Made by a program: the position numbers and the translations under genes. Positions 1-64,000 of a DNA stretch of 64,000 nucleotides are shown one piece after another. The notes beneath the pieces are model-generated. The model did not search any database, had not been told where the DNA came from, and was given only the letters and a program-made list of their open reading frames with translations. The stretch lies in sequence record LR756511.1. One strand, 5' to 3'. Position 1 is the stretch's first letter; the number at the start of each line of letters is the position of its first letter.

Positions 1-273
1 AGGTCGCATCGTCTCCTTTATTTTTCTTTCTCTTCTTTTTCCTCTCATGTATTATAGTGTCACATGAACTACATTTGATAGAACTTAAACAATACAAAAG
101 CGGATACGGGACGCCTTTTTTGCTTTTTTTAAAACATTCTTCACATTGAGTATAGACTTTTCTCTCAGTTTCGGGTACACTTTCATCATCCCAATAAACA
201 AAGCAGTAATTAATTTTTTTCATATTATCTTCATTAAGGGAATTAGATTGGAAAAATTTTGACTAGATATTAC

Positions 274-1035
274 ATGCGAAAACTTCTATTTAGCTTGCTT
301 TTTTTTTGCGCCTCTCTGAATTCTAGTTTTGCTGGTGACGTTGATAAAAAATTACATCAACAGTGCCTTTACCCAACAATATACATCGGAAAAGCTGACC
401 AAACCTCTTATGGAAGTGGTGTTATTGTCCGCTCCGATAAAGTCAATGACACAACCTATAAGAACGTATTTTTGAGTTGTGCGCATCTCGTAGACGATAC
501 GAGTATCGACTATGAAGTAAAGCAATTTATATATGAAGAATGGTCGCAAGTTAAGGAAGTAAAAACGTATCCCGCCTTGTTTAATTCAATTCACCGAGCG
601 CAGGATTTAGCAATTGGGGTATTCTTCTCGTCAGAACCAATGCCAGTTGCCGAACTTGATTTTACTCCCAAACTTTACATCGGAAATGAAGTTTTTCGTA
701 TCGGGTGTGGATTGGGAGATGGTCCAAGACTTGATTATGGCAAACTTACCTATTACAAGAAGAAGCCACTTCCCACATTTAGAACATCAGTCATGACGGT
801 CCCAGGCGATTCAGGCTCACCATTATTCCATAACTATAAAGTAATTGGCATAATGGTTTCTATCCGCAGCTACAAGAACCTACCAGTATTCAATATATCC
901 TATAGCGTTCCATTAGAGCGTTTCCGCAACTGGAGTAATGAAAACGATCATGCCTTCGATTATGCATGGAGCGACAAAGAATTACCTAAAATGCCGTTTC
1001 ATTTCCTTGAATTTAATAACTATACAATGAAATAA
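274..1035 (+). CDS. Trypsin-like (S1) serine protease with probable Sec signal peptide
   Basis: Catalytic motifs LSCAH (His), DLAI (Asp) and PGDSGSP (Ser). N-terminus MRKLLFSLLFFCASLNSSFA looks like a signal peptide. Start moved to ATG 274. Confidence 0.85.
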   Translation: MRKLLFSLLFFCASLNSSFAGDVDKKLHQQCLYPTIYIGKADQTSYGSGVIVRSDKVNDTTYKNVFLSCAHLVDDTSIDYEVKQFIYEEWSQVKEVKTYPALFNSIHRAQDLAIGVFFSSEPMPVAELDFTPKLYIGNEVFRIGCGLGDGPRLDYGKLTYYKKKPLPTFRTSVMTVPGDSGSPLFHNYKVIGIMVSIRSYKNLPVFNISYSVPLERFRNWSNENDHAFDYAWSDKELPKMPFHFLEFNNYTMK

Positions 1036-1039
1036 AAAA

Positions 1040-1060
1040 GGGGGAGCTTAAAGCTCCCCC
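1040..1060 (-). terminator. Intrinsic terminator between convergent genes
   Basis: GGGGGAGCTT-A-AAGCTCCCCC inverted repeat. The A-run at 1034-1039 gives a U-tract on the minus strand. Confidence 0.75.
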
Positions 1061-1081
1061 TAGTGGTTTAAAGGTAGACTA

Positions 1082-1936
1082 TTACACCTTTAAATTTACA
1101 GCATTGTAGTTGCTGAATGGCGATACGGTGCCAACGGTTGTCGAACCGACATGCACATTCAAACTCTGCGGCGCATTCATTAAGTGGTTAACGCTTAGGT
1201 CAACGTTGCCAACCACGCCAACGTTAGGCAAAGCACCGCTGTCCTCTTTAGTAAAGTCAGCAAGACAAGCAGAATCCGCACTATAAACATTTGATGATGC
1301 TACCAATCCTTCTGTGCGGCACTTGTAGTAACCATCTAGGCACTTACGGTTTCTCTGCATACCGCGAGTTGCCATTTCCGACGAAGCGTTAGACCACAAG
1401 GCCATGTTTGCAATCGGAATGTTGGTTTCCGCAGCAACCTTCTCGATTTCCTTCTTGTCGCAACCCATGTAAGTGAACGTCCACTTACCTGTGTCCTGAC
1501 ATTCTTTAATCAAACCGTTAATACGGTTCTTGTAGTGCTTGGAAGCGTTTTCCGCACCATCGGAAACAATCACCATCAAATAAGCGGTGTTTTCGTCTGC
1601 TTCCGTTGTCTTCTTTAGCTTGGAAATCGCATACCCAATCGCATCATGCATTGCGGTTGAGCCTTCGGTCAAATAATCCTCAGCAGACGCTTCATTAAGC
1701 TCGTCGGCTGGAACACACCATTGGTGTTCAAATACATCACCATTGAAGGTGATTAAAGAACAGAAAATATCCTGTTCCTTGGAATTAATCTTCATTTGCT
1801 GCACTTGTTCATTATAGCCTTGTACAGCTTCGGCTTTTGTGCCAAACATTGATCCAGATTGATCGAGAATCAGTGTTACGTAGGTCTTTGGCTTGCTCAT
1901 CTTATTATCCTTCTTCTTGAGTTTCTTTGCTTTCAT
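1082..1936 (-). CDS. vWA domain protein
   Basis: MIDAS motif LILDQSGSM, T in GSTAMHDAIG, D in IVSDGAEN. Start is 1936 or 1900. Confidence 0.85.
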   Translation of the reverse strand: MKAKKLKKKDNKMSKPKTYVTLILDQSGSMFGTKAEAVQGYNEQVQQMKINSKEQDIFCSLITFNGDVFEHQWCVPADELNEASAEDYLTEGSTAMHDAIGYAISKLKKTTEADENTAYLMVIVSDGAENASKHYKNRINGLIKECQDTGKWTFTYMGCDKKEIEKVAAETNIPIANMALWSNASSEMATRGMQRNRKCLDGYYKCRTEGLVASSNVYSADSACLADFTKEDSGALPNVGVVGNVDLSVNHLMNAPQSLNVHVGSTTVGTVSPFSNYNAVNLKV

Positions 1937-1955
1937 GTTTTTCACCTTAAAAAAG

Positions 1956-1985
1956 AAGGGCGCTAGGCACACACCTAGCGCCCTT
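1956..1985 (-). terminator. Intrinsic terminator
   Basis: 12-bp perfect stem AAGGGCGCTAGG/CCTAGCGCCCTT with a 6-nt loop and a minus-strand U-tract. It argues against the ORF-track start at 1972. Confidence 0.8.
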
Positions 1986-1991
1986 GGTTAA

Positions 1992-3047
1992 TTATTTTGG
2001 TCCCTTGTTTTCGTCATCACGCCAATTCTTATAAAAAGCAGTATAAGAATCAGCATCATTGAAGTTTACGGGCTTGTGCGCACGAAGAAATGCTTTCTTC
2101 TTCAAGGCATTTAGAATTTCTGCCTCAGAAGGCGGGGCTACCCACTCTACCTTCTTCGCATTTTCAAAAGGGCGGTTGGACCTGCCAGCCCCCTTATCCG
2201 CTTTGAGAACTAACTTCAATGTCGGTAGCTTGCCGACACCTTCTAGCTTCTTAAATTCAACGGCTGCGGCATGATACCGCCTGGAGAATTTTTCGAAGGC
2301 ATCGCCTGCCACGACCATATCCATAATATCGTGGACTTTTTCGATGGATACATCCTTGAGCGCACCAATATCCATTGCAACACGAATTAACTGGCGCACG
2401 CGAATCGAGACACCATTCCACGAACGATTGGTTTGGTCACAGGTTCCATCTGGACGGAGTGGGCGGTTTCGATACAGTGGATTTTCGTCCACGAAATTAT
2501 CTGGCACCGCTCCAACAGGATGCACTTCCTTGATTTCCCCGCCAACATCAATGCTATCACGCTCTGGATAGCCCTTCTTTACTTCATCAAGAAGTTTGAA
2601 GGTAGTATCAACGTCAACGGTTCGTCCCGCAACGAATACGATGAACTTCTGACCACCAGAAATTTCCTTGAGGCGTTTGCCGACAGGATTGGTAGCCTCT
2701 TCGGGATCGTAGTGTTCTACGAGTTCCCTTAGACTCATCTTGTCAGCTTTCTTGGATGTGACTGGCCGACCTTCGTGAGATACCGCCGAATCTTCCTTCC
2801 CACGGAAAATCTTGGCAATATCCTTGGCTAGAAAGATAGGCTTAACCTTACCTTCTACGGCCATAAAGGATAGAATATCCTCATAAGATAGGCTCTTTAG
2901 CCTCTCTACCGTAGTTCCGCCTGCGGCCTTAATCGTCTCTGCGAATTGCTTTACGTCGTTGACGTAACCAGATTTGCCTTCACCGACCACGGAATTGTGT
3001 TCCGTGATTGCTGCGAGCGCAGCATCGAACATTTCTTGAACTGTCAT
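1992..3047 (-). CDS. Hypothetical early protein
   Basis: Long ORF. AAGGAAG RBS before ATG 3047, downstream of a consensus sigma70-type promoter. Confidence 0.8.
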   Translation of the reverse strand: MTVQEMFDAALAAITEHNSVVGEGKSGYVNDVKQFAETIKAAGGTTVERLKSLSYEDILSFMAVEGKVKPIFLAKDIAKIFRGKEDSAVSHEGRPVTSKKADKMSLRELVEHYDPEEATNPVGKRLKEISGGQKFIVFVAGRTVDVDTTFKLLDEVKKGYPERDSIDVGGEIKEVHPVGAVPDNFVDENPLYRNRPLRPDGTCDQTNRSWNGVSIRVRQLIRVAMDIGALKDVSIEKVHDIMDMVVAGDAFEKFSRRYHAAAVEFKKLEGVGKLPTLKLVLKADKGAGRSNRPFENAKKVEWVAPPSEAEILNALKKKAFLRAHKPVNFNDADSYTAFYKNWRDDENKGPK

Positions 3048-3121
3048 CTTACACTTCCTTTCTTTCGCAGCCGATTGCTGCAACTTCTACTTCGCGGCCC
3101 TTTGCCGCAAGTGACATATCT

Positions 3122-3149
3122 ATCATAGTTGCGTTTGAGTTTTTGTCAA
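3122..3149 (-). promoter_or_regulatory. Sigma70-type early promoter
   Basis: Minus strand TTGACA-N16-TATGAT with AT-rich upstream sequence. Confidence 0.8.
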
Positions 3150-3167
3150 GAAAAATTTTTGCTCAGA

Positions 3168-3425
3168 CTATTTTTTCTTCATCTTCTTCATGCGAAGGGG
3201 ACCGATATTGGCGAGGGCATTGCCTGTGCCTGAAGCGGCACCTGGAGGCATTGACCCTGCGTTACCACAATGTTTGGAGTAGTATGGATCGCAATTGTGC
3301 GGATGTAGCATATTGGGATTCACCCTGGAATTACCTTCATATGGCACCCCTGGATTACCCATAAGTCCTCCACCCTCACGGACTTGCAAAAATTCACGAA
3401 ATGTTTTCACATAGTTATGTATCAC
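3168..3425 (-). CDS. Small basic protein with capsid-targeting-like motif (putative internal head protein)
   Basis: VKTFREFLQVRE near the N-terminus and an MKKMKKK tail. Confidence 0.6.
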   Translation of the reverse strand: MIHNYVKTFREFLQVREGGGLMGNPGVPYEGNSRVNPNMLHPHNCDPYYSKHCGNAGSMPPGAASGTGNALANIGPLRMKKMKKK

Positions 3426-3463
3426 TGTGAGACTAAGCTTTCAGAAATTTTTCAGGAAACGAC

Positions 3464-3491
3464 TTGACAATAGAACAAACGCGCGTAAAGT
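3464..3491 (+). promoter_or_regulatory. Sigma70-type early promoter
   Basis: TTGACA-N16-TAAAGT upstream of the 3547 gene. Confidence 0.7.
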
Positions 3492-3546
3492 TAGTATATC
3501 GGTGTTAGTTGTTAGTTCCATCACAACTCTACAAGAGGTTTGGGAA

Positions 3547-4029
3547 ATGGAAAGCACATCGGCGTCGGAAGTCAAGGTTGGACAAGAGTTTGCGCAACCA
3601 AAGCCTGAAGAGATTAAGGCTGGGTCCGAGCAGAATCTGTTCGGCAATCTCGAAAGCGCGGTGAATGATGCAACGAGTCAGATTCGTCATTGCGACGAAC
3701 AGATCGCGTTGTGGAACCAGCGCAAACAATCGTATCAGACGAAAATGAACGAAATGCTCGACGGATTGCGCAAGCAATTCGGCAACGGGACGGCTCCAAA
3801 GCAAGCTTCCACTCCAAAAACTCGCGCCAAGAAGGGTAGCGGCGGCACGGTTCCAGAGCTTATCCGTGGTTTCCTTGAAGGCCACGGACCCGCTCGCACC
3901 CGTGACATTCGCAAGCATCTCTTGTCCAAGGGCAAGAAGACGAATCCAGGCGTTGCTCTCAGCCGCATGGTCAAGCAAGGTGAACTCAAGAACACCGAGC
4001 GCGGCACCTACCAAATCGCCAGCAAGTAA
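3547..4029 (+). CDS. Coiled-coil plus C-terminal winged-helix DNA-binding protein
   Basis: Heptad-like middle region. C-terminus IRGFLEGHGPARTRDIRKHL...VALSRMVKQGELKNTERGTYQI fits a wHTH with wing. GAGG RBS before ATG 3547. Confidence 0.7.
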   Translation: MESTSASEVKVGQEFAQPKPEEIKAGSEQNLFGNLESAVNDATSQIRHCDEQIALWNQRKQSYQTKMNEMLDGLRKQFGNGTAPKQASTPKTRAKKGSGGTVPELIRGFLEGHGPARTRDIRKHLLSKGKKTNPGVALSRMVKQGELKNTERGTYQIASK

Positions 4030-4036
4030 CATCAGC

Positions 4037-4079
4037 AATAAAAAGGAGCGGTGGCAAAATACCACCGCTCCTTTTTATT
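4037..4079. terminator. Bidirectional intrinsic terminator
   Basis: 18-bp perfect inverted repeat AATAAAAAGGAGCGGTGG/CCACCGCTCCTTTTTATT between convergent genes. Confidence 0.9.
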
Positions 4080-4434
4080 CATTCCAATCAAAAGCATACT
4101 GCCAGCCATTTCCGATCACTTCTGCGGCGCGCACACTTGTTGTAGTGTAGGTTTTCTTAATGGATGGTATGTGAAACTCCATGTGCAATCCATAACCAAT
4201 CCAGCCTACCTTTAACATTGACCCGCCAAACGTCGATCCCGCAAAATTAACCTCTGTAGGCTCTGGAAAGTATCTCCCACCTTGAATTGTAACGTCATAT
4301 TTGTCTTTAAATCCTTTAATGATTTTATAGCGACTGTTTAGTGTGTAAGCTATTACAATCATTCCAGGCTTTAATTTATGGACATTTACGCCGTCACTAA
4401 AATTGCATTTGTCTAAATCAATAGCTAAGTTCAT
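4075..4434 (-). CDS. Hypothetical protein
   Basis: 119-aa ORF overlapping the upstream gene's stop codon (coupled). Confidence 0.7.
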   Translation of the reverse strand: MNLAIDLDKCNFSDGVNVHKLKPGMIVIAYTLNSRYKIIKGFKDKYDVTIQGGRYFPEPTEVNFAGSTFGGSMLKVGWIGYGLHMEFHIPSIKKTYTTTSVRAAEVIGNGWQYAFDWNE

Positions 4435-5006
4435 TTCGGTAGTAATTGGTTATGCATAAACTCTGGCAAACGGTTTGCGACAATCAATAAGAATTTCTCA
4501 GACGCTTTTGGAGTAAAAGTCAATCTGATGTATTTGCGTTCTTTTGTCAATATCGTTTCACCGATTTGAGCTTCCTTGAAATAATCCGAAATGATTTTCG
4601 TGCCTTCCTCACCAAACTTGTTTGTATTAAGAATGACCTTATCCTTCTTTAATTTGCCACAATCAGCATACCAAATCGCTAGCCCGATATCACGAAGCGT
4701 ATCTAAAATTGACATCTTCACGACTTTTTTGCCATTCTCATAGAACATTTCATAGTAATCCCTGAAGACAGGATAGCAATTTGAATGCCATCGTAGAGTA
4801 TTGCCTTCCTGTGTAAACGGACGCTGAGAGGCCAAAGAAATAAGCTCTCCAGCCTTATAGTTAAGCCAGTTCTTATCTGCTGATCTCATAAAGAGATAGC
4901 AATTTCTTCCTTGTTTCGGTTTAACCAGAGAAGAACCGCCTAATACTGTGCCAACAATAATTTGCCTGTGCCAATCCGCAATTTCAGGGTTATCAAAATA
5001 CGTCAT
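4431..5006 (-). CDS. Free-standing LAGLIDADG homing-endonuclease-like protein (degenerate motifs)
   Basis: IIVGTVLGGSS and LAIWYADCG occupy the two LAGLIDADG helix positions. Start moved to ATG 5006. Confidence 0.7.
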   Translation of the reverse strand: MTYFDNPEIADWHRQIIVGTVLGGSSLVKPKQGRNCYLFMRSADKNWLNYKAGELISLASQRPFTQEGNTLRWHSNCYPVFRDYYEMFYENGKKVVKMSILDTLRDIGLAIWYADCGKLKKDKVILNTNKFGEEGTKIISDYFKEAQIGETILTKERKYIRLTFTPKASEKFLLIVANRLPEFMHNQLLPK

Positions 5007-5104
5007 GTAGTTATATATTAACATTGGTAAATTTTAACCAATTTACCTTGAAATATTTTTGGAAGAAAATAGATATGGTTGAAATCTTTATTGGAGGATA
5101 TAAG

Positions 5105-5488
5105 ATGGGTGCAACAAGTGTAACAGGTATTTATAACAATGGCGCAGGCGCAGCCGACGCATACGGTGCTGGTAATAAAGGCTCCGAGCGTATGTCTCTT
5201 GGTGTTCATCGTTTGATTGGTCCAAGAGTTGTTGGTTGCGGTGACATCACTTTGGATGCGAATGGTAATGGTTTGGTAGTGTTCCCAGCCCTTCCAGGCG
5301 GACCTAACCTATATTGCCCATTCCTTTCGACTGAAAGTGCAACCGCTCCTTATTGGGGCAATTTCACGGTAACTAGCTTCACCGTAACTGGTGGCGTTAC
5401 CGCTGATATCTGTTGGCAGATCGTAAAGAAGGGTCTTTGGGGTTCTTTGGAGAACGATGGACCATCTTCTGTAATAGCAAATACGTAA
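5105..5488 (+). CDS. Putative virion structural (beta-rich) protein
   Basis: Strong GGAGG RBS, Gly/Thr/Val-rich composition and its own strong terminator. Confidence 0.55.
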   Translation: MGATSVTGIYNNGAGAADAYGAGNKGSERMSLGVHRLIGPRVVGCGDITLDANGNGLVVFPALPGGPNLYCPFLSTESATAPYWGNFTVTSFTVTGGVTADICWQIVKKGLWGSLENDGPSSVIANT

Positions 5489-5510
5489 GCAAAGAAATAG
5501 CCTTTCTAAT

Positions 5511-5555
5511 TAACAAAATGCTTGACGCATCGGATGTGCGTCAAGCATTTTGTTA
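5511..5555. terminator. Long hairpin/terminator between convergent genes
   Basis: 19-bp perfect inverted repeat TAACAAAATGCTTGACGCA/TGCGTCAAGCATTTTGTTA with a 7-nt loop. Confidence 0.8.
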
Positions 5556-5624
5556 TGTACGTAGAAAATGCCAGCAAAAGCTGGCATTTGGCGACCGCCA
5601 ATTATTCTATTAGCATCATTTCAT

Positions 5625-5783
5625 TCATTTTTTGTCTTTGGTCTTACCAAAGACTTTTTCTTTATGTTCCTCAGACTCGCCCTCTTCATCGTCGTCGTCT
5701 AAGTCCTTATGAAGTTTTTCTTCTTTTTCCTCTATATCGGCTTTTTCGCCTTTGCCCTCAAGAAAATCTTTCCAACTTTTCAT
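5625..5783 (-). CDS. Small highly charged protein with capsid-targeting-like N-terminus
   Basis: AAGGAGG RBS. Starts MKSWKDFLE, and the rest is K/E/D-rich. Confidence 0.65.
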   Translation of the reverse strand: MKSWKDFLEGKGEKADIEEKEEKLHKDLDDDDEEGESEEHKEKVFGKTKDKK

Positions 5784-5796
5784 AATAACCTCCTTA

Positions 5797-6045
5797 TTAT
5801 GTATGCTCATGTTCACACTTTCCAACATCTAAGCAGTCATGTGTAATGAAATCTTTTAAAATGTAACTAGTGAATAGTGAAGCTAACCCCAGGAAAAAGT
5901 CAGTTGTGGGTGCTGCCATAATTCGCCAGTCCCATGAATTAGTATCGTAAATACCCCAAAAGGAAATTACGGATACAACAAGGTGAATTATACCTTCGGC
6001 AAAATTTACCAAAGTTAGAAATCTAATAATGAATTGTTTTAACAT
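5797..6045 (-). CDS. Small membrane protein (2 hydrophobic segments)
   Basis: FAEGIIHLVVSVISFWGI and FFLGLASLFTSYIL. Start moved to 6045. Confidence 0.55.
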   Translation of the reverse strand: MLKQFIIRFLTLVNFAEGIIHLVVSVISFWGIYDTNSWDWRIMAAPTTDFFLGLASLFTSYILKDFITHDCLDVGKCEHEHT

Positions 6046-6071
6046 ATATATTTCAAATAGAGGAGTAAGAT

Positions 6072-6611
6072 ATGGCAACTTTCAATGAATATCATTCAAT
6101 AAGAGAAGAATATGATACTCAAACCGAAATTTTGATGTTCGAACAAGAGCTTTTCGAGTGGAAGAAAACGCATCCAGGCAAAGACATATCCAAGAAAAAG
6201 AAGTCTGATCTGGTAAAACGTGCCCGCAGAGGCGAAGACGTTTTTGGTGGCGGCAAGAATTTCGAGAAAATCGAAAAGAGTGCTTCGAAACGTTATGGTT
6301 CTGAAGAAGCTGGCAAGCGCGTAGCTGGCGCAATCATGTGGAAAAAAGCCAAAGGCAAGCACATGACCAAGGAAGATGTTGACGATGTTATCTGGATCGT
6401 TGAAGATGACATGGAAGTAATTCTCGACCACGCTATTGAGGAACAACAACTCTTTACAGAAAAGAAGAAAAACTGGATTAAGGGTGCAATTAAACACCCT
6501 GGACGTTGTACTCCTATGTCCAAGCCAGGGTGTAAAGGTGCAGCTAGAGCTTTAGCAATTAGATTCAAACGCGGAGATATACACCAGGACAATTTAGAAA
6601 AAGATGAATAA
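6072..6611 (+). CDS. Basic putative internal head protein
   Basis: GAGGAG RBS. Starts MATFNEYHSIREE, has Lys/Arg-rich blocks and a WIKGAIKHPG motif. Confidence 0.65.
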   Translation: MATFNEYHSIREEYDTQTEILMFEQELFEWKKTHPGKDISKKKKSDLVKRARRGEDVFGGGKNFEKIEKSASKRYGSEEAGKRVAGAIMWKKAKGKHMTKEDVDDVIWIVEDDMEVILDHAIEEQQLFTEKKKNWIKGAIKHPGRCTPMSKPGCKGAARALAIRFKRGDIHQDNLEKDE

Positions 6612-6846
6612 GCTTGATTTTAAACTTTGGATCGAACACAGTAGGACAGGGGCGGGTAAACTAGCTTTATATCCGCCTCTGTATACTCAATACATGAATT
6701 ACCCACCACAAGATGTTGTGACGTGGAGTGCCGACGCCATTACTTACATGGACCCCGCCGACGTACAATTCAAAGCAATTGAAGGCAAATTTCAACCTTA
6801 TTTCTGGTATGATAAGGTCAATCGTTTCTTAAAGAATGCTCCCTAA
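6604..6846 (+). CDS. Hypothetical protein with capsid-targeting-like N-terminus
   Basis: Starts MNKLDFKLWIE and is coupled to the upstream gene. Confidence 0.6.
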   Translation: MNKLDFKLWIEHSRTGAGKLALYPPLYTQYMNYPPQDVVTWSADAITYMDPADVQFKAIEGKFQPYFWYDKVNRFLKNAP

Positions 6847-7884
6847 CTCCAAAAATGCATCAACCCAAAGCTTTCTTGCGGGACATTGCCAAGAATACTC
6901 ATTCCTAATTTGATCCCTGGCCGTATCATTGATTTTTTGCCTAAGTTCTTTGTTTTCTACAAGTTCCGTTAAAATCTCTTCCCATGCATTACTATCGCCT
7001 GCATTGATCTTGAATCCTGTCTCTTTATCTTTTATCATGGAATATGGCGCTAGATCGGTTGCCACGCACGCGGCCCCAGCCATTGACATTTCGAGATATT
7101 TTAATCCGCTTTTTGAAGTATTGAATTCACAGTCGTCCAAAGGCATAATTGCAATATCTGGCTTTAGGTTTCTCAGTTTTGGGAAATACTCTCTAAGAGA
7201 AAACCATTCGCCTAAAAATAGGTTGTTGTATTTTGGCACAACGGTCGCGTGTGGTAGTCCTGGTTGACGTTCAAATTTTGCCAAAGACGTAGGTAAATAG
7301 CCCCAAAATATAACGGCGAGTTTATCACCGTATTTCTCAAGGATGTGGATTAGCGGTTCTACAGCATCATCAAGGTCTTTTTCATGACTTGCGGACCCTG
7401 CCCATACAATCTTAATTGGACCGTCTTCCCTAACAATTGAATCATTAAACTTATTTACATCAACCAAATTAGGCAAGATTCTTACCTTATCAGGCGATCC
7501 GATAAACTCTCCAAGGGGAGGCGTGCTAGCCCACAGTTTTTCACATTTGCTAATGTAAAAATTAGTTGCAGCGAAATCTTCGTCCTTAATCATTGGATTG
7601 ACAGGATTCCAGTCGGGAATTCGCCAAAGATTATCGTCGCCTTGCCAAACAAACTTTTTGCCCACTTGTAGCAACGGCTCCATGAACCTTAAATACAAAT
7701 CTGGTCTGACAATCCTGTTAAACACATACACATCAAACTCTTCATACTTTAATGGCCTAAATTCTGCTGTTATCTCAATTCCGTTTAAACTTAATTCATG
7801 TTGGCAATGGAAGAAAGGCAATGTATTTCTGTAATACGTGCAAGCTTTATCATCAGGCAAGTGCAAAAAAATTCTTGTAGGCAT
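6829..7884 (-). CDS. GT-B fold glycosyltransferase (GT4-like)
   Basis: IVWAGSASH, DIAIMPL..FNTSKSGLKYLEMSMAGAACVATD and PYS are typical of GT4-like enzymes. Confidence 0.8.
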   Translation of the reverse strand: MPTRIFLHLPDDKACTYYRNTLPFFHCQHELSLNGIEITAEFRPLKYEEFDVYVFNRIVRPDLYLRFMEPLLQVGKKFVWQGDDNLWRIPDWNPVNPMIKDEDFAATNFYISKCEKLWASTPPLGEFIGSPDKVRILPNLVDVNKFNDSIVREDGPIKIVWAGSASHEKDLDDAVEPLIHILEKYGDKLAVIFWGYLPTSLAKFERQPGLPHATVVPKYNNLFLGEWFSLREYFPKLRNLKPDIAIMPLDDCEFNTSKSGLKYLEMSMAGAACVATDLAPYSMIKDKETGFKINAGDSNAWEEILTELVENKELRQKINDTARDQIRNEYSWQCPARKLWVDAFLELGSIL

Positions 7885-7915
7885 TTAAATTCAAATAGTT
7901 AGACTCTAATAATAT

Positions 7916-8182
7916 ATGGATCAAAAGGATAAGAAAAAATTCGAAATAAAGTTTCAGAAAGTAAATGGCAAAGTCGCTAAGGCCGTTTTTATTGATGATG
8001 TAATGCTGGATTATTCGGTAGATGTGGAAGCTCTTAGGAAAGTTTCTGAGTTAGGTGTTGAATACAAAAAAGCTGCCCTGCTAGATATTGAAAATCATTT
8101 CACTGAATGTGTAAGTGAAGTGGTTGGTCGTAAAGTTACTAAAGAAGAAATACATAAGGCTTTTCTAACTGGCTGGATTTAA
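7916..8182 (+). CDS. Hypothetical protein
   Basis: 88-aa ORF ending 1 nt before lat. Confidence 0.65.
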   Translation: MDQKDKKKFEIKFQKVNGKVAKAVFIDDVMLDYSVDVEALRKVSELGVEYKKAALLDIENHFTECVSEVVGRKVTKEEIHKAFLTGWI

Positions 8183-8183
8183 A

Positions 8184-9446
8184 ATGGCAAAAGACATTCA
8201 CAACAGACTCAGTAAGCACATCCTAGTTGATGGATTTTCACACGTTGCTGACTTACAGGCTAGCGAAGGGTCATGGTTCGTAGATGCCCGTACTGGCAAA
8301 CGTTACCTAGACTGCTATTCCCTCCATGCCTCACAACCCCTTGGCTGGAATTATCCTAAGTTAGAGCCTTATAAGGAGTTATTGACGGAAGTTGCATTTC
8401 ATAATTTAAGCAACTCTGATCTCTATTCTGCTCAGTACGTTGAGTTTGTTGAGAAGTTTGCCGAGATTACACCAGACTTTTCGCATTATTTCTTTGTTTC
8501 AGGTGGCACATTGGCTGTAGAGAATGCGTTAAAGGCGGCATTCGATTGGAAAGCTCAACGTTTAGGTTGGAATGACTATTCTGAGTATGAAGAAGATGCT
8601 GTTCAATTTGATGTTATTCATTTGACTGAAGCGTTTCACGGTAGAAGCGGTTACACGCTATCTTTAACAAATACAGGTATTACGAAAACAAAGTGGTTCC
8701 CTAAGTTCAAGTGGACTAGGATTCTGAATCCTAAGATTACAGCCGATCCAATGTCTACTAACTTGTATGAGGCTATTAGTCTTGAACAAGCGACAGACGC
8801 ACTTAGAAGGAACAACGTTGCGGCTATCATTCTTGAGTCTATACAAGGTGAAGGGGGTGATAACCATTTTAATCCTGGTTATTTCCAGGGACTCAAAATG
8901 TTAGCCGATCAATTTGATGCGATGCTCATTCTAGATGAGGTTCAAACTGGCGTAGGCATGACTGGCAAAATGTGGGCCTACGAACATATGGGCATTGTGC
9001 CTGATATGATTTGCTTTGGGAAGAAAACTCAAGTGTGCGGTTTCTGTAGCACTGGCAGAATTGATAATGTGCCAAATAATGTCTTTAAAACTTCTGGACG
9101 TATCAACTCTACGTGGGGTGGCAACTTGGTTGATATGGTCCGTGCTACAATCTATTTCAAGATCATTCAGGAAGATAAGTTAGTAGAGAATGCCAAAGAA
9201 GTTGGAGAATACTTCTTGGGCATGTTAAGTGATCTGCCACTAAGGAATGTGAGAGGGCGAGGGCTAATGATAGCCTTCGACCTCTCCACTTCCGAAGAAC
9301 GAGATACGTTCTTACACAAGCTTAACGAAAAGATTTTCTGCTTAAAATGCGGCGATAAATCTATTCGATTTAGACCACACCTTACGTTTACCAAGGAAGA
9401 TGCTGATTTTGCAGTAGAGACAATTAAAGAATTGCTTCCTCAATAA
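8184..9446 (+). CDS. lat: L-lysine 6-transaminase (class III PLP aminotransferase)
   Basis: SGGTLAVENALKAAFDWK, AFHGRSGYTLSLTNT, ESIQGEGGDNHF, DEVQTG, FGKKTQVCG (PLP Lys) and INSTWGGNLVDM are characteristic of Lat. Confidence 0.9.
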   Translation: MAKDIHNRLSKHILVDGFSHVADLQASEGSWFVDARTGKRYLDCYSLHASQPLGWNYPKLEPYKELLTEVAFHNLSNSDLYSAQYVEFVEKFAEITPDFSHYFFVSGGTLAVENALKAAFDWKAQRLGWNDYSEYEEDAVQFDVIHLTEAFHGRSGYTLSLTNTGITKTKWFPKFKWTRILNPKITADPMSTNLYEAISLEQATDALRRNNVAAIILESIQGEGGDNHFNPGYFQGLKMLADQFDAMLILDEVQTGVGMTGKMWAYEHMGIVPDMICFGKKTQVCGFCSTGRIDNVPNNVFKTSGRINSTWGGNLVDMVRATIYFKIIQEDKLVENAKEVGEYFLGMLSDLPLRNVRGRGLMIAFDLSTSEERDTFLHKLNEKIFCLKCGDKSIRFRPHLTFTKEDADFAVETIKELLPQ

Positions 9447-9708
9447 TTTCTTTCCAAGTATTGTCGTATTCGCAACTTGTCCAAGCTCCATTTGTTAGAT
9501 CACGGAGCTTGTTACGGATTTGCATTCCCTCGCGGAAATGAACAACATGAGGAATGCCGCCTTCATCCCAAATGGCGTCAATCCGACCATGTTCAGCTTT
9601 AATGCTCTTAAAATGTTTAGTGCCAGCTTCTCCCAGCCATTTCTTTAAAGCTGGAATAAGTGGCAACCATTCCTCACGCGAACGTTTCGCATTTGGGTCT
9701 TCACTCAT
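9424..9708 (-). CDS. Hypothetical protein
   Basis: Part of a tightly coupled minus-strand gene string. Confidence 0.6.
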   Translation of the reverse strand: MSEDPNAKRSREEWLPLIPALKKWLGEAGTKHFKSIKAEHGRIDAIWDEGGIPHVVHFREGMQIRNKLRDLTNGAWTSCEYDNTWKEIIEEAIL

Positions 9709-9902
9709 TTGACATCAATTCTCTTTCTAATGTTTTCGATTAATTTGTCGATAGATTTATAAGTATCTGCCAATAATTGCCGTTCTTCATCCGTAGCAAG
9801 CAATGATGGAGTCAATTGCATTAATGCGGCATTGGCGCAACGTAATGCAGCAAGATGCGCAACATTAATGTAATCTTTCTCTTTCATTGAGCAAAAACAC
9901 AA
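9705..9902 (-). CDS. Hypothetical protein
   Basis: Coupled ORF. The true start may be slightly downstream (MKEKDY). Confidence 0.55.
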   Translation of the reverse strand: MCFCSMKEKDYINVAHLAALRCANAALMQLTPSLLATDEERQLLADTYKSIDKLIENIRKRIDVK

Positions 9903-9920
9903 ATCAATAGAAACAATATG

Positions 9921-10097
9921 TTAACCTTCATGACATCCCTCTACTTCTGCGTTCGGTACAGCCCACCAGGGAAACCGTGACCAATCTACTAAATTTCTAT
10001 AATGAGCTTGATAAAGAATTCTTAAATCTTTGTGGAACGTTCCATTTTGACAGGCTTCTAAGACTCGATCATGAACAGACTGAATTTCACTTGGCAT
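9921..10097 (-). CDS. Hypothetical 58-aa protein (not in ORF track)
   Basis: GGAGG RBS. Translated by hand: MPSEIQSVHDRVLEACQNGTFHKDLRILYQAHYRNLVDWSRFPWWAVPNAEVEGCHEG. Confidence 0.65.
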   Translation of the reverse strand: MPSEIQSVHDRVLEACQNGTFHKDLRILYQAHYRNLVDWSRFPWWAVPNAEVEGCHEG

Positions 10098-10121
10098 GAT
10101 TCCTCCTTCACGACTTCTTCA

Positions 10122-10403
10122 TTATGTATTCTGTTCTGGTATTTTTTCTACAGGAACATACAACTTGTTAGTTTTCCTACAATCATAATAACGGGAACAG
10201 TTATACATCATAAGTTCTTTACTCTCAGGCAGTTGCGGCTCGCACTTAATCTTTTCTGGCAGTACACTATAAAGATATTCGTAATCATCCAGCCAGCAAT
10301 TATCGTCGCCTTTTTGGTCACGGTGACGCCGAATTGCATTACGCAATTTCATTATTTCTTCTCGGCATTGTCCGAGAGACATATTTCTCAGGTCGTCATC
10401 CAA
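10122..10403 (-). CDS. Hypothetical protein
   Basis: 93-aa ORF in the string (HRDQKGDDNCWLDD motif). Confidence 0.65.
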   Translation of the reverse strand: MDDDLRNMSLGQCREEIMKLRNAIRRHRDQKGDDNCWLDDYEYLYSVLPEKIKCEPQLPESKELMMYNCSRYYDCRKTNKLYVPVEKIPEQNT

Positions 10404-10708
10404 TTTTTCACCTTGACTTTCATAGACTTCATGTTGCAGACTAAATACATTACATCAGCCGACATCATTGTATCTACATAAATTTCAAAGTGGAAAACAT
10501 TATACCATCCATAAAAGTAAAACTCTTGTGGTATGCCTTCCATGTTAAGCTTTACATTATACATTAATCCAGCAAGGTTGGGCGGTATAATTAGGGCAAT
10601 AACACATCCGCCCATCCTGTCACGTTCAGAATAGATAAAATCGTGTATATCTTTTGGTTGATTCTGCGAATCTGTTAAATCTAATTCACGGATCATAAGT
10701 ATTCCCAA
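10388..10708 (-). CDS. Hypothetical protein
   Basis: 106-aa ORF in the string. Start uncertain. Confidence 0.55.
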   Translation of the reverse strand: MGILMIRELDLTDSQNQPKDIHDFIYSERDRMGGCVIALIIPPNLAGLMYNVKLNMEGIPQEFYFYGWYNVFHFEIYVDTMMSADVMYLVCNMKSMKVKVKNWMTT

Positions 10709-11052
10709 GAACCACGTTTACGTGTCGTCTTCTTGAATGTTAGAATGAACGTTACTTCCTTCTGAAGAATCTCGGCAATAGACTGACTTGCTTCTCTCTG
10801 AATTCTATCTTTAAGAATGCGAGCCTGATTATGCCATTTCTTACCCGCATTAGGGCAAGAAAAACAATCGTGCAAATGCCCTTTGCTACTTCCAGCATGA
10901 ACCGACATTGCTTCGGCCCAGCCTGTCGGTCCCATAACGTTTCTTTTTACATTCATTTCCGTGTTGCATACACGGCAGAACATTTTCTCATACTCGCCTG
11001 GATCGGGACTAAAATAATCCCATCCAGCATGATAATTCTTTGTTTTTTTCAT
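10693..11052 (-). CDS. Putative zinc-binding protein
   Basis: CRVC ... HDCFSC motifs. Confidence 0.6.
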   Translation of the reverse strand: MKKTKNYHAGWDYFSPDPGEYEKMFCRVCNTEMNVKRNVMGPTGWAEAMSVHAGSSKGHLHDCFSCPNAGKKWHNQARILKDRIQREASQSIAEILQKEVTFILTFKKTTRKRGSWEYL

Positions 11053-11306
11053 TTTACACTTTCCGTAGTCGGATCAAATTTAAAACCAGCCAACAATAGC
11101 TCCAAGTCAGCCTTTAGTAAGGCAAAACCTGGAGGTAACGCATTAATGTAAGCGCGTAAAGCCTGTGGTGCGTAAGGATCGTGACAAAGATCGAGAACAA
11201 AGTATTGGCAGTTCTCACGTCCTGGCTTCCCATCAATTCGCTTTACTTCAAACTTATTATATAAGCCTCTAGTCGATTCTGGCATTACCAATACTCCTCT
11301 AACCAA
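11049..11306 (-). CDS. Hypothetical protein
   Basis: YFVLDLCHDPYAPQALRAY motif. The start is probably near 11285. Confidence 0.6.
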   Translation of the reverse strand: MVRGVLVMPESTRGLYNKFEVKRIDGKPGRENCQYFVLDLCHDPYAPQALRAYINALPPGFALLKADLELLLAGFKFDPTTESVK

Positions 11307-12178
11307 CTCGCCGTCTTCTCCAATGGATACTCTTCCCCGATTGACGCAATCGAGCTTATTTCCTCAAAATTGTCCATTGGCCCATTAATTACAGGTTCTA
11401 TGCGATGATAACGTTCACCCAGGAAGTTATTTCCCAAGTAATTAACCACAAGTGTATCACGCTCTGTAAAGATATTCAATATTGATTTAATCCAATTTAA
11501 ATATCCCCACTCCACATTCCTTTGCTCAATATAAACATCCCTGATTGTTCCCAACGATAAAACACATATATCGTCTAACTTTGGGTTTTCTCCCTGATTA
11601 CGCTTATCCTGTGTTTGCGCAATAGCACAGAACGCAGGATTATTCGCAACTAAGGCACCATCAATATACTTTCCATAACTAGGAAAAAATACAGGCACCG
11701 CTGATGTAGCCATTGCTACATCCACAACCTTCGCATCGCCATCCGAGTCCACGCCATCAAAGTTGTGGAAGATTTTTGCTCGCCAGCGTCGATGAATGCT
11801 TGCCTCATCATCGACGCAAAAAGAAGGCACCACTACCTTCTTAGCTAAATCTTTGAGTGTTAAATGCCCAAACACTCCACGCAGGAACGCTTTGAATTTT
11901 CTGTTGTCATACTTAGCGGTAAGTCCAGCATAGAAGGCCATCGTTCTTACTGGATTTGTAAAGAAAGCGAGCGGGAACCCCTTCAAGAAGTTCTCCCCAA
12001 TTTTATCCACGCAATGACCTGATGCAATTCCCAGGCCAATGATACCCCCGATAGAGGTTCCCGCTATTAAATCCGCTTTCTCAATTAAATGTGGACATCT
12101 CTTCATCAATCTGTCTAAGAGAACCACATCCGCAAAACCATGCATTCCGCCGCCGTCAATCGAAATGATTCTGTACAT
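11285..12178 (-). CDS. Patatin-like phospholipase
   Basis: IDGGG oxyanion loop, GTSIGG nucleophile elbow, SAVP and DGAL catalytic Asp. Confidence 0.9.
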   Translation of the reverse strand: MYRIISIDGGGMHGFADVVLLDRLMKRCPHLIEKADLIAGTSIGGIIGLGIASGHCVDKIGENFLKGFPLAFFTNPVRTMAFYAGLTAKYDNRKFKAFLRGVFGHLTLKDLAKKVVVPSFCVDDEASIHRRWRAKIFHNFDGVDSDGDAKVVDVAMATSAVPVFFPSYGKYIDGALVANNPAFCAIAQTQDKRNQGENPKLDDICVLSLGTIRDVYIEQRNVEWGYLNWIKSILNIFTERDTLVVNYLGNNFLGERYHRIEPVINGPMDNFEEISSIASIGEEYPLEKTASWLEEYW

Positions 12179-12510
12179 TATTCAGTCCATTCAATAATCG
12201 GACAGACCTTATCCTTTTTAGCCTTCAACCACTTACCAATCAATGTATTTGGATTATCAGGGTCTGCTTTTTTAAGCTGTCTTGCCATCCTCCACTCATC
12301 GCGTTTGTCAGCGATCCAACAAAGCAGGAAGAATGGGGATACCAGAATGGTTAAAAATAGGACCATTGGCAATCCAATGATTATTAGCACAAGCAAGTGC
12401 CAGAAGTAACTACAAAAATCCTTGTATGGCAATTCCCCGTCTACAAGTTGTGCATTAGGCGTGCAATATTTAATCAGCCTATAATGCCAACTATTTCGAC
12501 TTAGTTTCAT
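12178..12510 (-). CDS. Membrane protein
   Basis: Long hydrophobic stretch FWHLLVLIIIGLPMVLFLTILVSPFFLLCWI. Confidence 0.7.
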   Translation of the reverse strand: MKLSRNSWHYRLIKYCTPNAQLVDGELPYKDFCSYFWHLLVLIIIGLPMVLFLTILVSPFFLLCWIADKRDEWRMARQLKKADPDNPNTLIGKWLKAKKDKVCPIIEWTE

Positions 12511-13258
12511 CTTTCACTTCCTCAATCGTGTCATATTTTACAGCTTCCGCCTCCAATGCAGCGTTCACCACTTCCATTGCTGGCGATACTGGACCTGCGG
12601 AACACAAGCGAGCTTTGTAATCGTCAAATCCCTTCGACCCACTAGAAGCAAATGCATACGAAGTAATTACCTGTGCCGCCTCGTTAAAGTCGTCCAACTT
12701 AACAAGTGGAGTATTCATTATTGTGCCAATCTCTTCCCAAAAAGCATTGGGACCAGAGCGATGCGGAGAGTAAAGGCATTGAAGCGCGTAAACGTTAATA
12801 CCCAACTCTTTAAGATCGGCAAGCTCCTTACGCCAATCAAGTCTGTCCTTGTTCTGTGGGTCCGATGGCGGATGTGGTTCATCATCGCCAATCATAACAA
12901 GAACCTTGCCGCCCTTAGCATCAGACCAGCCAAGCTTCTTGGCAAGGTTTAAAGCTAGTTCATAGCATTCAGGGGAGTCGCCACCACCAGTATTAGGAGC
13001 ATTACGAATGAACTTAAATACTGCGGCTTTATCTTGCGTAAGTTCTTGGAGCGTATAGCACTTATCTCCGTCGCAATAATCGCCGTGAGCAATAAATCCT
13101 ACTTGAAGATTAGGGATGTTCTTAAACATTTCCTCGCAAGTTTGCTCAATGTGTCTTCTCACATTGGCGATACAAGGGTTCATAGAGCCAGTTGTATCAA
13201 AGCAGAAAACAACTTCTGTAGCCTTCGGAAGATTCGTAGCAATGTCTTTCTTACTCAT
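12491..13258 (-). CDS. vWA domain protein
   Basis: MIDAS FDTTGSM, GGGDSPECY and VMIGDDEPH. AAGGAG RBS before ATG 13258. Confidence 0.9.
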   Translation of the reverse strand: MSKKDIATNLPKATEVVFCFDTTGSMNPCIANVRRHIEQTCEEMFKNIPNLQVGFIAHGDYCDGDKCYTLQELTQDKAAVFKFIRNAPNTGGGDSPECYELALNLAKKLGWSDAKGGKVLVMIGDDEPHPPSDPQNKDRLDWRKELADLKELGINVYALQCLYSPHRSGPNAFWEEIGTIMNTPLVKLDDFNEAAQVITSYAFASSGSKGFDDYKARLCSAGPVSPAMEVVNAALEAEAVKYDTIEEVKDETKSK

Positions 13259-13271
13259 GTCATTCTCCTTT

Positions 13272-13496
13272 TCAATCATGGTATCCGTTTGTTGTGTGAA
13301 AAGCAACACGATCTGCTGATCGCCGCACATAAGATAAATCGTAATATTGCGGCACATGGTTAACGAAAACCCAAGAATAATCTATTTTCTGGCAGTCGCA
13401 AACTGGCTCTGGATCGGATGTTACGAATGTGTGGTTACAGCGACAGCAGTACCAACACCACTCATCGCTTGTTTGCCAAAAAAGTATTTTTAACAT
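13272..13496 (-). CDS. Small Cys-rich (zinc-ribbon-like) protein
   Basis: WYCCRCNHTF...VCDCQ. Confidence 0.5.
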   Translation of the reverse strand: MLKILFWQTSDEWCWYCCRCNHTFVTSDPEPVCDCQKIDYSWVFVNHVPQYYDLSYVRRSADRVAFHTTNGYHD

Positions 13497-13689
13497 ATAG
13501 AGCTTTAATTACTGCCGTCTGAATCTCCATAATGGGGAGACTTTCCATTACTTCCAGATATTTATATCTGTTCTCTAGTGGTAGTGCGCTGCAAGTGTTG
13601 TTCAACAATTGATAGTTGCGCGCATAATAACCACCAGTATCACTTTCGAATTCTTCGTCGTTTGGCACCGAACTGGCACACGTTAGCAA
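13462..13689 (-). CDS. Hypothetical protein
   Basis: 75-aa ORF in the string. Confidence 0.45.
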   Translation of the reverse strand: MLTCASSVPNDEEFESDTGGYYARNYQLLNNTCSALPLENRYKYLEVMESLPIMEIQTAVIKALYVKNTFLANKR

Positions 13690-13695
13690 AAGCAG

Positions 13696-13836
13696 TCAGG
13701 AAAATACACGTCCAGAGGACTTGTATAGCCCAGGATTGAAGATGCCAACGTTCTCTTTGATATGCTTACGGAGATTCTGCTTATTCTCTTCAGGAAGGCT
13801 TCTGATGAATTGAATAAGCCAGCCTTTCGGATTCAT
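13696..13836 (-). CDS. Hypothetical 46-aa protein (not in ORF track)
   Basis: AGGA RBS. MNPKGWLIQFIRSLPEENKQNLRKHIKENVGIFNPGLYKSSGRVFS fills the gap between neighbours. Confidence 0.55.
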   Translation of the reverse strand: MNPKGWLIQFIRSLPEENKQNLRKHIKENVGIFNPGLYKSSGRVFS

Positions 13837-13844
13837 GAAAATTC

Positions 13845-14096
13845 CTAATACATACAGATAAGAGCAGATTCAATTGACTCTCCCTCATTATACAACTTTT
13901 CGTATTGGGTCTTCAAGGCTACATTGTTCCGAAATCGTTCGACATCTTCAAGTTTTGGGATGTAGTAATCATATTTTGCATCTGGATCGAAGCCGATGAT
14001 CGGGGCATTATAGCATCCCAAACTATACTTCTCGACTACCAAATCCCACCAACCCTGAAAATTGATTTCTTTGTTTGTTGATTCAAACTTCGACAT
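13845..14096 (-). CDS. Hypothetical protein
   Basis: 83-aa ORF with AGGAG RBS. Confidence 0.65.
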   Translation of the reverse strand: MSKFESTNKEINFQGWWDLVVEKYSLGCYNAPIIGFDPDAKYDYYIPKLEDVERFRNNVALKTQYEKLYNEGESIESALICMY

Positions 14097-14098
14097 TT

Positions 14099-14506
14099 TT
14101 ATTTCTCCTGAAGAACCTTATATTTGCATCCATCGTGCGATAATACTAATTTAATTGTTTTCGCATTGTCATCTATACCACATTGGATAACTTTTACGTC
14201 ATAAAGTTCAAATTCTTCAACAGAACTAGTTAAACGAGCATATCCAGGTTTTCGCTGGAGAACTTCTCCATCTATCGACCGAACCATGCAACTCGCTTTC
14301 TCTGCCTTGTAATACTCTACAATCTTGTTTTTCACCGCTTCAAAATCTTCTACAAACTCATCAAACGTGATGTTTTGCCAATTACAAAACCAAGGATGAT
14401 ATTCACCATCAAAGAAAATTTCGCAAATATCAAGATTTGGCCTTACCAAATTCGGAATTTCCAATTCCAGGGAATCATTTTTGCATGAATACAATTCTAG
14501 TTTCAT
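14099..14506 (-). CDS. Hypothetical protein
   Basis: AGGTGG RBS before ATG 14506. Confidence 0.65.
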   Translation of the reverse strand: MKLELYSCKNDSLELEIPNLVRPNLDICEIFFDGEYHPWFCNWQNITFDEFVEDFEAVKNKIVEYYKAEKASCMVRSIDGEVLQRKPGYARLTSSVEEFELYDVKVIQCGIDDNAKTIKLVLSHDGCKYKVLQEK

Positions 14507-14592
14507 ATCGCCACCTGTTCTAATGTTCACAAATAAAATAGTATTACAGTCAGTGGACTTACGGATAATTTAGAAAAAATGGGTCGATTCGC

Positions 14593-14620
14593 TTGAAAAG
14601 GCCAAATTCAATGCTATAAC
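14593..14620 (+). promoter_or_regulatory. Sigma70-type early promoter with extended -10
   Basis: TTGAAA-N16-TATAAC with TG at the extended -10 position. A 5' leader hairpin follows (14627-14663). Confidence 0.7.
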
Positions 14621-14693
14621 ACTTGTGAGTCAACGACGACTCGCCTTTTCCCCGTCGTGACTCTAAGTTTTACAATTCTTGGGAGGACTTGCA

Positions 14694-14915
14694 ATGTTGC
14701 TTCGCACCGTAAGCAAGGATGATTTCTTTGAGGCGCGTTTGGAAGACAAACCTGCGCCGAAAGAAAAGGAAGTTGTGCCGCTAGGGAATCTCATGTCAGC
14801 AATCGACACTGTATCAGAAGAGATTTCCGTCTGCGATAACGAAATCCAGAAGTGGCAATCAAGGAAAACGGTGATTCGGAACGCTTTCCAAAGAATCTTG
14901 AAAGCAATCCAATAG
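14694..14915 (+). CDS. Early coiled-coil protein, paralog of the N-terminal half of 3547-4029
   Basis: GGGAGG RBS. Shares GNLxSA...IxxCDxxIxxWxxRK with the 3547 protein. Confidence 0.7.
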   Translation: MLLRTVSKDDFFEARLEDKPAPKEKEVVPLGNLMSAIDTVSEEISVCDNEIQKWQSRKTVIRNAFQRILKAIQ

Positions 14916-14938
14916 AACAGGCAAGAGTAGCTGGTGTA

Positions 14939-15121
14939 CTAACGTACACGCAGTTTTTCACCTCTGCTCGCCTTTGTCGGCAAGTTAATCTTTTCGATCT
15001 TAATTGTCGGCTCACGCTTGCCGTCTTCAGCCTTCAATAAAGCATGAATTGTAAAAGCATAATCAGGGTGCTTTACCTTGATTGTTTTGCCAATTTTTAA
15101 TTCTTCAAGCAGGCTTTTCAT
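14939..15121 (-). CDS. Hypothetical protein
   Basis: 60-aa basic ORF. Confidence 0.55.
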   Translation of the reverse strand: MKSLLEELKIGKTIKVKHPDYAFTIHALLKAEDGKREPTIKIEKINLPTKASRGEKLRVR

Positions 15122-15142
15122 TGGTTCACCACTAAATAGGTT

Positions 15143-15475
15143 GTGAAATCATTCAAGGTTTGGATGGAAGAACTAGCTGGTCATATCGCAAATGATATCA
15201 TAGGAATATTGCGCAAAGCAAGCGATAAAATTGGACAATACGGAGGTGTAGATCGAAATGCCGCCGATGAAGCGGACTCACTGCTTCGCCAAGCTAGAGG
15301 CTACTACAACCTTGCCGCCAACGAAGGCGCGGATCGAAACATCGTATTTCAACTTGCTCGTCTTGCCAATGAATGCAAGGCTATACGCCATTTAGACCCT
15401 GAAAAGAACACTAAAATACAGCAAATTCAAGCTGATATTGAAGCAGTAATTAAGATTTTAAATCATCGTCTTTAG
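15143..15475 (+). CDS. Helical protein with capsid-targeting-like N-terminus
   Basis: Starts MKSFKVWMEE. CTAAATA lies 4 nt before the GTG. Confidence 0.65.
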   Translation: MKSFKVWMEELAGHIANDIIGILRKASDKIGQYGGVDRNAADEADSLLRQARGYYNLAANEGADRNIVFQLARLANECKAIRHLDPEKNTKIQQIQADIEAVIKILNHRL

Positions 15476-15818
15476 TTAATTCTTTAAACTGCTCCAGGGT
15501 CATATGATCCACCTGAACGGTCACTATCATTACTTCTGGCTCTTTCTTTGTCTTATCATAGTTGCCAAGAATACGCCCGCCCACAAACAACCTAAGCGTA
15601 TGCAGCAACTTTCCTAGCGGCTTTTTAGAGAATAAATATCCTGGTCGATGGTTGTTTCGCCTTATTACACAGGTAAACACGTCAGGATGATTAGGTTCTG
15701 CGAACCTATTAAAAAGCTCCCTCTCCTCTTTGGGAGTCATAGGCGCAGGCTCATCCGTAGGCATACCGCTGTGGATTAGACCCGTCGCAAACAGTTTTTT
15801 CAAGTCGTGATCGTCCAT
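15450..15818 (-). CDS. Hypothetical protein
   Basis: 122-aa ORF. Confidence 0.6.
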   Translation of the reverse strand: MDDHDLKKLFATGLIHSGMPTDEPAPMTPKEERELFNRFAEPNHPDVFTCVIRRNNHRPGYLFSKKPLGKLLHTLRLFVGGRILGNYDKTKKEPEVMIVTVQVDHMTLEQFKELTKDDDLKS

Positions 15819-15867
15819 ACCTTCAACTTACTACAAATTTTCCCGTTGTCCAATACTCTGTTAAAGT

Positions 15868-16251
15868 ATGGACAAAACAACCCGTTGCACCGATTGTTAT
15901 GCAGAGTTTACGGACGACGATTTAGTAGGCAAAATATCGTGCCCAAGTTGCGGCACATCATCCTTGCCATGCGACATCAAGGAAGACGTAACCATTAAAA
16001 TAAACTGGCACGAATTGCGAATCCTAACGATTTGGGCGTCTAATTGGGCGGGCCACGCTTGCAACATTGAATCCCGCAATACGCTTAACTCTATAATTAA
16101 ACGATTAGAGTCGCAACGACCCGAAGGGTTTGCGGCCTTAACACTTTTACAAGAGCTTAAAGAACTACCCGAAGCTCTTAAAAAAGAGGGAATTGAGATT
16201 GGGTCAGTTGAATGTTATAACGGGACTAAGAAGATATATCCAGAGGATTAA
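15868..16251 (+). CDS. Zinc-ribbon protein
   Basis: CTDC...CPSCG at the N-terminus. Confidence 0.65.
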   Translation: MDKTTRCTDCYAEFTDDDLVGKISCPSCGTSSLPCDIKEDVTIKINWHELRILTIWASNWAGHACNIESRNTLNSIIKRLESQRPEGFAALTLLQELKELPEALKKEGIEIGSVECYNGTKKIYPED

Positions 16252-16628
16252 GGTTTATTTCTGCACTCATCGCACAAAGTCTGAATCCAGCTTCCCTCTG
16301 TGGTTACATTTCCCTTCGTCCCACAATGCTCGCAAGTATGAAGCGACTCTTTTTCAGCTTCTCCCACAATTTTATTTGTCGCAGCATTACCGTATAAAGT
16401 ATACAACCTCAACTCGCCAAACTTCTCTTTAATCTGCGCAAATTTAAAGTTGTCAGGAGCGACTTTGGCTAATTCCTTACAAGCATTTTCTAATATGCTA
16501 TACCATCCGTCGCCGTGCGCACATCCCCACGCCATGCACGTACTCATGGGATCGCCATACATATCCTCAAAAAACTTAGGATATGCGTCCATCAACTTTT
16601 TTTCTAGTTCCTTGTTCATATAAATCAA
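16248..16628 (-). CDS. Hypothetical protein with C-terminal CxxC pairs
   Basis: GDGW..., QIKEKFGELRLY, CEHCG...LCDEC. Confidence 0.7.
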   Translation of the reverse strand: MIYMNKELEKKLMDAYPKFFEDMYGDPMSTCMAWGCAHGDGWYSILENACKELAKVAPDNFKFAQIKEKFGELRLYTLYGNAATNKIVGEAEKESLHTCEHCGTKGNVTTEGSWIQTLCDECRNKP

Positions 16629-17121
16629 ACCAATCCTTATCCTCGTTCACATTGGTATCATGCAGACATAATTCCATGATGAAACCATCTGGCGGTGTAA
16701 AGCCGAATATTCCACTGTGCCTCTGCCACAAAGAATCGTATTTAACTCTATCATACTCTCGATCTGTGCATAGATGATAGTCTTTTCCCTTATTTCGACT
16801 TAATGGGTAACGACTATCCCTAGCCTTGTAATGAACTTCAAAATAGATACTGCGATCTTTGTATTGTTGTAGATATGGACATTCAATTTTTACACGCTTG
16901 ATATCGACACCACTCTCTTTGAGTTTGTCAACGATGCCATCGACATACTTCTTACACTCTTCATAATTAGGGGCATGGTGGGCCTGACTAGTCATATACT
17001 CCGTGCGATAATACGACCAATCAGGCTTCACCAAATCAAGAGTTATGGTCCTTAAACCTAAATCTTGTGCCGCATCTAATATCTTTTCATCACCTGTTAT
17101 GTGAATCTCAAAGACTTCCAT
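16576..17121 (-). CDS. Hypothetical enzyme-like protein
   Basis: Enzyme-like motifs EIHIT, RVKIE, YFEVH, SRN and ELCLHDTN..D..W. Confidence 0.65.
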   Translation of the reverse strand: MEVFEIHITGDEKILDAAQDLGLRTITLDLVKPDWSYYRTEYMTSQAHHAPNYEECKKYVDGIVDKLKESGVDIKRVKIECPYLQQYKDRSIYFEVHYKARDSRYPLSRNKGKDYHLCTDREYDRVKYDSLWQRHSGIFGFTPPDGFIMELCLHDTNVNEDKDWFDLYEQGTRKKVDGRIS

Positions 17122-17402
17122 TATTTGCCCAACTCCAATCCTGTAGCCAACATAATGCCGCCGAACTTTTCCTTATAAGCATTAGCAAGATCATCGTCTA
17201 TTTCTGTCTCAAACACCACATTCACTTTTGTCACAGTGATTGTGTGACCCTTCATAAATGGACAGAAGGGAATCATCGCCAAACCTTCTTTTGCCAACGC
17301 TATCTTAATCGGATTCTTAACCGATAGGTCAACGCCAGTTTCAGTAATGTCACCAATAATCTCTTCACCAGTCACTAACTTCAATAACTTAACCATCATC
17401 AT
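17121..17402 (-). CDS. Sm-like fold protein of T4-like phages
   Basis: VKLLKLVTGEEIIG...KNP...PFCPF pattern. Confidence 0.65.
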   Translation of the reverse strand: MMMVKLLKLVTGEEIIGDITETGVDLSVKNPIKIALAKEGLAMIPFCPFMKGHTITVTKVNVVFETEIDDDLANAYKEKFGGIMLATGLELGK

Positions 17403-17406
17403 CTCC

Positions 17407-17604
17407 TTAAAAATAAAATAAAAACCATATTGCCGCAGATAAAAGCCATACTAATGCCGCATTCATTGCCATTCCAAGAAAAGAATAGAGAACAAATGGG
17501 ATCATTAGAAACGGGGCAAACATACCGCCTATTTCCCGTCGATGTAACAATCGTAACAGGATATAATTCCAAGGGAATCCTAGAATACCAATTAAATTAG
17601 CCAT
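17407..17604 (-). CDS. Small membrane protein
   Basis: Mostly hydrophobic 65 aa. Confidence 0.6.
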   Translation of the reverse strand: MANLIGILGFPWNYILLRLLHRREIGGMFAPFLMIPFVLYSFLGMAMNAALVWLLSAAIWFLFYF

Positions 17605-18166
17605 GTTTAATCGCCTGACTCAATCTAGGTTCTGCACAACCAGTGCCATACACCCACACAAAACTTTCAACCTGTCTCAACCCATAGGAGCCAACTTCTA
17701 TACCATTTATTTCTATGTCTAAATTCATAAAAGAATTTGGCATCGGATTATTAACCACTTTCATTTCGTTGGTACGATCCTCGTCATAACCGCTAAAGAA
17801 CCCTTTAGCTTCCTCTATCATTTTATAAACTAAAGAACTGTAAGGGACATCTTTGTAGTCGGGAAGCCAGATAAGCTCATTTTTCAAGAAATACTGTAAA
17901 TGCAAATCGTCCTGAACCTTCTCATCACGGAAGCATGGCGTTACACATTGATATTTCTTTCCCTTTTCCAACTTGTCTCTCATCTCAAGAAAAGATTGCT
18001 CGCCAGAAGCTACTAACTCTCCAGCGAACGTGCTGAAAAGTCTTGCCCCTGGAGGACGAGTAATTAACATCGTATCCAAGGAGATGATCCAAGGAACTTC
18101 GATATATTCATACCCGCAACGCTGATAATATTCAACCGCATCTGCAATCTTTCTGTAATCTATCAT
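17597..18166 (-). CDS. Class II aminoacyl-tRNA-synthetase-like catalytic core (no anticodon domain)
   Basis: Motif-1-like GYEYIEVPW, motif-2-like TPCFRDE...YFLKNEL, IEVGSYG and motif-3-like GTGCAEPRL in only 189 aa. Confidence 0.7.
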   Translation of the reverse strand: MIDYRKIADAVEYYQRCGYEYIEVPWIISLDTMLITRPPGARLFSTFAGELVASGEQSFLEMRDKLEKGKKYQCVTPCFRDEKVQDDLHLQYFLKNELIWLPDYKDVPYSSLVYKMIEEAKGFFSGYDEDRTNEMKVVNNPMPNSFMNLDIEINGIEVGSYGLRQVESFVWVYGTGCAEPRLSQAIKHG

Positions 18167-18507
18167 TTGTCACCAAACTTCGCTTTTAAACGCTCATACT
18201 CCGCACGCTCTTTTTCTTCTTCTCTAGTTTTAATATTATCATCAATTTTCTTGATTATTTCGCCAATTAATTCCTGTGGGTTTAATTCTTTTTCATTCGT
18301 AACCCTCAGAAGCTTTATTACCTTGTATTCTTTAGCCATTCTGATAAGACGGGATTTGGCACTTTCGAAATAGCCATAATCCTCCGCTTCCTTACCCCAT
18401 TTCTCACTTAATTCTTCAATGGCGCCTTCAATCGTGGCAGAAGCCATCCTGCCTAGATGAGCATAATTACCATCTTCCGTTTCCGCTTGGTAGAATAAAT
18501 AAATCAT
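18163..18507 (-). CDS. Hypothetical protein
   Basis: Coupled 114-aa ORF with a charged helical C-terminus. Confidence 0.65.
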   Translation of the reverse strand: MIYLFYQAETEDGNYAHLGRMASATIEGAIEELSEKWGKEAEDYGYFESAKSRLIRMAKEYKVIKLLRVTNEKELNPQELIGEIIKKIDDNIKTREEEKERAEYERLKAKFGDK

Positions 18508-18758
18508 TTCCTTGCTCCTGATTCAAACGCACGTTGGGTTATGTAAGACATATCCATTAAATCTTCCATTGTAATCTGACCAGCATAATGATTCTTCAAA
18601 TATCCTTCAATGGCACCAAGCATGTCTGACATCTCTATCAGACACATTAATCTTGCTCCCTGCTCCATTGCGTCCTTAAGCTCAGCCGCCTCTTCAAGAA
18701 TCTTTGAAATTTCGCCGTACTCACCGCGCGGAATTTCACTCAGATGGTAGCCAGCCAT
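18504..18758 (-). CDS. MazG-like all-alpha NTP pyrophosphohydrolase
   Basis: KILEEAAEL...LIEMSDMLGA gives the EExxE and ExxD metal-binding motifs. Confidence 0.65.
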   Translation of the reverse strand: MAGYHLSEIPRGEYGEISKILEEAAELKDAMEQGARLMCLIEMSDMLGAIEGYLKNHYAGQITMEDLMDMSYITQRAFESGARK

Positions 18759-18979
18759 TATTCATCCACCCGTGCTTTCACATCCGACAATTTATCGGGA
18801 AGAGTGCCATGCTCAGCCAGCCACTCATCGTCCGCGACGATTGTTTCGTATTCAACACCAATAGCGTCTAATATATCATCCCAATCAAGCCTGTGATTTT
18901 CCATCACTAACTTGCCGTTAATGTAAAGCCCTTCCCAATCATTGTCGTCACTAACAAAAGTTATCTTCTTCTTTTTCAT
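18758..18979 (-). CDS. Hypothetical acidic protein
   Basis: Coupled 73-aa ORF (DDWEGLYINGKLV). Confidence 0.6.
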   Translation of the reverse strand: MKKKKITFVSDDNDWEGLYINGKLVMENHRLDWDDILDAIGVEYETIVADDEWLAEHGTLPDKLSDVKARVDE

Positions 18980-19454
18980 AAGATTCTTCCATTTCTTCTA
19001 CAAAGTCTTCACATCCATCAACCAAAAACTGCATTACGTAGCCATCCTCATCCACGTCTTCGTAATGATTCCTAACAACTCTCACCGCTTTAAATCCTAA
19101 TGATTTAAAAAATAGTTGGGCAGGAAGATTCCCTTCTCTAACCATTCCTTCTATCTTTATTCGTCGGTCAGCTTTAAGACCTTGACACCTGAATACATAC
19201 TCAATTAACTTCCTGCCTATCCCAATTCGGTGATATTTCGTTGCAAGACTCAAAAGCTCGTACCACTTTGGATGGACGTTGTAGACCATATAGCCAACAA
19301 CTTCTTTTCCAGAAATGGCAACAATTCCACGTCCATGTTTAAGAGCAGTTTTAAAATCTCGTTCGGTCCATTCATTGCCTGGAAAATTAGCTTTTTCAAT
19401 CTCATAGACCTGTGGCAAATCCAGGTCTATCATCCAACGGGTACTTACTTCCAT
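18951..19454 (-). CDS. GNAT acetyltransferase (RimI-like)
   Basis: YHRIGIGRKL acetyl-CoA motif and VREGNLPAQLFFKSLGF. Start moved to 19454. Confidence 0.85.
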   Translation of the reverse strand: MEVSTRWMIDLDLPQVYEIEKANFPGNEWTERDFKTALKHGRGIVAISGKEVVGYMVYNVHPKWYELLSLATKYHRIGIGRKLIEYVFRCQGLKADRRIKIEGMVREGNLPAQLFFKSLGFKAVRVVRNHYEDVDEDGYVMQFLVDGCEDFVEEMEESYEKEEDNFC

Positions 19455-19461
19455 ATTACTC

Positions 19462-19671
19462 TCAGATGATTGTAGCAATTCCGTCTTCGACTGTAACATC
19501 ATGACAAAACCCTTGCATTACCAACATTGGCTGTTTGTCTCGCCACTTCGTTTCACATGGAACACGACATTTCACATTTTTGCAAGGTATACATTTGCCT
19601 CGAAAATGTACTGTCATCCCCTTAACAGAACGTCGAAAGTGATAAAAAAAGCGATAAATCTTCATGCCCAA
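19462..19671 (-). CDS. Hypothetical basic protein
   Basis: 69-aa ORF (MTVHFRGKC...QP.LVMQG). Confidence 0.6.
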   Translation of the reverse strand: MGMKIYRFFYHFRRSVKGMTVHFRGKCIPCKNVKCRVPCETKWRDKQPMLVMQGFCHDVTVEDGIATII

Positions 19672-19695
19672 GACCCTAACGCGCCAAAAGAATTA

Positions 19696-19723
19696 TTGCA
19701 ACATTACATTCTCGCGCTATAAT
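19696..19723 (+). promoter_or_regulatory. Sigma70-type promoter of the HNH gene
   Basis: TTGCAA-N16-TATAAT. The ATG is only 8 nt downstream and has no SD. Confidence 0.65.
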
Positions 19724-19731
19724 TACATTTA

Positions 19732-20016
19732 ATGAAACGGTCGAAAAAGAAGACATATAAACTCCTAATGAAGAAGTGTTTTTTCTGTCCCGAAGACAAT
19801 GAAAACCTCTTAGATGCCCACAGGATTATTCCAGGTAAAGATGGCGGCACATACATACCGACCAATATTCTCTGTATTTGTTCCAATTGTCACCGTCGAG
19901 TACACGCGGGCGAAATCGTGGTAGACCGCAAGTATCCCTGCACTTCTGGAAAATTGGTTGTTCATTATTTCGATAAAGGTATTGAATACTGGAAAGAGGA
20001 ATCTAACTTTTCATAA
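19732..20016 (+). CDS. HNH endonuclease (zinc-finger type)
   Basis: CFFC...AHRIIPGKDGG...NILCICSNCHRRVH. Confidence 0.9.
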   Translation: MKRSKKKTYKLLMKKCFFCPEDNENLLDAHRIIPGKDGGTYIPTNILCICSNCHRRVHAGEIVVDRKYPCTSGKLVVHYFDKGIEYWKEESNFS

Positions 20017-20680
20017 ACAGCCGTTCAATTCGTTCGTATTTACCAGCCTTACCAGAAATATCAGTTTTTGTCTTCATTTCTTTGATACATTTGAAATCGT
20101 CAGGAGCTTCATACTCGGAAACAACCACTGTATTGTCAACAGACCATTGCCGCATTACTTCCCAAAACTCGTCGCTATCGAATTTTATGCCGTGAATCTT
20201 TGTGGTGCAACGGTAGGGCGGATCACAATAGATCAACCAATCTTTCGGAATCCACTCTCGATAATCTCTGTAATAAAATTCAATTCCACCCATGCTCTGA
20301 GCCTTCTTTTTAAGGCTATTTTCGGCATTAAGGTAGTATTTCCTATCGCCTGCGCGAGCGAAACCACCAAACCATTTGCCAGAATAGGAACAACCGAACC
20401 CTACGAAAGCGCGTAATGCGCTTGGTTCTTCGTTCCTCAAACGTTGATAATCTTCTTCAGTTACTTCTGATGGATAGGCAAAGGTGCCGTCCTTGACGGC
20501 ATTCAGAAGCATGATTAGATCGGGGTGAGCATCCGAACCAATACGGCGATTCTCCATGCCAATAATTACATTGGCACCACCGACAAATGGTTCGAAATAT
20601 ACCTGATCTGGTTTTCGCAGGTCTTTTAGTATCGGGAGAATGTATTTAACGATTCTTTGTTTTCCGCCGAAGTATTGCAT
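20003..20680 (-). CDS. DNA adenine methyltransferase (Dam/D12 class)
   Basis: YFGGK, EPFVGGANV (motif I) and DPPY (motif IV). Start moved to ATG 20680. Confidence 0.9.
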   Translation of the reverse strand: MQYFGGKQRIVKYILPILKDLRKPDQVYFEPFVGGANVIIGMENRRIGSDAHPDLIMLLNAVKDGTFAYPSEVTEEDYQRLRNEEPSALRAFVGFGCSYSGKWFGGFARAGDRKYYLNAENSLKKKAQSMGGIEFYYRDYREWIPKDWLIYCDPPYRCTTKIHGIKFDSDEFWEVMRQWSVDNTVVVSEYEAPDDFKCIKEMKTKTDISGKAGKYERIERLFMKS

Positions 20681-20721
20681 TCGGACGGTGTAACATTTCA
20701 CGAAAAATTACACAATGTTAT

Positions 20722-20892
20722 TTAAAAAGAATCAGGAGGATTTCCTGACATCCACCATGCCATGTTCGCTCCAACACAAAAGCAGAAAAAGCCAGCCATG
20801 TATTCATGATTGTTCGCAAAGCCATAAACAGCAAAGAAAGCCTGGACAGCAATCAGCGACCACATATAGTACGGATTTTTACGTGTAAACAT
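20722..20892 (-). CDS. 56-aa membrane protein (not in ORF track)
   Basis: MFTRKNPYYMWSLIAVQAFFAVYGFANNHEYMAGFFCFCVGANMAWWMSGNPPDSF, with two hydrophobic segments. Confidence 0.55.
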   Translation of the reverse strand: MFTRKNPYYMWSLIAVQAFFAVYGFANNHEYMAGFFCFCVGANMAWWMSGNPPDSF

Positions 20893-20904
20893 GCCTTATC
20901 ATAG

Positions 20905-23900
20905 TTAATATCTTTCAATCTCGTATCTATTTGGATATTCGGTCTTGCCAGTAATTGCATTCTTGAATGCTTCCTTGTCAGGAATGCGTTCAATCCTTTG
21001 AAGCTGTTTGACGAATTCATCCCAATCAACATTAATAGACTTTCGCCATTCTTTATAACGTTTCTCCAGTCCGCTCAAATTCTTCTCTTTTGTGTACTCT
21101 TGCTCAACTCGCTCGAAAGGAGTGGTAAAGTAAATTTTGTTGTTTTTCAGACGTACCGTAAACTCTTCATTACTAAACGGCCTAATCTGGTTATATAACA
21201 GGTCCATAACCTTTGGCATTATAACTTCACCCAACGCATGTGAAATCGCATCAGATGTTTTCCAACCATGTTCTTTCGCAAGATTCATCATCTCTTCGTC
21301 CGCAAATGGGAATTGACGCTGTAAGTCCTCAAGACCTTGCTTTGCCAATCTTTCAAAATCATACTTTCCTTCACCAATGTTTTTGTGAAGAATATCAAGA
21401 ATTTGCTGTGCGTGAGTGTCCACTCCTGGCAGTCTTACAAACCTACGCTTATTCAATAAGTCTTCAGCGGATATAGTATGATATGTGTCTATTACCACAC
21501 TGTCATTATCCAGCATTTCCATTGACTGCATACCCCTCATATGACTAAGCATTTCAGGGCGATTTCCCTGAGCTAACTTCTTAATCAAACTGATTGGCTC
21601 AAGAAAATCTGGAAACTTATTCAAGACCATCTGTTGATGTTCTGGTAGCATATCTGTAAACTTCCATCCGTAGTCTCTACCACGTATATTAAAATGCTCA
21701 ACGTCATTGTGTATTATAAACTCAGCAGTTGCCAAGCTGTGTTTTGTCTTATCTGCCTTTTCGAACAATTCCATTACATCAGTCCCACCAACCCAATTGC
21801 CGCGAGCTAAATATTTGCCTTCCTTGCGAAGCTGGAATATCAAAACTGGCTTGTATTCATATAGCAATGTAAATTCCCTGTCATCTGAAGAGAGGGATCG
21901 CATTGTCGCGGCCTTATTGTCGTGTCCAAGAACAACGCCATTTACCCAAATGTGCCCATCGGAAGTTTTCATGTTAGTCGGCGGCATAAGGTCTGGACGT
22001 GCTTTAAACAGCTTTTCTCTTTGCTCTGGCGAGAATTCACCTATAGACCATGCGGCACCTCGCAAGCTAACCTCTTTAACAATGTCTGGTTTTTTAATCA
22101 TGAAGTCCAGAATATAATCATTCCATTTAGACGGGGATTCGTACTGTTGTAATGCGGTTTGTCTGATTTCGTCAGCATTAAACTTACCAGCATGGAAAGC
22201 TTTATTAGCCAAATCTTGTAGTGATGGACCGCCAGAATATACCCAAGCACCATTTTCGCCAATATTAAGTTTAACCTTTGTTTTTTGATCTGGTCCCAAT
22301 AGGTAGAATATATGCTCTCCACCCTCTGACGGGCCTGTTACCCATTTAACACCATCGGAATAATTCAAAACAATCGCATGATGCCCTAAGACATTATAAA
22401 GCTTTGAATGCTCTACATCCGCACCCCTCATAATGGCCTGCAAATCCTCGGCGTCAAGTTTATCCTTCAGCTGCATCGCTAGTCTAGGTACTTCGTCATT
22501 AGGGACATGGTTGAGAATCGACACTAGTAAATCGTGTGACAATTCTTTTCCGTATTTCGCTAACAGCCAGTGAGCTAACTTTTCGCTATTTGTATTCTCT
22601 AGAATATACTCATATCTGTATTCATCCATTTCAAAGTTTTGAGCCAAATACACGCCTATGTCGTCCAAATATCTCTGGTCTATGTTGCTTTCGTAATCGT
22701 GCAGCATAAATGCCTTAAGATATTCGAATGGAAGCTCCTCATCATTCTTCTGTAATATCTCCACACCCTTTTTCGCTATACGTAATTTAGCCTCAGTGCC
22801 AGGAGCTTTCTGGATCATTTCCTGTAACATCTCATTAGTCAGATAATCCTTATCTCCAACCTCTACAAGTTTTTCTAACATTCCTGGGTCTGCGGTCGGA
22901 ACGCCCCAATTATACATTTTTTCAAGTATTTGCTTTTGTTGTTCAGGAGTTAACTTTGTAAACGTTTCCACATTTATATTGGATAGCAAGTTCTCAGGAA
23001 TACGCCGATCATAGTCCATGCCAAGCTTCTTGAAGAACTCTTCTGGTTTGTTCTCTAGGAATATTCCAATTTCCGAACCCTTAAGCTTAATTTCGTGATT
23101 GTTTTTAAGCAATTCTTCAATCTTCCTTAGCGTTATTTCCTTATAACGCTTCATCATGCCCTTGTCTTGACTGATAGACTGATACTGTGCATCTGATAAT
23201 CCGACACCAAAACCGACATACTTGTTTTTTAAGTCTTCTGGCAACATCTGGAATTGAGCATCTGTAAGTGGCTTGTCCAAACGAACATAAACATCCAAGT
23301 AACGGCTCTTTTCGTTGTAATCTAATTTGGCGAAGGTTGCATCATCTACACCCTTCGAAAATCGCTTATAATCGGCTTTGTCTTCTGGAGAGAGCGGTTT
23401 TGGCGTTAAAACCTTTTGCAACCCATTTAGTTTTGGCTCAATACGAATTATATCATTCCAACTCATCTGTAGGTCGCCATCGTTTTGTGCGGAAGTTACA
23501 AGGTATTGCTTTTTCTCAGGATCATTTAAATCAGCATTCTTTAAAACTTGAACAACAAAGAAGTGGTACTTGTCTCGCCAATTACCTGAGAATGCCGTCT
23601 TTGTAACATTCCACAAACCAAACTCAGCCTTAGTCTTCTCTATGTCCTTCACAAAGTAGAAAGCTGGCTCATGTTCCTTGAAACGATAGGTATAGAACAT
23701 ATTGCTCGCATCAGATCGAGCAATACACCAACTATAAGGAACGTTACCCTTGTATTGAATGCAAGCTCGCGGACTGTCCGCATAGTATATTTCTAAACCG
23801 TTTTGGTTATAAATTGGCTTGCCATCGAACTTTACGTCGGTGAATTTAGCGCCAACAATATCTCTCTGACCCTTTACATAGTCTACGACAATCTCTAACT

Positions 23901-24135
23901 GGTGAAAGTCTGGATAAGCGTCTATGTTATTTCGTTGTTGGGAGGGAACAGTTGACCCTTGAACTGGAGCAAAAAGTTCTTTGAACTTCTTGTCACGCAT
24001 GTCTTTAAACCATGCGATGTAACGGTCAACAATTTCTGGCTGGATGCCTTGACTAATAAACTTTTGTCTTTGAGTCTTAAAGTCCTCGTTGATTGTGCGA
24101 GTTTCAGCGGAGCGAAACCATTCCCTAAATTCCAT
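20905..24135 (-). CDS. 1076-aa protein with capsid-targeting-like N-terminus (putative virion/ejected protein)
   Basis: Starts MEFREWFRSAE...INE. CTAAATA lies 4 nt before the ATG. Recurring FxxLxxExK-type helical motifs, no family recognised. Confidence 0.75.
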   Translation of the reverse strand: MEFREWFRSAETRTINEDFKTQRQKFISQGIQPEIVDRYIAWFKDMRDKKFKELFAPVQGSTVPSQQRNNIDAYPDFHQLEIVVDYVKGQRDIVGAKFTDVKFDGKPIYNQNGLEIYYADSPRACIQYKGNVPYSWCIARSDASNMFYTYRFKEHEPAFYFVKDIEKTKAEFGLWNVTKTAFSGNWRDKYHFFVVQVLKNADLNDPEKKQYLVTSAQNDGDLQMSWNDIIRIEPKLNGLQKVLTPKPLSPEDKADYKRFSKGVDDATFAKLDYNEKSRYLDVYVRLDKPLTDAQFQMLPEDLKNKYVGFGVGLSDAQYQSISQDKGMMKRYKEITLRKIEELLKNNHEIKLKGSEIGIFLENKPEEFFKKLGMDYDRRIPENLLSNINVETFTKLTPEQQKQILEKMYNWGVPTADPGMLEKLVEVGDKDYLTNEMLQEMIQKAPGTEAKLRIAKKGVEILQKNDEELPFEYLKAFMLHDYESNIDQRYLDDIGVYLAQNFEMDEYRYEYILENTNSEKLAHWLLAKYGKELSHDLLVSILNHVPNDEVPRLAMQLKDKLDAEDLQAIMRGADVEHSKLYNVLGHHAIVLNYSDGVKWVTGPSEGGEHIFYLLGPDQKTKVKLNIGENGAWVYSGGPSLQDLANKAFHAGKFNADEIRQTALQQYESPSKWNDYILDFMIKKPDIVKEVSLRGAAWSIGEFSPEQREKLFKARPDLMPPTNMKTSDGHIWVNGVVLGHDNKAATMRSLSSDDREFTLLYEYKPVLIFQLRKEGKYLARGNWVGGTDVMELFEKADKTKHSLATAEFIIHNDVEHFNIRGRDYGWKFTDMLPEHQQMVLNKFPDFLEPISLIKKLAQGNRPEMLSHMRGMQSMEMLDNDSVVIDTYHTISAEDLLNKRRFVRLPGVDTHAQQILDILHKNIGEGKYDFERLAKQGLEDLQRQFPFADEEMMNLAKEHGWKTSDAISHALGEVIMPKVMDLLYNQIRPFSNEEFTVRLKNNKIYFTTPFERVEQEYTKEKNLSGLEKRYKEWRKSINVDWDEFVKQLQRIERIPDKEAFKNAITGKTEYPNRYEIERY

Positions 24136-24189
24136 ATCTTATTTAGAAGAATTGTACAACAAAAATGCCCCACAAAGGGGCACATTTAT

Positions 24190-24414
24190 CTAATCTGCAA
24201 ATCGAGCTTTATTTAATACTTGTTCAAGCTGTTGTTTGGTGTCAAAATAGCCTGTCCAAACTTCGTGGTCGGAATTGTACATGCTTTCACGCCATTGCCC
24301 ATCAGTATGCAAATACTGACCGTCTGGACCTGAATCCGCTCGTTGATCTAGACTGCATCCGCTCTCCCACAAATCAACGGTATAATGGTCCCATTCTTCC
24401 TTCGAATGGACCAT
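24190..24414 (-). CDS. Hypothetical protein
   Basis: 74-aa ORF overlapped in another frame by a 37-aa ORF at 24374-24487 that has the better RBS. Confidence 0.45.
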   Translation of the reverse strand: MVHSKEEWDHYTVDLWESGCSLDQRADSGPDGQYLHTDGQWRESMYNSDHEVWTGYFDTKQQLEQVLNKARFAD

Positions 24415-24503
24415 TCCAGATAACTTGTTCTACTTTAGGCTTAGTGTACTTTGTGTGCCCCAGCCAGTAATTTTTGACAAAACCCATGTTCCTAATATAG
24501 TAA

Positions 24504-25964
24504 TTAGTGATGGTGTCGCATCAAAATAGGCGAATATAAATCTATTTGTGCTGGACCTTGACGGATAACCATATCATACAGTACTTCAAACGTTCCTCCA
24601 GAATCAACATTATCGTCAATAATCAAGACCCTTTTACCCTTGTAATCGCCCTCTGATCCAAATGGATTAATGTATCTTCTGCTCTCTTTATCCTGAATGT
24701 TCTTGATTTGAAGGGGCTTGTTTTGTGGTTCTCTTCTAAGTAAATAGTTAAGGTACTGTTTCTTACCCTCGAAACCTTGTGGATTTTGCTCATAACGTCG
24801 GCGTAAGTTTTCTACATCTACATTGATTTGAGATGCAGGCACTTTCTTAAATTCTCTTACCTCTTCTGCCCGCAGAATTCCTGCGGCTTTATTGGCAAAA
24901 ATCTTATTGAAAGATTTACTACTTTCTGGATAAGCAATAATGTCGTATTTATATCCGCCTGACATATCTATAAAATGCCTCAAAGCTATATCCATAAACT
25001 GATCTTGTATCTTCCTGCCATACGCGCCTTGCGGGTCTTTAAGTATTTTAACCAATGCTGTACTTAACCAATAGAAATACTTCTCTCCAAGCTCTTTCGA
25101 GTTAATCTTATTCATGGAGTAGCCAATTTTGCCATGCATTTTACCAAGCCTGCCTTCCAATACTTTGTAGCGAGAGTTGAGCTTTCTAATTAAAACTGTC
25201 GCTTGCTGCGCCGCAATTTTTGGATCAGGCGACAAATTATAAGGCTTATGTGTTTCTGGATCGGCGTATACGCTATTTGTAAAGCCGCCCTTATTTTGCG
25301 GTTGGGTTGGCGTGGTTTGAGGTGGAGCAGTGGTGGGATAAGCCAATTCCGAAGCAATTGGCCTCATCATAAAGTTATCTAATTTGCCTGCTGTTAGTTC
25401 ACTTATAAACAACTCTAATTCTTGCATTGTTCGCCATTCAGGGGAACTATATATTCTAGCGTCAATCGAGCCTGATTCTGGATCGGTGCCACTCCATTGA
25501 ACACCCGTTCTTGGCTGGTTGGCAGTTCCAGCAGCATAGTCGCCTTTAGGCAACATGCCTCTAGGCGTCCATTTTGGTGTTTCCCCTGGCTTTAACGGCG
25601 CGTTCCAGGGTTCAGGTGTTGGTTGGATAACATGACTGTCGCCAAAAGCAAAAATGCTTGGGAAGGCAAATCCGTAATATATCTTAGCCGTTTTAAACGA
25701 TTCAAGAGCGTGCTTTTCTGGCTCCCTGTAAAACAAATCTGGCTGCGTATACTTTACTTTCCTTGCATAGTTGATCGGTGCCAACCTAATCAAATCGCTT
25801 GGCTTGTCATTGGGAGAATATCGCAATTTGCCCTGAGTCAGAAACAGAGATATTAAGCCTTTTTTGTCATTGTCTTTTAACGCTGTTGCAATTTCCTCAT
25901 GCGGAATCTTCGACGTATCAATTGTAAAGCCTTCGTTTATAAAGTACCATTCCTTAAAATCCAC
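24504..25964 (-). CDS. Type I phosphoribosyltransferase-domain protein with long N-terminal region
   Basis: PRPP-binding loop RVLIIDDNVDSGGT. True start is GTG 25964 (AGGAGG RBS, TAGTG coupling to NADAR), giving MDFKEWYFINE. Confidence 0.8.
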   Translation of the reverse strand: MDFKEWYFINEGFTIDTSKIPHEEIATALKDNDKKGLISLFLTQGKLRYSPNDKPSDLIRLAPINYARKVKYTQPDLFYREPEKHALESFKTAKIYYGFAFPSIFAFGDSHVIQPTPEPWNAPLKPGETPKWTPRGMLPKGDYAAGTANQPRTGVQWSGTDPESGSIDARIYSSPEWRTMQELELFISELTAGKLDNFMMRPIASELAYPTTAPPQTTPTQPQNKGGFTNSVYADPETHKPYNLSPDPKIAAQQATVLIRKLNSRYKVLEGRLGKMHGKIGYSMNKINSKELGEKYFYWLSTALVKILKDPQGAYGRKIQDQFMDIALRHFIDMSGGYKYDIIAYPESSKSFNKIFANKAAGILRAEEVREFKKVPASQINVDVENLRRRYEQNPQGFEGKKQYLNYLLRREPQNKPLQIKNIQDKESRRYINPFGSEGDYKGKRVLIIDDNVDSGGTFEVLYDMVIRQGPAQIDLYSPILMRHHH

Positions 25965-26461
25965 TATACCTCCTGCCTTAATTTCATCCAAAGCCTGCCA
26001 AGCACATTCTGACCTACCCACTTCCCGTTCTGTAAAGCAGCACCCCAAAATACACCAGACCCTTGCGGTCGTTTTGTAACATCCTCTATGATTTCGGACT
26101 TTCCTGTATTCTTTAGCTCTTGCTTTAGTTCAGGATGTTGGTCCAGCTTTAACCTTAAGACAAGCTCCATATTAGCAACGTCTTCCTGGCTCATTGGCTG
26201 AACGGTACGCTTGTGCGCAAAACTCTTCGACAACATTTTTGCAGCCATAGGAGAAGTCTGCGCACGGATGGTATTTTGAATAGACGTTTCTGAGTATCTT
26301 AGTGCCTGAAACAACGATTCAGCGGTCGGCCAAACCTTGTTCTCGTATGTGATAGGATAACGGGACATATTGCCCATCCATCCGTACGGTAGATTAACTT
26401 TAGTAAAAGCGATGACCTGTGGCATTTGTCTAGCCTCCAAAAACTCGGTCCAAGTGAGCAT
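25964..26461 (-). CDS. NADAR (YbiA-like) N-glycosidase
   Basis: GWMGNM, WPTAESLFQA, KLDQHPEL, IIED, FWG and GQNVLGRLWMKLR. Starts MLTWTEFLEAR. Confidence 0.9.
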   Translation of the reverse strand: MLTWTEFLEARQMPQVIAFTKVNLPYGWMGNMSRYPITYENKVWPTAESLFQALRYSETSIQNTIRAQTSPMAAKMLSKSFAHKRTVQPMSQEDVANMELVLRLKLDQHPELKQELKNTGKSEIIEDVTKRPQGSGVFWGAALQNGKWVGQNVLGRLWMKLRQEV

Positions 26462-26516
26462 GAAGTATTTACGCCTCTACTTTACTATACTACAAAATTT
26501 CTCAAAGTAAAATCGC

Positions 26517-26753
26517 TTACGGCACAAATGAACCAGATGGAACTTCTGGAAAACCAACATAGCCTAGCTGTCCCACTTGCGGGTTTGGAGTCCCTGGATT
26601 CTGTTGAGGAACATTCGCTGGAAGTCCGAATGGATTATCCGTCGCCCATACCAAGTAAGCGTATGGGTTCAACGTTTTTGGTGGACATGGGGAAGGATAT
26701 GGAATTGGTAGGGTTATTGGTTGGGTTGGATTATACGTGCAATGCCAAGACAT
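26517..26753 (-). CDS. Small Pro-rich protein
   Basis: AAGGAG RBS with a GTATATA motif upstream. Confidence 0.6.
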   Translation of the reverse strand: MSWHCTYNPTQPITLPIPYPSPCPPKTLNPYAYLVWATDNPFGLPANVPQQNPGTPNPQVGQLGYVGFPEVPSGSFVP

Positions 26754-26795
26754 TCTAACACTCCTTTGTTAGAAGTATATACGATTAATAAATAG

Positions 26796-27434
26796 TTATC
26801 TATAGTAATTATAACTATCTACAAAATCCTTTAAATACTTCTCATAGTCTGTAAGCTCGCCAAGTTTGAACCTTGGCGATACTAAGTCGCAGTAATTAGC
26901 TAAGGTTTTGCAGGCATGTTCGTAACTATTAAAGATACCTGGATACTCCGACCTCTCATTAGGACGCTTATCGCGGGCATTACCCAACCATTCATCAGGG
27001 GAAACAAGCATTTTATTCCAAGTCCCATTCCTGTGCATCGACCAACCTGGAGTCTCAACATTCCAATGGAAATAGTCTTCGCCACAGTTATAAAGTATCC
27101 CATCGCCGTTAGCAAGTTGTTGGAGAGCCTCTGCGTCAGATTTCCACTTTCCATATTTCTTTTGCCATACTTCATCACGCCGCTTTTCCCATTCCTTCTC
27201 GTACTTTTCATACAATCTCTTCTCGTCTTCCCAATAGCCTGAGATGAGCCACTGTCCAGGCCACAGGTGTCTTGCGTCTTCTTTAATCCCGACGTGCCAA
27301 ATTTCGTTTGACCACTGTAGATATTTTGTATCATCCCACTTTGGATGACGCTCATACCCATCAGTCTTGCACTTTAAGCTATCATCATCCCATTTGGGAT
27401 CGTATTCAGTTGTGCCAATAGTAATCATAATCAT
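26796..27434 (-). CDS. Hypothetical Trp-rich protein
   Basis: 212-aa ORF directly after the capsid terminator. Confidence 0.7.
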   Translation of the reverse strand: MIMITIGTTEYDPKWDDDSLKCKTDGYERHPKWDDTKYLQWSNEIWHVGIKEDARHLWPGQWLISGYWEDEKRLYEKYEKEWEKRRDEVWQKKYGKWKSDAEALQQLANGDGILYNCGEDYFHWNVETPGWSMHRNGTWNKMLVSPDEWLGNARDKRPNERSEYPGIFNSYEHACKTLANYCDLVSPRFKLGELTDYEKYLKDFVDSYNYYR

Positions 27435-27454
27435 TATTATAGTGTGCGCAATAA

Positions 27455-27484
27455 AAAACGCCAGTCATTTCTGACTGGCGTTTT
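27455..27484 (-). terminator. Terminator of the head operon
   Basis: AAAACGCCAGTCA/TGACTGGCGTTTT stem with a minus-strand U-tract just after the MCP stop. Confidence 0.85.
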
Positions 27485-27505
27485 ATTTTCATCCGTCACC
27501 TGTAA

Positions 27506-28981
27506 TTAGATAACGAAGTTGTGGATTGTCATTCTGGCATAGAATTTTGCGCCTTCGCGTAATAACTTCTTGCCGTACCTTGTTAGTATGCCTTTACGTG
27601 GGCAGAAGCTTTCAGGGTCTAATATAACTGGTGTCTGTGTTAGAGGCACGTACGGGCAGTAAAAGTAACCTGAATCCATATAAGAATCACCCTTATAACC
27701 CATTAAAATCTGATTGGTTCTAAAGAGTGGGTCTTTATATAGGCGCCATCTGTTATTGATGGTTCCAACATACTGAATACCCAACGAGCTAGTGAAAGTT
27801 TCACTTGGGGCTGGTGCGAAACCTGCTGTTGCGGTTTCGAAAATGGATGCAACTTCTGGAGAAGTTACAAGCCAGTTTGCACCACCACGTAGAGTCTTAC
27901 GATGAATAACAGCCGACATTTCGACTATCTTCACATATAGGGACTCATACTTTTCCTTGATGGTATCGCCTAGCGCGGTACCGAAATCCCAAGCTCCTAC
28001 GGTACCAGCATTTAGGAGAAGGTCCGTGAGGACTTCACGATCAATTTCTAGGTTAATTTCCTGCGCGAGAACTGCTGTTAGTTCAGCTTCTGCGTCCAAG
28101 TTATGCTGGGAACGCAAGTCCTGCTGTGCTTCATAAGACCATACAGCCTTTAGCTTACGAGTCTTAGCTGCGATTTCTTCGGACTCAACAACCAAGTTAA
28201 CTTCTGGTAAGTCCTGGTTGCATTCCATGTTATATTCATATGATACAACCAAGTTATTAGCGCCTGGAGCTACGTTCCAAGTTGCTACTAATTCGCCTGT
28301 TACTAGGTTCAAAGTAGCTGCTGTGATGAACGATGCTGGTGCGCCAATTGGCGTGAAGCTAAATACACCTGCACTGGAGACAGTAAATGTCTGGACGGCT
28401 GTTGCACCGACGAAGACATTACCAGTCATAGTTCCAGCTAGGATTGGCGTATGCTCTAGTGGAGCATATGCGGAGACTACTACGGCACCTGGATCAACGT
28501 TCGAAGATTCGTTCTGGACGAACTGCGAGCTATAGAAGATATCCAAGTTTGCCGTGCCGTCTGCCAACTGCTGTATCGAATTAATATCGTCGCCTGGGAA
28601 ACCGCCATTATTATCAGCACCACGGCGAGCGCCCTTGTTGCTGGAATAACGGAATCTCAAATAGTACACCAAGCCTGTTGGACCCAACAAAGGCTGTACG
28701 GAAACTATCTTATTAGCGATAAGCTGAGGATAGATTCTACGAATTAACGGTATCGAAATACGCTTGAACTGTGCGATGTCGCCAGTGTCAGTTGCGATTT
28801 CGTTGAAAAGTCTCTGGTTCTCAAGAAGAACGGCGGTACAAGCCTTGCCGTATGTATCTTCTACGAAAGTTTCCTTGCCACGACGGAATTCGGTGGAGCC
28901 GATACCTTCTAGCAAACCAGTCTGTGCCCAAGTTTCTTCAACTTTGCGGGCTTCGTTCAAAAACTTTGCGTTTGCACTCAT
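27506..28981 (-). CDS. gp23: Major capsid protein, T4 gp23-like
   Basis: LLENQ, LIRRIYPQLIANKIVSVQPLLGPTG, AKTRKLKAVWSYEAQQDLRSQHNLDAEAEL, EINLEIDRE and FYCPYVPL. Confidence 0.97.
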   Translation of the reverse strand: MSANAKFLNEARKVEETWAQTGLLEGIGSTEFRRGKETFVEDTYGKACTAVLLENQRLFNEIATDTGDIAQFKRISIPLIRRIYPQLIANKIVSVQPLLGPTGLVYYLRFRYSSNKGARRGADNNGGFPGDDINSIQQLADGTANLDIFYSSQFVQNESSNVDPGAVVVSAYAPLEHTPILAGTMTGNVFVGATAVQTFTVSSAGVFSFTPIGAPASFITAATLNLVTGELVATWNVAPGANNLVVSYEYNMECNQDLPEVNLVVESEEIAAKTRKLKAVWSYEAQQDLRSQHNLDAEAELTAVLAQEINLEIDREVLTDLLLNAGTVGAWDFGTALGDTIKEKYESLYVKIVEMSAVIHRKTLRGGANWLVTSPEVASIFETATAGFAPAPSETFTSSLGIQYVGTINNRWRLYKDPLFRTNQILMGYKGDSYMDSGYFYCPYVPLTQTPVILDPESFCPRKGILTRYGKKLLREGAKFYARMTIHNFVI

Positions 28982-29017
28982 TGTATTTTTATTTCCTATT
29001 CAAAACTAAAACTATAT

Positions 29018-29950
29018 TTACTTAGCCTTCCTACCTGCGAGAGTCTTCAAAGTGTCTAGATCAACGCCTAGATTCAAGCTCTCAACCAAGTTGGTTGGCT
29101 TATTGGTATCTTTAGTCGAGGCAGATTCCTGGCTATGTTCCGCAATAACCTTGGTTTCCTGCTCTGTTACTACTCGACCTCTCCCCGATACATTCTTCGC
29201 TGTTTCAACTCTTTCTTTCTTTTGAGCCTTAGTAGATTCGGTCACATTTACACGGTTCTGATGGAAAGCTTCGGTCAACTTCTCGTTATCGCGCGCGAGG
29301 CGGATATTTCGAGCTTCCATAACCTTGATCTGTGCCCTCTGTTCTTCTAACTGCTTGTAAGCTTCTTCAAGCTTACTTGAGGTTGCCAATGCAACTTCTT
29401 CACCGCTTAGGTAATTAGCTGCAATCTCAAGGATTTTATCCAATGCAACCTTGTGTTCTGCTGTGCGTGGGTCGCTGAGAATATCTCGGCGTACCTGTTC
29501 GGCAATTTCGCCGCCCTTCTGCTCAAGGAACTTGTGAAGCATTTCAACAAACTGTTCTTTAAGTTCGTTGTACTTCTTCTCGTACTCTTCATATAGGTCC
29601 ACTTCAAGAGTGCTATTCTTAGCACGCTCGGATAGAAGCATCTGATAGGCTTCTTCATAACCTTCCTCAAGCTGCTTCTCAAACTCTTCCTTCTGAATCT
29701 CTAGTCTGTTACGAAGATCAGTAATAATTGCATACGCTTCTTCATAACCCGTTTCTGCTGTCTTCTCAGCGTTCTTCAATTCTGCCGAAAGTTCATTATA
29801 AGCAACTTCAAGTTGCTTATTATATTCGGCGTCCTTCTGCTTCGAAATCTCAGCAACCGCTTCTTTGAACATTTCGTCCAAAATACCAGCGGCGTCTTTG
29901 ACCTGATCTTCAGGAAGAAGATTCTTTAATACCTCAACAAATTTATTCAT
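29018..29950 (-). CDS. Prohead scaffolding protein, gp22-like
   Basis: Glu-rich coiled coil lying between protease and MCP, with LxE-type sites. Confidence 0.85.
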   Translation of the reverse strand: MNKFVEVLKNLLPEDQVKDAAGILDEMFKEAVAEISKQKDAEYNKQLEVAYNELSAELKNAEKTAETGYEEAYAIITDLRNRLEIQKEEFEKQLEEGYEEAYQMLLSERAKNSTLEVDLYEEYEKKYNELKEQFVEMLHKFLEQKGGEIAEQVRRDILSDPRTAEHKVALDKILEIAANYLSGEEVALATSSKLEEAYKQLEEQRAQIKVMEARNIRLARDNEKLTEAFHQNRVNVTESTKAQKKERVETAKNVSGRGRVVTEQETKVIAEHSQESASTKDTNKPTNLVESLNLGVDLDTLKTLAGRKAK

Positions 29951-29952
29951 TA

Positions 29953-30621
29953 CTACCTCGCTAAGTACTTGTTAGTTGATTCCTTAATTAAACCACTGAG
30001 AGCGGCTATTACCACTTCTTTGTTATTGGTATATACGCGACTACTTGTATTTTTCTCAAAACTATTGTAATTATTTTGAGGAATATAACTTTCACGCTTA
30101 CCACTCACTATTCTCTCTTGGAACGCAGCAGGCGTCGATGGATCAGCAACAGCATCAAACGTTATTAGTCTGTAACCTTCACCAATAACTAATATGCCGT
30201 TCTCATTCGTCTTACCATTGCCTACACCACGACTACTCATTCCAACTCTGATGCCGCCCTGTAATAACGCATTCAACTGGCGACCCATTGCTGTTCCTAA
30301 AATCTCTCCTTCACCCATAAGAATATGACCTTCCCACCATAGCTTAGTAATGATGTGAGAAGCATCTTTAAAGTGAATGATACTATCCTGTGGATGGTCT
30401 AATTCACCAAGCAATCCACGGGCTTTAACAACTTCCTGCAAGCGCTGGACATTCTCATCCAACACCGCGTATGGATACATTCTCTTATTTTTGTTAACAA
30501 TCTCTGCTTCCTGAAGCTTACCACGGAATTTGAGAAGACCCTTTTCAAGATTAGATTCTTTAAGGTCTATCTCAAATCCGAAGCAATCAAATTCATTCAG
30601 CAGCATTACGCCTTCTCTCAT
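29953..30621 (-). CDS. gp21: Prohead maturation protease, T4 gp21-like
   Basis: NKNKRMYP, LGELDHP, GMSSRGVG and ITFDAVADPS. Confidence 0.95.
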   Translation of the reverse strand: MREGVMLLNEFDCFGFEIDLKESNLEKGLLKFRGKLQEAEIVNKNKRMYPYAVLDENVQRLQEVVKARGLLGELDHPQDSIIHFKDASHIITKLWWEGHILMGEGEILGTAMGRQLNALLQGGIRVGMSSRGVGNGKTNENGILVIGEGYRLITFDAVADPSTPAAFQERIVSGKRESYIPQNNYNSFEKNTSSRVYTNNKEVVIAALSGLIKESTNKYLAR

Positions 30622-30638
30622 TATGCTCCTTAAAAGAA

Positions 30639-32489
30639 TTACTTATCGACAACCAAATCGTCTTCTTTACCATGATTCATCTTGTACGAATCTGGCGTTT
30701 CAGCCTTCGGAACATATGGGTTCTGTAGGTTTGGCCAAGTATCCTTGCCCTGCCAACGGCTCCAATCATCGTCGCCGTCCTTATCGGCACCCTTCTCACC
30801 CTTCATAGTCCATGTCGCGTCCGCGCCCTTAGAGTAAGGATTGCGTAATGCTGGCCATGTATCGTCATTGCCCCAATTGCCCCATGCGTCATTGCGCATT
30901 TCTTTATCAAGGCCCGACTTGTAGCTCTTGCCGTCACTTACTGGCAATTCGCTACCCCAATCACCACTGAAGTCACTTGCTGGGGCATATGGCTGCTTTG
31001 CCTTCTTAGCCATGTCTGGATGGTCGCCACTTACGGTCATATAAGGCGTGTTCGAAACCTTCCAATCTTCCGACTCAAGGTTCGTTTCAACCAAATTGCT
31101 TAGCCATGCTGCAACGTCTGCCGCAAGCTCTAAGGTTGGTTCTTCTGTCTGATCGACAACACCCTTAAGTTCCTTCAAGAACGAATTTGTTTCGCCCATC
31201 AAGAACTCATTACCTTCTTCGTGAGCCATCTTATAAACTTCTACTAAAGCATTATAAAGATCAACGAATACCTGCATTTCAAGCTTCGTGTTCTCATCAA
31301 CAAACTTGTAGAACTTGCCTACAACATTCTGGAACTCTATATACTTGTCTTCGGTATTTTCGCTCTTAACACCAGCAAGATTCATAACTCTCTCAACTCG
31401 TTCGTCATAAGTCTCTACTGCTGTTCTTAGAATTGCCTCAGCCATGAAAACGCATGTCTGATCTTCGTAATTCGTTTCGCCAACGGTGTCCAAAGCGGTT
31501 GCAATAGCTTCAGATAGTTCGCCCTGTGTTAAATAGATGACGTTTGGCCATCTTACAACAACAGCGTCTAGAACTTCTTGTAACTTCTTATTGTCAGATA
31601 GTGCGTTGCACTTACGTAAATCAGCCATTGCCTTGCAGAAATTAACGTCCTCTGCTAGATTCTTCATCTTAGCACGCAAGATCATAAGATCGGTATTTAG
31701 AGTCTTCCAATTGAATGCAAGAATCTTACCTTCGTTACGAGTCTTTGTGTCTGGAATGCGAACTGCAACAACGTTGCCACTATCATCTTTCTTAATTTCC
31801 GAATCGCGTGCGGTTGGACCAAATTCCTGAAAATCCACGTAATTAAATACGTTTTCAGCAATGTTATACCACTCGCGCATCTTACGCTTGCCCTGTGGCT
31901 TCATTCTAATGTGAACATGAGTACCAGGACCAAACCTCTTCTTCAAGTTCTCGCGTTCCAGCTTGGCGCGCTGCTTTTCTGAAGAAGAAAGACTTGCTTG
32001 ACTCTTCTGCTTGCCTAAAACGCGAGCGCGAATCTGGCCTGGAGTCTGTGGGCCGCGTTTCTTATGAGGCTTGTTCTTTTTATCGACATATGCCTTATTT
32101 TCTGTCCAGCTACGGCGAACGTGTGGAAGCGCCACATATTCCTTAAATGCAGCATCTGCGCCTGTGCTGTTTTCCTTTAGAACTTCGTTAAACATCTTGC
32201 GAAGAACTTCACGGGATTTTTCATTTTCCGTGGATTCGTCAATTACTAACTGCTCAATATTCTCAAATGTGACGTTCTTGTTTTTGATTTGATAACCTGC
32301 GTTGATGTAAGTTCCATCAATTGTTTGGTAAGTCACACTGTTCTCATTGAAGCAATGAAGAGTCAAAAGTTCCTCGCCCAAAGCCTTCGCCAAAACATCC
32401 GCTGCTTCTACCAATTCTTTTTCTGCTGTCGTCAGCGATGTTTCACTAATCTTCTGGAAAACATCATAATTGATTAGTTTTCTTTTCAT
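30639..32489 (-). CDS. Putative prohead core protein
   Basis: 616 aa at the gp67/gp68 position before the protease, with several (L/I)xE sites and a basic internal block. Confidence 0.6.
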   Translation of the reverse strand: MKRKLINYDVFQKISETSLTTAEKELVEAADVLAKALGEELLTLHCFNENSVTYQTIDGTYINAGYQIKNKNVTFENIEQLVIDESTENEKSREVLRKMFNEVLKENSTGADAAFKEYVALPHVRRSWTENKAYVDKKNKPHKKRGPQTPGQIRARVLGKQKSQASLSSSEKQRAKLERENLKKRFGPGTHVHIRMKPQGKRKMREWYNIAENVFNYVDFQEFGPTARDSEIKKDDSGNVVAVRIPDTKTRNEGKILAFNWKTLNTDLMILRAKMKNLAEDVNFCKAMADLRKCNALSDNKKLQEVLDAVVVRWPNVIYLTQGELSEAIATALDTVGETNYEDQTCVFMAEAILRTAVETYDERVERVMNLAGVKSENTEDKYIEFQNVVGKFYKFVDENTKLEMQVFVDLYNALVEVYKMAHEEGNEFLMGETNSFLKELKGVVDQTEEPTLELAADVAAWLSNLVETNLESEDWKVSNTPYMTVSGDHPDMAKKAKQPYAPASDFSGDWGSELPVSDGKSYKSGLDKEMRNDAWGNWGNDDTWPALRNPYSKGADATWTMKGEKGADKDGDDDWSRWQGKDTWPNLQNPYVPKAETPDSYKMNHGKEDDLVVDK

Positions 32490-32597
32490 ATCAATCTCCT
32501 AATGGGATATATACCTCACGCGACTATTGTTTTTATATAGTGGCTAATAGTCATTTTTCCATTACTATTAACTTTATATACACAATAGGTATGCAAA

Positions 32598-32945
32598 ATG
32601 ACTCAAAAAGTGGCGGACAAAATGAAAAGATTTTTGGACTATTACCGATTTAGAGAAGACGAGAACCAGGACCATGAACCAGAGAAGGGCTTAGGCGATA
32701 TAAACGCCATGCCTAATGACGATGAAATTCTTATTAAATTGGCAAAAATGGCGGTAAGTCGTCACCAAGAACGCATGATAGAGTTCTTCAGTGCGCTTAG
32801 CCGACATGATGATGATATTAAACGACTTCTAGACAAGTACAAGGATAACCGCAGAGGCTATCCTATTAACGACACCCGCCCTAAAGGAAGTGATGATAAA
32901 GATGTGATTGCGCCAAACCAAGCTGATATGAGCGATCCAATTTAG
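32598..32945 (+). CDS. Hypothetical protein with capsid-targeting-like motif
   Basis: MKRFLDYYRFRE near the N-terminus, TATATA upstream. Confidence 0.6.
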   Translation: MTQKVADKMKRFLDYYRFREDENQDHEPEKGLGDINAMPNDDEILIKLAKMAVSRHQERMIEFFSALSRHDDDIKRLLDKYKDNRRGYPINDTRPKGSDDKDVIAPNQADMSDPI

Positions 32946-34186
32946 TCAAGGATTTGAGAATAAATACTCAAGTATCTATCAGCGGTAACATCCCAATCGT
33001 TTTTATCAACATAATCACTCATACGAGCGATAATACCGTTTCGGTAAAGGTCATTGCTAAATACCTTGTCAATCTCTTCCGCAAGTTCCCTGTAATCACC
33101 TGGACGTGGTACTACCCCTTCCAAATCATCAAATTGGTGACAATCACTTGCTACCACTGGAGTTCCGCACGCCATAGCCACCCGAATTGCTCCTGAAGCT
33201 CCATAAACCATATTTTTCGGATCACCCACATACGGAAATACCGCCAGTTTAGCCGTTCGTAAATAATTTTTAATTATTTGTTCTGTCTGGAATTTACGAA
33301 TAATAGCCACGTTGTCGTGCAGATTAAGCTTCTCTATCTTCTCTATCAAGAAATCATAATATTGTGAATGAACCATGTTTGTATGATGGTTCTCACTACA
33401 CAAGTAACAATAGAATATGTCCTTAAACTTAGGATCGGTCTTTTTAAGATGGTGAATAGCGTCTAATACCTTGTCTACACCCTTATAAAAGAACCCAAAA
33501 CCAAATTGTATTATCGTATACGGATTCTGAAATATATTCCATAATTCCGCCTTATCGTCAAATCGCACACAACCATGCGGAATTACAAATATTTTATTCG
33601 TGTTGCCTAATTTCCTAAGAACTCCCATCCCCTCTTCTGTGTGAACCACCATGTTCCTAATCGCGGCAGTGCAAATTGTCTTGTCTAAATGCTCATAAAC
33701 TGAATGCACCGTAACAACATAAGGTATGTTTTCAATACCATGCAACAATTGCAGAAAATAAGTAGCTTTTGGAAAGATGCCAAACTCATGCTGAATTATG
33801 ATAAAATCAGGTTCCCAGGCAAGGAGCGAATCTATTAAACTTTTTAAACTTGTGCCACGCTTCCAACATCTTGTCACAAATTCAGGATCGTCTGATTTTA
33901 CGACGCCTTCTTCAGAGAAAACGCGAAGCTCTTTGACCTTTGGAATTAAGGCGTCTACTAAAAATTGACTATACGTACTGATGCCACAAGGATCATTCCA
34001 GTTACAGATAAAAGCTACCTTTAACTCTTTGATTTCTTTTTCCTTAGTTAGTTTTTTACCTATAAACTTGAACCACTCTTCTTTCGGCCCTTGAACCTCA
34101 AGCTCACTTACAATGTGTCCAGACATTGTAAACGGATGCTCGGAGATTCCAACGATCACATTTTTCTTGTTCAAAGCTATCCACAT
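32942..34186 (-). CDS. GT4-like glycosyltransferase
   Basis: CGISTYSQ, QHEFGIF, FGFGFFYKGVD, ASGAIRVAMACGTPVVASD. Start moved to 34186. Confidence 0.88.
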   Translation of the reverse strand: MWIALNKKNVIVGISEHPFTMSGHIVSELEVQGPKEEWFKFIGKKLTKEKEIKELKVAFICNWNDPCGISTYSQFLVDALIPKVKELRVFSEEGVVKSDDPEFVTRCWKRGTSLKSLIDSLLAWEPDFIIIQHEFGIFPKATYFLQLLHGIENIPYVVTVHSVYEHLDKTICTAAIRNMVVHTEEGMGVLRKLGNTNKIFVIPHGCVRFDDKAELWNIFQNPYTIIQFGFGFFYKGVDKVLDAIHHLKKTDPKFKDIFYCYLCSENHHTNMVHSQYYDFLIEKIEKLNLHDNVAIIRKFQTEQIIKNYLRTAKLAVFPYVGDPKNMVYGASGAIRVAMACGTPVVASDCHQFDDLEGVVPRPGDYRELAEEIDKVFSNDLYRNGIIARMSDYVDKNDWDVTADRYLSIYSQILD

Positions 34187-34197
34187 ATGCTGCCATT

Positions 34198-34473
34198 CTA
34201 GTATTCCACCAACCAATAAACCGTCGCAGTATTGCTCTTTATATTAGTGTATAATATAAACGTATGGTCATCTAACTTTACTGCACCGACCATATCCACG
34301 TCAGCACCACAGACAGGTGGACTCTCCGCTTCAATAGAAGCGTATATTTTAAAAATAACAATGGAACGATCTACCTTTATTTCTGTTTCGAATGATCCAC
34401 ACGCAACAGTGATAGAGCCTTTAATCACATTGTTAGGCGCCAAATGTCGATTATGTAAAAAATATGCTGCCAT
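34198..34473 (-). CDS. Small beta-rich protein (paralog of 34473-34781)
   Basis: VCGADVDMVG...FILYTNIKSNTATVYW.VEY. Confidence 0.65.
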   Translation of the reverse strand: MAAYFLHNRHLAPNNVIKGSITVACGSFETEIKVDRSIVIFKIYASIEAESPPVCGADVDMVGAVKLDDHTFILYTNIKSNTATVYWLVEY

Positions 34474-34781
34474 TACTTATACTCGCATTTCCACTCTACT
34501 GAACAAGTGTTTGTTTTAATATCAGCGTATATAATGAATCCTTTCGGGCCAACCGTGATGCCAATTTTGTTAACATCATTATGACATACGCAACAACCGT
34601 TTTCAGGGTCTTTGACAGTAAAATAAACTCTGCATGGCATACCATCCACGTCAACTTCAACTTCGTGAACGCCATAACCTAACAGAATCTCACCAGAAGT
34701 GGATTTGCAACAACAAAATAATGACAAGAACTTTTGCCAAAGTTTAGCTATCATGTGATTAGCTATACTTATTAAAACCAA
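34473..34781 (-). CDS. Small beta-rich protein (paralog of 34198-34473)
   Basis: VCHNDVNKIG...FIIYADIKTNTCSVEW.CEY. Confidence 0.65.
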   Translation of the reverse strand: MVLISIANHMIAKLWQKFLSLFCCCKSTSGEILLGYGVHEVEVDVDGMPCRVYFTVKDPENGCCVCHNDVNKIGITVGPKGFIIYADIKTNTCSVEWKCEYK

Positions 34782-35014
34782 TATTTATTTACTTTAGACA
34801 AAAAGATTGGGTCTTTCTCGCTTTCTTCATTAATCGCCAGAACAGCGTCAACAGAACAGTGTGGACATAGCGCAGTGTCATTGTCTCTATCCGTCCACTC
34901 TTTAATCTCTGAGACATTAAAAATCCGTAAGCAATGGTAACAGGCGCACTCTGTTACCATTTTCAAACGATCTTTATTATGTATGGCAAGCATTGGTGCC
35001 ATTCGAATTTCCAT
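34772..35014 (-). CDS. Small zinc-binding protein
   Basis: CACYHC ... ALCPHCSVDAV. Confidence 0.7.
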   Translation of the reverse strand: MEIRMAPMLAIHNKDRLKMVTECACYHCLRIFNVSEIKEWTDRDNDTALCPHCSVDAVLAINEESEKDPIFLSKVNKYWF

Positions 35015-37587
35015 TAATCCCCCAAACTAGAATGGTCTATATCTTCAACATCCTGTTCACTTTCGTAGTCCTGAATTTCCATATCATATTTGATAATGTC
35101 TGCTTCCGTTGCCTTTGGAACTGGCTTCGCCTGTCCCGCTGGTGGTAACATATCAGGCGCCGCTTGCTGAGGCGGTGGAGGCATTGGTGGTGGACCCCCT
35201 GGCCCTCCCACTGGCGCTGGTCCCATCGGCGGACCCCCTGGCGGTGGCCCACCTGGAGCCGCCCCTGGAGGCATTCCCTCTGGACCGAGATTTGGATTTG
35301 GTCCCCCTGGTTGCCCACCAATCTCCTGCTCGCCCTGTCCTGGCAAACCAATACCTAATATCGTTGGGTTCTGAGCAATGATTTGTAACTTCAAATCCTC
35401 TAGCTTTTGAACCTTCACCCTCGCCATCATTTCCTTGGCTTCATCCTCATTATACTTCATCCACTTTGTCAAAATGTCAAAGTCAGACAGTAATTGAGAA
35501 CCCTTCAAACTATTCGCGTTATTAATTCTATTTGTTACAATTTCCGCACGACTTAACTCACGCCAATCGCTCGGCGGCGTCATCTTTATGCTCAAATCTT
35601 CATAAGCTTCAGGAGGGAATCCTCTAAGCTTCAAATGCTTGTCGGCCACCTGATACAAAGCTTCCTCTAAATGAGCCTGTAAACGCTCAATCATACGAGC
35701 AAACTTAACGTCCTGAGCAGACAAAGTAATTCTTGTCGCATTTGGGTCTTCCAAGGAAAAGTAGTTCTTTGGGAAATTCAAAGCTGTATATAACTTGTTT
35801 CTAAAATATACAGCATCATCAATTTCGCCCAAATTCTGTGCGCCTGGAAGTGTATCAATCCTCGTATTTGACTGCGGACGAATTGGTATCCAAATATCCT
35901 CGTCCTGTGCTGGCGCGTGCCAACGTTCTTCCACCACAGATGGTCCGCCCTGAGCAAACTGATTCCTTGGAACCTTCTTCTTTCGGAATTGTTCCTTAAT
36001 ACGATCCATGAACGCTTCCGCCTTATATGGCGGCAATTGTCCCACATCAACGTAAAAACAACGGCGCTCAGGTGCGCGCGTGAGTCGGTAAATAACCATT
36101 GCGTCTTCCATCATACGCAACTGATGGGCTGGACCACGGGCAGCTTCAATTAAGCTAACACCATATGGATAGAAAGTCTTTCTGTAATCTCCAATCTTTA
36201 GGTGAATAACCTGCTCTGGTGAGAAACGAATTGCCGTAGATTGCTGCAATTCCGCTTCCGTTGCCGATGAAATTGGAGCTTTTACAATCGACTGATAATC
36301 AGGCGCATCCTTCGATTGCTGATACTCTAGAACCTTACCTTTTACCGTTTCAATACGAAACATCGTTTCTGGCGGAAGGTCATTAATCTTGTATACACCT
36401 TCCTTTGGATTATCAGGATTAATGATGATTTCCCAAAACTCATCGCCCTTAATGAAAAGTCGCTTCGCTTTGTCCCACATCGTTCTCTGATCGAGATTCA
36501 ACATATCACGATGGAAGAACAAGAAATTTAACTCATCCTGAATTTCCTTATCCGCACAATGAATCTTAAATACCTTACCTTCCTCATCCTTCTGACAATT
36601 ATGCATAACACAAGATGTTGTGCAGAAGTTCTTATGTTTCTCTACCGATAGGTCATAAACAGCCATTTTCTTATGAGGAAGAACACCAATAATACGTCTA
36701 CGATCTGGCTTCTTGGCAAGATACTTTAATTCTTGATAAGAGAAACCGTGTTTCTTCAACCAAAGAGAGATATTCAGCCATGTCATACCAATCTGGCGAG
36801 AGATTTGTTTAGTGGTCAAACCATTCCCAATTAGGCGGGCAACATGATTCACTCGTTCATATTGCTCCTGTCTTTCACCCAAACGCCACTCGTCAAGGAA
36901 TTGACGTTCGTGCAACCAACCTTGATTAAATGTGAAGATTCGTGGGAATTGATTCGTTTTAATCTTTGTTTGATGCTGATTGGCGTTTACACGGTAGAAT
37001 GGCATCAACTCGTCGCCAAACTTCAAATCTCCCGCAAAACACCATTCTCCATCACGCTTTAAAATGCGATGGTCTGGAGTAATTGTCTCCACTACCCCGT
37101 TATCAAGAACGATTTGCACGGTTTCATCGAATTTAACGAAACGTGGAGAATATGCCCAACCAATCGTATAATCCTCTGTTTCAAAGTCATAACAATAAAC
37201 AGGGAACTTCTCTCCCGCTTTATTGTTCGCTAACCATTCAATTGTTTTTGGGCCATGATAAACGGTAGAAATAAGGGTGTCGCCTGCCACGCAAGCTTCA
37301 TCCGCAAAAACCGTCATCGCCATCTCAATTTCAGGAATACTCAGAACTAGTCTGTCATACTCCTTATATCGGTTTGTTCTGTTTGTCGAGCTAGTCGTAT
37401 CGACCAGTTCGTTTTGGACTCTAATGAAAGCTCCACCTTGAGACATTGACTCAAGGTTTCGCAAGTCCATGATTGAGTCGGGACTTGTAACGCCCGCACT
37501 CGGAAAATCACGCACGTCCGACTTTTTACTCAAAGGGTCTTGCGTGAAAGCATACGTAAAAATCTTAAATAAATCGTACCAAGCCAT
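35014..37587 (-). CDS. gp20: Portal protein, T4 gp20-like, intein-containing, with Pro/Gly-rich C-tail
   Basis: LRMMEDAMVIYRLTRAPERRCFYVDVGQLP, EDIWIP, IDTLPGAQNLGEIDD and YFRNKLYTALNFP. Confidence 0.95.
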   Translation of the reverse strand: MAWYDLFKIFTYAFTQDPLSKKSDVRDFPSAGVTSPDSIMDLRNLESMSQGGAFIRVQNELVDTTSSTNRTNRYKEYDRLVLSIPEIEMAMTVFADEACVAGDTLISTVYHGPKTIEWLANNKAGEKFPVYCYDFETEDYTIGWAYSPRFVKFDETVQIVLDNGVVETITPDHRILKRDGEWCFAGDLKFGDELMPFYRVNANQHQTKIKTNQFPRIFTFNQGWLHERQFLDEWRLGERQEQYERVNHVARLIGNGLTTKQISRQIGMTWLNISLWLKKHGFSYQELKYLAKKPDRRRIIGVLPHKKMAVYDLSVEKHKNFCTTSCVMHNCQKDEEGKVFKIHCADKEIQDELNFLFFHRDMLNLDQRTMWDKAKRLFIKGDEFWEIIINPDNPKEGVYKINDLPPETMFRIETVKGKVLEYQQSKDAPDYQSIVKAPISSATEAELQQSTAIRFSPEQVIHLKIGDYRKTFYPYGVSLIEAARGPAHQLRMMEDAMVIYRLTRAPERRCFYVDVGQLPPYKAEAFMDRIKEQFRKKKVPRNQFAQGGPSVVEERWHAPAQDEDIWIPIRPQSNTRIDTLPGAQNLGEIDDAVYFRNKLYTALNFPKNYFSLEDPNATRITLSAQDVKFARMIERLQAHLEEALYQVADKHLKLRGFPPEAYEDLSIKMTPPSDWRELSRAEIVTNRINNANSLKGSQLLSDFDILTKWMKYNEDEAKEMMARVKVQKLEDLKLQIIAQNPTILGIGLPGQGEQEIGGQPGGPNPNLGPEGMPPGAAPGGPPPGGPPMGPAPVGGPGGPPPMPPPPQQAAPDMLPPAGQAKPVPKATEADIIKYDMEIQDYESEQDVEDIDHSSLGD
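36598..37293 (-). mobile_element. Intein (232 aa) in the portal gene, no intact homing endonuclease
   Basis: Block A CVAGDTLI, block B TPDHRIL, block F VYDLSVEKHKNF, terminal HN followed by +1 Cys. Confidence 0.92.
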
Positions 37588-37666
37588 AATCCTTTACCTT
37601 TCTAATTACTTATAGTTATTAAGATATGGCATAATTTTTTCCAAGTTAAAGCTAGTCTATTATAAA

Positions 37667-38227
37667 ATGAATCAATTATTTTTAGTCGTTAGTCATTTGG
37701 GAGCAAGCAGTAACAGCTTGTGCAAGGCTATCGCCTGCACAGAAACGATTCATTGGATGCGCGAAGGTTTTGTTTACAAGCATCCCACTGACATAACCGC
37801 CTATCTTTCTGCCATTCGTCATAAGGGCGTTTTTTTAAATGAAATCCTTTACAATTATCAAATCGCTCATAAAGGAGTTTATCAAGCCGCTAATTTCATT
37901 TATTTAATCCGTGACCCCGCCAGCGCTATTCAAATCAACAAAGCCAAAGATGCTGCTTTAGCCGTTAATTACTATGTTTTTCGGCTGAGAAGGATTTATG
38001 AAATGGCTAAAGAAACCAAGAACGCAATCTTTTTGAGTTGGTACGACCTGACTGATCGAGATGGATTTGCGTTGATTAACACAAGATTACAGATTTACGG
38101 ACGATTTGAGCCAATTGTAGAAAAGAAGTTGCTTGGTCTGCCTTCGAATTATCTCAGGGAAGCAAACCAAGCATATAATCTGTGTCTCAGCAGAATGAGG
38201 AAGATCAAACACCTTGTTCAGCTTTAA
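37667..38227 (+). CDS. Sulfotransferase-like P-loop protein
   Basis: FLVVSHLGASSNSL (degenerate 5'-PSB loop) and IYLIRDP (3'-PB motif). Confidence 0.5.
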   Translation: MNQLFLVVSHLGASSNSLCKAIACTETIHWMREGFVYKHPTDITAYLSAIRHKGVFLNEILYNYQIAHKGVYQAANFIYLIRDPASAIQINKAKDAALAVNYYVFRLRRIYEMAKETKNAIFLSWYDLTDRDGFALINTRLQIYGRFEPIVEKKLLGLPSNYLREANQAYNLCLSRMRKIKHLVQL

Positions 38228-38777
38228 GGCGAATTGGTGTTTTACCACCCATTTTAGAAGAGAAAACCAAACTATTCGTCTTCCAGCTTATTCCCTTAAA
38301 CGCATTTGAACCAACCAATTCTCTACCAACACCCTTCTTCACATAAGCAATCGTTACATGAGGCTTATAGCTAGGGAACACTTGACTATTATGAACATTT
38401 TCCTTGAGAGTCCTGTTCAAATGAAAAAGATACGACCCCATTACATCTATCTTAATTACGTCAAAATCAGCATTTATGGTAAAAATGCTCACAGTGCCAA
38501 GACTGACCACAAAAGGAATCGCTCCCTTTAGAAGCGATTCAACTCTTGTGGGAGATGACGCATGAATTCCGTATAACACTGTAATATGGATTTCATCTTC
38601 GCGGCCACGATCTTGAGCCATGTATAACTCCTGATCGCCTATTTTATCTTGTCCCCAGCCTATAATCTCTTCCGCAATTACTTGCGGAACATTTACTTGC
38701 ACAGAAGAATACTCACGTACAGACCCCTTATCCGTGAATGGTCTGTAAGTCGTCGTCGTCATCATCCGTTGGTTCAC
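38205..38777 (-). CDS. 2H phosphoesterase (LigT / T4 57B-Acb1-like)
   Basis: Two HxT motifs: HITVLYG and YKPHVTIAY. Confidence 0.88.
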   Translation of the reverse strand: MNQRMMTTTTYRPFTDKGSVREYSSVQVNVPQVIAEEIIGWGQDKIGDQELYMAQDRGREDEIHITVLYGIHASSPTRVESLLKGAIPFVVSLGTVSIFTINADFDVIKIDVMGSYLFHLNRTLKENVHNSQVFPSYKPHVTIAYVKKGVGRELVGSNAFKGISWKTNSLVFSSKMGGKTPIRLKAEQGV

Positions 38778-39108
38778 TTGGTTTTATTACTCCTTGATCC
38801 TTTTTCCGATTATGAATGTCCTCAAGCTTTTTATACTCCTCAGCAATCATTTTGTCTATCATATCAAGAGTTGCCTTAACATTATATTGCTCCTGATAAA
38901 TTGGCGGCATCCAAGGACTGACCTTTTTCTTTTCCTCTTCCTTGATCTGACGCTCCTGTTCCTGCGCTGCCCTTATCCCTTCTCGCTTTTCAATATCTTG
39001 AAGCTTCTTTAAAGCCTGATAAACATGAAACCTTACCTCTCGATACGAAAACTTATTCGGTATCGAGCCAAAGGTTTCAGCTAATAAATCCTTAGTAGAT
39101 TTTCTCAT
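38728..39108 (-). CDS. Hypothetical charged helical protein
   Basis: 126-aa ORF coupled in the terminase operon. Confidence 0.7.
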   Translation of the reverse strand: MRKSTKDLLAETFGSIPNKFSYREVRFHVYQALKKLQDIEKREGIRAAQEQERQIKEEEKKKVSPWMPPIYQEQYNVKATLDMIDKMIAEEYKKLEDIHNRKKDQGVIKPSEPTDDDDDDLQTIHG

Positions 39109-39233
39109 TTTTTTGTAGCCTTTCTGTATTTTGAACTATATTTCCTTAAACGAGCCATAACTTCCGTTTCTTCCCAATATCGTTTCGCTTCTTCCATTCT
39201 TTCTTTTCTGCGATTTAACCAGTAATTCTTCAT
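39105..39233 (-). CDS. 42-aa basic protein (not in ORF track)
   Basis: MKNYWLNRRKERMEEAKRYWEETEVMARLRKYSSKYRKATKK. Abuts the upstream stop (TAAATG) and overlaps the downstream start (ATGA). Confidence 0.6.
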   Translation of the reverse strand: MKNYWLNRRKERMEEAKRYWEETEVMARLRKYSSKYRKATKK

Positions 39234-39407
39234 TTACCACCCAAATTCTTTAAGTAATTGGTCATGAGAAATTGATCTGTACGGTGGCCAGTTCTTTTCC
39301 TGCATCGCAAGCTGCATCGCCCCCTCTAATTCAAATAACGCCGCCTCTACTTGCGGTGGGTCTTGCTTTAGCAATGCTTCTATTGTTTGTAATTTCTGAA
39401 TTACCAT
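39234..39407 (-). CDS. 57-aa protein ending in the terminase C-terminal motif (not in ORF track)
   Basis: GGAG RBS, ATG overlapping the terminase's last codons. MVIQKLQTIEALLKQDPPQVEAALFELEGAMQLAMQEKNWPPYRSISHDQLLKEFGW. Confidence 0.65.
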   Translation of the reverse strand: MVIQKLQTIEALLKQDPPQVEAALFELEGAMQLAMQEKNWPPYRSISHDQLLKEFGW

Positions 39408-41242
39408 CCGAACTCCTTAAGCAGATTATCTAGCCTTCTTCTAAAGTCAAACGCCACCCCAGCCATTACTTCTTCATCTACAGTATGAAGCGGATTCAAT
39501 ATTCGTTCATTGTCTTCGAAAAAGCTCCTTGGTGCGCCCTCAATAATCTCTCTCTTAATTTCCTCATAGCTAGCCGACTTAAGTGGCTCTGATAGCTCCC
39601 TTGGCATACCAGCACCCATCGGCATCTCCCTCAAAATGCTATCTCGGACGAACAAAGCAATAGCCGTCGCCATTACCGCATCATCATGCTCACCCTTGAC
39701 AGCACCAATCTTACCCGTTTGTGGATTGTGAACGAAAGTGTTAATTTCATTAACAAGTCTCTTACTGTTGATCTTAATGGCACCATTGATGCAATGCTGC
39801 TGTAAAGCTTCTAAAATCGTTAATCTGTTAGCAACTGTAACCTTGATGCCAGCCTTCGGTGTCTTGGAAGTCGCCTTTTCAAAATAAATATTGTCATAAA
39901 ACAAGTGATGCTGGAGATTAGTCAAAACCGCACCACCCGAACCGTTACCTTCTACAACCACCAAAGCATGATTGTAGTAAATCGCTATTTCATTAAGAAT
40001 TTGTGCGAACTGATATGGTTGGATTTTATTGCTATAAAATTCGGCAACTTGTTCCATCGTGCCATTATCGAACACCTGGAACACACTGTTGTCACCTTCC
40101 TCACCGACACCTTCCGCTGTATCAACACCGATAGTATATTCGTGACCGTCTACAGGCTCTTTCCATACCCATAGTGCGCCTTCACGCTCCCAACTATCAT
40201 CAAATTCCTGCACTTCGTCTTCATCATCCTCCTCATTCGCAAGAAGCGTGTTTACCCACTTCTTAAACAGCTTACGCTTTGGAGGATTGTTTTGGGTAGA
40301 TTCCACCAATTTAGCCACAATATGAGAAGGAATATACGTTTCACCAGAACCAAGGAAACTTCTTAAAACTTCCTGCAACCAACCCTTTTCACCAAGCTGT
40401 GCTTTTTGGTCAGCGATCCAAGCAGGATCATTATACTCTGGATGGTCTGTATAATCTAAGTCTATGATGTGGAATGGCTTACCGATACGCTTGGACTTAT
40501 GGTACATTTTCTCATACCAGTTACCCAAACCATTAACCGTAGAAACAACGATGCAATTACCACCACCAGACAACGTTGGATAAATAGCTTTCCAGTGGTC
40601 ATCCATGTCTGGAATAAATGCCGCTTCGTCTAAGATTAAATACGTAATAGCAAGACCACGGGCACGCTCTGGAGTACCAAAGGTCATCTTTCCGCCTGTC
40701 TCTGGAAAATGCTTTTGGTGATCGTTCCACTTTCCGTCATTCTTTGGTGGCTGCAACCACTTTGGCAAATTCTTAACAGCCGTGTTAACAATTTCACCAG
40801 CCGTAATAGCTTCCGTGTCCGTCTTCGACAATAAAACTATCTGTTGATCTAATTTAAATAAACAACGCCATAAACACCACAATTCCGCGAGTGTAGTTAA
40901 ACCACCCTGACGGAATTTGGATATGAGGTTGAAACGATATTTTTCAAAATCTTCAATAACACCATGCTGATACTTGTAGCAAATAAAACGAACTAAACCG
41001 CGTCTAGGGTGAAGAATCTTGACATACTTATTGGCAAAATAGAAAAAGTCCAATGCGCATTTCGCATATTCAAGACGACAACGATTAACGTCGTAATTGT
41101 TATAATCATCTACGGTTTCATCTGGATCAATCTCTAATTCGTAATGAGTGATGTTGTAATAAGGCGCTGGATATCTTGCCTTATAGTATTCCTCTAAACT
41201 CTTGTACTTGCCTCTCCATAAAGAATCTTTATAATTAGCCAT
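39401..41242 (-). CDS. gp17: Terminase large subunit, T4 gp17-like
   Basis: YQHGVI, KFRQGGLTT (Walker A variant), LILDEAAFI, VVSTVNG, nuclease IGVDTAEG and HDDAVMA. Confidence 0.95.
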   Translation of the reverse strand: MANYKDSLWRGKYKSLEEYYKARYPAPYYNITHYELEIDPDETVDDYNNYDVNRCRLEYAKCALDFFYFANKYVKILHPRRGLVRFICYKYQHGVIEDFEKYRFNLISKFRQGGLTTLAELWCLWRCLFKLDQQIVLLSKTDTEAITAGEIVNTAVKNLPKWLQPPKNDGKWNDHQKHFPETGGKMTFGTPERARGLAITYLILDEAAFIPDMDDHWKAIYPTLSGGGNCIVVSTVNGLGNWYEKMYHKSKRIGKPFHIIDLDYTDHPEYNDPAWIADQKAQLGEKGWLQEVLRSFLGSGETYIPSHIVAKLVESTQNNPPKRKLFKKWVNTLLANEEDDEDEVQEFDDSWEREGALWVWKEPVDGHEYTIGVDTAEGVGEEGDNSVFQVFDNGTMEQVAEFYSNKIQPYQFAQILNEIAIYYNHALVVVEGNGSGGAVLTNLQHHLFYDNIYFEKATSKTPKAGIKVTVANRLTILEALQQHCINGAIKINSKRLVNEINTFVHNPQTGKIGAVKGEHDDAVMATAIALFVRDSILREMPMGAGMPRELSEPLKSASYEEIKREIIEGAPRSFFEDNERILNPLHTVDEEVMAGVAFDFRRRLDNLLKEFGW

Positions 41243-41274
41243 AATTTTACACCTTCCTAATTATTCTATATATT

Positions 41275-41439
41275 ATGCAAAAGGCTAAAATGTGCTTTGT
41301 GTTATTAAAAGAATGTGTCAATCATGACTTTACCATCAGCCAAGTCCTACAGAAACTCAAAGAAGCAGCAGGCGTTTACTTCATATCTACAATGCTAGGC
41401 AAGTGGTGGGGAAACAAATGCGCACAGTATGGAGAGTAG
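41275..41439 (+). CDS. Possible 54-aa protein (not in ORF track)
   Basis: MQKAKMCFVLLKECVNHDFTISQVLQKLKEAAGVYFISTMLGKWWGNKCAQYGE, CTATATA just upstream, no SD. Confidence 0.4.
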   Translation: MQKAKMCFVLLKECVNHDFTISQVLQKLKEAAGVYFISTMLGKWWGNKCAQYGE

Positions 41440-41477
41440 TATGTGAGTAGTATGTGAGTAGTTTGTGAGTAGTTTGA
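41434..41477. repeat. Four tandem 11-bp direct repeats GAGTAGT(A/T)TG(T/A)
   Basis: gagtagtatgt-gagtagtatgt-gagtagtttgt-gagtagtttga. Confidence 0.9.
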
Positions 41478-41491
41478 CTTACTGATACAAT
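41463..41491 (+). promoter_or_regulatory. Promoter of the CYTH-WYL operon overlapping the repeat array
   Basis: TTGTGA-N17-TACAAT with extended -10 TG. Confidence 0.55.
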
Positions 41492-41524
41492 TTGGTTATT
41501 ATTGTTCTTCCAAGGAGAGATTTG

Positions 41525-42049
41525 ATGCCAACTGAAAACGAGAAGAAGTTTGTTTTGCGGCTAGATACAGAAGATTATTTTCGAAAAAACGCCTTGCGTG
41601 AAGCAATGATTCAGCAAGGCTATTTGTTTTCTAGCAAGGGAACATCGCTCCGATGCAGAAAGGCGAAGAACAAGCACTACCTTACCTTAAAATCAAATGT
41701 GAATGGTCGAGTTGTTGAAATTGAAAATCAAATTGACGAACGAGACTTTAATGACCTATGGACACAATGTATGAATAAGTTGGAGAAAATTCGATATTTT
41801 CTCTCAGATAGCTCCAAGGATGTATGGGAAGTAGACTTTTTTAAAGATCATAAAGGCAAAAATTACTTTTGTTTGGCAGAGTTTGAAATGCCAGAAGGTC
41901 AATTAGCACCTGACCATTTGCCGAAGTTTATAAAAGATAATTTACTTTTTGAAGTTCCATTGACAGATTGTAGGTTCGCCAGTAAACTCTTGGCAGACAT
42001 TCGGTACGCTACCGATTTATACAAAGTCATTAAGGAAACAAAACAATGA
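41525..42049 (+). CDS. CYTH (triphosphate tunnel metalloenzyme) domain protein
   Basis: ENEKKF, LRCRK, YLTLK, EIE, LEKIRY, WEVDFF and LAEFE. AAGGAG RBS before ATG 41525. Confidence 0.9.
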   Translation: MPTENEKKFVLRLDTEDYFRKNALREAMIQQGYLFSSKGTSLRCRKAKNKHYLTLKSNVNGRVVEIENQIDERDFNDLWTQCMNKLEKIRYFLSDSSKDVWEVDFFKDHKGKNYFCLAEFEMPEGQLAPDHLPKFIKDNLLFEVPLTDCRFASKLLADIRYATDLYKVIKETKQ

Positions 42050-42363
42050 AACCTTACAAACTGGTAAACAGCTATCCCGTTGCCCGTTTTTATTACAAAG
42101 GCAACCATTCCCATCCTATTCGTAGGACTGTTCTAGTCACTGAGTCTAATGATAAGTTTATTCGCGGCTATGAAGTGCGTGCTGGCGATGTTGTTCGTCA
42201 ACCAAATGCCGCACCAATCAAGACTTTCCTGAGACGAAAGATAGCGCGAGTGCGCCAGATGCGAGCTTCGTTAAAGCGAAATTGGCTCTCTCTGATTAAA
42301 GGTCCAGAAGTTTCGACACTCAAACGAACTCGTCTGCATGATTATCTGTTTACTGGCCCTTGA
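42046..42363 (+). CDS. Stand-alone WYL-like domain protein
   Basis: ARFYYKG...RRTV...IRGYEVR...IKTFLRRKI follows the WYL pattern. No HTH. Confidence 0.5.
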   Translation: MKPYKLVNSYPVARFYYKGNHSHPIRRTVLVTESNDKFIRGYEVRAGDVVRQPNAAPIKTFLRRKIARVRQMRASLKRNWLSLIKGPEVSTLKRTRLHDYLFTGP

Positions 42364-42405
42364 AAAGAACGTATGCCGTGGCCAAATTTAAAATAGTCAC
42401 AATAG

Positions 42406-42438
42406 CCAAGCTCACGATATAAACTATCGTGAGCTTGG
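42406..42438 (+). terminator. Intrinsic terminator
   Basis: 14-bp stem CCAAGCTCACGATA/TATCGTGAGCTTGG followed by T-rich sequence. Confidence 0.85.
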
Positions 42439-42492
42439 TTTCTTTCGTATCCTTTAGCTTTACAACCAAATCCAAGCTGATTTTCTGTTTAT

Positions 42493-43065
42493 CTAAATCC
42501 CCCATTTCTCCCTCAATCTTTGCAATAGATTAAGCCTTTCAGCCTTCATCTCTGCTTGTAATTCTTCAACTTTCTCATTCCTGTAAGACTTCTGAAGCTT
42601 TATTGCCGATTCGTAAATTTTATTTACCACGTCTTCCCATTCCATTGACGGGAGGAACATTATTAAATCACTGTCTGCTTCAATGTAAACATGATACCCT
42701 TTCCATGTTACTGACAACACTTTTTCCGCTGGCTCATAGATAGTCCTATATTCGTTTTTCTTAACAGGTATTGTACCATGTTTCATATAGCGTATTTCTA
42801 TATGATACCCAAACTTTAACCCGTCAAACATTCTACCGACTTCTCTAATCGGAGCTTCAGGGTCTTCTGTTGGTAATTCGTTTTCATCTAAAAGATCATA
42901 TACGTCCTGCCACTCTGTTACAGAATAGTCGCTGACGCCTTGCGAAACAATTGCCTTTCCTAAGTGTTTTAAAATTGCTCCAAACTTCCCCTCTATGCCA
43001 ACATAGTTTTTCGCCACGGCTTCGCTAAGCCGTTTCTCTTTAATCAATTTTTCCTTGTCGTCCAT
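42493..43065 (-). CDS. Hypothetical protein
   Basis: 190-aa ORF with an RBS-like GGGA. Confidence 0.75.
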   Translation of the reverse strand: MDDKEKLIKEKRLSEAVAKNYVGIEGKFGAILKHLGKAIVSQGVSDYSVTEWQDVYDLLDENELPTEDPEAPIREVGRMFDGLKFGYHIEIRYMKHGTIPVKKNEYRTIYEPAEKVLSVTWKGYHVYIEADSDLIMFLPSMEWEDVVNKIYESAIKLQKSYRNEKVEELQAEMKAERLNLLQRLREKWGI

Positions 43066-43109
43066 GTTATTCCCTGCTATTAAGGTTATATAGTTTTATA
43101 GGAGACAAT

Positions 43110-44705
43110 ATGGCTGATATCACATATGTTTTGAATGACCCTACTACACCTAACTTAGTAATGCCTGTAGACCTTCCTCCAAAACCAAATGTTTTGGATT
43201 TTAAAGTTGACGGTTTCCGTGGTGCTACTCCTACCATGTACACACTTGAGCATCAAGCGGCGATGTGTCACTATGGGATCATTCATGCTATCAATTTAAT
43301 GAATAAATTCCTAAAGACGCCCGTTACCCACTGGTCGTCCGTTCAATCTTTATACGTTGAACCGCGTGCTGGAAAGCAATTAAATGCTTATTACGATAGA
43401 CAAGCATTGCGGTTCTTCTATGCAATGGACCCGATTAAAAAAGTAATGGTTTATGCATCTAATTCCGCAGAAGTTGTTCTGCACGAAACTGGACACGCTT
43501 TGCTAGACGCATTACGTCCAGACTTGTTTAATGTTCAGTCCTATGAAATATGGGGCTTTCATGAGTCATTTGGCGACATTCATGCTATCCTTAACTCGCT
43601 TCAATACGATTTGATGATTGATACAATGTTGGCCCAAACCAAGGGTGATTTAAGACAAAGTAGTGTTGTGACGGAACTTGCCGAAGAAATGGGACAGGCA
43701 ATCTACGACCTAACAGGCGGTAAAGGCGGATATTCTGCTGGTTGCCTACGTAATGCATTCAACAGTTTCACTTATGTAGAGCCAGAAACATTACCAAGAG
43801 ACGGCATGGATAATCAACTTACCAATGAACCTCATAGTTATTCCAGGGTGTTTACAGGCACTTGGTATGATCTTTTGGTTGAGATTTACGAAATGAATCG
43901 TCGTGTCGGTCAAGACCCAAAAACCGCTTTGATTGGTGCAAGAGATGTATTGACATCTTACACTTACAATGCTATCCCTAATGTTCCAGCAACACTTCGC
44001 TTCTACGATGCGTTTGCAAAAGCGATGTTGGTGCAGGATAAGCTAAACGATTACAAATACAACGCTGTAATGAATGATGTGTTTATTAAGAGGAACATTC
44101 TACGTCAACCAGTTAAGCCAATGGCGGCTATGAATTGGACATCCTTTAGAATGATGGCCGACCCAACCGATCAAATTCTAGAAGACCCAAATGTTTCTAT
44201 GGTCCGATCAAAAAATATTGAACTATTGACATTGCCAGATCATATGCTTAACGTTGAAGTTCCAAACGATTCTTATTACGAGTTTGACAAACATGGCGAC
44301 TGTATAGAAACTATTAGCACTTCCGCTTTAGAATTAATCGACCATGCTCGTAGTTGCGTTGAATTCTTAAAGCAAAAGGGCATGATTAGAAGTGACCGTT
44401 CGACTCCGTTTGAAATTACAGAGGACGGCAAGCTTATAAGGAGTCACTTTGCAGGTTGTTTCTTGAACAATGCAACTAATCCTAATGAGCCTGAATTTTT
44501 AAAAGGATGGAAGCCAGAGAATAATGCTGGCTGTAGCTGCGGTGGTAAAAAGAAACCCACTTGCAATAAAAACAGCAAACGAAGCATTGTAACTCAGGCT
44601 AATACCAGAATTAGTGTAAGTGGATGCGGCTTTTCAAAGATATCATCGGGACAAAGTGTTACCTACAATTTCCCAGGCAACACAAAAAGCACGCCGAGTT
44701 GTTAA
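43110..44705 (+). CDS. Zinc metallopeptidase (gluzincin, M4/M36-like)
   Basis: NAYYD, HETGH (HExxH), HESFGD (third ligand) and EPHSYSRVF. Cys-rich C-tail. Confidence 0.85.
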   Translation: MADITYVLNDPTTPNLVMPVDLPPKPNVLDFKVDGFRGATPTMYTLEHQAAMCHYGIIHAINLMNKFLKTPVTHWSSVQSLYVEPRAGKQLNAYYDRQALRFFYAMDPIKKVMVYASNSAEVVLHETGHALLDALRPDLFNVQSYEIWGFHESFGDIHAILNSLQYDLMIDTMLAQTKGDLRQSSVVTELAEEMGQAIYDLTGGKGGYSAGCLRNAFNSFTYVEPETLPRDGMDNQLTNEPHSYSRVFTGTWYDLLVEIYEMNRRVGQDPKTALIGARDVLTSYTYNAIPNVPATLRFYDAFAKAMLVQDKLNDYKYNAVMNDVFIKRNILRQPVKPMAAMNWTSFRMMADPTDQILEDPNVSMVRSKNIELLTLPDHMLNVEVPNDSYYEFDKHGDCIETISTSALELIDHARSCVEFLKQKGMIRSDRSTPFEITEDGKLIRSHFAGCFLNNATNPNEPEFLKGWKPENNAGCSCGGKKKPTCNKNSKRSIVTQANTRISVSGCGFSKISSGQSVTYNFPGNTKSTPSC

Positions 44706-44748
44706 ATTTCGCCCTTAGCTACTACTTATTAGATAAAAGGAGCTTACC

Positions 44749-45069
44749 ATGAGTAGAGAAGAAAATTTTTGGGCACGCACAAGTCCAGTTGGCTGCGTTG
44801 TAGAATTAGCTTGTCGTTACGACGACGAGGACGAAGAAGACGACGATGATGATTACGAGGATGAGGACGATGATCTAGACGACGACGACGATGATTTTGA
44901 TGACGATGAGGACGATGATCTAGACGATGAGGACGATGATGATGATTTTGATGACGATGAGGACGATGATCTAGACGACGACGATGATGATTTTGATGAT
45001 GAGGACGAGGATTATGACGACGATCTAGATGAGGACTATGATCTAGACGACGACGACGATGAAGATTAG
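44749..45069 (+). CDS. Extremely acidic low-complexity protein
   Basis: AAGGAG RBS. After residue 24 almost only Asp/Glu, punctuated by L/F/Y. Confidence 0.75.
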   Translation: MSREENFWARTSPVGCVVELACRYDDEDEEDDDDDYEDEDDDLDDDDDDFDDDEDDDLDDEDDDDDFDDDEDDDLDDDDDDFDDEDEDYDDDLDEDYDLDDDDDED

Positions 45070-45239
45070 TTTTTCTTCTGCTTCTTCATTGGCTTTTTGT
45101 TTCCTGGCAATGGAGTAAGGTCAAGAGTTGCATTACCTGTCCTCTTACGTTCCATGTCGGGGAATTCTGAAGCTGGCTCTGGTTCCATAACCGCTCTGCC
45201 AAATATAGATTCCGCCCATTGTTTGAAATCGAGTCTCAT
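45066..45239 (-). CDS. Small protein with capsid-targeting-like N-terminus and basic tail
   Basis: MRLDFKQWAES...KKPMKKQKKN. TAAATA lies 5 nt before the ATG. Confidence 0.6.
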   Translation of the reverse strand: MRLDFKQWAESIFGRAVMEPEPASEFPDMERKRTGNATLDLTPLPGNKKPMKKQKKN

Positions 45240-45249
45240 TAATATATTT

Positions 45250-45984
45250 ATGAAGATCGACATATTTATCTACAATTACGGAAGGTTTAATGATGCTTTA
45301 AAGCTATTTCAGGCTTTTGAGAAGTTATCATATAACACTTTTCTGCTCAATTGCGAGCATAAAAATGACCCACCTATTACAGCGACAGACAAGATTGTTA
45401 AACTGCCTAACATTTTCTATTCAGGCCAATGGAACGAGTCTTTAAAGCTAGCAACTGGCGATGTCCTCTTTCTCATCAATTCTGACGTAGATATTCCAAA
45501 ACCTAAGCTTGTTATGAAGCGAATGGAACAATTCTACGATCACTATAAAGATAAAGCTGGGCTATATGCCCCTAATCACTACTGGACACCCTGGACCTTT
45601 AATCCAGACCTTCTAGAGACTGTTGCTTTTGGGATGAAAAAGGTTCCAGCAACCGACAGCACTCTTTGGAGCGTTCGAAGGGATATTGCTGAAGAAGTCG
45701 GCCCCGTTGACTTGAAGCTTAACCCTATTGGTTGGAGCATTGAAGTTCTTGCTGCTTATTATTGTAAGCTAAAAGATATGTTGGTTGTGCGGGATTACCA
45801 TGTGAAATGCAATCACCCACATTCTAGTGCCTATCATCGCGGCGAAGCAGACATGCAATGGCGTAACTGGATAGCTACTAAAAATCTTGGCAGAGATTTT
45901 TGGGATTACTATGAGTCTAGAAGTAAGTATGGCTTTGGTTGGCGTGGCAATTATCAACCCGCCCTTGACTGCAAAATGCTATAA
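45250..45984 (+). CDS. GT-A fold (GT2-like) glycosyltransferase
   Basis: MKIDIFIYNY, WNESLKLA..DVLFLINSDV (DxD-like). Start moved to ATG 45250. Confidence 0.65.
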   Translation: MKIDIFIYNYGRFNDALKLFQAFEKLSYNTFLLNCEHKNDPPITATDKIVKLPNIFYSGQWNESLKLATGDVLFLINSDVDIPKPKLVMKRMEQFYDHYKDKAGLYAPNHYWTPWTFNPDLLETVAFGMKKVPATDSTLWSVRRDIAEEVGPVDLKLNPIGWSIEVLAAYYCKLKDMLVVRDYHVKCNHPHSSAYHRGEADMQWRNWIATKNLGRDFWDYYESRSKYGFGWRGNYQPALDCKML

Positions 45985-46398
45985 CGATTCTTCCAAATCT
46001 TCCATTGGTTTGATCTCTACGAAGTGAATCATATTGATGTCTTTACGGTTTTTCTTAATCTTGCCAAACTGACGGAATGCCAACCAAGCCACACCACCAT
46101 CCTTCACATCTAGAAGGCTTTTAATGGATATGCCACCCTTATCGTCTTCAGTCTGAAATGTAGTTTTTGATAAAAACAACTCATAGCCGTCTTTTGTATA
46201 GTTTACGTAAATCTTATCATCAGAAGGAATGAGTTTGTATTTACAGAACACTTCTGTTGCTGGTTCTGATGTTTCCCGCTTGTAATACCATACGGGAACA
46301 CTAACGCCGACGACATCCAGCGTATTTCCTTCACAGAGGCTATAACGCTGTTCTCTGGTTAAGAACACATTATGTGCAATCGTTAGTGTTAGGCTCAT
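45979..46398 (-). CDS. Hypothetical protein
   Basis: ATGA-coupled to the nuclease gene. Confidence 0.65.
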   Translation of the reverse strand: MSLTLTIAHNVFLTREQRYSLCEGNTLDVVGVSVPVWYYKRETSEPATEVFCKYKLIPSDDKIYVNYTKDGYELFLSKTTFQTEDDKGGISIKSLLDVKDGGVAWLAFRQFGKIKKNRKDINMIHFVEIKPMEDLEESL

Positions 46399-47156
46399 GT
46401 TAGAGAATAGAATGGGCATATTTGTCTGTAATCACATCTAGAACAATGACTTCCCACATTTCCTGTCACTCCATTGGGGTTGGTTTTCTCAATATCCATG
46501 TAGTGTTTGAGAAGCTCTTTTTCCACGCTATCTAAGGATTGCTCACTAAAACAAGCCCCTACCAACTCCTCACCTTCTAAATAGTAAAGTGCAGCTTTAA
46601 TATCAGAAGGATTTACATTAAATTCCTTTTGAACAACTCTGGCGTATGTCCTTAGCTGTAAATCGCCGCCAATTTCCTTTGGGCCTTTACGCCATTTGCT
46701 TTTCTTCGTAGTTTTATAGTCAAGAATCCAATATTTTCCGTTCTTTTCTATCAAGCGGTCAATATAGCCCATCACGATTCGTCCGTGTGGTGGGTCCAAA
46801 TCGAAATTAAATTCCCATTCCGTGTGACCCTCAAAACCAAGCTGGTCATTAATCTTTTTAAGTGATCGAATGTGAGAAATTAATTTATTCTTGTATTCAG
46901 TTGTTAATTTAATTACTGGCTTACCATCGTCCAATGGTATCTTGCCGTTCAAAACATCGCTGGCAATCTCAGAAATAACTCTCTGTCCTTTGGATTGGGT
47001 ATACACTTCAGCAATTTTGTGTATAATGGTTCCATAACCAAAGTAGATCGGGTCTTCTTCTAGAGAAGGTAGCTTTTCGTGATACTTGTATTTGTACTGC
47101 TGGTGACAGAGTTGCCAAACCCCGACACGCGAAACGCTTAAATGGTCTATTTTCAT
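46395..47156 (-). CDS. PD-(D/E)XK exonuclease, RecB/Cas4-like with Fe-S cysteines
   Basis: HLSVSR...C, GYIDRL, ILDYKT, QLRTY and C-terminal CSRCDYRQIC. Confidence 0.9.
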   Translation of the reverse strand: MKIDHLSVSRVGVWQLCHQQYKYKYHEKLPSLEEDPIYFGYGTIIHKIAEVYTQSKGQRVISEIASDVLNGKIPLDDGKPVIKLTTEYKNKLISHIRSLKKINDQLGFEGHTEWEFNFDLDPPHGRIVMGYIDRLIEKNGKYWILDYKTTKKSKWRKGPKEIGGDLQLRTYARVVQKEFNVNPSDIKAALYYLEGEELVGACFSEQSLDSVEKELLKHYMDIEKTNPNGVTGNVGSHCSRCDYRQICPFYSLT

Positions 47157-47210
47157 GTACGGTCCTTTGTTAGTATTATCGACACTTTAATAGAAAAAGG
47201 AATATGAAAA

Positions 47211-47825
47211 ATGGGATACGATGAAGAATTTTTTGAAAAATACCGAAATTACTTACAAGAAGAAACCGTAAGAAGAGTCCATGACGGCATGTTTAGAACC
47301 TTCTTTTCATTTTCCCAAGGTCGTTTGCCCAACCTACAGAATATAATCGACGCAAAACCACCTATTGAAGTTATTGATTTGGGATGCGGACTTTGCCAAG
47401 AATTCAAGCTTTATGGATGGTATAATTTTTACTTTGGTGTAGATAAAATGCCAGTTGGGGGTGATTACTTTGAGCAAGCTGATTATCTGACCTATCCTAT
47501 CACTAGGTCCGACAATACCTTTGTCAGTCTGTTCTCTACAGAATGCTGCTTGTCCGCTGAAGACAAATATGCTTTTTACAACAAACTATTCTCCGAAAAT
47601 CCTAACATTCGGTACGGCTTAGTCTCTGGATTTTATTACAAGGATAGGGTAGAAGATAAAAAGGTAGAAGAGGCAGGCGGATTGGTAAGCTACCAAACGA
47701 TTGAGAATCCGCAAAATCACCGATCCAAGTGGTTCGATGAATTTAGAGTTTACGCTGACGTGCCATCCGCATTATTCGGCCCTAACGTTGTAGAAGTTTG
47801 GAAATTCTTTAACCGACGATGGTAG
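47211..47825 (+). CDS. SAM-dependent methyltransferase-like protein
   Basis: VIDLGCG, YFGVD and EQADY motifs. Confidence 0.65.
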   Translation: MGYDEEFFEKYRNYLQEETVRRVHDGMFRTFFSFSQGRLPNLQNIIDAKPPIEVIDLGCGLCQEFKLYGWYNFYFGVDKMPVGGDYFEQADYLTYPITRSDNTFVSLFSTECCLSAEDKYAFYNKLFSENPNIRYGLVSGFYYKDRVEDKKVEEAGGLVSYQTIENPQNHRSKWFDEFRVYADVPSALFGPNVVEVWKFFNRRW

Positions 47826-48832
47826 ATTTTGATAGCTTTGTTGATTGGTGCGAAGATCGTTTTAATGGCGATGTTGTCGTCAAAGGGAAAGAAATCCGCA
47901 TCAATTCAATTTTTGCTCCTGAAGACAATAAACACCACCTTTGGTGCAGTCCATCGGGCGGAAAGCATCACCGCGACTACGGCGTTTACCATTGCTTTAA
48001 GACTGACAAGAAAGGCACTCTTATCAGTCTCATCATGGAAGTCGATAATTGTAGTTACGATGAAGCTAAAGAAATACTGACTGGCGCCACCTCCATTGGC
48101 GATTTAGAGGATTTGATTGACGATTTCTTCAAGAACAAAGAAGAGGAAATTGAAAAGCAGAAGAAAGCCAAATTACAACTTCCTCCTGATTGCGTTCTTA
48201 TTAGTAGCCTTCCGCCAAACAATATTGTTCGAATCAAAACCGAGAGCTACTTAAAAGATCGGAAGCTGCCTATTGACGGACTATATTTCGGTACCGATGA
48301 GGACTATCATGACAGGATTATCATTCCATATTATGATGCCGAAGGCGTGTTAATCTACTTCAATTCTCGCGCATTAAATGATGATGGTTTACGCTATCTA
48401 GGCCCAAAGAAAGAATGCGGCGTTGGCAAGCTGGATGTCCTGTATGTCCCCAAATGGCCCGCCAAAGGCTCAAGAGTCTATCTGACGGAAGGTGAATTTG
48501 ACGCCCTGACACTTTACTTATGTGGATTTAATGCGGCAGCGTGCGGTGGTAAGACATTAGGTGAAAAGCAAATCGAGTATCTTCGCGGTTATAAGATTTG
48601 TTTAGCCTTAGATGAAGATGCGGCTGGGTTTTCTGGAATTATCGAAATGAGTCGTAAACTGATTGCAAATCAGTTTACCGACACTACCTTCGTGCGCCCG
48701 CCCAAGGGATTAAAGGATTGGAATAAGATGCTTAAAAAGTTCAAGCCTGAGATTATTCAGGCTTGGATTCAACAAAACGAAAAACCATTCGATGATTTTA
48801 CTGCTGAGATGTTACTTAACAATTTGGAATGA
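47819..48832 (+). CDS. DNA primase (DnaG/gp61-like, TOPRIM)
   Basis: YLKDR, RIIIPY, LTEGEFDAL, LALDEDAAG and KDWN. Confidence 0.92.
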   Translation: MVDFDSFVDWCEDRFNGDVVVKGKEIRINSIFAPEDNKHHLWCSPSGGKHHRDYGVYHCFKTDKKGTLISLIMEVDNCSYDEAKEILTGATSIGDLEDLIDDFFKNKEEEIEKQKKAKLQLPPDCVLISSLPPNNIVRIKTESYLKDRKLPIDGLYFGTDEDYHDRIIIPYYDAEGVLIYFNSRALNDDGLRYLGPKKECGVGKLDVLYVPKWPAKGSRVYLTEGEFDALTLYLCGFNAAACGGKTLGEKQIEYLRGYKICLALDEDAAGFSGIIEMSRKLIANQFTDTTFVRPPKGLKDWNKMLKKFKPEIIQAWIQQNEKPFDDFTAEMLLNNLE

Positions 48833-49360
48833 TATAGCAATCCTTTTCCCGTCCTGTTGGATATTAGTTCTTTCGCCAATCTTTACCTTGAACATTTGGG
48901 AAGCTAATATCTTATATTTGTTGATTAAATCTTGGTTTACTTCTCTATTCTTGCCAGCATTCCAGCCTTTTCCAAACGTTTGACTAGGGATAAACTTAAT
49001 GGTTATTTGATCGTTCTGAACAATAGCGGTTGGTTGTCTTAAATCCTTACCCAATGATTGTTCCTGATTCTGTTGTGCTACGGCTGCTGGTTGCGCTTGT
49101 GCTGTCGAAGGTTGAGACATACCACCCATTAGACCACCAGCCATAGCTAAAGGTCCAGCCACATATTTACCTAACCAATTCTCGTCTAAATCTTCTTTAT
49201 GATTTTCCTCAAGCCACTCTTTAAAACCTTTAACTTTGTGCTTTTTCTTAGGAAGCTTCTTATAATTGGTTTTGTTGGCCCACTCTTCGCAATCGACCTT
49301 CCCACCGAATCCACCCGTTGCGAAACAGGCAGATGATTGTTTCTTACTTTTAAATGGCAT
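48812..49360 (-). CDS. Putative internal head protein with hydrophobic Gly/Ala segment
   Basis: Basic N-terminus, then VKGFKEWLEE...DLDE followed by NWLGKYVAGPLAMAGGLMGGM. Confidence 0.65.
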   Translation of the reverse strand: MPFKSKKQSSACFATGGFGGKVDCEEWANKTNYKKLPKKKHKVKGFKEWLEENHKEDLDENWLGKYVAGPLAMAGGLMGGMSQPSTAQAQPAAVAQQNQEQSLGKDLRQPTAIVQNDQITIKFIPSQTFGKGWNAGKNREVNQDLINKYKILASQMFKVKIGERTNIQQDGKRIAISFQIVK

Positions 49361-49368
49361 TAGTCTCC

Positions 49369-49707
49369 TTATGGCATATCATTAGGTGGAAATAACTTCT
49401 TTTTCTTCTTCTCCGCTTCCATTAAGTCTCTCTGTGCTACGAAATCAGCAAAGTTGCTTACTTCATTTTTAAACTTCTCTTTCTTGTGCGGAGTTCCAGA
49501 AGTGGTATGAGGCTGTTCCTTATAATGAGGGATATCACCCTCTTCCTTCTTTTTGGTAAAGACAGCATAAGGACACAACTTTCCGCCTTTTTTCGGCTTT
49601 CCTTTATGTTTGCACGCTTCTTTACTGAATTTCTCTGGATGATGGTCTAAGGCCGCTTTAATCGTTCCTCGCCAACCCTTATACGCTTTCTTATCTGGTT
49701 CTGGCAT
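49369..49707 (-). CDS. Lys-rich putative internal head protein
   Basis: CTAAATA 7 nt before the ATG. Highly basic, with NFADFVAQRDLME near the C-terminus. Confidence 0.65.
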   Translation of the reverse strand: MPEPDKKAYKGWRGTIKAALDHHPEKFSKEACKHKGKPKKGGKLCPYAVFTKKKEEGDIPHYKEQPHTTSGTPHKKEKFKNEVSNFADFVAQRDLMEAEKKKKKLFPPNDMP

Positions 49708-49738
49708 AGTACTTTATTTAGGCTACTATTATAAAAAT

Positions 49739-50155
49739 ATGGTAGAGTTCCTTAAACATTTCGCTGGCAAAGTTTGCACTATTGTTACTGTTGGCGAGCT
49801 TAATTTTAAATTCAAGTATGAGCAAATGCTCGATTACTTTATGGGTGTTGTTAAAGATATCACTCCACAAGGAGTGTTTATAGAACACATTCAAACCAAG
49901 TGCCTAACTTTCATTGCCTTTCCTTATATCGTTGCAATTACGGAGGAACAGGTGTTACGGGAGGATGATCCAGAGCAAAAGAAGATTATTGAGGAATACA
50001 GAAAAGAAAAGCCGATTACGGCTGCTAAGACAGCAATTCCGCAATCGACTTCGGTAGACCCTGTTGCTATGGCTAAACTTGCTCAAGAAGCTAAAGAACG
50101 TTGGGGACTTAACCCTTCAGCAACGACTTCAAATACTCCACACGTTCGTTCATAG
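49739..50155 (+). CDS. Hypothetical protein, possible Sm-like fold
   Basis: GKVCTIVT...FMGVVKDITPQGVFIE...FIAFPYIVAI. Confidence 0.55.
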   Translation: MVEFLKHFAGKVCTIVTVGELNFKFKYEQMLDYFMGVVKDITPQGVFIEHIQTKCLTFIAFPYIVAITEEQVLREDDPEQKKIIEEYRKEKPITAAKTAIPQSTSVDPVAMAKLAQEAKERWGLNPSATTSNTPHVRS

Positions 50156-51740
50156 GCATTGTTCCTAAGTGATTATGAACGACCAGAGACTTGTATTTTT
50201 CCATAGCAGATTCAGCCTTAAATAGTGATGGATTCTTCTCTACTTGTCTAAGGACTTTGATAAAGTTGACTCGCTTCGGACCTCCAGGTGGCGGCATCTT
50301 CTTAACTGCTTTACCTTGTCCCCAAAACTGAGGAAGACCTTTGCTTTTTACATAGTCCCTCAACTCCTGTGTAGTCATGTCAATCAATTCCAAATCAGTC
50401 TTATCTGCTGCCGCTGGTGGTGACTTTGGTATTTCTGCCGTTTCACCACCCGTGGATGGTGCAGGCGACATCTTCGCTTTTTCTTTTTCTATTTCTTTGC
50501 CTAAATCTTCAATAAGTTCGTTCGCTGTATCCTGATCCCAACTATCAAATTTGCCTTCGCGGTCATGTCTGAGAAAATGAAATCTTTCATTAGTGACAGG
50601 AGAAACACCTTTGTTAAATCCCTGGCTATAATACATTGCTCCCTGCAAAGCTATTAATGTATCCTTATCATTATCAGCCTTAGCCTTATCATATATTTTG
50701 ATAACATCTTCCATGTTGTTTATCTGGAAGTTCTTTTCCCTTTCTGCCTCTTCTGCCGCAGCTTGTGCCTTTGCTTCCGCTTCTTGTCTTGCCTTTAGAA
50801 CTTCTGGATTCTCTGGCTCTGGCGGCTTTGCTTCTGGTGGCTTTACTTCTGGTTGTGGTTGTGGCTGAGGCTGTGGCGATGCCGCATGATCTGCTGGCGC
50901 AACTTCATGTGGTTTCGACGCACCAGCGGGAGCAATCCTGTAAGCTTTAACCTTACCAAGCTCATCTATCATCGAATTTACAAGGCTAATGAAATTAGGA
51001 TTAATGTCAAAGCCCCTGGCAAGGACTTTCAATTTCTTCAACGACTCCATCGCCTTTTCTTTAGTTGTTTCAAAATTGGTCTGGTTTTGTCTCCATTGCC
51101 AAATATGTTTCAAAAGACTCTTGCCGCCACCATATATTCCACCAGCGGCACCACCTACCAATGCGCCTAAACCAGCACCAGCAAAAGTTCCAGCACCACC
51201 TGTAGGAACACCAGCGCCAACACCGCCTGCGGTTGCGCCAAGAGCGGCACCACCTGCGGCATGACGCCATACATCACCCCAAAAATCTCCAAGGGCTTCG
51301 TTGAATTGTTCGTTTGGTAGATGCCAGTTAGACAAATACCAATCAGCGATAGGAGTTAAATCAAACTTGTGATTTTCAATAAGAACGGCAGTAACTTCTA
51401 ACTTAAGGTCTAATTCCTTAGCCTCTAAGAATGAGAAATAAATTCTATTGAATTCTTTTCGGAAGTCGTTAATGATTTCCGCTTCTTCACCCGCCTGCCA
51501 GTAGAAATTCTCTTGCATGTCGCTGATGACTTTTTTAAGCTCGGCATATTCTTGCAAGGAAAGTTTAAAGGCACCATCCTTATGAACTTGTTCCGTAGTC
51601 CAGTTTTCAAGAGGGATAGTCCAACAATTTCGAGGGACTCGATAACTGCCTACGTTTTTGCTAATCTCAACGAATGCGCCGTCAAGAATTTGCAATTGTT
51701 CTCTAAGAATAGTGCCTTTTATTTTCTCCCAAGTATTCAT
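50109..51740 (-). CDS. Glycine-zipper protein with Pro-rich linker and C-terminal helix-extension-helix-like motif
   Basis: GGAALGATAGGVGAG...GAGLGALVGGAAGGIYGGG, PQPQPQP linker and DMTTQELRDYVKSKGL. CTAAATA 5 nt before the ATG. Confidence 0.75.
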   Translation of the reverse strand: MNTWEKIKGTILREQLQILDGAFVEISKNVGSYRVPRNCWTIPLENWTTEQVHKDGAFKLSLQEYAELKKVISDMQENFYWQAGEEAEIINDFRKEFNRIYFSFLEAKELDLKLEVTAVLIENHKFDLTPIADWYLSNWHLPNEQFNEALGDFWGDVWRHAAGGAALGATAGGVGAGVPTGGAGTFAGAGLGALVGGAAGGIYGGGKSLLKHIWQWRQNQTNFETTKEKAMESLKKLKVLARGFDINPNFISLVNSMIDELGKVKAYRIAPAGASKPHEVAPADHAASPQPQPQPQPEVKPPEAKPPEPENPEVLKARQEAEAKAQAAAEEAEREKNFQINNMEDVIKIYDKAKADNDKDTLIALQGAMYYSQGFNKGVSPVTNERFHFLRHDREGKFDSWDQDTANELIEDLGKEIEKEKAKMSPAPSTGGETAEIPKSPPAAADKTDLELIDMTTQELRDYVKSKGLPQFWGQGKAVKKMPPPGGPKRVNFIKVLRQVEKNPSLFKAESAMEKYKSLVVHNHLGTMPMNERVEYLKSLLKG

Positions 51741-51748
51741 GTTGATAT

Positions 51749-51979
51749 TTAGCCAATATCAGACTGGATTTCACTGATTTTCTTTAGCGACATCAAACAT
51801 GAGTCAAACCTGTGGAATTCACTATTTAAATAATCACGATAAAGACGTTCGAACTCCTCTGTATCCTTTTCTTCAATTTCAAAGACTACAGATTTGCCCT
51901 TCTTGCCTATTACCTTATACTTGTGCATCATAATATATGCCGCCGCACCCAAATCATTAATACATTTATTTATTCCCAT
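51749..51979 (-). CDS. Hypothetical protein
   Basis: 76-aa ORF (NDLGAAAYI...VVFEI). Confidence 0.65.
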   Translation of the reverse strand: MGINKCINDLGAAAYIMMHKYKVIGKKGKSVVFEIEEKDTEEFERLYRDYLNSEFHRFDSCLMSLKKISEIQSDIG

Positions 51980-52024
51980 TCTATTCCCTTCTTGTTATTC
52001 ATACTCTTATGCTTATAGCACAAG

Positions 52025-52654
52025 TTAAATGAATAACTCCTTCAGTTTTTTAGAAATAATATCTACCAAAAGTGCTTGTGCCTTAAGGTCTTCCGTAATA
52101 TTCATTAGACCTTGGTAAGCCAGTCCTAACTTCTCCATACTGATCTGTGTAGGACACTTGTTAATGCATAACCGAGGATTCCAAGTAGCTTCTGTCCAAC
52201 TAATCTCTAGCTTAGGAAACTGCTTGCCTAGTTTTAGGACAATGTAATCCATAAGGTCTTTTGTAGACCGAAGAACTTCAGGCTGAAGTTCTTCATCACC
52301 AAGATGAACGTCTGCTAGCTTTCGCCATTCAGCGAAAACATCAACATCCTTCCTAAAACCATGACCTCTTGCACCCGATAAATCAGGGGTTTCACAATCA
52401 CGAAGATCGTCTTGATATGTATATCTGATTTGAATTTCTTCTACCTCTTCGTCTAAATCTTCGAAGAGTTTGGCGGTTTCTTCGCGTTTACGTTGCTCGT
52501 CTGCCGCCGCTTTTTTCAATAAATCCTTGACTTCATCGACCGTTTGATCTCCGAGAGCCACGACTTCTGGTTCTTCTTGCGGGCGCACCACTTTATTGTC
52601 TTCTTTACAATAATGCCACCCGAACCCTTTCTGTTCCCAATCTCCAATTTTCAT
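52025..52654 (-). CDS. Hypothetical protein
   Basis: AAAGG RBS before ATG 52654. Confidence 0.65.
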   Translation of the reverse strand: MKIGDWEQKGFGWHYCKEDNKVVRPQEEPEVVALGDQTVDEVKDLLKKAAADEQRKREETAKLFEDLDEEVEEIQIRYTYQDDLRDCETPDLSGARGHGFRKDVDVFAEWRKLADVHLGDEELQPEVLRSTKDLMDYIVLKLGKQFPKLEISWTEATWNPRLCINKCPTQISMEKLGLAYQGLMNITEDLKAQALLVDIISKKLKELFI

Positions 52655-52779
52655 TTTTGCCTTTCTAATTAACAAAATGCTTCTATTTCTAGCGACGAGG
52701 AATACGAGTCCATTCAATTCCTAATCAATAGGAGCTATTTTTATCTATACAGATGGAAAAATTTTTACTTTAATTTTTC

Positions 52780-53799
52780 TTATTGAGCAGAATTTTCTGC
52801 GGCAATAAGGCAACCACGGGCTACGCTGTATAATGGATCATTTGGGCGAACAATATCGCCAACCTGAACCGTTAAATCTGCCGCCTTGATAACATCGCGG
52901 AAAAGAAGGTCAAACCCTTGTGGCATCGAAGTACCACCAGCAATAACCACGTTAATTGGCTTGTCTGAGCGAGCTTTTTTCCCAGCATCAGACAACCCCT
53001 TCTTAATGCCGTTAACCGTTTTTTCTATCATAATGCGGTACTGAGTTTGAATTGCTCGTTCAACCAAGTTCGTAGGAGCGGTATTCAAAGCAACCTTTGT
53101 CTTTTCCTGGTTGATATAAGTCGGATTTTCACCCGTAGCCTTTGCCGCCATCTTATCAATCCAGTCACCACTATTAACGATAGCAAACGTAAAGACTGGA
53201 ACGCCGAACATTGCATAACACAAATTAACCATACCAGCACCGAAAGAAATACCAATGCCAGTATAATTCTCAGTCTTCAATTCTGCATAAACCAATGCCA
53301 AACCTTCATTAATCGGCATTGCCTTTACTTTCAACTTGTCCTGATCGGATTCGTAACCTGTGAACACTGATTTCAGCACATCGGAGTGGTAATCGGCATC
53401 TGTCTCTTCGTTAATTGCATTGGCTGGAATGCTGTAATACAGGATTTCATTAGACTTCTTTACATTACCCTCAAGCAAGCTGTGAACCATAATGTTCAGG
53501 ACTTCGTATGCGTCCTTTTCCTTTGGATTTACGCATCCGTCCTTCATAGGTCGCTTGAGTTCTAATTGTGATAGCGTATAAGCCATGCGAACGGCTCGTT
53601 CGCCCAATCCATAAGCCTTATTGGAACGTTCGATTAAAGGCACTGGATCATCGCATGTTTTCATCATCTGGAACACCATGCGATCCTCTAATGGGATTTC
53701 AAGAAATGCATTTACTTCTCTATCATATACGAAATTGCCACTAGCATCTCTAGTGCAGCAAACCAAGTTGTAAGTTCCGCAATCAAAACCTATAGCCAT
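52780..53799 (-). CDS. Actin-like ATPase (MreB/MamK/ParM superfamily)
   Basis: Phosphate-1 IGFDCGTYN, connect-1 PINEGLA, phosphate-2 GISFGAGMVN, adenosine VIAGGTS and connect-2 SVARG. Confidence 0.85.
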   Translation of the reverse strand: MAIGFDCGTYNLVCCTRDASGNFVYDREVNAFLEIPLEDRMVFQMMKTCDDPVPLIERSNKAYGLGERAVRMAYTLSQLELKRPMKDGCVNPKEKDAYEVLNIMVHSLLEGNVKKSNEILYYSIPANAINEETDADYHSDVLKSVFTGYESDQDKLKVKAMPINEGLALVYAELKTENYTGIGISFGAGMVNLCYAMFGVPVFTFAIVNSGDWIDKMAAKATGENPTYINQEKTKVALNTAPTNLVERAIQTQYRIMIEKTVNGIKKGLSDAGKKARSDKPINVVIAGGTSMPQGFDLLFRDVIKAADLTVQVGDIVRPNDPLYSVARGCLIAAENSAQ

Positions 53800-53807
53800 A
53801 ATTACTC

Positions 53808-54038
53808 CTATGCTTTCTTTCCAAACTTAACTTTCTCACCAGACTTAAATTCAGGAATGGCCCAAACCGTCTTTTCTTCCTCATTTTCCTCAATAGTTTT
53901 CGGAGATTCCCTACGTGGACCAACTTCTAAACCGCCAGTCTGGTTAAGGTTTATATTTATATCAAGAGTAATGTGAAGTGTACATTCTCCATCTTTTGTA
54001 ACAATGCTCACATTTGATGGACTAATATAATCTGGCAT
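53808..54038 (-). CDS. Hypothetical protein
   Basis: GTATATA 4 nt before the ATG. Confidence 0.6.
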   Translation of the reverse strand: MPDYISPSNVSIVTKDGECTLHITLDININLNQTGGLEVGPRRESPKTIEENEEEKTVWAIPEFKSGEKVKFGKKA

Positions 54039-54041
54039 ACG

Positions 54042-55046
54042 CTATATACGCCACTTTTTCAACATTTTAGTCACACCATCCTCTATTTCTTCCTTCGTAA
54101 GATGACTCTGGCATGGCCTTCCGCCTATTGGATCACGCGGATTCTTACAATCCTCATGCGTGCAGTAAATGTAATTATAACAAGGACCACATGGCCAATC
54201 TCCGTTATCCCTATGCTTCTGCACAAGAACAAAATCGTAGAATTTGCCTCGTAACTTACCATCTACATGCGTAAAAATACCTGTCAATGGCTTCTTAATT
54301 GCGCCCGCATAATGAAAGTTCGACGTGTCTACCGTCACCACGTAATCCGCCGCATGAATGTAACTGAACCAGTCTTCGTAGCTTCTGCTAATCATTGCTG
54401 GGATATTGAATCTCTTGTAAAGTTCCACAGGCTGTTGGTGAGTTGCATAAACAAACAGCCCCTTATCTCGCAAAATATCCACAGCCCATTTCGTCTGCTC
54501 CAAAGTTAAACTTCGGAGTAAATCAAAGGCCAAAGGAGAGAAGAGAACACTTGGACCATCTTTGTTAAATTCAGACGTAGCCATCATCCTTAATTGCTTT
54601 ACCGCCAAATGTCCTTCTATCATTTTCTCTTTAGAAATTAATGGAAGATGCATGTCATGGTCAGTTAGTGGTACACCACAATGGTCAGCCCATATTTCGG
54701 CTCGATGTAGCTTGTTATTGCCCATTTCTTTTGATTCGTGGATGATGCAACACTTGCTGATGTCGTAGGAGACACCATATTGGTTTACATCTACAGTCTT
54801 TACATCTACCGCTTCGTCCAAGAAAGGATGGTTATTCAGAAGTGGTAAATATTGCTTATAACATGCAAATGTGACGTGTGCATTAGGCATTGCTTTTTTG
54901 ACATTGGCAAAAAGCATTCTGGCACAAAGGATATCGCCAATACCTCTGGCGTCTCTGGTAATGAGGACTTTATTCCTTCGACTGTGAAACTCTCGTAACG
55001 AAAGTTCATCAGGAGACTTGATCTTTTTCTTGATTCCTAGAAGCAT
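54042..55046 (-). CDS. GT9-like (heptosyltransferase-family) glycosyltransferase
   Basis: RGIGDIL, PFLDEAV, ADYVVTVDTSNFHYAGAIKKP and a C-terminal CGPCY...C...C cluster. Confidence 0.8.
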   Translation of the reverse strand: MLLGIKKKIKSPDELSLREFHSRRNKVLITRDARGIGDILCARMLFANVKKAMPNAHVTFACYKQYLPLLNNHPFLDEAVDVKTVDVNQYGVSYDISKCCIIHESKEMGNNKLHRAEIWADHCGVPLTDHDMHLPLISKEKMIEGHLAVKQLRMMATSEFNKDGPSVLFSPLAFDLLRSLTLEQTKWAVDILRDKGLFVYATHQQPVELYKRFNIPAMISRSYEDWFSYIHAADYVVTVDTSNFHYAGAIKKPLTGIFTHVDGKLRGKFYDFVLVQKHRDNGDWPCGPCYNYIYCTHEDCKNPRDPIGGRPCQSHLTKEEIEDGVTKMLKKWRI

Positions 55047-55073
55047 GTATTAACATAGTACAAAAACAAAAAA

Positions 55074-55092
55074 GGCGAGTCTGAAACTCGCC
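55074..55092 (-). terminator. Intrinsic terminator
   Basis: GGCGAGT/ACTCGCC stem flanked by A- and T-tracts. Confidence 0.7.
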
Positions 55093-55120
55093 CCTTTTGT
55101 TTTAAATTGGTTAACTTGCT

Positions 55121-55705
55121 TTAGCTGTTGCACTGAACAGATAGCGATGCGATAACCTGTAGGGTTGTTCCAGCAGCGCTCTGGAATCCTAGCTTGGTTA
55201 CACTTAAATCTCCAGCGTTGAAGATTTGAGTTGCGTTAGATGTCAATGTCATAATCGCGCTAACATCACCATTCAACTCGATTGTTGCCGCGTTACCGCC
55301 CGTAGGGTTCGTAATCTGAACGAACTGAGCAGGACCGCCATAAGTGCCAACAAAGTCGATGAAGTTGGTTGCATAGGTATCGGTATTGAGTACCGTAACC
55401 GCGAATACCTTCGGGAAGGTGTTTTCGCCTGGAACGTCCGAGAATACGCTTCCGTCGTCAACTAAGACTTCAATGAAGCCCGTGTCTGGATGGACTGCGA
55501 TATCAAACCTCTTCCAATAGTTACAATCTGTGAATACCTGACCGTCGAACAATTCACGGTAGATTCTGTTTGGACCTGCACAGAACATAGTTCTCTGCTT
55601 CGATGGCTGCATCTGATTTCCTAAGAAACCTGGGCTTGCCGTTGCTGGGTTGTAGTCCAAATAACCCTGCTGATTTGTGTTTACATGTACCTTAAATACA
55701 CTCAT
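55121..55705 (-). CDS. Putative virion structural protein
   Basis: Beta-rich Thr/Gly/Asn composition, own terminator, GGAG RBS. Confidence 0.55.
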   Translation of the reverse strand: MSVFKVHVNTNQQGYLDYNPATASPGFLGNQMQPSKQRTMFCAGPNRIYRELFDGQVFTDCNYWKRFDIAVHPDTGFIEVLVDDGSVFSDVPGENTFPKVFAVTVLNTDTYATNFIDFVGTYGGPAQFVQITNPTGGNAATIELNGDVSAIMTLTSNATQIFNAGDLSVTKLGFQSAAGTTLQVIASLSVQCNS

Positions 55706-55753
55706 TTTAACTTAACTCCATGTTAAAAGTTCTTCGGTCTGTCTAGAGTGTAT

Positions 55754-56062
55754 CTATTCATCTACTTTAATTTTTGCTTCCTCAAGCAATGATTTTAAGT
55801 CCTGTTTTTCTTCCAAATTACGTGAGCAAGCCATTTTCCCGCTAAAATCAGCCAATTTTGACTTAAGAATAATGTTCCTGCGCCCATACACAATCTTCTT
55901 CATCGTGGTATCACAGGCAATAAATACCTTTAAACCTTTAAGTTCTTGCTCGATAGTGTCTCTGGCTTTAAGGATGTCGTTTAAAAAATCAACATCGTTG
56001 CCGAAATAAGATAAACAATAGTTGTCTTTGACTTCTACATATTTTGATAAAGGAATTGCCAT
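55754..56062 (-). CDS. Hypothetical protein
   Basis: 102-aa ORF. Confidence 0.65.
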   Translation of the reverse strand: MAIPLSKYVEVKDNYCLSYFGNDVDFLNDILKARDTIEQELKGLKVFIACDTTMKKIVYGRRNIILKSKLADFSGKMACSRNLEEKQDLKSLLEEAKIKVDE

Positions 56063-56213
56063 GTCTGACTCTCAAGAAAAAACCAAATTAGCCTATGAAT
56101 CGTTCGACGCTTTTGTAAAGCAGTTCGAACCACTTGACTATCATAGTAAAATGGTTATCGAGATTTTCTTTAAGGTCTTGCTTGAAAGAGCAAAGACTAC
56201 TCAAAGGCGTTAA
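56061..56213 (+). CDS. Possible 50-aa protein
   Basis: AAAGGA RBS. The start codon overlaps the opposite-strand start in CATG. Confidence 0.4.
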   Translation: MSDSQEKTKLAYESFDAFVKQFEPLDYHSKMVIEIFFKVLLERAKTTQRR

Positions 56214-56496
56214 GAATAGTCACAAAGAACTTTGGGATGCGGAAGGTGCCAGAATGGACTTCAATCAAAAGGATATTGTCCCCGTCGCACTCTAAAATTG
56301 TTCCACCACGGCGCTTGAAATCTTTTGCCATTTCGTAAAGATCGCCCTGATCTACGTCCATTTTTGTGACAAGCCTTTTAAGGCTAAGCTTAGACTCTAC
56401 GACTGCACCGCGATATCTTGGCTTTCTCGATGATTCAAACTTCTGTTTGCTCATCCACTTTCTAAAATCATTTAGTGAAAAACTAGGTTCACTCAT
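56197..56496 (-). CDS. Hypothetical protein
   Basis: MSEPSFSLNDFRKWM, coupled to the upstream gene. Confidence 0.65.
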   Translation of the reverse strand: MSEPSFSLNDFRKWMSKQKFESSRKPRYRGAVVESKLSLKRLVTKMDVDQGDLYEMAKDFKRRGGTILECDGDNILLIEVHSGTFRIPKFFVTILNAFE

Positions 56497-57319
56497 TAAA
56501 ATAACCCTTTATATCTTTCTCAGATATATATGTAGCAAACTCGTAATCTGGCTCCCCGTCCGTGTAAGACACATTAATTTTTGCCATTTTAAGCCAATAC
56601 AAGTTAGCGTCAATCAACGACAGAGCCATTTTCTGCGGCGGATATATCCACAACCCCTCTTTTAAAACTTCGCTCCCAGGACGCTCTGTTTCATACATCT
56701 CTAAAATAGACATAAGCATAATTTTTTTAGCCTTAAATCTATAAGCGATATTCAAAGCCGCACAAACAGGATTTCGGTAATCGTCAATAAAATCATCTAC
56801 GTCCTCCGTGTCGCCATTATAAATATGGTTAATTGCTGGATTATAAACATATAATGAACCCTTATACAAATCCAAAAAATCAGGATTTGTACGCTTGGAC
56901 GCGATACATTTTGGCCAGGACTTAATGAGTTGAGGATAAAAGAATAGACATTCTTGATAGGGATTATTCACTATGTAGTAGTTCAGCCTTCTTGAAGAGT
57001 TCCATTTTGCAAATGCGCCATTTACTCCCACGACTACTACATCAGGTGGTAAGCTCTCAATAATTTTCAAATTCTTGTCGAAATTATAACCATCACCAAC
57101 AATCACAATCTTCTCATGTTTAAAATCCTCTACTTCAAACTTGGAGAATGGTTTTGTTGTATTTTTAAGCTCATTATTCAGGGCCAGCTTAATATCTTCA
57201 AGTGGCAATAAATCGTTTATGTCTACTGCTTTTATATTTCGCTTCGTAAAATTCCTAACCCAATGTCCATCTCTAGACAGAATATATTCGTTCTTATCTT
57301 TATGCTTTTTGATTATCAT
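56489..57319 (-). CDS. DUF115/Maf-like (sialyltransferase-like Rossmann) protein
   Basis: KIVIVGDGYN...VVVGVNGA...YYIVNNP and NPVCAALNIAYRFKAKKIML. Confidence 0.55.
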   Translation of the reverse strand: MIIKKHKDKNEYILSRDGHWVRNFTKRNIKAVDINDLLPLEDIKLALNNELKNTTKPFSKFEVEDFKHEKIVIVGDGYNFDKNLKIIESLPPDVVVVGVNGAFAKWNSSRRLNYYIVNNPYQECLFFYPQLIKSWPKCIASKRTNPDFLDLYKGSLYVYNPAINHIYNGDTEDVDDFIDDYRNPVCAALNIAYRFKAKKIMLMSILEMYETERPGSEVLKEGLWIYPPQKMALSLIDANLYWLKMAKINVSYTDGEPDYEFATYISEKDIKGYFNE

Positions 57320-57322
57320 AAC

Positions 57323-59347
57323 TTATCTCGGTGGCACAACTAAGTTAGTCAAAAGTCTTTCCAAATCTGGACTAGGCTTTAATTCCACTGGGAGACCAAC
57401 ATAACTCATCAAGACTACTGGATTCTCTGGCATCAATAATTGAATAGTACGAGGAATATCTTCCTCAATTTTTATAGACTGAGGAATACCAGTGACTTGT
57501 AATGTCTGCGGCATACCCGTAACTTCCAATCGTAACACACTTGGGAAGTTTGGCGCAGGCTCCACAAGAATAGAGCGTGGAATGCTCGATCCGTCCACGA
57601 AGATTTTGTCAGGGAAATTATGCTTTACCTCAATACTACGAGGAATATCGCCCTTAATCGTAATCTCTGTTGGAATCGGCTGCGATGGTCCTAGAATCTT
57701 AATCTCTTCTGGTATTCTTGGAACAATAAGCCTGATCTCATCAGGAATTCCAATATCGGCTGCGGTCACTGGAATCGTGTCCTGTTCTTGTGTTTCTGCC
57801 ATTGGACCAAATCCAAACGGCGCCATTGCCACAGGAGGCGTTGGTGTCGTAGAAGCTGGACATATAATCTGAACCGATACAATCGGAGGATGTCCCCAAT
57901 CCACCGAAATCACTGGCGGTGTAGTAAAACTAATCGGTAGAAATTGTGGCGGCGTACAAAAGCTTATACAATCAAACGATGGTGGATGACAGAAGCTTAT
58001 GCAATCAAATGTCGGTGGATGGCAAAAGCTTATGCAATCAAACGTCGGTGGATGACAGAAGCTCACACAATCAAAGGATGGTGGCTGGCAAAAGCTTATG
58101 CAATCAAACGATGGCGGATGGCAGAAACTAATGCAGTCAAACGATGGTGGTTGACAAAAGCTTATGCAATCAAACGAGGGCAACTGACAGAAGCTTATGC
58201 AATCAAAGCTGATGAAGCTTGGAATGCAACATCCTGCCAATGTTATAACCGATGGAATACTAAACCCTTCCAACAGCACCGTAATGCTAGGTTGGCACGG
58301 CGATATAACGCTGATTATTGACGGACCACAAGAAATCTCCACAATCGAGACAATAACACTTGGGCACTGGAACGAAGGAATCACACTGGTTGAAGCTGCA
58401 CAATTACCTTCAGGGAAGATAATTGGCGGAAAGTTCATCAACGGACCAGGGCATATCTGCTTCGGTTGCACAAATGAAGGAAATTCTGGAAGCTCAGGTA
58501 TTGTAATGTAGAACGGCACTGATGGCGTTGGCACATTAGGTCCGTCTGTGCAAAATTCATTTGGTGGTGTCGGACTTTGAACAATACAGCAATTGTTTCC
58601 ATTGACTGTTACTGTTGGGTTAAATGGGCCGCTGGACGTATATTGATGAACACCTTGAAGCTGATTCGTCTCTGTAATACCATCGCCAAAATCTACTTCG
58701 AAAGAATTGTAATTGCCAAAGATACGGATACAGAATTCAGCTATATTTTGGTCGTTTACGTTGAAATCAAACTCAACGTCTGGACAATCCTCATTGCTAA
58801 CAGCACTGCAACTCAAAATGTTAGTGATAGACTGATGTAGCGAACTAGTAAAGGCCATATCTACATCCGCCAACAAAGTCTGCGGTTTGGTAAATGATAA
58901 GTTTTTTCTAATTCTTTGTTGAGACTTTAGTTGCGGACCAACTTTGAGCATGTCTCCAATGTCGCCAATGGCATCTTCAATAGCTATAACTACGTCCACA
59001 AGTTGATTGTGCGTTTGAGCAATAACATTTGATGAAATTACCGTGCCTTCACGATAAGCGGCTGGCGTGCCTTCCACACCACGGATACAGTCTTTAAACT
59101 CATTGACCTTACCATTTACGTCTCTACCCACAGAGTCATAGTAAATTAGTTCGTCCTTGATGGTGATAAAACCATTGTCAGGCCATAGTTCAGCGGCATT
59201 TGCGCTTTGTGGCGAAATATGAATGGAGTCGTCACTTTCACTAACGTCTTTCGTAAGGGAAGACTGACTACTATTTCTAGACGCAAATAGTGTATAATCC
59301 GAGTCTAATGCAAGTGGATATACTGGTTTTGGTATCGCTTTAGGCAC
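57323..59347 (-). CDS. Fibre-like structural protein: shared N-domain, PKD domain, Cys-rich repeats
   Basis: YPLALD...WPDNGFITI..ELIYY, DFGDG PKD motif, 8x FDCISFCxPP. Confidence 0.75.
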   Translation of the reverse strand: MPKAIPKPVYPLALDSDYTLFASRNSSQSSLTKDVSESDDSIHISPQSANAAELWPDNGFITIKDELIYYDSVGRDVNGKVNEFKDCIRGVEGTPAAYREGTVISSNVIAQTHNQLVDVVIAIEDAIGDIGDMLKVGPQLKSQQRIRKNLSFTKPQTLLADVDMAFTSSLHQSITNILSCSAVSNEDCPDVEFDFNVNDQNIAEFCIRIFGNYNSFEVDFGDGITETNQLQGVHQYTSSGPFNPTVTVNGNNCCIVQSPTPPNEFCTDGPNVPTPSVPFYITIPELPEFPSFVQPKQICPGPLMNFPPIIFPEGNCAASTSVIPSFQCPSVIVSIVEISCGPSIISVISPCQPSITVLLEGFSIPSVITLAGCCIPSFISFDCISFCQLPSFDCISFCQPPSFDCISFCHPPSFDCISFCQPPSFDCVSFCHPPTFDCISFCHPPTFDCISFCHPPSFDCISFCTPPQFLPISFTTPPVISVDWGHPPIVSVQIICPASTTPTPPVAMAPFGFGPMAETQEQDTIPVTAADIGIPDEIRLIVPRIPEEIKILGPSQPIPTEITIKGDIPRSIEVKHNFPDKIFVDGSSIPRSILVEPAPNFPSVLRLEVTGMPQTLQVTGIPQSIKIEEDIPRTIQLLMPENPVVLMSYVGLPVELKPSPDLERLLTNLVVPPR
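57914..58210 (-). repeat. In-frame 33-nt tandem repeat (8 copies plus a degenerate ninth) encoding (S/T)FDC(I/V)SFCxxP
   Basis: Core AAGCTTATGCAATCAAA recurs every 33 nt on the + strand. Confidence 0.92.
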
Positions 59348-59356
59348 TTAACTCCT

Positions 59357-61300
59357 TTAATATATTGTCATTAACCATTGCCCATTAAAAGGACTGTGGT
59401 TGAAATTAACATATGACATATCTATTTCATTAAACTTGAAAAAGGCTGTGTTCTCAATGCTAATTATCGCTGAGGATTCCCCATCGGAAGCTGCGAGCAA
59501 ACTATTTAGTTCATTGCGAGCTATTTTATTGTGAGGATTTACCAGTTCCCACACCCCGCTCTTGTCATTGAAACAGTATGTAGCCCCAGCATTATTAAAG
59601 AAGTATATGCCGTGCGTCATTGCTACCAATGAGCCTTCCTTATTGTAATCTCCTGGCATATCTGGTAGCTTAATTAAGTTTTTAAACGGGCGTCCTAATG
59701 TTCCCTCTGTCTTGTAAAAACTATGGAATGAATAGTATTCACCAATTTCTTGTTTAAGGATATATCCCACACTATCCTTCCATGCCGTTCGATAGTAACC
59801 ATAACCAGACAATAGATCGTGTGCCCCACCCTTCATGTTTTTGTAATCTAAAGTCTCTGTAGTGGCTGTCCCCGTTACTGAATCATACTGCGTTTTTTCC
59901 TTATTGCCTAAAACAAAATAGATATCCCTTCCTGATGTCAAAGCAGCCCAATTCCAAGGTTTTTGAAGGCTTGGTCGCGTTTCGTAAATATCTGTAAAAC
60001 CGTTATAATTGAACAAATTGATGGTTTCTGCACTTTCCTCATCGTGTGGACTTCGACCACTAGCCCAAAAGACGGTGCATATGCCGCCATTACCTGAACT
60101 TACATCCGATTGCTTCGAACTACCATTACTCCTCCAAAACTCCAGTTGTTTCTTAGGTGCCGTCGCCTCGATGAATTTGTCATTCGCATTTAACGTGTAT
60201 GTATTGTTGGAAGTCTTTAGCACTTCACACTTTAGGCCAAATTCGTAGGAGCGGATTATATTATTGGTTCGTTGCCAAATCCAAGCATTAATCGGGTCTA
60301 CCACATCAACGCATTCAGCGTGGGTTGAGACTCTATAAGAGCCTAAGTCTGTGTCCGACCTAACGTTAACGTCGAACTTTCCACCTGTGGAGTACAAAGC
60401 TTTTGTTTTTAATGAATTTGAATGAGGTAAATCATCACCAAGATTCCATGTGTAGCTTGTCACCAAATCTTTCTCTGATTTAATTAGTTCTACGGATACT
60501 GGCTGGTTTACAGGAGTTCTAAGTTTATTATCCACTAGCATTTGTGATTCATTTGGAACGAATTTAATAGCTAATGGTTCTGGCGCATGATCTTTAACTT
60601 TAACTGCATTGACAAACGTTACTGTATCCTCGCCATAATGATTGCGCATAGTAAGGGAGATGGTGTAGTTTCCAGGTGATAGGAATGTTCTTTCGATTAC
60701 TGGCTGTGTGGTCGTGTATTCCTCATCATTGAACTTCCACGTATAACTTATATCTCCTACTGGACCTGTATTACCAGTGCCAGAAAATACAAATCTGGTT
60801 GTAAATGGTGCTACGCCTGTTGTGTTTTCAATTTCAAACCAAGCTTTCGGAGAGAACACCACCTTCCTCAGAAAGTTAATGCGACCGAAGATCGTATCGC
60901 CTTTTGGCAAGTCGTCTACCTGATGTTTTGTTCCAAGGTATTTTTCGATGGAGAAAATAGCATCCTTGAGTGCCTCACGATGGTCAGCCATGACTTGCAT
61001 TGTGATAGTTGTTATCTTCTTAGGCTTAAAACAATTGACAGAATCGGGCAACAATTCCAGGTCTAGGAATTCTCGCTTTGTTCTACTGCCATAGCGAAGA
61101 GATATAGCTCTTTCTTTTGGAGTGCTGCACTGATCGACAAGGGTAATGATTCCAGAAGGAGGGAATTTGTTGCTTATGTCTCCGTCCGCAACAATAGCAT
61201 CATGACCAGGATAATAGTCGAAACCTAGTGGCACCTGCAATTTGTCACCAACGAGATAAAGATTGTCGTCTCCATCAAAGTTTTCTGGATATCTGCTCAT
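59357..61300 (-). CDS. PKD-domain structural (baseplate/fibre-like) protein
   Basis: Same N-domain as its neighbours, two PKD-like repeats (SYTWKF..., SYTWNLGD) and a beta-rich C-terminus. Confidence 0.75.
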   Translation of the reverse strand: MSRYPENFDGDDNLYLVGDKLQVPLGFDYYPGHDAIVADGDISNKFPPSGIITLVDQCSTPKERAISLRYGSRTKREFLDLELLPDSVNCFKPKKITTITMQVMADHREALKDAIFSIEKYLGTKHQVDDLPKGDTIFGRINFLRKVVFSPKAWFEIENTTGVAPFTTRFVFSGTGNTGPVGDISYTWKFNDEEYTTTQPVIERTFLSPGNYTISLTMRNHYGEDTVTFVNAVKVKDHAPEPLAIKFVPNESQMLVDNKLRTPVNQPVSVELIKSEKDLVTSYTWNLGDDLPHSNSLKTKALYSTGGKFDVNVRSDTDLGSYRVSTHAECVDVVDPINAWIWQRTNNIIRSYEFGLKCEVLKTSNNTYTLNANDKFIEATAPKKQLEFWRSNGSSKQSDVSSGNGGICTVFWASGRSPHDEESAETINLFNYNGFTDIYETRPSLQKPWNWAALTSGRDIYFVLGNKEKTQYDSVTGTATTETLDYKNMKGGAHDLLSGYGYYRTAWKDSVGYILKQEIGEYYSFHSFYKTEGTLGRPFKNLIKLPDMPGDYNKEGSLVAMTHGIYFFNNAGATYCFNDKSGVWELVNPHNKIARNELNSLLAASDGESSAIISIENTAFFKFNEIDMSYVNFNHSPFNGQWLMTIY

Positions 61301-62292
61301 ACCACCTCTATTTCTTCTGGTAAAAATACCTTTTTGATTCTGTTGTCCTTAAACCTTATCATCAGCGAAGGAACATACTGTCCTGGCTTGTCATACTTAT
61401 GTGTAACAGTATGAATATTCGGGTTACTGACTGTTAGATCGACTCCATCTCCAAAGAACCAGTGTCTTTCGGCTATACTTCCAGTGCTTTGATCTACAAA
61501 GGTGAATTCGTCTGTTGTTTGTCCTTGCGCGGGAGTTACATAAAAGAACGCTGGGGTTTCTTCATTGTTTACTTCAATGTAATCTGTTTTCTCAGTTAAA
61601 GCATGGGCGCCATCCGCTGCGATCATGGTTAAACGCACCGTGAATTTACCTTCGTTGTTATAAGTGTGAGTTGGATGTTGTTTGCTACTTGTTTCTCCGT
61701 CTCCAAAATCCCATAAGAATTTACTGCCAAAACCCATTGAAAAATTGTGGAACGTCACAATTAATGGGCCTGGACCCATTCGTGGGTATGCTTTAAAGAC
61801 TGGTTTTGGCGATAGCCACTTGTTTTCCAAATGAGTTAGAATACCATTTATCGAATCAGATGTTGGCTTATCCTTTGTTCCAATCTTCTTCTCGATCATC
61901 ATGATAGCATCTTTAATTGCATTATGATGTTCAGCCATCAAGGGGCATGTAACCTTACTACCAGCAGGCCATGTCATCGCATTGGTTTTCTGATATCCTC
62001 GCTGAAGTAGATGTAATTGATCGCCTATTTTTCTGCCGTAAAAAATCACCTCACTAATACCTAACAGATCGTCAGAGTTAGGTGCGGTAATTTTAATTAG
62101 ACCGCTATCAGGAAAACGGCTAGCGTCATTTAGCAACATAAACTTACCATTTACCAAAAGCGTTTGCCGAAGCGTGGATACAGCCTTATTATTTACGTGA
62201 TGTAAATTGAAAGTGGTGTCCTTCGCTTTTGGAAAGACAGAGAGACTTCCAGGTGTAGATAATTTATTTACGGGTAATTTGTTTTGATTCAT
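61297..62292 (-). CDS. PKD-domain structural protein
   Basis: Shared N-domain, WDFGDG...PTHTY and WFFGDG...THKY PKD repeats. Confidence 0.85.
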   Translation of the reverse strand: MNQNKLPVNKLSTPGSLSVFPKAKDTTFNLHHVNNKAVSTLRQTLLVNGKFMLLNDASRFPDSGLIKITAPNSDDLLGISEVIFYGRKIGDQLHLLQRGYQKTNAMTWPAGSKVTCPLMAEHHNAIKDAIMMIEKKIGTKDKPTSDSINGILTHLENKWLSPKPVFKAYPRMGPGPLIVTFHNFSMGFGSKFLWDFGDGETSSKQHPTHTYNNEGKFTVRLTMIAADGAHALTEKTDYIEVNNEETPAFFYVTPAQGQTTDEFTFVDQSTGSIAERHWFFGDGVDLTVSNPNIHTVTHKYDKPGQYVPSLMIRFKDNRIKKVFLPEEIEVV

Positions 62293-62938
62293 CCTTCTCC
62301 TTGTTAGGAATCTCCACTTGTAACTTGCTGAAATTCTCCAACAACTTTGTCAGTTGTTGTTTTGTTGGAGAACCTTCGTGAAGGTTCAATGCGGTTTTCA
62401 CTGTATCCACTGGCAGTGGTTGCCTGAGAATTAATCTTAAGTTAAGGTCTTCCGCAATCGTTGCTTCCCAATATTCCTTTTGCGCATCGAAATCATCAAA
62501 GTCCTTTAACGGCTCTTTCTTCTCTAATGCTTCAAATGCTTGAATATAAAATCTAGCTTCTTGCACTTCAAATTCCAACTTCTTGTCTAGCTTATTTACA
62601 TGGTCGATAAGGGATTTTATTTTCCTTTCGATCTTTCTTAGCTGAATTGCTAATTTCCGCTGGTCGGCGTTCTTGATTGTTGGACAGACTTGTATCTGCA
62701 ACTCCTCTTTTTCTATGTTTAAAAGCTCAATATCGTCTTTAGTATCTTCTATTTGAAACGCAATCGCGTCGATTGTTTCCTTTTTTCCTTGCAATTGTGT
62801 CAAACATTGCCATAATTGTGCCTGTGTGGTTGGTTCTTTTCCAAGAATGAAGTATTTTAGCTGGAAATAGCTGTGTCTATTTTCTGGTGCTTTCGCTGAT
62901 AGTTCATTTATTTTCTCAAAAATATCTTCTCTTGGCAT
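62264..62938 (-). CDS. Coiled-coil hypothetical protein
   Basis: AGGAG RBS with TAAATA upstream, heptad-rich middle. Confidence 0.7.
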   Translation of the reverse strand: MPREDIFEKINELSAKAPENRHSYFQLKYFILGKEPTTQAQLWQCLTQLQGKKETIDAIAFQIEDTKDDIELLNIEKEELQIQVCPTIKNADQRKLAIQLRKIERKIKSLIDHVNKLDKKLEFEVQEARFYIQAFEALEKKEPLKDFDDFDAQKEYWEATIAEDLNLRLILRQPLPVDTVKTALNLHEGSPTKQQLTKLLENFSKLQVEIPNKEKDESKQITRK

Positions 62939-62980
62939 TTTAAAATCTCCTGGTTATTTATTATAGTTTGAGGCTTTACA

Positions 62981-63550
62981 ATGGTTAAAATTAAAAAGAA
63001 AACAGTTAAGAAACCACTGATTCGGGTTCGGCAACTTGAATATCTTAAAGGCAAGCGATGTTACCTTTCTGGACCTATTGAGAACGACCTTTCCAAGCAT
63101 AACTGGCGAGATGACCCAAAGCGAATGCTGACAAAGAACTATGGCATTGAGCTTTTTGATCCATTTGCTGATCCCAAGCAAGTGTTTGCCGACGAGTTAT
63201 ATAGCGCCAGAAACAATAAGGATTATGATACCATTGTCCGTATAGCCAAGGGTTTCGTCCGCAAAGACCTGTCTATGGTAGACAGGTCTGACTTCCTGAT
63301 TGCATATCTTCCTTATAAAGTGCCAACATGCGGCACGCACCACGAAATCATCAATAGCAACAATGCGAAAAAACCAACCCTGCTAGTATGCCCGCAGGGT
63401 AAAGAGTTTATCCCTCTCTGGTACTATGGATTCATACCGCCAGAGTTTATGTTTGATTCTTGGGGTGATATTTATGACTATTTGGACGAAGTGACTTTGG
63501 GACAACACAAAGAGAATAATCGTTGGCATTTCATCTATGGCATGGTCTAG
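62981..63550 (+). CDS. Nucleoside 2-deoxyribosyltransferase/hydrolase-like protein
   Basis: CYLSGPI, DLSMVDRSDFLIAYL and GTHHEI. Confidence 0.8.
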   Translation: MVKIKKKTVKKPLIRVRQLEYLKGKRCYLSGPIENDLSKHNWRDDPKRMLTKNYGIELFDPFADPKQVFADELYSARNNKDYDTIVRIAKGFVRKDLSMVDRSDFLIAYLPYKVPTCGTHHEIINSNNAKKPTLLVCPQGKEFIPLWYYGFIPPEFMFDSWGDIYDYLDEVTLGQHKENNRWHFIYGMV

Positions 63551-64000
63551 AACGCTTTGCCGCCAACGACACCTTTAAACCTATAGCCTTTTTCTAAAGC
63601 TTTACCAGTCCACATTAACTTACTTGTTTCAAACAAGTTAGCGATAGGAAACTGTCCTATATCTTTAAATGATTTTTTATGGATAAGTATAAGGTGTAAT
63701 TCAGACTCAAAGAAGTTTAGTTTTCGGCCTATTATTGGGAAGAGAATGTCTTTTTGTGATTCTATAAAATATGAATACTTTATATCTAATCTGGATCGCA
63801 GCCAACCTTTTGCCAAGATTATAAAGTTCCATTCGGAACAAGCGTTTGACATACCTGTGTTTATCATCGCCGCTAGATTATTGTTGCTTGTGTAAGTCGT
63901 TGCAAGTTTTGAAGATTCATTTATGGCGTCCTTCTTACAATCATTAGGCATGATAATTACGGCATTAGTCTCTTTGTAATATGAGCCTATAGAATTTATC
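63547..64000 (-). CDS. Partial gene (5' end beyond the window), possibly GT2-like
   Basis: The frame stays open from 63951 to the window edge (INSIGSYYKETNAVIIM...). NTGMSNACSEWNFII and LIHKKSFKDIGQF. Confidence 0.5.
   Translation of the reverse strand, partial: INSIGSYYKETNAVIIMPNDCKKDAINESSKLATTYTSNNNLAAMINTGMSNACSEWNFIILAKGWLRSRLDIKYSYFIESQKDILFPIIGRKLNFFESELHLILIHKKSFKDIGQFPIANLFETSKLMWTGKALEKGYRFKGVVGGKAF

What the first reader, a model, noticed from the sequence alone, without database searches (positions are those of the whole stretch)
3168..49707. Family of about ten unrelated proteins carrying a T4-like capsid-targeting motif
Seen: VKTFREFLQVRE (3425), MKSWKDFLE (5783), MATFNEYHSIRE (6072), MNKLDFKLWIE (6604), MKSFKVWMEE (15143), MEFREWFRSAE (24135), MDFKEWYFINE (25964), MLTWTEFLE (26461), MKRFLDYYRFRE (32598 gene), MRLDFKQWAE (45239), and internal VKGFKEWLEE (49360 gene). 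The consensus is roughly (F/W)-x-(E/D)-(F/W/Y)-x(1-4)-E on otherwise unrelated bodies. Established: T4 internal proteins start with a 10-residue capsid-targeting sequence (IPIII MKTYQEFIAE) that directs packaging into the prohead and is removed by gp21 after a Glu. A gp21-like protease is in this window. Inference: this phage tags a dispersed and expandable cargo set, including enzymes, for packaging and injection with the DNA. Most of these genes also have the late-promoter motif.
Basis: partly seen in the sequence, partly recalled or inferred. Interest (0 to 1): 0.85.

Follow-up and report, generated by a model that had tools for sequence, protein, structure and literature searches.

The report
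Expanded T4-type capsid-targeting tag family
A 595-kb uncultured phage with a T4-type head carries, on about fifty unrelated proteins, the same short N-terminal label that phage T4 uses to load internal proteins into its capsid, so its packaged and probably injected protein cargo can likely be predicted from sequence, although no experiment has shown this yet.

Summary
The window is bases 496001-560000 of LR756511.1, an unannotated 595,163-bp uncultured phage. It holds a T4-type head module: gp20 portal, Peptidase_S77/gp21 protease, scaffold-like protein, gp23 capsid protein and gp17 terminase.

Ten of the eleven quoted peptides sit at plausible N-termini. One, at 49234, is internal.

Genome-wide, aromatic-x-[DE]-aromatic starts at residue 4 in 23 of 991 predicted proteins (1.9 expected, p=1e-17). 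About 50 proteins carry the tag in registers 3-5. The same enrichment appears in 80 related metagenomic loci.

Conservation is at the peptide level, and the protein bodies are unrelated.

A matrix trained only on this phage's N-termini ranks T4 gp61.1, IPI, IPII and IPIII as the top four of 257 T4 proteins. The register (aromatic 4 and 7) matches the residues shown experimentally to target IPIII.

Tags are usually followed by hydrophobic-x-Glu. The tagged bodies are basic (median pI 9.0 against 6.2). About 45% sit behind a T4-late-promoter-like element 3-7 nt before the start codon.

Cargo includes a NADAR (anti-DarT-type) enzyme and a CCA-adding-type nucleotidyltransferase.

Packaging and cleavage remain untested. 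The call is a new member of a known kind, greatly expanded.

The parts
3168..3410 (-). 80-aa ORF with tag (V/M)KTFREFLQVRE at a GTG start
   Evidence: PSSM 19.7 bits, the second-best hit in the six-frame scan. GTG start without a Shine-Dalgarno sequence. The motif-blind caller preferred the ATG at 3362. No Pfam or PHROG match.
5625..5783 (-). 52-aa acidic protein with tag MKSWKDFLE
   Evidence: TAAGGAGG ribosome-binding site 6 nt upstream. Chosen by the motif-blind caller. PSSM 12.9.
6072..6611 (+). 179-aa basic protein (pI 9.2) with tag MATFNEYHSIRE
   Evidence: GAGGAG ribosome-binding site. Caller start. pI. No family match.
6604..6846 (+). 80-aa protein with variant tag MNKLDFKLWIE (register 6, Leu in place of the acid)
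   Evidence: The ortholog in L091 starts MKFLNFRLWLTE, so the variant is conserved.
15143..15475 (+). 110-aa ORF with variant tag (V/M)KSFKVWMEE at a GTG start
   Evidence: PSSM 13.3. CTAAATAG ends 3 nt before the GTG. The caller preferred the ATG at 15164.
20905..24135 (-). 1076-aa protein with tag MEFREWFRSAE. A conserved N-terminal module of about 350 aa is followed by a variable C-terminus.
   Evidence: CTAAATA lies 4 nt before the ATG. There are 222 homologs. At least 34 of 104 keep M[NEKR]F[KR]xW[FL]..E immediately before the domain anchor NEDFKTQ. In the AlphaFold model the tag (residues 1-15) has pLDDT below 50, outside the confident core.
24504..25964 (-). 486-aa basic protein with tag (GTG) MDFKEWYFINE and a C-terminal phosphoribosyltransferase-like segment
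   Evidence: AGGAGG ribosome-binding site. The start overlaps the NADAR stop codon by 1 nt. Pfam Pribosyltran 2.9e-7, residues 428-478. FINE|G resembles the capsid protein site LFNE|I.
25964..26461 (-). 165-aa NADAR enzyme with tag MLTWTEFLE
   Evidence: Pfam NADAR 2.3e-19; the domain begins at residue 19. Two untagged NADAR paralogs elsewhere start their domain at residues 8-10. GTAAATA lies 4 nt before the ATG. An alternative start at 26425 is possible.
32622..32945 (+). 107-aa acidic protein with tag MKRFLDYYRFRE. It is conserved in the head module, between the portal and protease genes.
   Evidence: 29 distinct orthologs keep MK[TSR]Fx[DEQ][YF]..[LMV][KRN]E at or near the N-terminus. Its position is analogous to T4 genes 67/68.
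45066..45239 (-). 57-aa basic protein with tag MRLDFKQWAE (register 5)
   Evidence: ATAAATA lies 5 nt before the ATG. PSSM 12.1.
48812..49360 (-). 182-aa protein with an internal copy of the motif (VKGFKEWLEE, residues 43-52, window 49205-49234)
   Evidence: Top PSSM hit at 21.8 bits, but there is no start codon. The N-terminal PFKSKKQ module is a separate 68-aa protein in L029.
29953..30621 (-). Prohead protease, T4 gp21 type
   Evidence: Pfam Peptidase_S77 2.5e-27 and PHROG 207 3.5e-46. phmmer against T4 gp21 gives 3.4e-23. The residues aligned to T4 gp21 His85 and Ser140 are conserved. The N-terminal MLLNE parallels T4 LLIE-9.
29018..29950 (-). 310-aa Glu/Lys-rich protein between protease and capsid genes; probable scaffold (gp22 position)
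   Evidence: Conserved in 79 of 80 related loci. No family match. The assignment rests on position and composition only.
27506..28981 (-). Major capsid protein, T4 gp23 type
   Evidence: Pfam Gp23 2.5e-86. The T4 cleavage site LTE|A aligns with the conserved L[FMI]NE|[IV].
30639..32489 (-). 616-aa conserved head-module protein of unknown role
   Evidence: Present in 61 related loci next to the protease. No informative family or PDB match.
35014..37587 (-). Portal protein, T4 gp20 type, interrupted by a mini-intein
   Evidence: Pfam Portal_T4 2.6e-73 and Intein_splicing 3.7e-8. The junctions read FADEA|CVAGDTLI and VMHN|C.
39401..41242 (-). Large terminase, T4 gp17 type
   Evidence: phmmer against T4 gp17 gives 1.3e-28.

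Best explanation
The motif is a T4-type capsid-targeting sequence (CTS): a propeptide of about 9-13 residues, M-x-x-[FWY]-x-[EDQ]-[FWY]-h, usually ending in hydrophobic-x-Glu.

Inferred mechanism, by analogy with T4 IPIII:
1. Late in infection the tag binds the scaffolding core of the assembling prohead.
2. The tagged protein is therefore enclosed by the gp23-type shell.
3. The gp21-type protease then cuts after the Glu and releases the mature, often basic protein inside the head.
4. The protein stays with the DNA and is probably delivered into the next host cell.

This phage lineage has put the tag on about 5% of its genes. Most encode small ORFan proteins. A few encode enzymes: a NADAR ADP-ribosyl hydrolase, a phosphoribosyltransferase-like protein, a CCA-adding/poly(A)-polymerase-type nucleotidyltransferase, and a 1076-aa protein of a widespread huge-phage family. 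Many of these genes have their own T4-late-like promoter element directly before the start codon.

Shown here: the motif, its N-terminal position, its peptide-level conservation, its sequence equivalence to the T4 IP tags, the head module, the Glu-site enrichment, the basic bodies, and the promoter-like element.

Inferred: binding to the core, cleavage, retention in the virion, and injection.
For: 1. N-terminal enrichment: 23/991 at residue 4 against 1.9 expected. In 80 related loci, 48/1088 at residue 4 after removing portals.
2. Sequence equivalence with T4: the regex finds IPI, IPII and IPIII in T4. A matrix trained on 23 tags of this phage ranks gp61.1, IPI, IPII and IPIII first among 257 T4 proteins, at 12.7-14.6 bits; the next scores 3.4 and the median is -12.
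3. Same register as the functional residues of IPIII: targeting depends on residues 4 and 7, processing on 8 and 10 (PMC9026906).
4. Peptide-level selection: Phe TTT 13 / TTC 12, Thr on all four codons, Leu on five codons, and F/W/Y interchange.
5. Hydrophobic-x-Glu with the Glu 5-8 residues after the first aromatic in 38/56 tags, against 19% of other N-termini and 24% after internal copies (p=6e-10). Position +7 is K, N or R in 24 of 41 tags and +8 is E in 13 of 41. The same h-N-E pattern occurs at the aligned capsid-protein maturation site and at the protease N-terminus.
6. A complete T4-type head module is present. The protease keeps the residues aligned to T4 His85 and Ser140.
7. Bodies are basic: median pI 9.0 against 6.2, p=2e-7. 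This property was not used to define the set.
8. The tag is an add-on. Only one of three NADAR paralogs has it, placed ahead of a complete domain. It is conserved across 29 orthologs of the head-module acidic protein and across many orthologs of the 1076-aa protein.
9. Different tagged genes occupy the hypervariable region next to the capsid gene in different relatives.
10. Association with a sense-strand upstream element [CA]TA[AGT]ATA that contains 7 of the 8 bases of the T4 late promoter: 25/60 genes with the element are tagged, odds ratio 21, p=2.5e-18. A gp55-like sigma factor with region 2 only is present.
Against: - There is no experimental datum for this phage or any close relative. 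The nearest cultured capsid protein is only 33% identical.
- T4 gp61.1 and gp57B carry the same N-terminus but, to my knowledge, are not established head proteins, so the tag is not sufficient evidence of packaging.
- Spacing of the Glu differs from T4: +5 or +8 from the first aromatic rather than +6. A third of the tags have no h-x-E site.
- The register varies, with the first aromatic at residue 3, 4, 5 or 6.
- Only about 45% of tagged genes have the promoter-like element, and its identity as a late promoter is itself an inference.
- The best-scoring copy in the window is internal.
- Several starts are ambiguous.
- The head region of the distant jumbo relative XacN1 shows no such enrichment, so the feature is not general to gp23-type jumbo phages.
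- The test for fewer membrane segments was not significant: 2/50 against 86/941.
Confidence: 0.65

Rival explanations
1. The tag is a short linear motif that docks these proteins onto some other common partner, such as a chaperone, a replication or transcription hub, or a regulated-proteolysis adaptor. In that case the proteins never enter the capsid, and the resemblance to the T4 tag reflects a shared but different function.
For: T4 gp61.1 (encoded among early genes) and gp57B have the same N-terminus and are not known to me as head proteins. Over half of the tagged genes lack the late-type element. The register is flexible.
Against: The only function ever demonstrated for this sequence is capsid targeting (PMC9026906). 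The tag co-occurs with a T4-type core and protease. It is followed by a protease-type Glu site. It marks a conserved gene inside the head module. Tagged genes cluster next to the capsid gene in relatives. The bodies are basic, like DNA-associated internal proteins.
Confidence: 0.17
2. The tag does bring the proteins into the prohead core, but they act only as assembly or scaffold accessories. They are degraded or expelled at maturation, like T4 gp22, gp67 and gp68, so they are not an injected cargo.
For: The conserved acidic 107-aa protein sits where T4 genes 67/68 lie. Many tagged proteins are very small, 52-80 aa.
Against: Enzymes with plausible early counter-defence roles carry the tag (NADAR, nucleotidyltransferase). 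Half of the bodies have pI above 9, like the retained T4 IPII and IPIII. The repertoire is hypervariable between relatives, as expected for host-interaction cargo rather than structural parts.
Confidence: 0.12
3. The conserved N-terminus is a by-product of an RNA- or DNA-level signal: an initial-transcribed or translation-initiation sequence of leaderless late mRNAs, or a mobile promoter-plus-start cassette.
For: There is a strong association with an element 3-7 nt before the start codon. Many tagged genes lack a Shine-Dalgarno sequence.
Against: Synonymous codons vary freely at every conserved position, and F/W/Y interchange needs different bases. 31 tagged genes lack the element and several have strong Shine-Dalgarno sites. 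35 genes with the element have ordinary N-termini. The T4 IP genes have the same peptide.
Confidence: 0.04
4. The pattern arises by chance, by mis-called starts, or from a single paralogous family.
For: Three of the eleven window instances depend on GTG starts, and three differ from my motif-blind start calls.
Against: Poisson p=1e-17 with motif-blind starts. Internal-Met control 1/2927. The enrichment is replicated in 80 independent loci. 64 BLAST clusters among 133 tagged proteins.
Confidence: 0.02

Closest known systems
Capsid targeting sequence of phage T4 internal proteins IPI, IPII and IPIII (Mullaney and Black 1996; reviewed in PMC9026906 and PMC3012670)
   Same: - An N-terminal tag of about 10 residues with aromatic residues at 4 and 7, Glu at 6, and a following hydrophobic-x-Glu site.
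- The T4 IPI N-terminus MKTFKEF is identical to the first seven residues of one protein of this phage (record 37675-37944).
- The two sets recognise each other by profile.
- Unrelated, fast-evolving, often basic bodies.
- Same head machinery: gp20, gp21, gp23.
   Different: - About 50 tagged genes (5% of the genome) against 3 known IPs in T4.
- Genes are dispersed over 595 kb.
- The first aromatic can be at residue 3-6.
- The Glu lies mostly at +5 or +8 rather than +6.
- Q, K, L or V are tolerated at the acidic position.
- Many genes have a promoter-like element directly abutting the start codon.
- No experimental proof.
N-terminal propeptides of T4 Alt, gp67, gp68 and gp24
   Same: Short N-terminal propeptides removed after Glu by gp21. 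Alt shows that a large enzyme can be cargo. Genes 67/68 lie between the portal and protease genes, like the tagged 107-aa gene here.
   Different: Their sequences (for example the Alt N-terminus) do not fit the aromatic-4/aromatic-7 pattern. A second subfamily of the 1076-aa protein family (MKLSHIFKDLL) may resemble this type, but that was not tested.
Ejection proteins of phiKZ, 201phi2-1 and SPN3US giant phages (PMC5694885)
   Same: Large sets of head-internal proteins processed after Glu by a gp21-related protease. A diverged protease paralog also exists; here it is record 242240-243133, with His85 replaced.
   Different: Most of the long propeptides described there exceed 100 residues (PMC5694885), and the cleavage motif is A/S-x-E. 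No short shared aromatic tag is described for them. Their head modules lack a T4-like scaffold.
Phage P1 Dar anti-restriction proteins packaged in the head (PMC9024508, PMC12810830)
   Same: Counter-defence proteins pre-loaded into the capsid and delivered with the DNA.
   Different: To my knowledge, incorporation there depends on an ordered set of protein-protein interactions (Hdf, DarA) and not on a common short N-terminal tag. I did not read those two papers here. The head lineage is unrelated.
T4 AdfN (gp30.3), a NADAR anti-DarT1 factor (PMC11825919)
   Same: Phage-encoded NADAR hydrolases in the T4 superfamily counter DNA ADP-ribosylation. This phage has three NADAR paralogs.
   Different: T4 AdfN is not described as packaged: the words capsid, virion and packaged do not occur in that paper. 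Here one paralog carries the capsid-targeting-type tag.

Membership tests
T4-type capsid targeting sequence (CTS) | Short propeptide (10-20 residues) at the extreme N-terminus | tested here: met
   The positional profile peaks at residues 3-4. 6 of the 8 best six-frame hits follow a start codon. One window copy is internal.
T4-type capsid targeting sequence (CTS) | Aromatic residues at positions 4 and 7, the targeting determinants of IPIII | tested here: met
   30 proteins are in exactly this register and about 20 more are shifted by one or two residues. The functional residues are taken from PMC9026906.
T4-type capsid targeting sequence (CTS) | Sequence similarity to the T4 IP tags | tested here: met
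   A matrix trained only on this phage ranks gp61.1, IPI, IPII and IPIII 1-4 of 257 T4 proteins.
T4-type capsid targeting sequence (CTS) | Ends in a gp21-type processing site, hydrophobic-x-Glu (positions 8-10 in IPIII) | tested here: met
   38/56 against 19-24% in controls. The spacing differs from T4 and a third of the tags lack the site. Actual cleavage was not tested.
T4-type capsid targeting sequence (CTS) | Encoded by a phage with a gp21-type protease, a scaffolding core, a gp23 shell and a gp20 portal | tested here: met
   The scaffold is assigned by position and composition only.
T4-type capsid targeting sequence (CTS) | Attached to unrelated, rapidly varying, often basic mature proteins | tested here: met
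   64 clusters among 133 proteins. Variable content next to the capsid gene. Median pI 9.0 against 6.2.
T4-type capsid targeting sequence (CTS) | Protein is made while proheads assemble (late expression) | tested here: inconclusive
   25/56 tagged genes have a T4-late-like element 3-7 nt upstream, and a gp55-like sigma is present. There are no transcript data.
T4-type capsid targeting sequence (CTS) | Tag is necessary and sufficient for incorporation into proheads, and is removed by the protease | not testable with these tools
   This needs virion proteomics or a reporter-fusion assay.
Peptidase S77 (T4 gp21 prohead protease), window 29953-30621 | Profile match above the curated threshold, and catalytic His and Ser present | tested here: met
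   Pfam 96.1 bits against a cut-off of 27. The residues aligned to T4 His85 and Ser140 are H and S. That these are the catalytic residues is from my own knowledge of the family.
T4 late promoter (TATAAATA read by gp55) | Conserved A/T-rich -10-type octamer upstream of late genes, on the sense strand, with a gp55-type sigma encoded | tested here: inconclusive
   [CA]TA[AGT]ATA occurs at 3.7 per kb upstream on the sense strand against 0.3-0.9 per kb elsewhere. ATAAATA equals bases 2-8 of the T4 octamer. A 177-aa region-2-only sigma matches a gp55 profile at 8.5e-6. No gp33 or gp45 homolog was found by phmmer. No transcription start data.

The most novel reading that the evidence does not exclude
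A whole clade of huge phages (related contigs up to 532 kb) uses the T4 capsid-targeting tag as a general, easily transferable address label, often coupled to a leaderless late-promoter cassette. On this reading, about 5% of the proteome is pre-loaded into the giant capsid and injected. That cargo would include ready-made counter-defence enzymes, such as a NADAR that could strip ADP-ribose from incoming DNA and a tRNA CCA-adding-type enzyme. The 'injectome' of uncultured huge phages could then be read directly from sequence.
Probability: 0.45. Interest if true: 0.8.

Novelty: new member of a known kind. Interest (0 to 1): 0.6.

Why it matters
Huge phages are known almost only from metagenomes, and most of their genes have no assigned role. 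If this tag works as it does in T4, it assigns a location (inside the capsid) and a timing (acting at the moment of DNA entry) to about fifty otherwise anonymous proteins in this genome, and to many more in its relatives. It also points to pre-packaged counter-defence, such as a tagged NADAR paralog beside two untagged ones.

The idea can be tested without culturing the phage, because the T4 reporter-packaging assay can take foreign tags. The tags also form a natural library of sequence variants for the T4 protein-delivery platform.

The idea that T4-like phages use the CTS to vary their capsid cargo is already in the literature (PMC9026906). What is new is the scale, the lineage and the cargo list. 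My literature searches found no paper that links capsid targeting sequences to huge or metagenomic phages.

Tried and rejected
- Looked for a close cultured relative with virion proteomics. The best capsid-protein match in 50,697 phage records is 33% identical (Microcystis phage Mel-JY01, Xoo-sp13, XacN1).
- Read 41 kb around the XacN1 head genes. No tag enrichment, only one internal KFSEYLAE in an 80-aa gene between portal and protease. I therefore did not pursue the XacN1 proteome.
- Pfam and PHROG scans of 30 tagged proteins gave almost nothing.
- PDB sequence searches of the 1076-aa, 486-aa and 616-aa proteins were uninformative.
- An AlphaFold model of the conserved 400-aa module of the 1076-aa protein (pLDDT 77.8) had no significant Foldseek match in PDB or BFVD, so its function stays unknown.
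- The test for depletion of membrane segments among tagged proteins was not significant.
- phmmer with T4 gp55, gp33, gp45, gp22, gp67, gp68 and the IPs found no direct homologs. gp55 was recovered only with a two-sequence profile.
- I could not confirm from the paper text that LR756511 belongs to the Al-Shayeb et al. 2020 data set.
- 47819-48832 (MVDFDSFVDW) is rejected as a family member: it is a DNA primase with the pattern at residue 7.
- The portal N-termini of relatives were excluded from the counts.

Full report
**Origin and setting.** The window is identical to bases 496001-560000 of LR756511.1, an unannotated 595,163-bp 'uncultured phage' record. I fetched the whole record in 13 pieces and called genes with a simple caller that knows nothing about the motif. 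It uses codon log-odds, a Shine-Dalgarno score and start-codon weights. It gave 991 genes at 88% coding density, 94 of them in the window.

The window contains a T4-type head module on the minus strand:
- gp17-type terminase at 39401-41242
- gp20-type portal at 35014-37587
- a conserved 616-aa protein at 30639-32489
- a Peptidase_S77 (gp21) protease at 29953-30621
- a 310-aa Glu/Lys-rich protein in the gp22 position at 29018-29950
- a gp23-type capsid protein at 27506-28981

The protease keeps the residues aligned to T4 gp21 His85 and Ser140. That these are the catalytic pair is from my own knowledge of the family.

**The observation, instance by instance.** All eleven peptides exist.
- Seven directly follow an ATG.
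- Three need GTG starts: 3410, 15143 and 25964. The last has an AGGAGG site and overlaps the upstream stop codon by one base.
- One, at 49234, is internal in the 182-aa ORF 48812-49360 and has no start codon, although it is the best-scoring copy in the window.
- Two, at 6604 and 15143, lack the acidic middle residue. The 6604 variant is conserved in an ortholog.
- In three cases my caller chose a different start. For the NADAR gene and the 3168-3425 ORF, the alternative ribosome-binding site is formed by codons of the tag region, so both starts are conceivable.

**Is it more than chance?** Genome-wide, [FWY]-x-[DE]-[FWY] begins at residue 4 in 23 of 991 proteins and at residue 3 in 8. The internal rate is 0.0019 per position, or 1.9 expected (p=1e-17 and 7e-4).
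- Allowing Q at the acidic position and registers 3-5 gives 50 proteins.
- Near-variants with K, H, G, S, L or V at that position also exist, so 50 is conservative.
- Windows starting at an internal Met score above 6 bits once in 2927, against 29 in 991 for N-termini.
- A matrix trained only on genes outside the window, run over all six frames of the window, puts 6 of its 8 best hits 2-4 codons after a start codon (p=1e-4).
- In 80 related loci fetched through the capsid protein (78-92% identity, contigs up to 532 kb), the pattern starts at residue 4 in 48 and at residue 3 in 20 of 1088 proteins, against about 2 expected, after portal proteins are removed.

**Peptide, not nucleic acid, and not one family.** At the conserved positions, synonymous codons vary freely: Phe TTT 13 / TTC 12, Thr on four codons, Leu on five. 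F, W and Y also replace each other. The 133 tagged proteins of the genome and its relatives fall into 64 BLAST clusters, most of them singletons.

**Comparison with T4, done with fetched sequence and not from memory.** I read the T4 genome record. In T4 the same regex at residue 4 finds IPI, IPII, IPIII, gp61.1 and gp57B (5 of 257, with 0.4 expected). A matrix trained only on 23 tags of the huge phage ranks T4 gp61.1, IPI, IPII and IPIII first to fourth of 257 T4 proteins, at 12.7-14.6 bits. The next protein scores 3.4 and the median is -12.

The review PMC9026906 reports that the first ten residues of IPIII suffice for encapsidation. Targeting depends mainly on residues 4 and 7, and processing on residues 8 and 10. 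Those are exactly the two aromatic positions of the motif here and the position of the following hydrophobic residue. S77-type proteases cut after Glu (PMC5694885).

**Processing site.** A hydrophobic-x-Glu triplet, with the Glu 5-8 residues after the first aromatic, is present in 38 of 56 tags. It occurs in 19% of other N-termini and in 24% of internal occurrences of the aromatic pattern (p=6e-10). The logo shows K, N or R at +7 and E at +8.

Aligning the capsid protein with T4 gp23 places the known T4 cut (LTE|A, after residue 65) on a clade-conserved L[FMI]NE|[IV]. The protease N-terminus reads MLLNE, or MLL[LIV][ED] in relatives. This parallels LLIE-9 of T4 gp21 (PMC9026906). Tags such as FINE|G (486-aa protein), LKE, VRE and IRE fit the same pattern. 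This is consistent with cleavage but does not demonstrate it.

**Independent properties.**
- The bodies, with the first 14 residues removed, are basic: median pI 9.0 against 6.2, and half above 9 against 18% (p=2e-7). This matches the basic T4 internal proteins mentioned in PMC9026906.
- The tag is an add-on. The genome has three NADAR paralogs. In the two untagged ones the Pfam domain starts at residues 8-10. In the window copy it starts at residue 19, after MLTWTEFLE.
- The tag is conserved where the rest diverges. 29 distinct orthologs of the acidic 107-aa head-module protein (32622-32945) keep MK[TSR]Fx[DEQ][YF]..[LMV][KRN]E. At least 34 of 104 homologs of the 1076-aa protein keep M[NEKR]F[KR]xW[FL]..E right before the conserved domain.
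- The region downstream of the capsid gene is hypervariable among relatives and carries different tagged genes in each. This fits an exchangeable cargo set.

**Promoter-like element.** TAAATA ends 4-5 nt before the start codon far more often than at any other distance. [CA]TA[AGT]ATA is ten times denser in the 60 nt upstream of genes on the sense strand than elsewhere. Of the 60 genes with TA[AGT]ATA 3-7 nt before the start, 25 are tagged (odds ratio 21, p=2.5e-18).

ATAAATA is bases 2-8 of the T4 late promoter TATAAATA (my knowledge). A 177-aa sigma factor with region 2 only matches a gp55 profile. The spacing implies leaderless or nearly leaderless transcripts. That is an inference.

**Cargo.** Most tagged proteins have no Pfam or PHROG match, as expected for IP-like proteins. 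The exceptions are:
- the NADAR enzyme; NADARs of T4-type phages counter DarT1 (PMC11825919)
- a 486-aa protein with a phosphoribosyltransferase-like end, translationally coupled to the NADAR gene
- a 508-aa PolyA_pol/CCA-adding-type enzyme at record 580680-582206
- a DUF5661 protein
- the 1076-aa protein, whose conserved module is common on huge-phage contigs and is joined to variable repeat arrays

The model of that conserved module found no structural relative.

**Limits and rivals.** Nothing here measures packaging. T4 gp61.1 and gp57B show that the N-terminus alone is not proof. The Glu spacing and the register differ from T4. One copy is internal. The distant jumbo phage XacN1 shows no such enrichment near its head genes.

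The main rivals are another docking function for the tag, and core targeting without injection. An RNA-level signal and chance are effectively excluded.

**Verdict.** The interpretation as a T4-type capsid-targeting tag is supported by all available computational tests, and I put it at about 0.65. The mechanism is known, and the T4 literature already anticipates its use to vary capsid cargo. The scale, the lineage, the tagged enzymes and the promoter coupling are new. I found no paper linking the tag to huge or metagenomic phages.

Noticed in passing
genome-wide; in the window e.g. 24136-24146, 45240-45251, 15129-15142, 51741-51754: A sense-strand element [CA]TA[AGT]ATA ends 3-7 nt before the start codon of 60 genes, often without a Shine-Dalgarno site. 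This suggests T4-late-type promoters that produce leaderless or near-leaderless mRNAs. A gp55-like sigma factor with region 2 only lies at record 464287-464820.
   Followed up: partly
window 35014-37587 (-), about residues 101-330: The portal gene carries a mini-intein with junctions FADEA|CVAGDTLI and SCVMHN|CQKD. Portals of relatives are 833-861 aa or about 1257 aa, so inteins seem general in the clade, and some portals may hold a larger or a second one.
   Followed up: partly
related loci L014-L093, portal genes: Portal N-termini in relatives (MPIWSDFF...) have the same aromatic-4 / acid-6 / aromatic-7 register as the tag. The window portal starts MAWYDLF. This may reflect contact with the same site on the core, or it may be coincidence.
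   Followed up: no
window 52780-53799 (-): A 339-aa actin-fold protein matches the Pfam Volactin family over its full length (3.2e-67). An actin-like cytoskeletal gene in a huge phage.
   Followed up: no
LR756511.1 242240-243133 (L005:46243-47133, -): A second Peptidase_S77 paralog (Pfam 3e-8) in which the residue aligned to T4 His85 is Met, so it is probably inactive. It is followed by two tiny ORFs with tag-like N-termini (MNGWQEFYE, MKWYWEY). Diverged protease paralogs are also reported for SPN3US-like giant phages (PMC5694885).
   Followed up: partly
LR756511.1 230668-231105 and 240511-240993; window 25964-26461: Three NADAR paralogs in one genome, only one of them tagged. The NADAR start region also allows an untagged product from the ATG at 26425, so tagged and untagged forms of the same enzyme are conceivable.
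   Followed up: partly
T4 AF158101: 18966-19130 (gp61.1) and 73952-74410 (gp57B): Two T4 proteins not known to me as head proteins have CTS-like N-termini. gp61.1 begins MKTFKEFIKED and scores higher than the IPs with the matrix from the huge phage.
   Followed up: no
window 48812-49360 (-): The strongest motif copy in the window is internal. It lies behind a 42-residue PFKSKKQ-type module that is a stand-alone 68-aa protein in locus L029. The same module also heads two homologs of the 1076-aa family (P0038, P0056). It looks like a gene fusion upstream of a formerly N-terminal tag.
   Followed up: partly
homologs P0010-P0114 of window 20905-24135: A second, larger subfamily of the 1076-aa protein family starts MKLSHIFKDLL directly before the same domain. 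This different conserved 11-residue leader is loosely reminiscent of the T4 Alt N-terminus.
   Followed up: no
window 32942-34186 (-) and 57323-61300 (-): A GT1-family glycosyltransferase sits inside the head module between the portal and the 616-aa gene. Two large PKD-domain proteins (674 and 647 aa) lie further on; they may be decoration or fibre proteins.
   Followed up: no

What the first reader, a model, noticed from the sequence alone, without database searches (positions are those of the whole stretch)
16576..18758. aaRS-like ligase core + MazG-like pyrophosphatase + unknown enzyme: candidate uncharacterised modification pathway
Seen: within one coupled minus-strand run are a MazG-like protein (18504-18758), a 189-aa class II aaRS catalytic core lacking any tRNA-recognition domain (17597-18166) and an orphan with enzyme-like motifs EIHIT/RVKIE/YFEVH/SRN/DTN (16576-17121). 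A GNAT lies just upstream. Established: truncated class II aaRS paralogs (EpmA, AsnA, carrier-protein ligases) adenylate amino acids for non-tRNA acceptors, and MazG folds hydrolyse non-canonical NTPs or alarmones. Inference: a module that makes or removes an amino-acylated nucleotide or protein adduct, possibly for nucleotide modification, tRNA repair or anti-stringent-response activity.
Basis: partly seen in the sequence, partly recalled or inferred. Interest (0 to 1): 0.65.

Follow-up and report, generated by a model that had tools for sequence, protein, structure and literature searches.

The report
Phage SerRS-core/MazG pair plus solo antitoxin
A huge phage carries a widespread but uncharacterised enzyme pair (a stripped-down seryl-tRNA synthetase core always coupled or fused to a small MazG/HisE-like pyrophosphatase) and, next to it but independent of it, a lone copy of a protein that in bacteria partners a tRNA-damaging abortive-infection toxin.

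Summary
The ORFs are real and lie in one unbroken minus-strand run of the 595-kb uncultured phage LR756511.1. The three-enzyme pathway is not supported; there are two separate modules.

Module A is the 84-aa MazG/HisE-like protein plus the 189-aa class II core.
- The core is SerRS-derived. Its best fold matches are SerRS (Z 18-21), and it keeps SerRS motifs 1-3 and the residues I recall as serine-binding.
- It lacks the tRNA-binding arm and has a shortened motif-2 loop.
- The two genes have almost the same distribution in cultured phages (276 and 278 records).
- They lie within about 2 kb on one strand, mostly abutting, in 65 of 65 IMG/VR loci, in both gene orders.
- They are repeatedly fused into one protein.
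- Their function is unknown and I found no paper on them.

Module B is the "orphan". It has about 390 relatives and matches a PADLOC AbiEi model (57 of 58 members).
- A bacterial homologue sits directly upstream of an AbiEii toxin.
- Phage copies have no toxin. Some lie next to CCA-adding-type nucleotidyltransferases, and some are fused to NUDIX or MazG.
- It is linked to Module A only in close relatives.
- I read it as a candidate counter-defence enzyme acting at tRNA 3' ends.

All mechanisms here are inferred.

The parts
18504..18758 (-). 84-aa MazG/HisE-like (all-alpha NTP pyrophosphohydrolase-like) protein; obligate partner of the SerRS-derived core (Module A)
   Evidence: phrog_6408, E 5e-35. 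PRA-PH matches 24/31 family members and MazG 6/31, all below cut-off. Invariant E22 E23 E26 ... E42 D45. hhalign against HisE gives E 1e-3 over the metal-binding motifs. Close to the aaRS-like gene, mostly abutting, in 65/65 IMG/VR loci.
18163..18507 (-). 114-aa ORF inserted between the two Module A genes; no family match
   Evidence: No Pfam, PHROG, NCBIfam or PADLOC hit. Close relatives carry an unrelated 70-74-aa ORF at the same place. Most other phages have the two genes abutting.
17597..18166 (-). 189-aa SerRS-derived minimal class II adenylating core, with no N-terminal tRNA-binding arm and a shortened motif-2 loop (Module A)
   Evidence: phrog_4806, E 4e-41. Profile against PDB finds SerRS 6blj, E 3e-4. 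Model pLDDT 95.5. VIA gives SerRS Z 18.3-21.1, above HisZ/HisRS-like (<=17.9), PylRS 17.0, aa:CP ligase 16.2, AsnA 14.9 and GenX 13.8. Conserved features: P25, S54-G-E56, TPCFRDE, F93-x-K95-x-E97, D150, E157, G174-T175-G-x-A-x-P-R181.
17407..17604 (-). 65-aa hydrophobic ORF filling the apparent intergenic gap; its start overlaps the stop of the aaRS-like gene
   Evidence: not studied further
17121..17402 (-). 93-aa protein of unknown function (phrog_527), directly upstream of the AbiEi-like gene in this phage clade
   Evidence: phrog_527, E 2e-15. The same cluster lies upstream of the homologue in L001, L008 and L010, and nearby in L019.
16576..17121 (-). 181-aa solo homologue of an AbiEii-partner ('AbiEi', PADLOC PDLC02279) family; alpha+beta fold with no clear solved relative (Module B)
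   Evidence: PADLOC AbiEi, E 4.7e-11, 57/58 members. The bacterial homologue L103:6160-6840 lies directly upstream of a PF08843 AbiEii gene and shares the signature motifs. No AbiEii in LR756511.1 or four other carrier contigs. Model pLDDT 93.4. No clear fold match. Fusions to NUDIX and MazG. CCA-adding-type NTase upstream in L016 and L108.
16248..16628 (-). 126-aa ORF overlapping the 3' end of the AbiEi-like gene by 53 nt; unknown function, syntenic only in close relatives
   Evidence: No family match. Cluster c17 occurs in 9 related loci.
18951..19502 (-). RimI-like GNAT acetyltransferase upstream of the run; not a conserved neighbour of the pair
   Evidence: Acetyltransf_1, E 1e-8. TIGR01575 rimI, E 7e-20, below cut-off. 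The cluster is seen in only 3 loci, in two of them directly upstream of the AbiEi-like gene.

Best explanation
The region holds two independent accessory modules, not one three-enzyme pathway.

Module A is a two-component enzyme, fused into one chain in many lineages.
- It combines a SerRS-derived minimal class II core with a HisE/MazG-type nucleotide pyrophosphohydrolase.
- The core keeps every residue class needed to bind ATP and a small hydroxy amino acid, so it most likely forms seryl-adenylate (inferred).
- It has lost the coiled-coil arm and most of the motif-2 loop, which SerRS uses to hold tRNA-Ser. The acceptor is therefore probably not recognised as in canonical tRNA charging (inferred).
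- I think it most likely passes the seryl or adenylyl group to a nucleotide-type acceptor or a free RNA 3' end.
- The MazG-like partner would then hydrolyse a nucleoside-triphosphate substrate or by-product of the same reaction (inferred).

Module B is a solo copy of the protein that, in bacteria, sits in the antitoxin position upstream of AbiEii/MenT nucleotidyltransferase toxins. Those toxins block tRNA 3'-CCA ends. I read the phage copy as an orphan antitoxin-like counter-defence enzyme that either neutralises such toxins or undoes their damage at tRNA 3' ends (inferred).

Shown here: the folds, the motifs, the gene linkage, the fusions and the homologies. Every catalytic step is inference.
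For: Module A as one unit:
- The two genes have almost the same distribution in cultured phages: 276 and 278 records, with near-identical genus counts.
- They lie on the same strand within about 2 kb, mostly abutting, in 65/65 IMG/VR loci, in both gene orders.
- They are fused into one ORF in L063, in 8 of 15 genome-collection loci, and in Microcystis phage MaMV-DC gp129.
- No third conserved neighbour exists.

SerRS origin and intact active site:
- VIA Z 21.1 (rmsd 2.3 A, 185 of 189 residues) for SerRS, and Z 18-19 for six further SerRS entries, above all other class II enzymes.
- TPCFR is shared with E. coli SerRS, as are the TAE-like loop, F-x-K-x-E and the G-[ST]-G-x-A-x-x-R motif 3.
- 35 columns are invariant among 54 sequences, which shows strong purifying selection.

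Loss of tRNA-binding elements: the protein starts at motif 1, and the motif-2 loop is about 8 residues shorter than in E. coli SerRS.

Module B:
- The PADLOC AbiEi model PDLC02279 matches 57/58 family members, best E 2.6e-13.
- In genome G242 the homologue lies immediately upstream of a PF08843 AbiEii gene, inserted between aroA and cmk. It shares the signature motifs (E-x-H-x-T, M-x-S, R-x-K-x-E, Y-x-E-x-H, S-R-N, T-x-R, E...D...W), but not R39/E41.
- None of five phage records with the gene has an AbiEii.
- A CCA-adding-type NTase lies directly upstream in two diverged lineages.
- Natural fusions to NUDIX and MazG exist.
- The homologue in Acinetobacter phage ME3 sits among DHH, His-phosphatase and metallophosphoesterase genes.

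Literature:
- AbiEii/MenT toxins extend tRNA 3'-CCA ends, and their antitoxins come from different families (PMC10435456).
- MenT3 attacks uncharged tRNA-Ser, and the CCA-adding enzyme counteracts it (PMC11541572).

Independence of the modules.
Against: - No activity was measured for any of the proteins.
- The MazG/HisE assignment rests on sub-threshold profile matches and a motif.
- The serine assignment relies on my memory of which SerRS residues bind serine (Belrhali et al. 1994; Cusack et al. 1996). I could not confirm it from a paper held here.
- An intact SerRS active site is equally compatible with real tRNA-Ser charging.
- Only one bacterial AbiEii-adjacent homologue of Module B was inspected, and the family is rare in the genomes sampled (about 1 in 400).
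- PADLOC's label shows a position in AbiE loci, not tested antitoxin activity.
- hhalign probability between the phage family and the single bacterial protein is low (8%, E 0.004). The HMMER matches are what carry significance.
- In close relatives of this phage the two modules stay within 2-4 kb of each other, so a loose functional tie cannot be excluded.
Confidence: 0.55

Rival explanations
1. One conflict, three tools. All three genes serve a single purpose: protecting the tRNA-Ser acceptor end from AbiEii/MenT-type or similar toxins. The SerRS-like core keeps tRNA-Ser charged, because charged ends cannot be extended. The MazG-like enzyme destroys the toxin's NTP donor and yields pyrophosphate, which supports pyrophosphorolytic trimming. 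The AbiEi-like protein neutralises the toxin or trims the added nucleotides.
For: - MenT3 attacks uncharged tRNA-Ser using CTP. tRNA-Ser is poorly charged. The CCA-adding enzyme trims the modified ends in the presence of PPi (PMC11541572).
- The AbiEi-like family is fused to MazG and to NUDIX in other phages.
- CCA-adding-type NTase genes lie beside the AbiEi-like gene and within 1.5-7.5 kb of the pair in L066, L068 and L072.
- The three genes stay within 2-4 kb of each other in this phage clade.
Against: - The pair occurs without the AbiEi-like gene in all 275 other cultured phage records. The AbiEi-like gene occurs without the pair nearby in 8/12 loci.
- The core lacks the arm and motif-2 loop that SerRS needs for tRNA-Ser.
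- The MazG fused to the AbiEi-like domain is a canonical MazG, not the 84-aa family.
- Three of 65 loci with a nearby NTase is within what chance could give.
Confidence: 0.15
2. Module A is simply a compact, genuine seryl-tRNA synthetase that supplements host SerRS during infection. The MazG-like protein is an unrelated nucleotide house-cleaning enzyme that happens to be linked.
For: - The SerRS catalytic motifs are complete, and SerRS is the best structural match.
- Huge phages often carry translation genes.
- Many carriers are tRNA-rich large phages (tRNA richness is from my own knowledge).
Against: - Strict adjacency in both orders and recurrent fusion are hard to explain for unrelated functions.
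- The N-terminal arm that binds the tRNA-Ser variable arm is missing (its role is stated in PMC8821087).
- No tRNA gene lies in the 64-kb window.
- All known truncated class II paralogues use non-tRNA acceptors (my own knowledge of AsnA, EpmA, aa:CP ligases and HisZ).
Confidence: 0.12
3. Module A makes or reshapes dinucleoside polyphosphates or alarmones. A tRNA-less SerRS core would turn seryl-adenylate plus ATP (or ppGpp) into Ap4A-type compounds. The MazG-like partner would hydrolyse alarmones or set the nucleotide pool, giving an anti-stringent or RNA-capping effect.
For: - The adenylation site is intact and no tRNA domain is present.
- SerRS is a known Ap4A synthase, and E. coli MazG has been linked to ppGpp (my own knowledge: Belrhali et al. 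1995; Gross et al. 2006).
- Phages are reported to destroy alarmones (abstract of PMC13728456).
Against: There is no direct evidence. Synthesising and hydrolysing the same class of compound in one fused protein would be futile unless the specificities differ. The MazG-like family is closer to HisE than to MazG in profile matches.
Confidence: 0.1
4. Module B is not a counter-defence factor. It is the regulator or partner of a phage nucleotidyltransferase or a general nucleotide-metabolism enzyme, and its likeness to an AbiE-locus protein reflects shared biochemistry only.
For: - It lies directly downstream of PolyA_pol-type NTases in L016 and L108.
- It is fused to NUDIX and MazG.
- Neighbours include a nucleoside 2-deoxyribosyltransferase-like gene, a P-loop kinase and phosphoesterases.
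- Structural relatives occur in giant eukaryotic viruses, which do not meet AbiE.
Against: - Most phage copies, including this one, have no NTase beside them.
- The bacterial homologue occupies the classic antitoxin position of a two-gene AbiE cassette.
Confidence: 0.2

Closest known systems
Bacterial-type seryl-tRNA synthetase (SerRS), catalytic domain
   Same: - Same fold: Z 18-21, rmsd 2.2-2.4 A over 182-185 of 189 residues.
- Motif 1 proline, TPCFR-x-E motif 2, F-x-K-x-E, acidic metal ligands and G-[ST]-G-x-A-x-x-R motif 3.
   Different: - It has 189 residues, against about 280 for the SerRS core and 430 for the whole enzyme.
- There is no N-terminal coiled-coil arm, and the motif-2 loop is about 8 residues shorter.
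- It is always coupled or fused to a MazG/HisE-like protein.
- tRNA charging is untested.
Amino acid:[carrier protein] ligases (e.g. Bll0957, PDB 3mey), which are truncated SerRS homologues
   Same: A SerRS-like core without a tRNA-binding domain, encoded next to a small helical protein of about 80-90 residues. Structural match Z 16.2.
   Different: - The neighbour shows no phosphopantetheine-binding signature and instead resembles HisE/MazG.
- The phage core is closer to bacterial-type SerRS than to 3mey or methanogen-type SerRS (Z 21 against 16.2 and 14.8).
HisZ/HisE of histidine biosynthesis
   Same: An aaRS-like protein (HisZ, Z 14.6-17.2) and a PRA-PH-type pyrophosphohydrolase both act around one ATP-derived intermediate. 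PHROG and GenBank annotators call the phage core 'histidyl tRNA synthetase'.
   Different: The sequence motifs are SerRS-specific, not those of HisRS or HisZ. No HisG partner was seen beside the pair. HisZ is regulatory, whereas the phage core keeps catalytic residues.
AbiEi/MenA antitoxins of AbiE/MenAT (DUF1814 nucleotidyltransferase) toxin-antitoxin systems
   Same: It matches a PADLOC AbiEi model. Its bacterial homologue sits upstream of AbiEii. Antitoxins of this toxin family are known to come from several unrelated families, and some are enzymes (PMC10435456).
   Different: - No winged-helix domain and no Pfam AbiEi match.
- No structural match to solved AbiEi/MenA4-type proteins among the top rows.
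- The phage copy has no toxin gene.
Phage orphan antitoxin-like enzymes against DarTG
   Same: A phage gene homologous to a bacterial antitoxin, carried without the toxin. Conserved polar residues suggest an enzyme rather than a plug (precedent cited in PMC13728456).
   Different: The toxin family and fold are different, and there is no experimental evidence here.

Membership tests
Class II aminoacyl-tRNA synthetase catalytic core, SerRS lineage | Antiparallel beta-sheet class II fold | tested here: met
   Model pLDDT 95.5. Foldseek E 4e-10 to PylRS/SerRS. VIA Z 21.1 to SerRS.
Class II aminoacyl-tRNA synthetase catalytic core, SerRS lineage | Motifs 1, 2 (fRxE) and 3 (GxGxGxxR) | tested here: met
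   P25; F79-R80-D81-E82; G174-T175-G176...R181. All are invariant or nearly so in 54 sequences.
Class II aminoacyl-tRNA synthetase catalytic core, SerRS lineage | SerRS-specific residues (TxE loop, F-x-K-x-E, Ser/Thr in motif 3) | tested here: met
   Alignments to Naegleria and E. coli SerRS. The roles of these residues in serine binding are from my memory of the T. thermophilus structures, not from a paper read here.
Seryl-tRNA synthetase (functional enzyme) | N-terminal coiled-coil arm that binds the tRNA-Ser variable arm | tested here: not met
   The protein begins at motif 1. Family lengths are 173-230 aa, and the longer members have only short, unconserved N-terminal extensions. The role of the arm is stated in PMC8821087.
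Seryl-tRNA synthetase (functional enzyme) | Full-length motif-2 loop contacting the acceptor stem | tested here: not met
   About 8 residues shorter than in E. coli SerRS.
Seryl-tRNA synthetase (functional enzyme) | Charges tRNA-Ser | not testable with these tools
   Needs an aminoacylation assay.
MazG/HisE all-alpha NTP pyrophosphohydrolase superfamily | Match to Pfam PRA-PH or MazG above the gathering score | tested here: not met
   The window protein scores 13 bits against a cut-off of 21.3. 24/31 relatives match PRA-PH at E <= 0.1, best 5e-4. TIGR03188 gives E 0.03.
MazG/HisE all-alpha NTP pyrophosphohydrolase superfamily | EExxE ... ExxD metal-binding motif | tested here: met
   E22 E23 E26, E42 and D45 are invariant. 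They align to the same columns of 30 bacterial HisE sequences.
MazG/HisE all-alpha NTP pyrophosphohydrolase superfamily | Four-helix-bundle fold | not tested
Amino acid:[carrier protein] ligase system | Adjacent carrier protein with a phosphopantetheine attachment site | tested here: not met
   None of the 31 partner sequences hit PP-binding at E <= 0.1.
AbiEi (PADLOC PDLC02279 type) antitoxin-position protein | Significant match to the family model | tested here: met
   E 4.7e-11 for the window protein. 57/58 relatives match, best E 2.6e-13.
AbiEi (PADLOC PDLC02279 type) antitoxin-position protein | Encoded directly upstream of an AbiEii (PF08843) toxin | tested here: not met
   No AbiEii anywhere in LR756511.1 or four other carrier contigs. 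The feature is met for the bacterial homologue in G242.
Canonical AbiEi/MenA3-4 (COG5340) | [quoted passage not shown] | tested here: not met
   No Pfam AbiEi family hit at E <= 1. Fold searches list no such protein in the top rows.
2H phosphoesterase or CYTH triphosphate tunnel (considered for the 181-aa protein) | Two H-x-T/S motifs on a two-lobed fold, or an eight-stranded tunnel with ExExK | tested here: not met
   Only the first H-x-T is present. No 2H enzyme appears in the top 50 of the wide structural search, and CYTH entries score TM about 0.19.

The most novel reading that the evidence does not exclude
The SerRS-derived core, its MazG/HisE-like partner and the solo AbiEi-like protein all act in one arms race over the tRNA acceptor end. 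Phages would counter AbiEii/MenT-type (and perhaps pyrophosphorylating) toxins in three ways: by blocking or re-acylating the 3' end of tRNA-Ser, by destroying the toxin's NTP donor while supplying pyrophosphate, and by enzymatically reversing or preventing the 3' extension. That would make the pair, present in nearly 280 cultured phage records, the first phage-encoded aminoacylation-based counter-defence.
Probability: 0.12. Interest if true: 0.85.

Novelty: new variant of a known kind. Interest (0 to 1): 0.62.

Why it matters
The SerRS-core/MazG-like pair is carried by nearly 280 cultured phage records. These include E. coli phages of the phi92/phAPEC8 group, therapeutic Acinetobacter baumannii myoviruses, Caulobacter phiCbK-like phages and Microcystis cyanophages, and the pair also occurs in many uncultured huge phages. 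It is annotated inconsistently as seryl- or histidyl-tRNA synthetase, and I found no study of it.

Truncated class II synthetase paralogues have repeatedly turned out to perform unexpected chemistry, as with AsnA, EpmA and the carrier-protein ligases. An obligate, often fused partnership with a nucleotide pyrophosphohydrolase has not been described among the known paralogues compared here. It can be tested directly in laboratory coliphages.

The neighbouring gene would be a new candidate for a phage answer to AbiE/MenT abortive infection. The 2026 review of phage countermeasures that I searched lists no countermeasure against that system. It also points to an unrecognised family of AbiEii partners with an enzyme-like conserved site and no clear solved structural relative.

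Tried and rejected
- **PDB sequence searches.** Single-sequence searches of all three proteins gave only chance hits. Profile searches gave SerRS for the core and nothing for the 181-aa or 84-aa families.
- **2H or CYTH idea for the 181-aa protein.** I suspected this from the alternating charged strands, but the fold searches did not support it.
- **Carrier-protein idea for the 84-aa protein.** I considered an aa:CP-ligase-like system and rejected it, because no PP-binding match was found.
- **hhalign of the 84-aa family against E. coli MazG alone.** It showed nothing useful. The comparison with a HisE alignment was weak but hit the right motif.
- **ESM Atlas look-ups.** They failed three times because the machine was busy.
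- **tblastn of distant members of the 181-aa family against cultured phages.** It found nothing new. Only the profile search of one record (ME3) and the structural search in BFVD reached cultured phages.
- **Wider search for bacterial homologues of the AbiEi-like family.** It gave one full-length case in about 1,100 genomes. A second hit was a fragment with uninformative neighbours.
- **The Mesorhizobium chromosomal copy of the pair.** It lies near an AAA ATPase and a metallophosphoesterase, which gave no clear lead.
- **Literature searches for the pair.** They returned only genome-announcement papers.
- **Promoter and terminator scans.** They were at chance level.
- **Other.** No whole genome is held for the window. 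The reads tools were not used.

Full report
**What is there**

The window is identical to part of LR756511.1, an unannotated 595,163-bp uncultured phage genome. They sit in an unbroken run of overlapping or abutting genes, in this order:
- a 73-aa ORF;
- the 84-aa MazG-like ORF (18504-18758);
- a 114-aa ORF (18163-18507);
- the 189-aa aaRS-like ORF (17597-18166);
- a 65-aa hydrophobic ORF that fills what looked like a 194-nt gap (17407-17604);
- a 93-aa ORF (17121-17402);
- the 181-aa 'orphan' (16576-17121);
- a 126-aa ORF.

Promoter-like and terminator-like sites are at chance level. A RimI-like GNAT lies upstream. No tRNA gene lies in the window.

**The aaRS-like protein**

It belongs to phrog_4806 (E 4e-41) and to a family of more than 2,000 proteins of 173-230 residues. 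In 54 diverse members, 35 columns are invariant.

An AlphaFold model has pLDDT 95.5. Foldseek places it with the PylRS and SerRS catalytic domains (E about 4e-10). A search of 48,161 chains that does not rely on Foldseek ranks SerRS first, with everything else lower:
- human mitochondrial SerRS: Z 21.1, rmsd 2.3 A over 185 of 189 residues;
- six other SerRS entries: Z 18.3-19.3;
- HisRS-like/HisZ: Z up to 17.9;
- PylRS: Z 17.0;
- the carrier-protein ligase Bll0957: Z 16.2;
- AsnA: Z 14.9;
- GenX: Z 13.8.

The sequence agrees. A family profile finds SerRS in the PDB (E 3e-4). Alignments to E. coli SerRS show these shared features:
- the pentapeptide TPCFR;
- the loop S54-G-E56, opposite T-A-E;
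- F93-x-K95-x-E97, opposite F-x-K-x-E;
- acidic residues D150 and E157;
- motif 3, G174-T175-G-x-A-x-P-R181.

From memory of the T. thermophilus SerRS complexes, these are the residues that hold ATP, magnesium, and the amino and hydroxyl groups of serine. I could not confirm the residue roles in a paper available here.

Two things are missing. One is the N-terminal coiled-coil arm that binds the tRNA-Ser variable arm (its role is stated in PMC8821087). The other is about eight residues of the motif-2 loop. So the protein is a SerRS-derived minimal adenylating core. It very probably activates serine or a similarly small amino acid, and it is unlikely to recognise tRNA-Ser in the canonical way.

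**The MazG-like protein**

The window protein alone gives only sub-threshold matches: PRA-PH E 0.14 and TIGR03188 E 0.03. Of 31 relatives, 24 match PRA-PH and 6 match MazG at E <= 0.1.

The invariant residues E22, E23, E26, E42 and D45 form the EExxE...ExxD pattern of this superfamily. A profile comparison with 30 bacterial HisE sequences aligns exactly those columns (E 1e-3, probability 21%). I could not fold this protein. The assignment is likely but not proven.

**The pair is one unit**

- tblastn finds the core in 276 cultured phage records and the 84-aa protein in 278, with nearly identical genus counts. In every record where both positions were listed, the genes lie within about 400 bp of each other, and most abut.
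- In 65 of 65 IMG/VR loci fetched with the core, the partner lies on the same strand within about 2 kb, usually overlapping or abutting, and in both gene orders.
- The two are fused into one ORF in L063, in 8 of 15 loci from the genome collection, and in Microcystis phage MaMV-DC gp129.
- Clustering all neighbouring ORFs shows no third conserved family.
- The 114-aa ORF between the two genes here is a clade-specific insertion. Close relatives have an unrelated 70-74-aa ORF there.

I found no paper on this pair. GenBank and PHROG call the core seryl- or histidyl-tRNA synthetase.

**The 'orphan'**

It has 145 word-search relatives and 389 representatives at E <= 1e-3. It has none in cultured phages by tblastn.

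Its invariant residues lie on alternate positions of beta strands:
- E5-x-H7-x-T9;
- R39 (and nearly invariant E41), M43-x-S45;
- R76-x-K78-x-E80;
- Y93-x-E95-x-H97;
- S108/N110, T119-x-R121, E150, D155, D161, D163, W164.

The model is confident (pLDDT 93.4). It has no clear solved relative: Foldseek finds nothing below 1e-3, and the best VIA score is Z 6.3, with generic ferredoxin-like and double alpha+beta-barrel matches. Predicted viral structures do contain relatives. They include Aeromonas, Acinetobacter ME3, Rheinheimera and Sinorhizobium phages and several Klosneuvirus-group giant viruses, all uncharacterised.

The informative result came from PADLOC.
- The protein matches AbiEi model PDLC02279 (E 4.7e-11), as do 57 of its 58 relatives.
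- In bacterial genome G242, the one full-length homologue found (226 aa) lies immediately upstream of a PF08843 AbiEii gene. The two form a two-gene cassette inserted between aroA and cmk.
- That homologue shares the signature motifs, though not R39/E41.
- None of five phage records carrying the gene, including LR756511.1, has an AbiEii.

Other contexts point to nucleotide or RNA-end chemistry.
- There are natural fusions to a canonical NUDIX domain and to a canonical MazG domain.
- A 244-245-aa PolyA_pol/CCA-adding-type nucleotidyltransferase lies directly upstream in two diverged lineages.
- A PNK-like P-loop kinase lies upstream in another.
- In phage ME3 the homologue sits between a DHH phosphohydrolase and a histidine phosphatase, near a metallophosphoesterase.

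The literature fits this picture.
- AbiEii/MenT toxins add nucleotides to tRNA 3'-CCA ends, and their antitoxins come from different families, some of them enzymatic (PMC10435456).
- MenT3 attacks uncharged tRNA-Ser, and the CCA-adding enzyme counteracts it (PMC11541572).
- Phages are known to carry orphan antitoxin-like enzymes against another toxin-antitoxin defence (cited in PMC13728456).

**Are the modules linked?**

Only through shared ancestry of this phage clade.
- In close relatives the order is kept, sometimes with extra genes inserted. In relatives at 43-53% identity, the 181-aa gene lies 3-4 kb from the pair in a different order.
- Of 12 IMG/VR loci with the 181-aa gene, 8 have no pair within 10 kb. 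In two of those contigs the pair lies 72 kb and about 200 kb away.
- Five further contigs show no pair at all, although they are incomplete.
- The cultured phages with the pair lack the 181-aa gene.

**Interpretation**

The three-gene pathway is not supported. I read the locus as two modules.

Module A is a bifunctional unit. The SerRS-derived core most likely forms seryl-adenylate. The MazG/HisE-like partner would hydrolyse a triphosphate substrate or by-product of the same process. The acceptor is unknown. Given the lost tRNA-binding elements and the precedent of other truncated class II paralogues, I favour a non-canonical acceptor such as a nucleotide or a free RNA 3' end.

Module B is a solo antitoxin-position homologue and a candidate counter-defence enzyme against AbiEii/MenT-type tRNA nucleotidyltransferases. 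The main rival is a role as partner of phage nucleotidyltransferases, or in nucleotide metabolism generally.

An attractive unifying idea is that all three act on the tRNA-Ser acceptor-end conflict. It fits the MenT3 literature and the MazG/NUDIX fusions, but it is contradicted by the independent distribution of the two modules. I give it about 0.12-0.15.

**Limits**

- No enzymatic step was tested.
- Only one bacterial AbiEii-linked homologue was inspected.

Noticed in passing
window 17407-17604 (-): A 65-aa strongly hydrophobic ORF fills the apparent gap after the aaRS-like gene. Its ATG overlaps the aaRS-like stop codon, and its own stop is followed by GGAG and the start of the 93-aa gene. 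It is possibly a small membrane protein.
   Followed up: no
window 18951-19502 (-); L012:506-955, L019:9565-10011: The upstream GNAT is RimI-like (TIGR01575 E 7e-20, below cut-off). A GNAT of the same cluster lies directly upstream of the AbiEi-like gene in two related contigs. GNAT toxins that acetylate charged tRNA are known, so this may not be chance.
   Followed up: partly
L016:9263-9997, L108:3214-3951; also L066, L068, L072, L112: Phages encode a family of minimal (244-245 aa) PolyA_pol/CCA-adding-type nucleotidyltransferases. It lies directly upstream of the AbiEi-like gene in two lineages and within 1.5-7.5 kb of the SerRS-core/MazG pair in three loci.
   Followed up: partly
LR756511.1 580947-581423 (outside the window; L110/L111): The same phage encodes a PolyA_pol-type nucleotidyltransferase in a 516-aa open frame, about 68 kb from the finding.
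   Followed up: no
KU935715.1 (Acinetobacter phage ME3) 130983-134090; L119: The distant homologue ME3_124 of the 181-aa protein sits in a run of phosphoesterase genes: a DHH-type phosphohydrolase, a histidine phosphatase annotated as 'phosphoglycerate mutase', and a metallophosphoesterase. This looks like an RNA- or nucleotide-end-processing cluster.
   Followed up: partly
BFVD hits A0A1V0SJD9, A0A2H4UU17, A0A5K0U8W2, A0A7D3QXP7: Predicted structures similar to the 181-aa protein occur in Klosneuvirus, Bodo saltans virus, Yasminevirus and Fadolivirus. These giant eukaryotic viruses are known for large sets of translation genes.
   Followed up: no
L098 (Mesorhizobium sp. SP-1A contig2, 678329-694850): This is the only copy of the pair found in an isolate chromosome. 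There the MazG-like gene may have a long N-terminal extension (272-aa ORF). The pair lies near an AAA ATPase and a calcineurin-like phosphoesterase, so it may be a prophage remnant or an island.
   Followed up: partly
L007 (Caulobacter phage CcrPW gp446); P0243, P0246, P0258 and others: Some lineages add extensions. The CcrPW core is annotated as 284 aa, with about 95 extra N-terminal residues. Many MazG-like relatives are about 140 aa, with a conserved N-terminal extension of about 55 residues of unknown function.
   Followed up: no
window 17121-17402 (-): The 93-aa protein belongs to phrog_527 (E 2e-15), a phage family of unknown function, and accompanies the AbiEi-like gene in this clade.
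   Followed up: no
window 19732-20701 and 12491-13357: A D12-class Dam-type adenine methyltransferase (20003-20701, -) overlaps the end of an HNH endonuclease ORF on the other strand (19732-20016, +). A 288-aa ORF at 12491-13357 (-) clusters with 252-364-aa ORFs in related loci; one gene of that size class in L001 carries weak VWA Pfam hits.
   Followed up: no

Follow-up and report, generated by a model that had tools for sequence, protein, structure and literature searches.

Capsid-targeting-like leaders on proteins encoded beside the capsid operon of a 595-kb phage point to loading into the phage head

Why would a phage encode a NADAR enzyme, a PRTase-like protein, and a 1076-aa protein downstream of its capsid genes, and do the three belong together? 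The window, that is, the whole stretch of 64,000 nucleotides analyzed here, covers bases 496001-560000 of LR756511.1, the 595,163-bp genome of an uncultured phage. A sequence-only reading had placed the three genes as a block below the capsid operon, and the ORF coordinates, their strand, and the Pfam-identified head genes confirm it: all three ORFs lie on the minus strand, downstream of a T4-type head module with Gp23 capsid, scaffold, Peptidase_S77 protease, T4-type portal, and TerL. The layout, in window positions, is as follows.

29953-30621, minus strand: prohead protease, T4 gp21 family (Pfam Peptidase_S77, 2.5e-27)
27506-28981, minus strand: major capsid protein, T4 Gp23 family (Pfam Gp23, 2.5e-86)
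27455-27484, no strand: strong bidirectional terminator with a 13-bp stem after the capsid gene, dividing the head operon from the cargo stretch
25964-26461, minus strand: NADAR gene, 165 aa from M1 (Pfam NADAR, 2.3e-19, 70.7 bits, cut-off 35.1)
25969-25974, minus strand: AGGAGG ribosome-binding site for the PRTase GTG, within the NADAR 3' end and four bases upstream
24504-25964, minus strand: PRTase-like gene, 486 aa, GTG start, with leader, N-domain, Pro/Thr linker, and type I PRTase-like domain (Pfam Pribosyltran, 2.9e-7)
24165-24183, minus strand: intrinsic-terminator-like hairpin and T-run closing the NADAR-PRTase unit
20905-24135, minus strand: 1076-aa gene, with leader, N-domain, and helical-repeat and beta-rich C-terminal part (222 homologues)
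20731-20749, minus strand: terminator-like hairpin 3' of the 1076-aa gene

Two separate units make up the variable "cargo" region that lies between the capsid gene and the Dam methylase gene: the coupled NADAR-PRTase-like pair, with a terminator at its end, and the 1076-aa gene, whose ORF follows the PRTase-like gene after a 368-bp gap. Translational coupling within the pair, claimed earlier, is borne out by the overlap of the NADAR stop TAG with the PRTase GTG as TAGTG (25962-25966) and by the AGGAGG site. The further claim that the three genes form one linked system fails, since a terminator separates the pair from the 1076-aa gene and close relatives have the latter alone: in phages with capsid proteins 97% and 91% identical, the 1076-aa gene is kept near the capsid gene, and neither a NADAR nor a PRTase-like gene is found. 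The pair is a variable cassette, linked in two of four phage contexts; no NADAR adjoins the PRTase relatives in L003 and L004, and the two genes are found together again in a distant phage contig, L019. Seven leader-bearing genes form an array there; after it come a PRTase-family gene and a NADAR 50% identical to that of LR756511.1, this NADAR being leaderless and encoded on the other strand. The link does not appear at any of 75 bacterial loci that carry a close NADAR, and the PRTase-like and 1076-aa families are absent from every other of 50,697 GenBank phage records.

How alike, then, are the N termini of these proteins? A short leader heads the PRTase-like protein and the 1076-aa protein, and NADAR probably has one too.

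26435-26461, minus strand: candidate capsid-targeting leader of NADAR, MLTWTEFLE, first 9 codons (IPII/IPIII-like residue pattern)
25932-25964, minus strand: leader of the PRTase-like protein, 11 codons, I-N-E end followed by an invariant Gly (family alignment)
24085-24135, minus strand: leader of the 1076-aa protein, 17 codons, I-N-E end before a conserved mature start (homologue N termini)

These leaders comprise 9 to 17 residues, with two aromatics three apart, then an aliphatic residue, and then Glu. A motif model trained solely on homologues from other phages gave 50 core hits in the 184k residues of the genome census, 17 of them at residues 3 to 6 of the longest ORF, where 1.2 were expected (binomial P, 1.9e-15). 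Twenty-six proteins have a core hit 2 to 5 residues after the start codon (~1 expected), and a looser leader pattern yields 58 N-terminal hits versus 16.8 expected. The N-terminal likeness of the tagged proteins is a real shared signal, far above chance, and synonymous sites in the leader codons vary freely, so the constraint acts on the peptide. The tag is also found on a C39-like peptidase, an HTH protein, a PolyA_pol/CCA-type nucleotidyltransferase, a HAD_SAK_1 protein, and a 2H phosphoesterase.

In register, the leader matches the capsid-targeting sequence of T4 IPII/IPIII (CTS; T4 sequences from NC_000866), upholding the earlier description of these N termini as capsid-targeting-like. The first 10 residues of the T4 CTS are enough, residues 4 and 7 acting in targeting and 8 and 10 in processing, and gp21 cleaves after L/I-x-E (PMC9026906). 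Here, the leader closes with the hydrophobic-x-Glu motif at which gp21-type proteases cut, in both the PRTase-like and 1076-aa families, and the Peptidase_S77 protease encoded 4 kb away is the candidate enzyme expected to remove it. The PRTase-like family (84 cluster representatives) has two leader types at its N termini, and the Glu and Gly of the leader/mature junction are retained in at least 90% of 40 aligned members; among the 1076-aa homologues the same two leader types occur, all abutting one conserved mature start.

Loading into the head is the best reading because the N termini are T4-CTS-like, the leaders end in a gp21-type cut motif, and an S77 protease is present. We accordingly favor, at somewhat better than even confidence, T4-style leader-directed loading of the NADAR-PRTase pair and the 1076-aa protein into the phage head. 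The leader would dock tagged proteins onto the scaffolding core of the prohead, the prohead protease would then trim it, and the mature enzymes would remain with the DNA in the head and enter the next cell alongside it. The sequence-only reading had likewise proposed enzymes pre-loaded in the head and acting at DNA entry; this stands insofar as leaders and protease point to the head, while packaging itself and its timing are inferred. Because at least 26 proteins of the genome carry the tag, the sequence by itself allows the proteins that the phage probably injects to be listed.

The proposal has precedents. T4 IPI to IPIII and Alt share the short propeptide, the aromatics at 4 and 7, the aliphatic residue at 8, and Glu at 9 to 11; T4 cargo also shares the hydrophobic-x-Glu cut motif, a gp21-family S77 protease, a Gp23 capsid, a T4-type portal, and diverse cargo genes that vary among relatives. 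In contrast to the handful of such proteins in T4, there are at least 26, possibly ~55, predicted tagged proteins here, encoded by a 595-kb genome; large enzymes are among them, and Trp is favored at the second aromatic position (23/26). In phiKZ and SPN3US, many head-internal proteins are likewise cut after Glu by a gp21-related protease, but at A/S/G-x-E sites and with propeptides mostly of >100 residues, unlike the short, T4-like leaders here. That phage NADARs are packaged is an idea already proposed from genomics: Iyer, Aravind, and co-workers suggested that myoviruses carry NADAR, Macro, Nudix, and ART proteins in their heads for early delivery (PMC9503650). Their case came from gene neighborhood and MuF/portal fusions, whereas the case here comes from stand-alone proteins that bear a separable address peptide.

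What could the two enzymes do in a new cell? NADAR aligns with E. coli YbiA (2b3w) and, by its residues, is assigned to the Glu-type (YbiA-like) N-glycosidase/ADP-ribosylglycohydrolase family. Its catalytic residues, which the sequence-only reading had singled out for checking, are retained (E48, E126, W139, and R55 in place of Lys), as is the canonical PRPP loop of its partner, so that neither enzyme looks dead. The parts of the PRTase-like protein are as follows.

25350-25931, minus strand: family-specific N-terminal domain, residues 12 to ~205 (conserved through the family alignment)
25287-25349, minus strand: Pro/Thr-rich linker (family alignment variable and gapped here)
24507-25112, minus strand: type I PRTase-like domain, residues ~285-486 (PDB profile matches to the PRPP loop)
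24591-24629, minus strand: PRPP-binding loop VLIIDDNVDSGGT (canonical loop in the family alignment)

The N-domain of ~200 aa has no match in Pfam, PHROG, or PDB, which together with the linker agrees with the earlier description. The corrected start at the GTG (25964) is also secure, the equivalent residue beginning every relative; a longer ORF from a TTG is unsupported. The Pfam Pribosyltran match is confined to residues 428-478. The structure model has low confidence, N-domain included, and Foldseek matched it to type I PRTases only (~160 columns; TM, 0.44 to 0.54). No specific similarity was found between the phage family and named PRTases or any DS-32 PRTase model. NADAR and PRTase, a domain combination also found in the bacterial DS-32 defense system, would probably form a writer/eraser or two-step pair acting early on N-glycosidic ribose-phosphate or ADP-ribose bonds, a weaker proposal than head loading.

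A division of labor of another kind, which we regard as somewhat unlikely, would make the PRTase-like protein an injected, toxin-like host-takeover effector similar to ShosT and DS-32A, with NADAR as its eraser or antidote, limiting damage to the producing cell or resetting the modification. The toxin of ShosTA, ShosT, has a PRTase domain, binds PRPP, and disturbs purine metabolism (PMC11961720), and DS-32 is a two-gene E. coli anti-phage system joining a PRTase (DS-32A) to a NADAR (DS-32B) (10.1101/2025.01.08.631726), read as toxin-antitoxin partner swapping. ShosT is the top PADLOC match of the PRTase-like protein through its whole PRTase domain (2.1e-5; residues 282-472, ~190 residues), a type I domain with a PRPP loop in both; the similarity is weak, however (22.5 bits), and the pyrophosphatase domain of ShosT and a nearby DprA-like partner are missing here. 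Likewise, the DS-32 NADAR model is the top NCBIfam match of our NADAR (2.4e-29), but its 101.7 bits fall far under the equivalog cut-off of 240, and here the genes are phage-borne, with NADAR first and a PRTase protein bearing a leader and an extra N-domain. NADAR's place as the first, translationally coupled gene would suit an antidote, and 5-phosphoribosyl compounds, the kind of product that PRTases make, have N-glycosidic bonds that NADAR/YbiA enzymes cut. Against this, NADAR is missing from half of the PRTase-family phage contexts, a late antidote is of little use to a lytic phage, and a start at M1 would put a leader on NADAR too, implying co-delivery.

The function proposed in the sequence-only reading was a single injected counter-defense system of all three proteins that reverses DarT1-type DNA ADP-ribosylation, recycles ADP-ribose/PRPP, or rebuilds NAD at DNA entry; as a whole that interpretation is partly supported, and as a single system we consider it unlikely. 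In its favor are the leaders on all three proteins, the catalytic residues of NADAR, and the in vitro removal of ADP-ribose from guanine by NADARs of all tested subfamilies, with T4 AdfN (gp30.3) defeating DarTG1 (PMC11543638, PMC11125620, PMC11257639). However, the 1076-aa gene forms a transcription unit by itself and, in close relatives, occurs without the other two. AdfN is also a stand-alone phage NADAR of similar size, but it is His-type and DarT1-linked NADARs are Asp-type, whereas ours has Glu in the last strand; no T-even record occurs among its 41 phage tblastn matches; and packaging is not reported for AdfN, in contrast to the CTS-like extension and coupled PRTase-like partner here. 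In the E. coli C7 NADAR, moreover, Lys-to-Arg at the phosphate-binding position ended rescue from DarT1. No link of the pair to NAD reconstitution was found: similarity to ribose-phosphate pyrophosphokinase does not extend beyond the PRPP loop, and neither a nicotinamide transferase nor a Namat-like partner was seen.

Whether NADAR itself takes part in head loading depends on its start site, which is ambiguous.

26466-26471, minus strand: TAAATA motif, a promoter-like or initiation element of leader-bearing genes, 4 nt before NADAR M1
26423-26425, minus strand: M13, a second possible NADAR start, preceded by GGAGG at 8 nt (homologues begin at the equivalent residue)

A start at M13 would yield a leaderless and probably unpackaged form. 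On that account, NADAR would be an ordinary cytoplasmic enzyme of bacterial origin, the tag-like codons upstream would be due to chance, and adjacency to the PRTase gene would reflect only regional variability. M13 (26425) has the better Shine-Dalgarno site, that of M1 lying 12 nt away; the 58 bacterial homologues and the two from phages (L019 and L005), that is, all examined, begin at the M13 equivalent and lack the leader; and 75 bacterial loci carry NADARs 40 to 56% identical. We nevertheless doubt this account: the 12 extra codons fit the leader pattern, sharing with IPII/IPIII the aromatics at 4 and 7, the aliphatic residue at 8, and the Glu at 9 (chance of ~1.5% by the internal frequency in the looser-pattern census), they are almost the same as a second leader of the genome (MLTFTEWLE), TAAATA precedes M1, as it does the starts of other tagged genes (background, 5.5%), and the orthologous NADAR in L019 also adjoins a PRTase-family gene.

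The upstream motifs bear on whether the leader concerns the capsid at all. As for the late-promoter motifs reported earlier, the T4 late consensus TATAAATA is not enriched (5 found, 4.2 expected) and stands ahead of none of the three genes; what remains is TAAATA, 4 nt before the start codon of the 1076-aa gene (24140-24145, minus strand) as before NADAR M1. Fifteen of the 26 tag-bearing genes have TA[AT]ATA 2 to 14 nt before the start, versus 56 of 1,009 others (p, 3e-12), so near that the transcripts may have almost no 5' leader, and the motif is not shared with the capsid, portal, and protease genes. A shared N-terminal peptide that instead serves, e.g., leaderless-transcript initiation, phage-chaperone binding, or other cell targeting is nonetheless distinctly improbable, given the freely varying synonymous codons, the peptide's retention by a PRTase gene translated from an internal AGGAGG site, the agreement of register and residue classes with the experimentally defined T4 CTS, the placing of the protease-type motif immediately ahead of conserved mature starts in two families that are not related, and the lack of structure at residues 1-16 of the 1076-aa protein in its AlphaFold model.

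That model (pLDDT, 84) has no fold match in PDB or BFVD. The family of 222 homologues is ~50% identical through the first 350 aa, residues 18-350 forming a highly conserved N-domain, and the 1076-aa protein is predicted to be an internal head protein. Residues 7 to 10 of the major capsid protein (F-L-N-E) have the same form as the processing half of the leader.

The NADAR, PRTase-like and 1076-aa genes lie in LR756511.1, an unannotated "uncultured phage" assembly of 595,163 bp, of which the window is bases 496001-560000. All three are on the minus strand and, as the sequence-only reading had placed them, downstream of a capsid operon with T4-type portal, Peptidase_S77 and Gp23 genes. In downstream gene order, the features are as follows.

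35014-37587, minus strand, T4-type portal gene with an intein-like insert, first in the order
then a glycosyltransferase gene, followed by the gene for a 616-aa protein
29953-30621, minus strand, Peptidase_S77 prohead protease gene (Pfam, 2.5e-27)
between the protease and capsid genes, the gene for a scaffold-like protein
27506-28981, minus strand, Gp23 capsid protein gene
27455-27484, strong terminator 3' of the capsid gene
between this terminator and NADAR, a 212-aa ORF with no assigned function
25964-26461, minus strand, NADAR gene
24504-25964, minus strand, PRTase-like gene (486 aa)
24165-24183, terminator between the PRTase-like and 1076-aa genes
20905-24135, minus strand, 1076-aa gene
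after the 1076-aa gene, a terminator and then a Dam-type methylase gene

The sequence facts reported earlier are confirmed. The NADAR stop codon overlaps the GTG start of the PRTase-like gene in TAGTG, with AGGAGG 4 bases upstream, in agreement with the translational coupling described for this pair, and every relative agrees with the corrected PRTase start. As a separate observation, the 857-aa portal gene product has an intein-splicing-like insert at about residues 151 to 330, scoring 33.8 bits, just below the Pfam threshold of 35.8.

All three proteins begin with a short leader that resembles the capsid-targeting sequence (CTS) of T4, NADAR when its upstream start, M1, is used. The T4 internal head proteins IPII and IPIII start with MKTYQEFIAE (read from NC_000866); typical leaders here are MKTFNQWLES, MKTFSEWLEA, and MLTFTEWLET, and the M1 form of NADAR reads MLTWTEFLEA. 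In T4, the first ten residues are enough for head loading, with residues 4 and 7 serving targeting and residues 8 and 10 processing, and the prohead protease gp21 cleaves after L/I-x-E (PMC9026906). The corresponding residues are W4, F7, L8, and E9 in the NADAR M1 form; F3, W6, I9, and E11 in the PRTase-like leader; and F3 and W6, followed by I15-N-E17, in the 1076-aa leader. Of 26 leaders in the genome, 14 have their first aromatic residue at position 4 and 9 have it at position 3. The leaders share with the T4 CTS a propeptide of about ten residues with set targeting and processing residues, and the genome also encodes the gp21-family prohead protease that is a T4 trait. In the 1076-aa family, the conserved start follows a hydrophobic-x-Glu site, and the capsid protein itself has F-L-N-E at residues 7 to 10. 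The role of the leader as a putative capsid address is well supported by this comparison, although unproven. Packaging of phage NADARs was proposed earlier from genomics (PMC9503650); what is new here is that the T4-like leader is separable and that it occurs on this scale in a megaphage, together with two cargo families. Neither the PRTase-like nor the 1076-aa family was found in any cultured phage record, and our literature search found no paper that names LR756511 or reports CTS-like leaders in phages of such size.

How widespread is the leader in this genome? A five-column motif model, trained on leaders of other phages only and run on 13 separate, unjoined pieces of the genome, gave 50 matches in 184k residues. 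Seventeen of these fall at residues 3 to 6 of the longest ORF, versus 1.2 expected (P 1.9e-15), and 26 lie 2 to 5 residues behind a start codon; a looser pattern gave 58 N-terminal matches versus 16.8 expected. Synonymous codons within the leaders vary freely; therefore, the constraint acts on the peptide. Judged from sequence, the N-terminal tag is genuine and widespread in the genome. N-termini of the PRTase-like family are of two types, one with two aromatics three residues apart, as in the window, and one aliphatic ("MKL..I"), both with a final Glu that abuts a nearly invariant Gly; at least 90% of family members retain this junction Glu. The 1076-aa family has the same two leader types ahead of one conserved mature start; thus, two unrelated families have interchangeable leaders.

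Among the tagged proteins from other parts of the genome are a C39-like peptidase, an HTH protein, and a DUF5661 protein, together with proteins of RNA-repair type, namely, a PolyA_pol/CCA-type nucleotidyltransferase, an HAD_SAK_1 protein, and a 2H phosphoesterase; most other tagged proteins of the genome have no match. There are no ADP-ribosyltransferases among the tagged proteins of this genome, and L019, a 43-kb metagenome contig, has only two sub-threshold ART-PolyVal matches. Three large leader-bearing proteins in other parts of LR756511.1 (949, 694, and 1040 aa; L014:27122-29968, L014:29983-32064, and L015:28124-31243) have no informative domain matches, and two of the three are encoded side by side. 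Further small leader-type ORFs are found in the window at 6604-6846 (plus strand, 13.0 bits on the motif model) and 15143-15475 (plus strand, 10.2 bits), and the leaders of 5625-5783 (minus), 3168-3410 (minus), and 32622-32945 (plus) fit the loose pattern only; none of the small ORFs tested has a Pfam match.

The late-promoter motifs attributed to the block did not hold up: the T4 late promoter consensus, TATAAATA, shows no enrichment and does not occur upstream of the block. A scan for sigma-70-type promoters likewise yielded a number of sites not above that in shuffles. A different motif, TA[AT]ATA ending 2 to 14 nt before the start codon, precedes 15 of 26 tagged genes versus 56 of 1009 others (p 3e-12), and TAAATA lies 4 nt ahead of both NADAR M1 (26466-26471) and the 1076-aa start (24140-24145). 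TA[AT]ATA is absent from the capsid, portal, and protease genes and therefore cannot be called "late." Genes with the motif at this distance are usually without a Shine-Dalgarno site, and their transcripts may all but lack a 5' untranslated region.

The NADAR protein scores 70.7 bits against a Pfam threshold of 35.1 and aligns to E. coli YbiA (2b3w) at 2.6e-14. When its catalytic residues, which had been said to differ from the usual pattern, are judged against the set of Schuller et al. (PMC11543638), E48 (first Glu), E126 (last-strand Glu), and W139 (Trp) are present, and the phosphate-binding Lys is replaced by R55, which is common to the L019 and L005 orthologues, its closest relatives. 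A Lys-to-Arg change at that position in the E. coli C7 NADAR kept in vitro activity and lost rescue (PMC11543638), and the last-strand Glu is the YbiA-type signature among NADARs (PMC11125620). An identity as a DarT1-associated (BC4488) antitoxin was rejected on this residue, which is Glu and not Asp; DarT1-associated NADARs also have an adjacent DarT1 and a DNA-binding N-terminal extension, whereas here no ART gene was found in the block and the extension is the leader and not a folded one. The phage gp30.3/AdfN class, with His in the last strand and a place in the T4-superfamily NADAR cluster, was rejected likewise, and T-even phages account for none of the 41 phage records matched by NADAR. 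As to the start codon, the internal start M13 has a better Shine-Dalgarno site than M1, and all homologues begin at its equivalent; M1 gives 12 extra codons that fit the leader and has TAAATA ahead, a joint chance of roughly 1 in 1000 from background rates. We favor M1 as the probable start, with M13 perhaps used as well. The other close homologue (L005, 2708-5702) is fused to about 190 residues without known function; with a kinase-plus-2H-phosphoesterase gene on one side and a NUDIX gene on the other, its context is of RNA-repair/ADP-ribose type.

Type I PRTases have a PRPP-binding loop in which a hydrophobic run and two acidic residues lead to a Ser/Thr-Gly-x-Thr end. The PRTase-like protein has this 13-residue loop in textbook form at 24591-24629, and a 40-member alignment shows the acidic pair and final Thr conserved in 90% or more of the family. 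Its Pfam score is 30.3 bits against a cutoff of 26.3, and, as to the Rossmann-like core beyond the loop, the top 50 Foldseek matches, spanning about 160 columns, were all type I PRTases, obtained with a poor, low-confidence model built from a two-sequence alignment (mean pLDDT 49, 60 to 84 within the PRTase domain). From the conserved residues, neither NADAR nor the PRTase-like enzyme appears obviously dead. None of the named PRTase families (HGPRT, APRT, OPRT, Prs, ComF, and PurF) comes near its curated cutoff; the best score is 20 bits for HGPRTase against a cutoff of 150, and all matches are confined to the loop. The proposed part in NAD reconstitution (Adps-like) was rejected as unsupported because likeness to ribose-phosphate pyrophosphokinase is limited to the PRPP loop. 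The N-terminal domain of about 200 aa stays unassigned, as first described, without any match. A word-based homologue search returned only 2, then 4 proteins, and an exhaustive search gave 84 cluster representatives; a second subset of the family used as query found nothing in viral contigs. The same genome encodes a 152-aa protein (L006:47209-47664, plus strand) whose first 14 residues are close to the PRTase-like start, including leader and Glu-Gly-Phe junction. Pfam gave no match for this protein, possibly a truncated N-domain paralogue.

The 1076-aa protein has 222 relatives, about 50% identical over the first 350 residues. Its AlphaFold model is good, with residues 1 to 16 unstructured, and searching PDB and BFVD with the fold gave nothing meaningful, only generic helical repeats; a PDB profile search was also negative. 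On L021, a 166-kb contig of 33% G+C, a 1076-aa homologue, a GNAT acetyltransferase, and a 146-aa protein (4287-12340) start with the aliphatic leader type.

Do the three genes form one ADP-ribose counter-defense system, as had been suggested? They do not form one system, and the counter-defense reading finds no support for the three as a unit: the terminator at 24165-24183 splits the block, and NADAR and PRTase are absent from two related loci. L001, with a 97% identical capsid protein, has the capsid gene, two small ORFs, the 1076-aa homologue, and Dam, and in L002, with a 91% identical capsid protein, the gap is filled by other genes. In L002, a TnsA-like endonuclease gene (2706-3572) lies right after the capsid gene, in the place of the 212-aa ORF and the NADAR-PRTase pair. 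No NADAR neighbor exists at L003, with the nearest PRTase relative, or at L004 (the same as L020), with the PRTase relative of a 527-kb phage. The pair does recur in L019, where seven leader genes in a row (2434-9762) come before a PRTase-family gene and a convergent NADAR gene, whose product is the closest relative of the window NADAR (50% identical). Two of the seven array genes hold the sub-threshold matches to ART-PolyVal, an ADP-ribosyltransferase of polyvalent proteins, and a PcfJ-like protein is encoded nearby (13912-15447).

A PRTase and a NADAR also make up DS-32, a validated E. coli defense pair (10.1101/2025.01.08.631726). The DS-32 NADAR model is the top NCBIfam match of the window NADAR, at 101.7 bits versus an equivalog cutoff of 240, and identity as a DS-32 component was rejected at that level. 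A DS-32 PRTase model is absent from the 11 NCBIfam matches of the window PRTase-like protein and from the 25 NCBIfam families to which most of 40 family members gave matches (out of 49 families matched in all), and the library may hold none. No PRTase-family gene was found within 4 kb of a close bacterial NADAR (0/75 loci), and positive controls scored. The best match of the phage PRTase domain in the defense library is ShosT, a PRPP-binding toxin (PMC11961720), weakly and over the PRTase part alone; this identity was rejected, as the pyrophosphatase N-terminal domain of ShosT is not matched.

Taken together, we consider it possible, with somewhat more doubt than confidence, that megaphages with T4-type heads label some 25 to 55 varied proteins with a T4-derived address peptide, that sequence reveals the injected set, and that the PRTase-like family is a new class of injected effector sharing DS-32 chemistry. 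Among this cargo would be NADAR, the PRTase-like family, enzymes of RNA repair, a C39-like peptidase, and a protein that binds DNA. Should the leader prove to be a capsid address, the proteins carried into the cell by very large uncultured phages could be listed from sequence alone, otherwise possible only by virion proteomics of cultured phages. The reach of a mechanism worked out in T4 would then grow to genomes over three times its size and to a tenfold longer cargo list; it would also single out the PRTase-like and 1076-aa families, both without a cultured representative, as delivered proteins. That a PRTase and a NADAR are paired both in phages and in a bacterial defense system points to common chemistry, which gives structural and comparative studies a defined target; in the conflict, the phage effectors would stand on the side opposed to DS-32.

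Elsewhere in the window, a 339-aa ORF (52780-53799, minus strand) has first residues that, judged by eye only, resemble the phosphate-binding start of actin/Hsp70-type ATPases.
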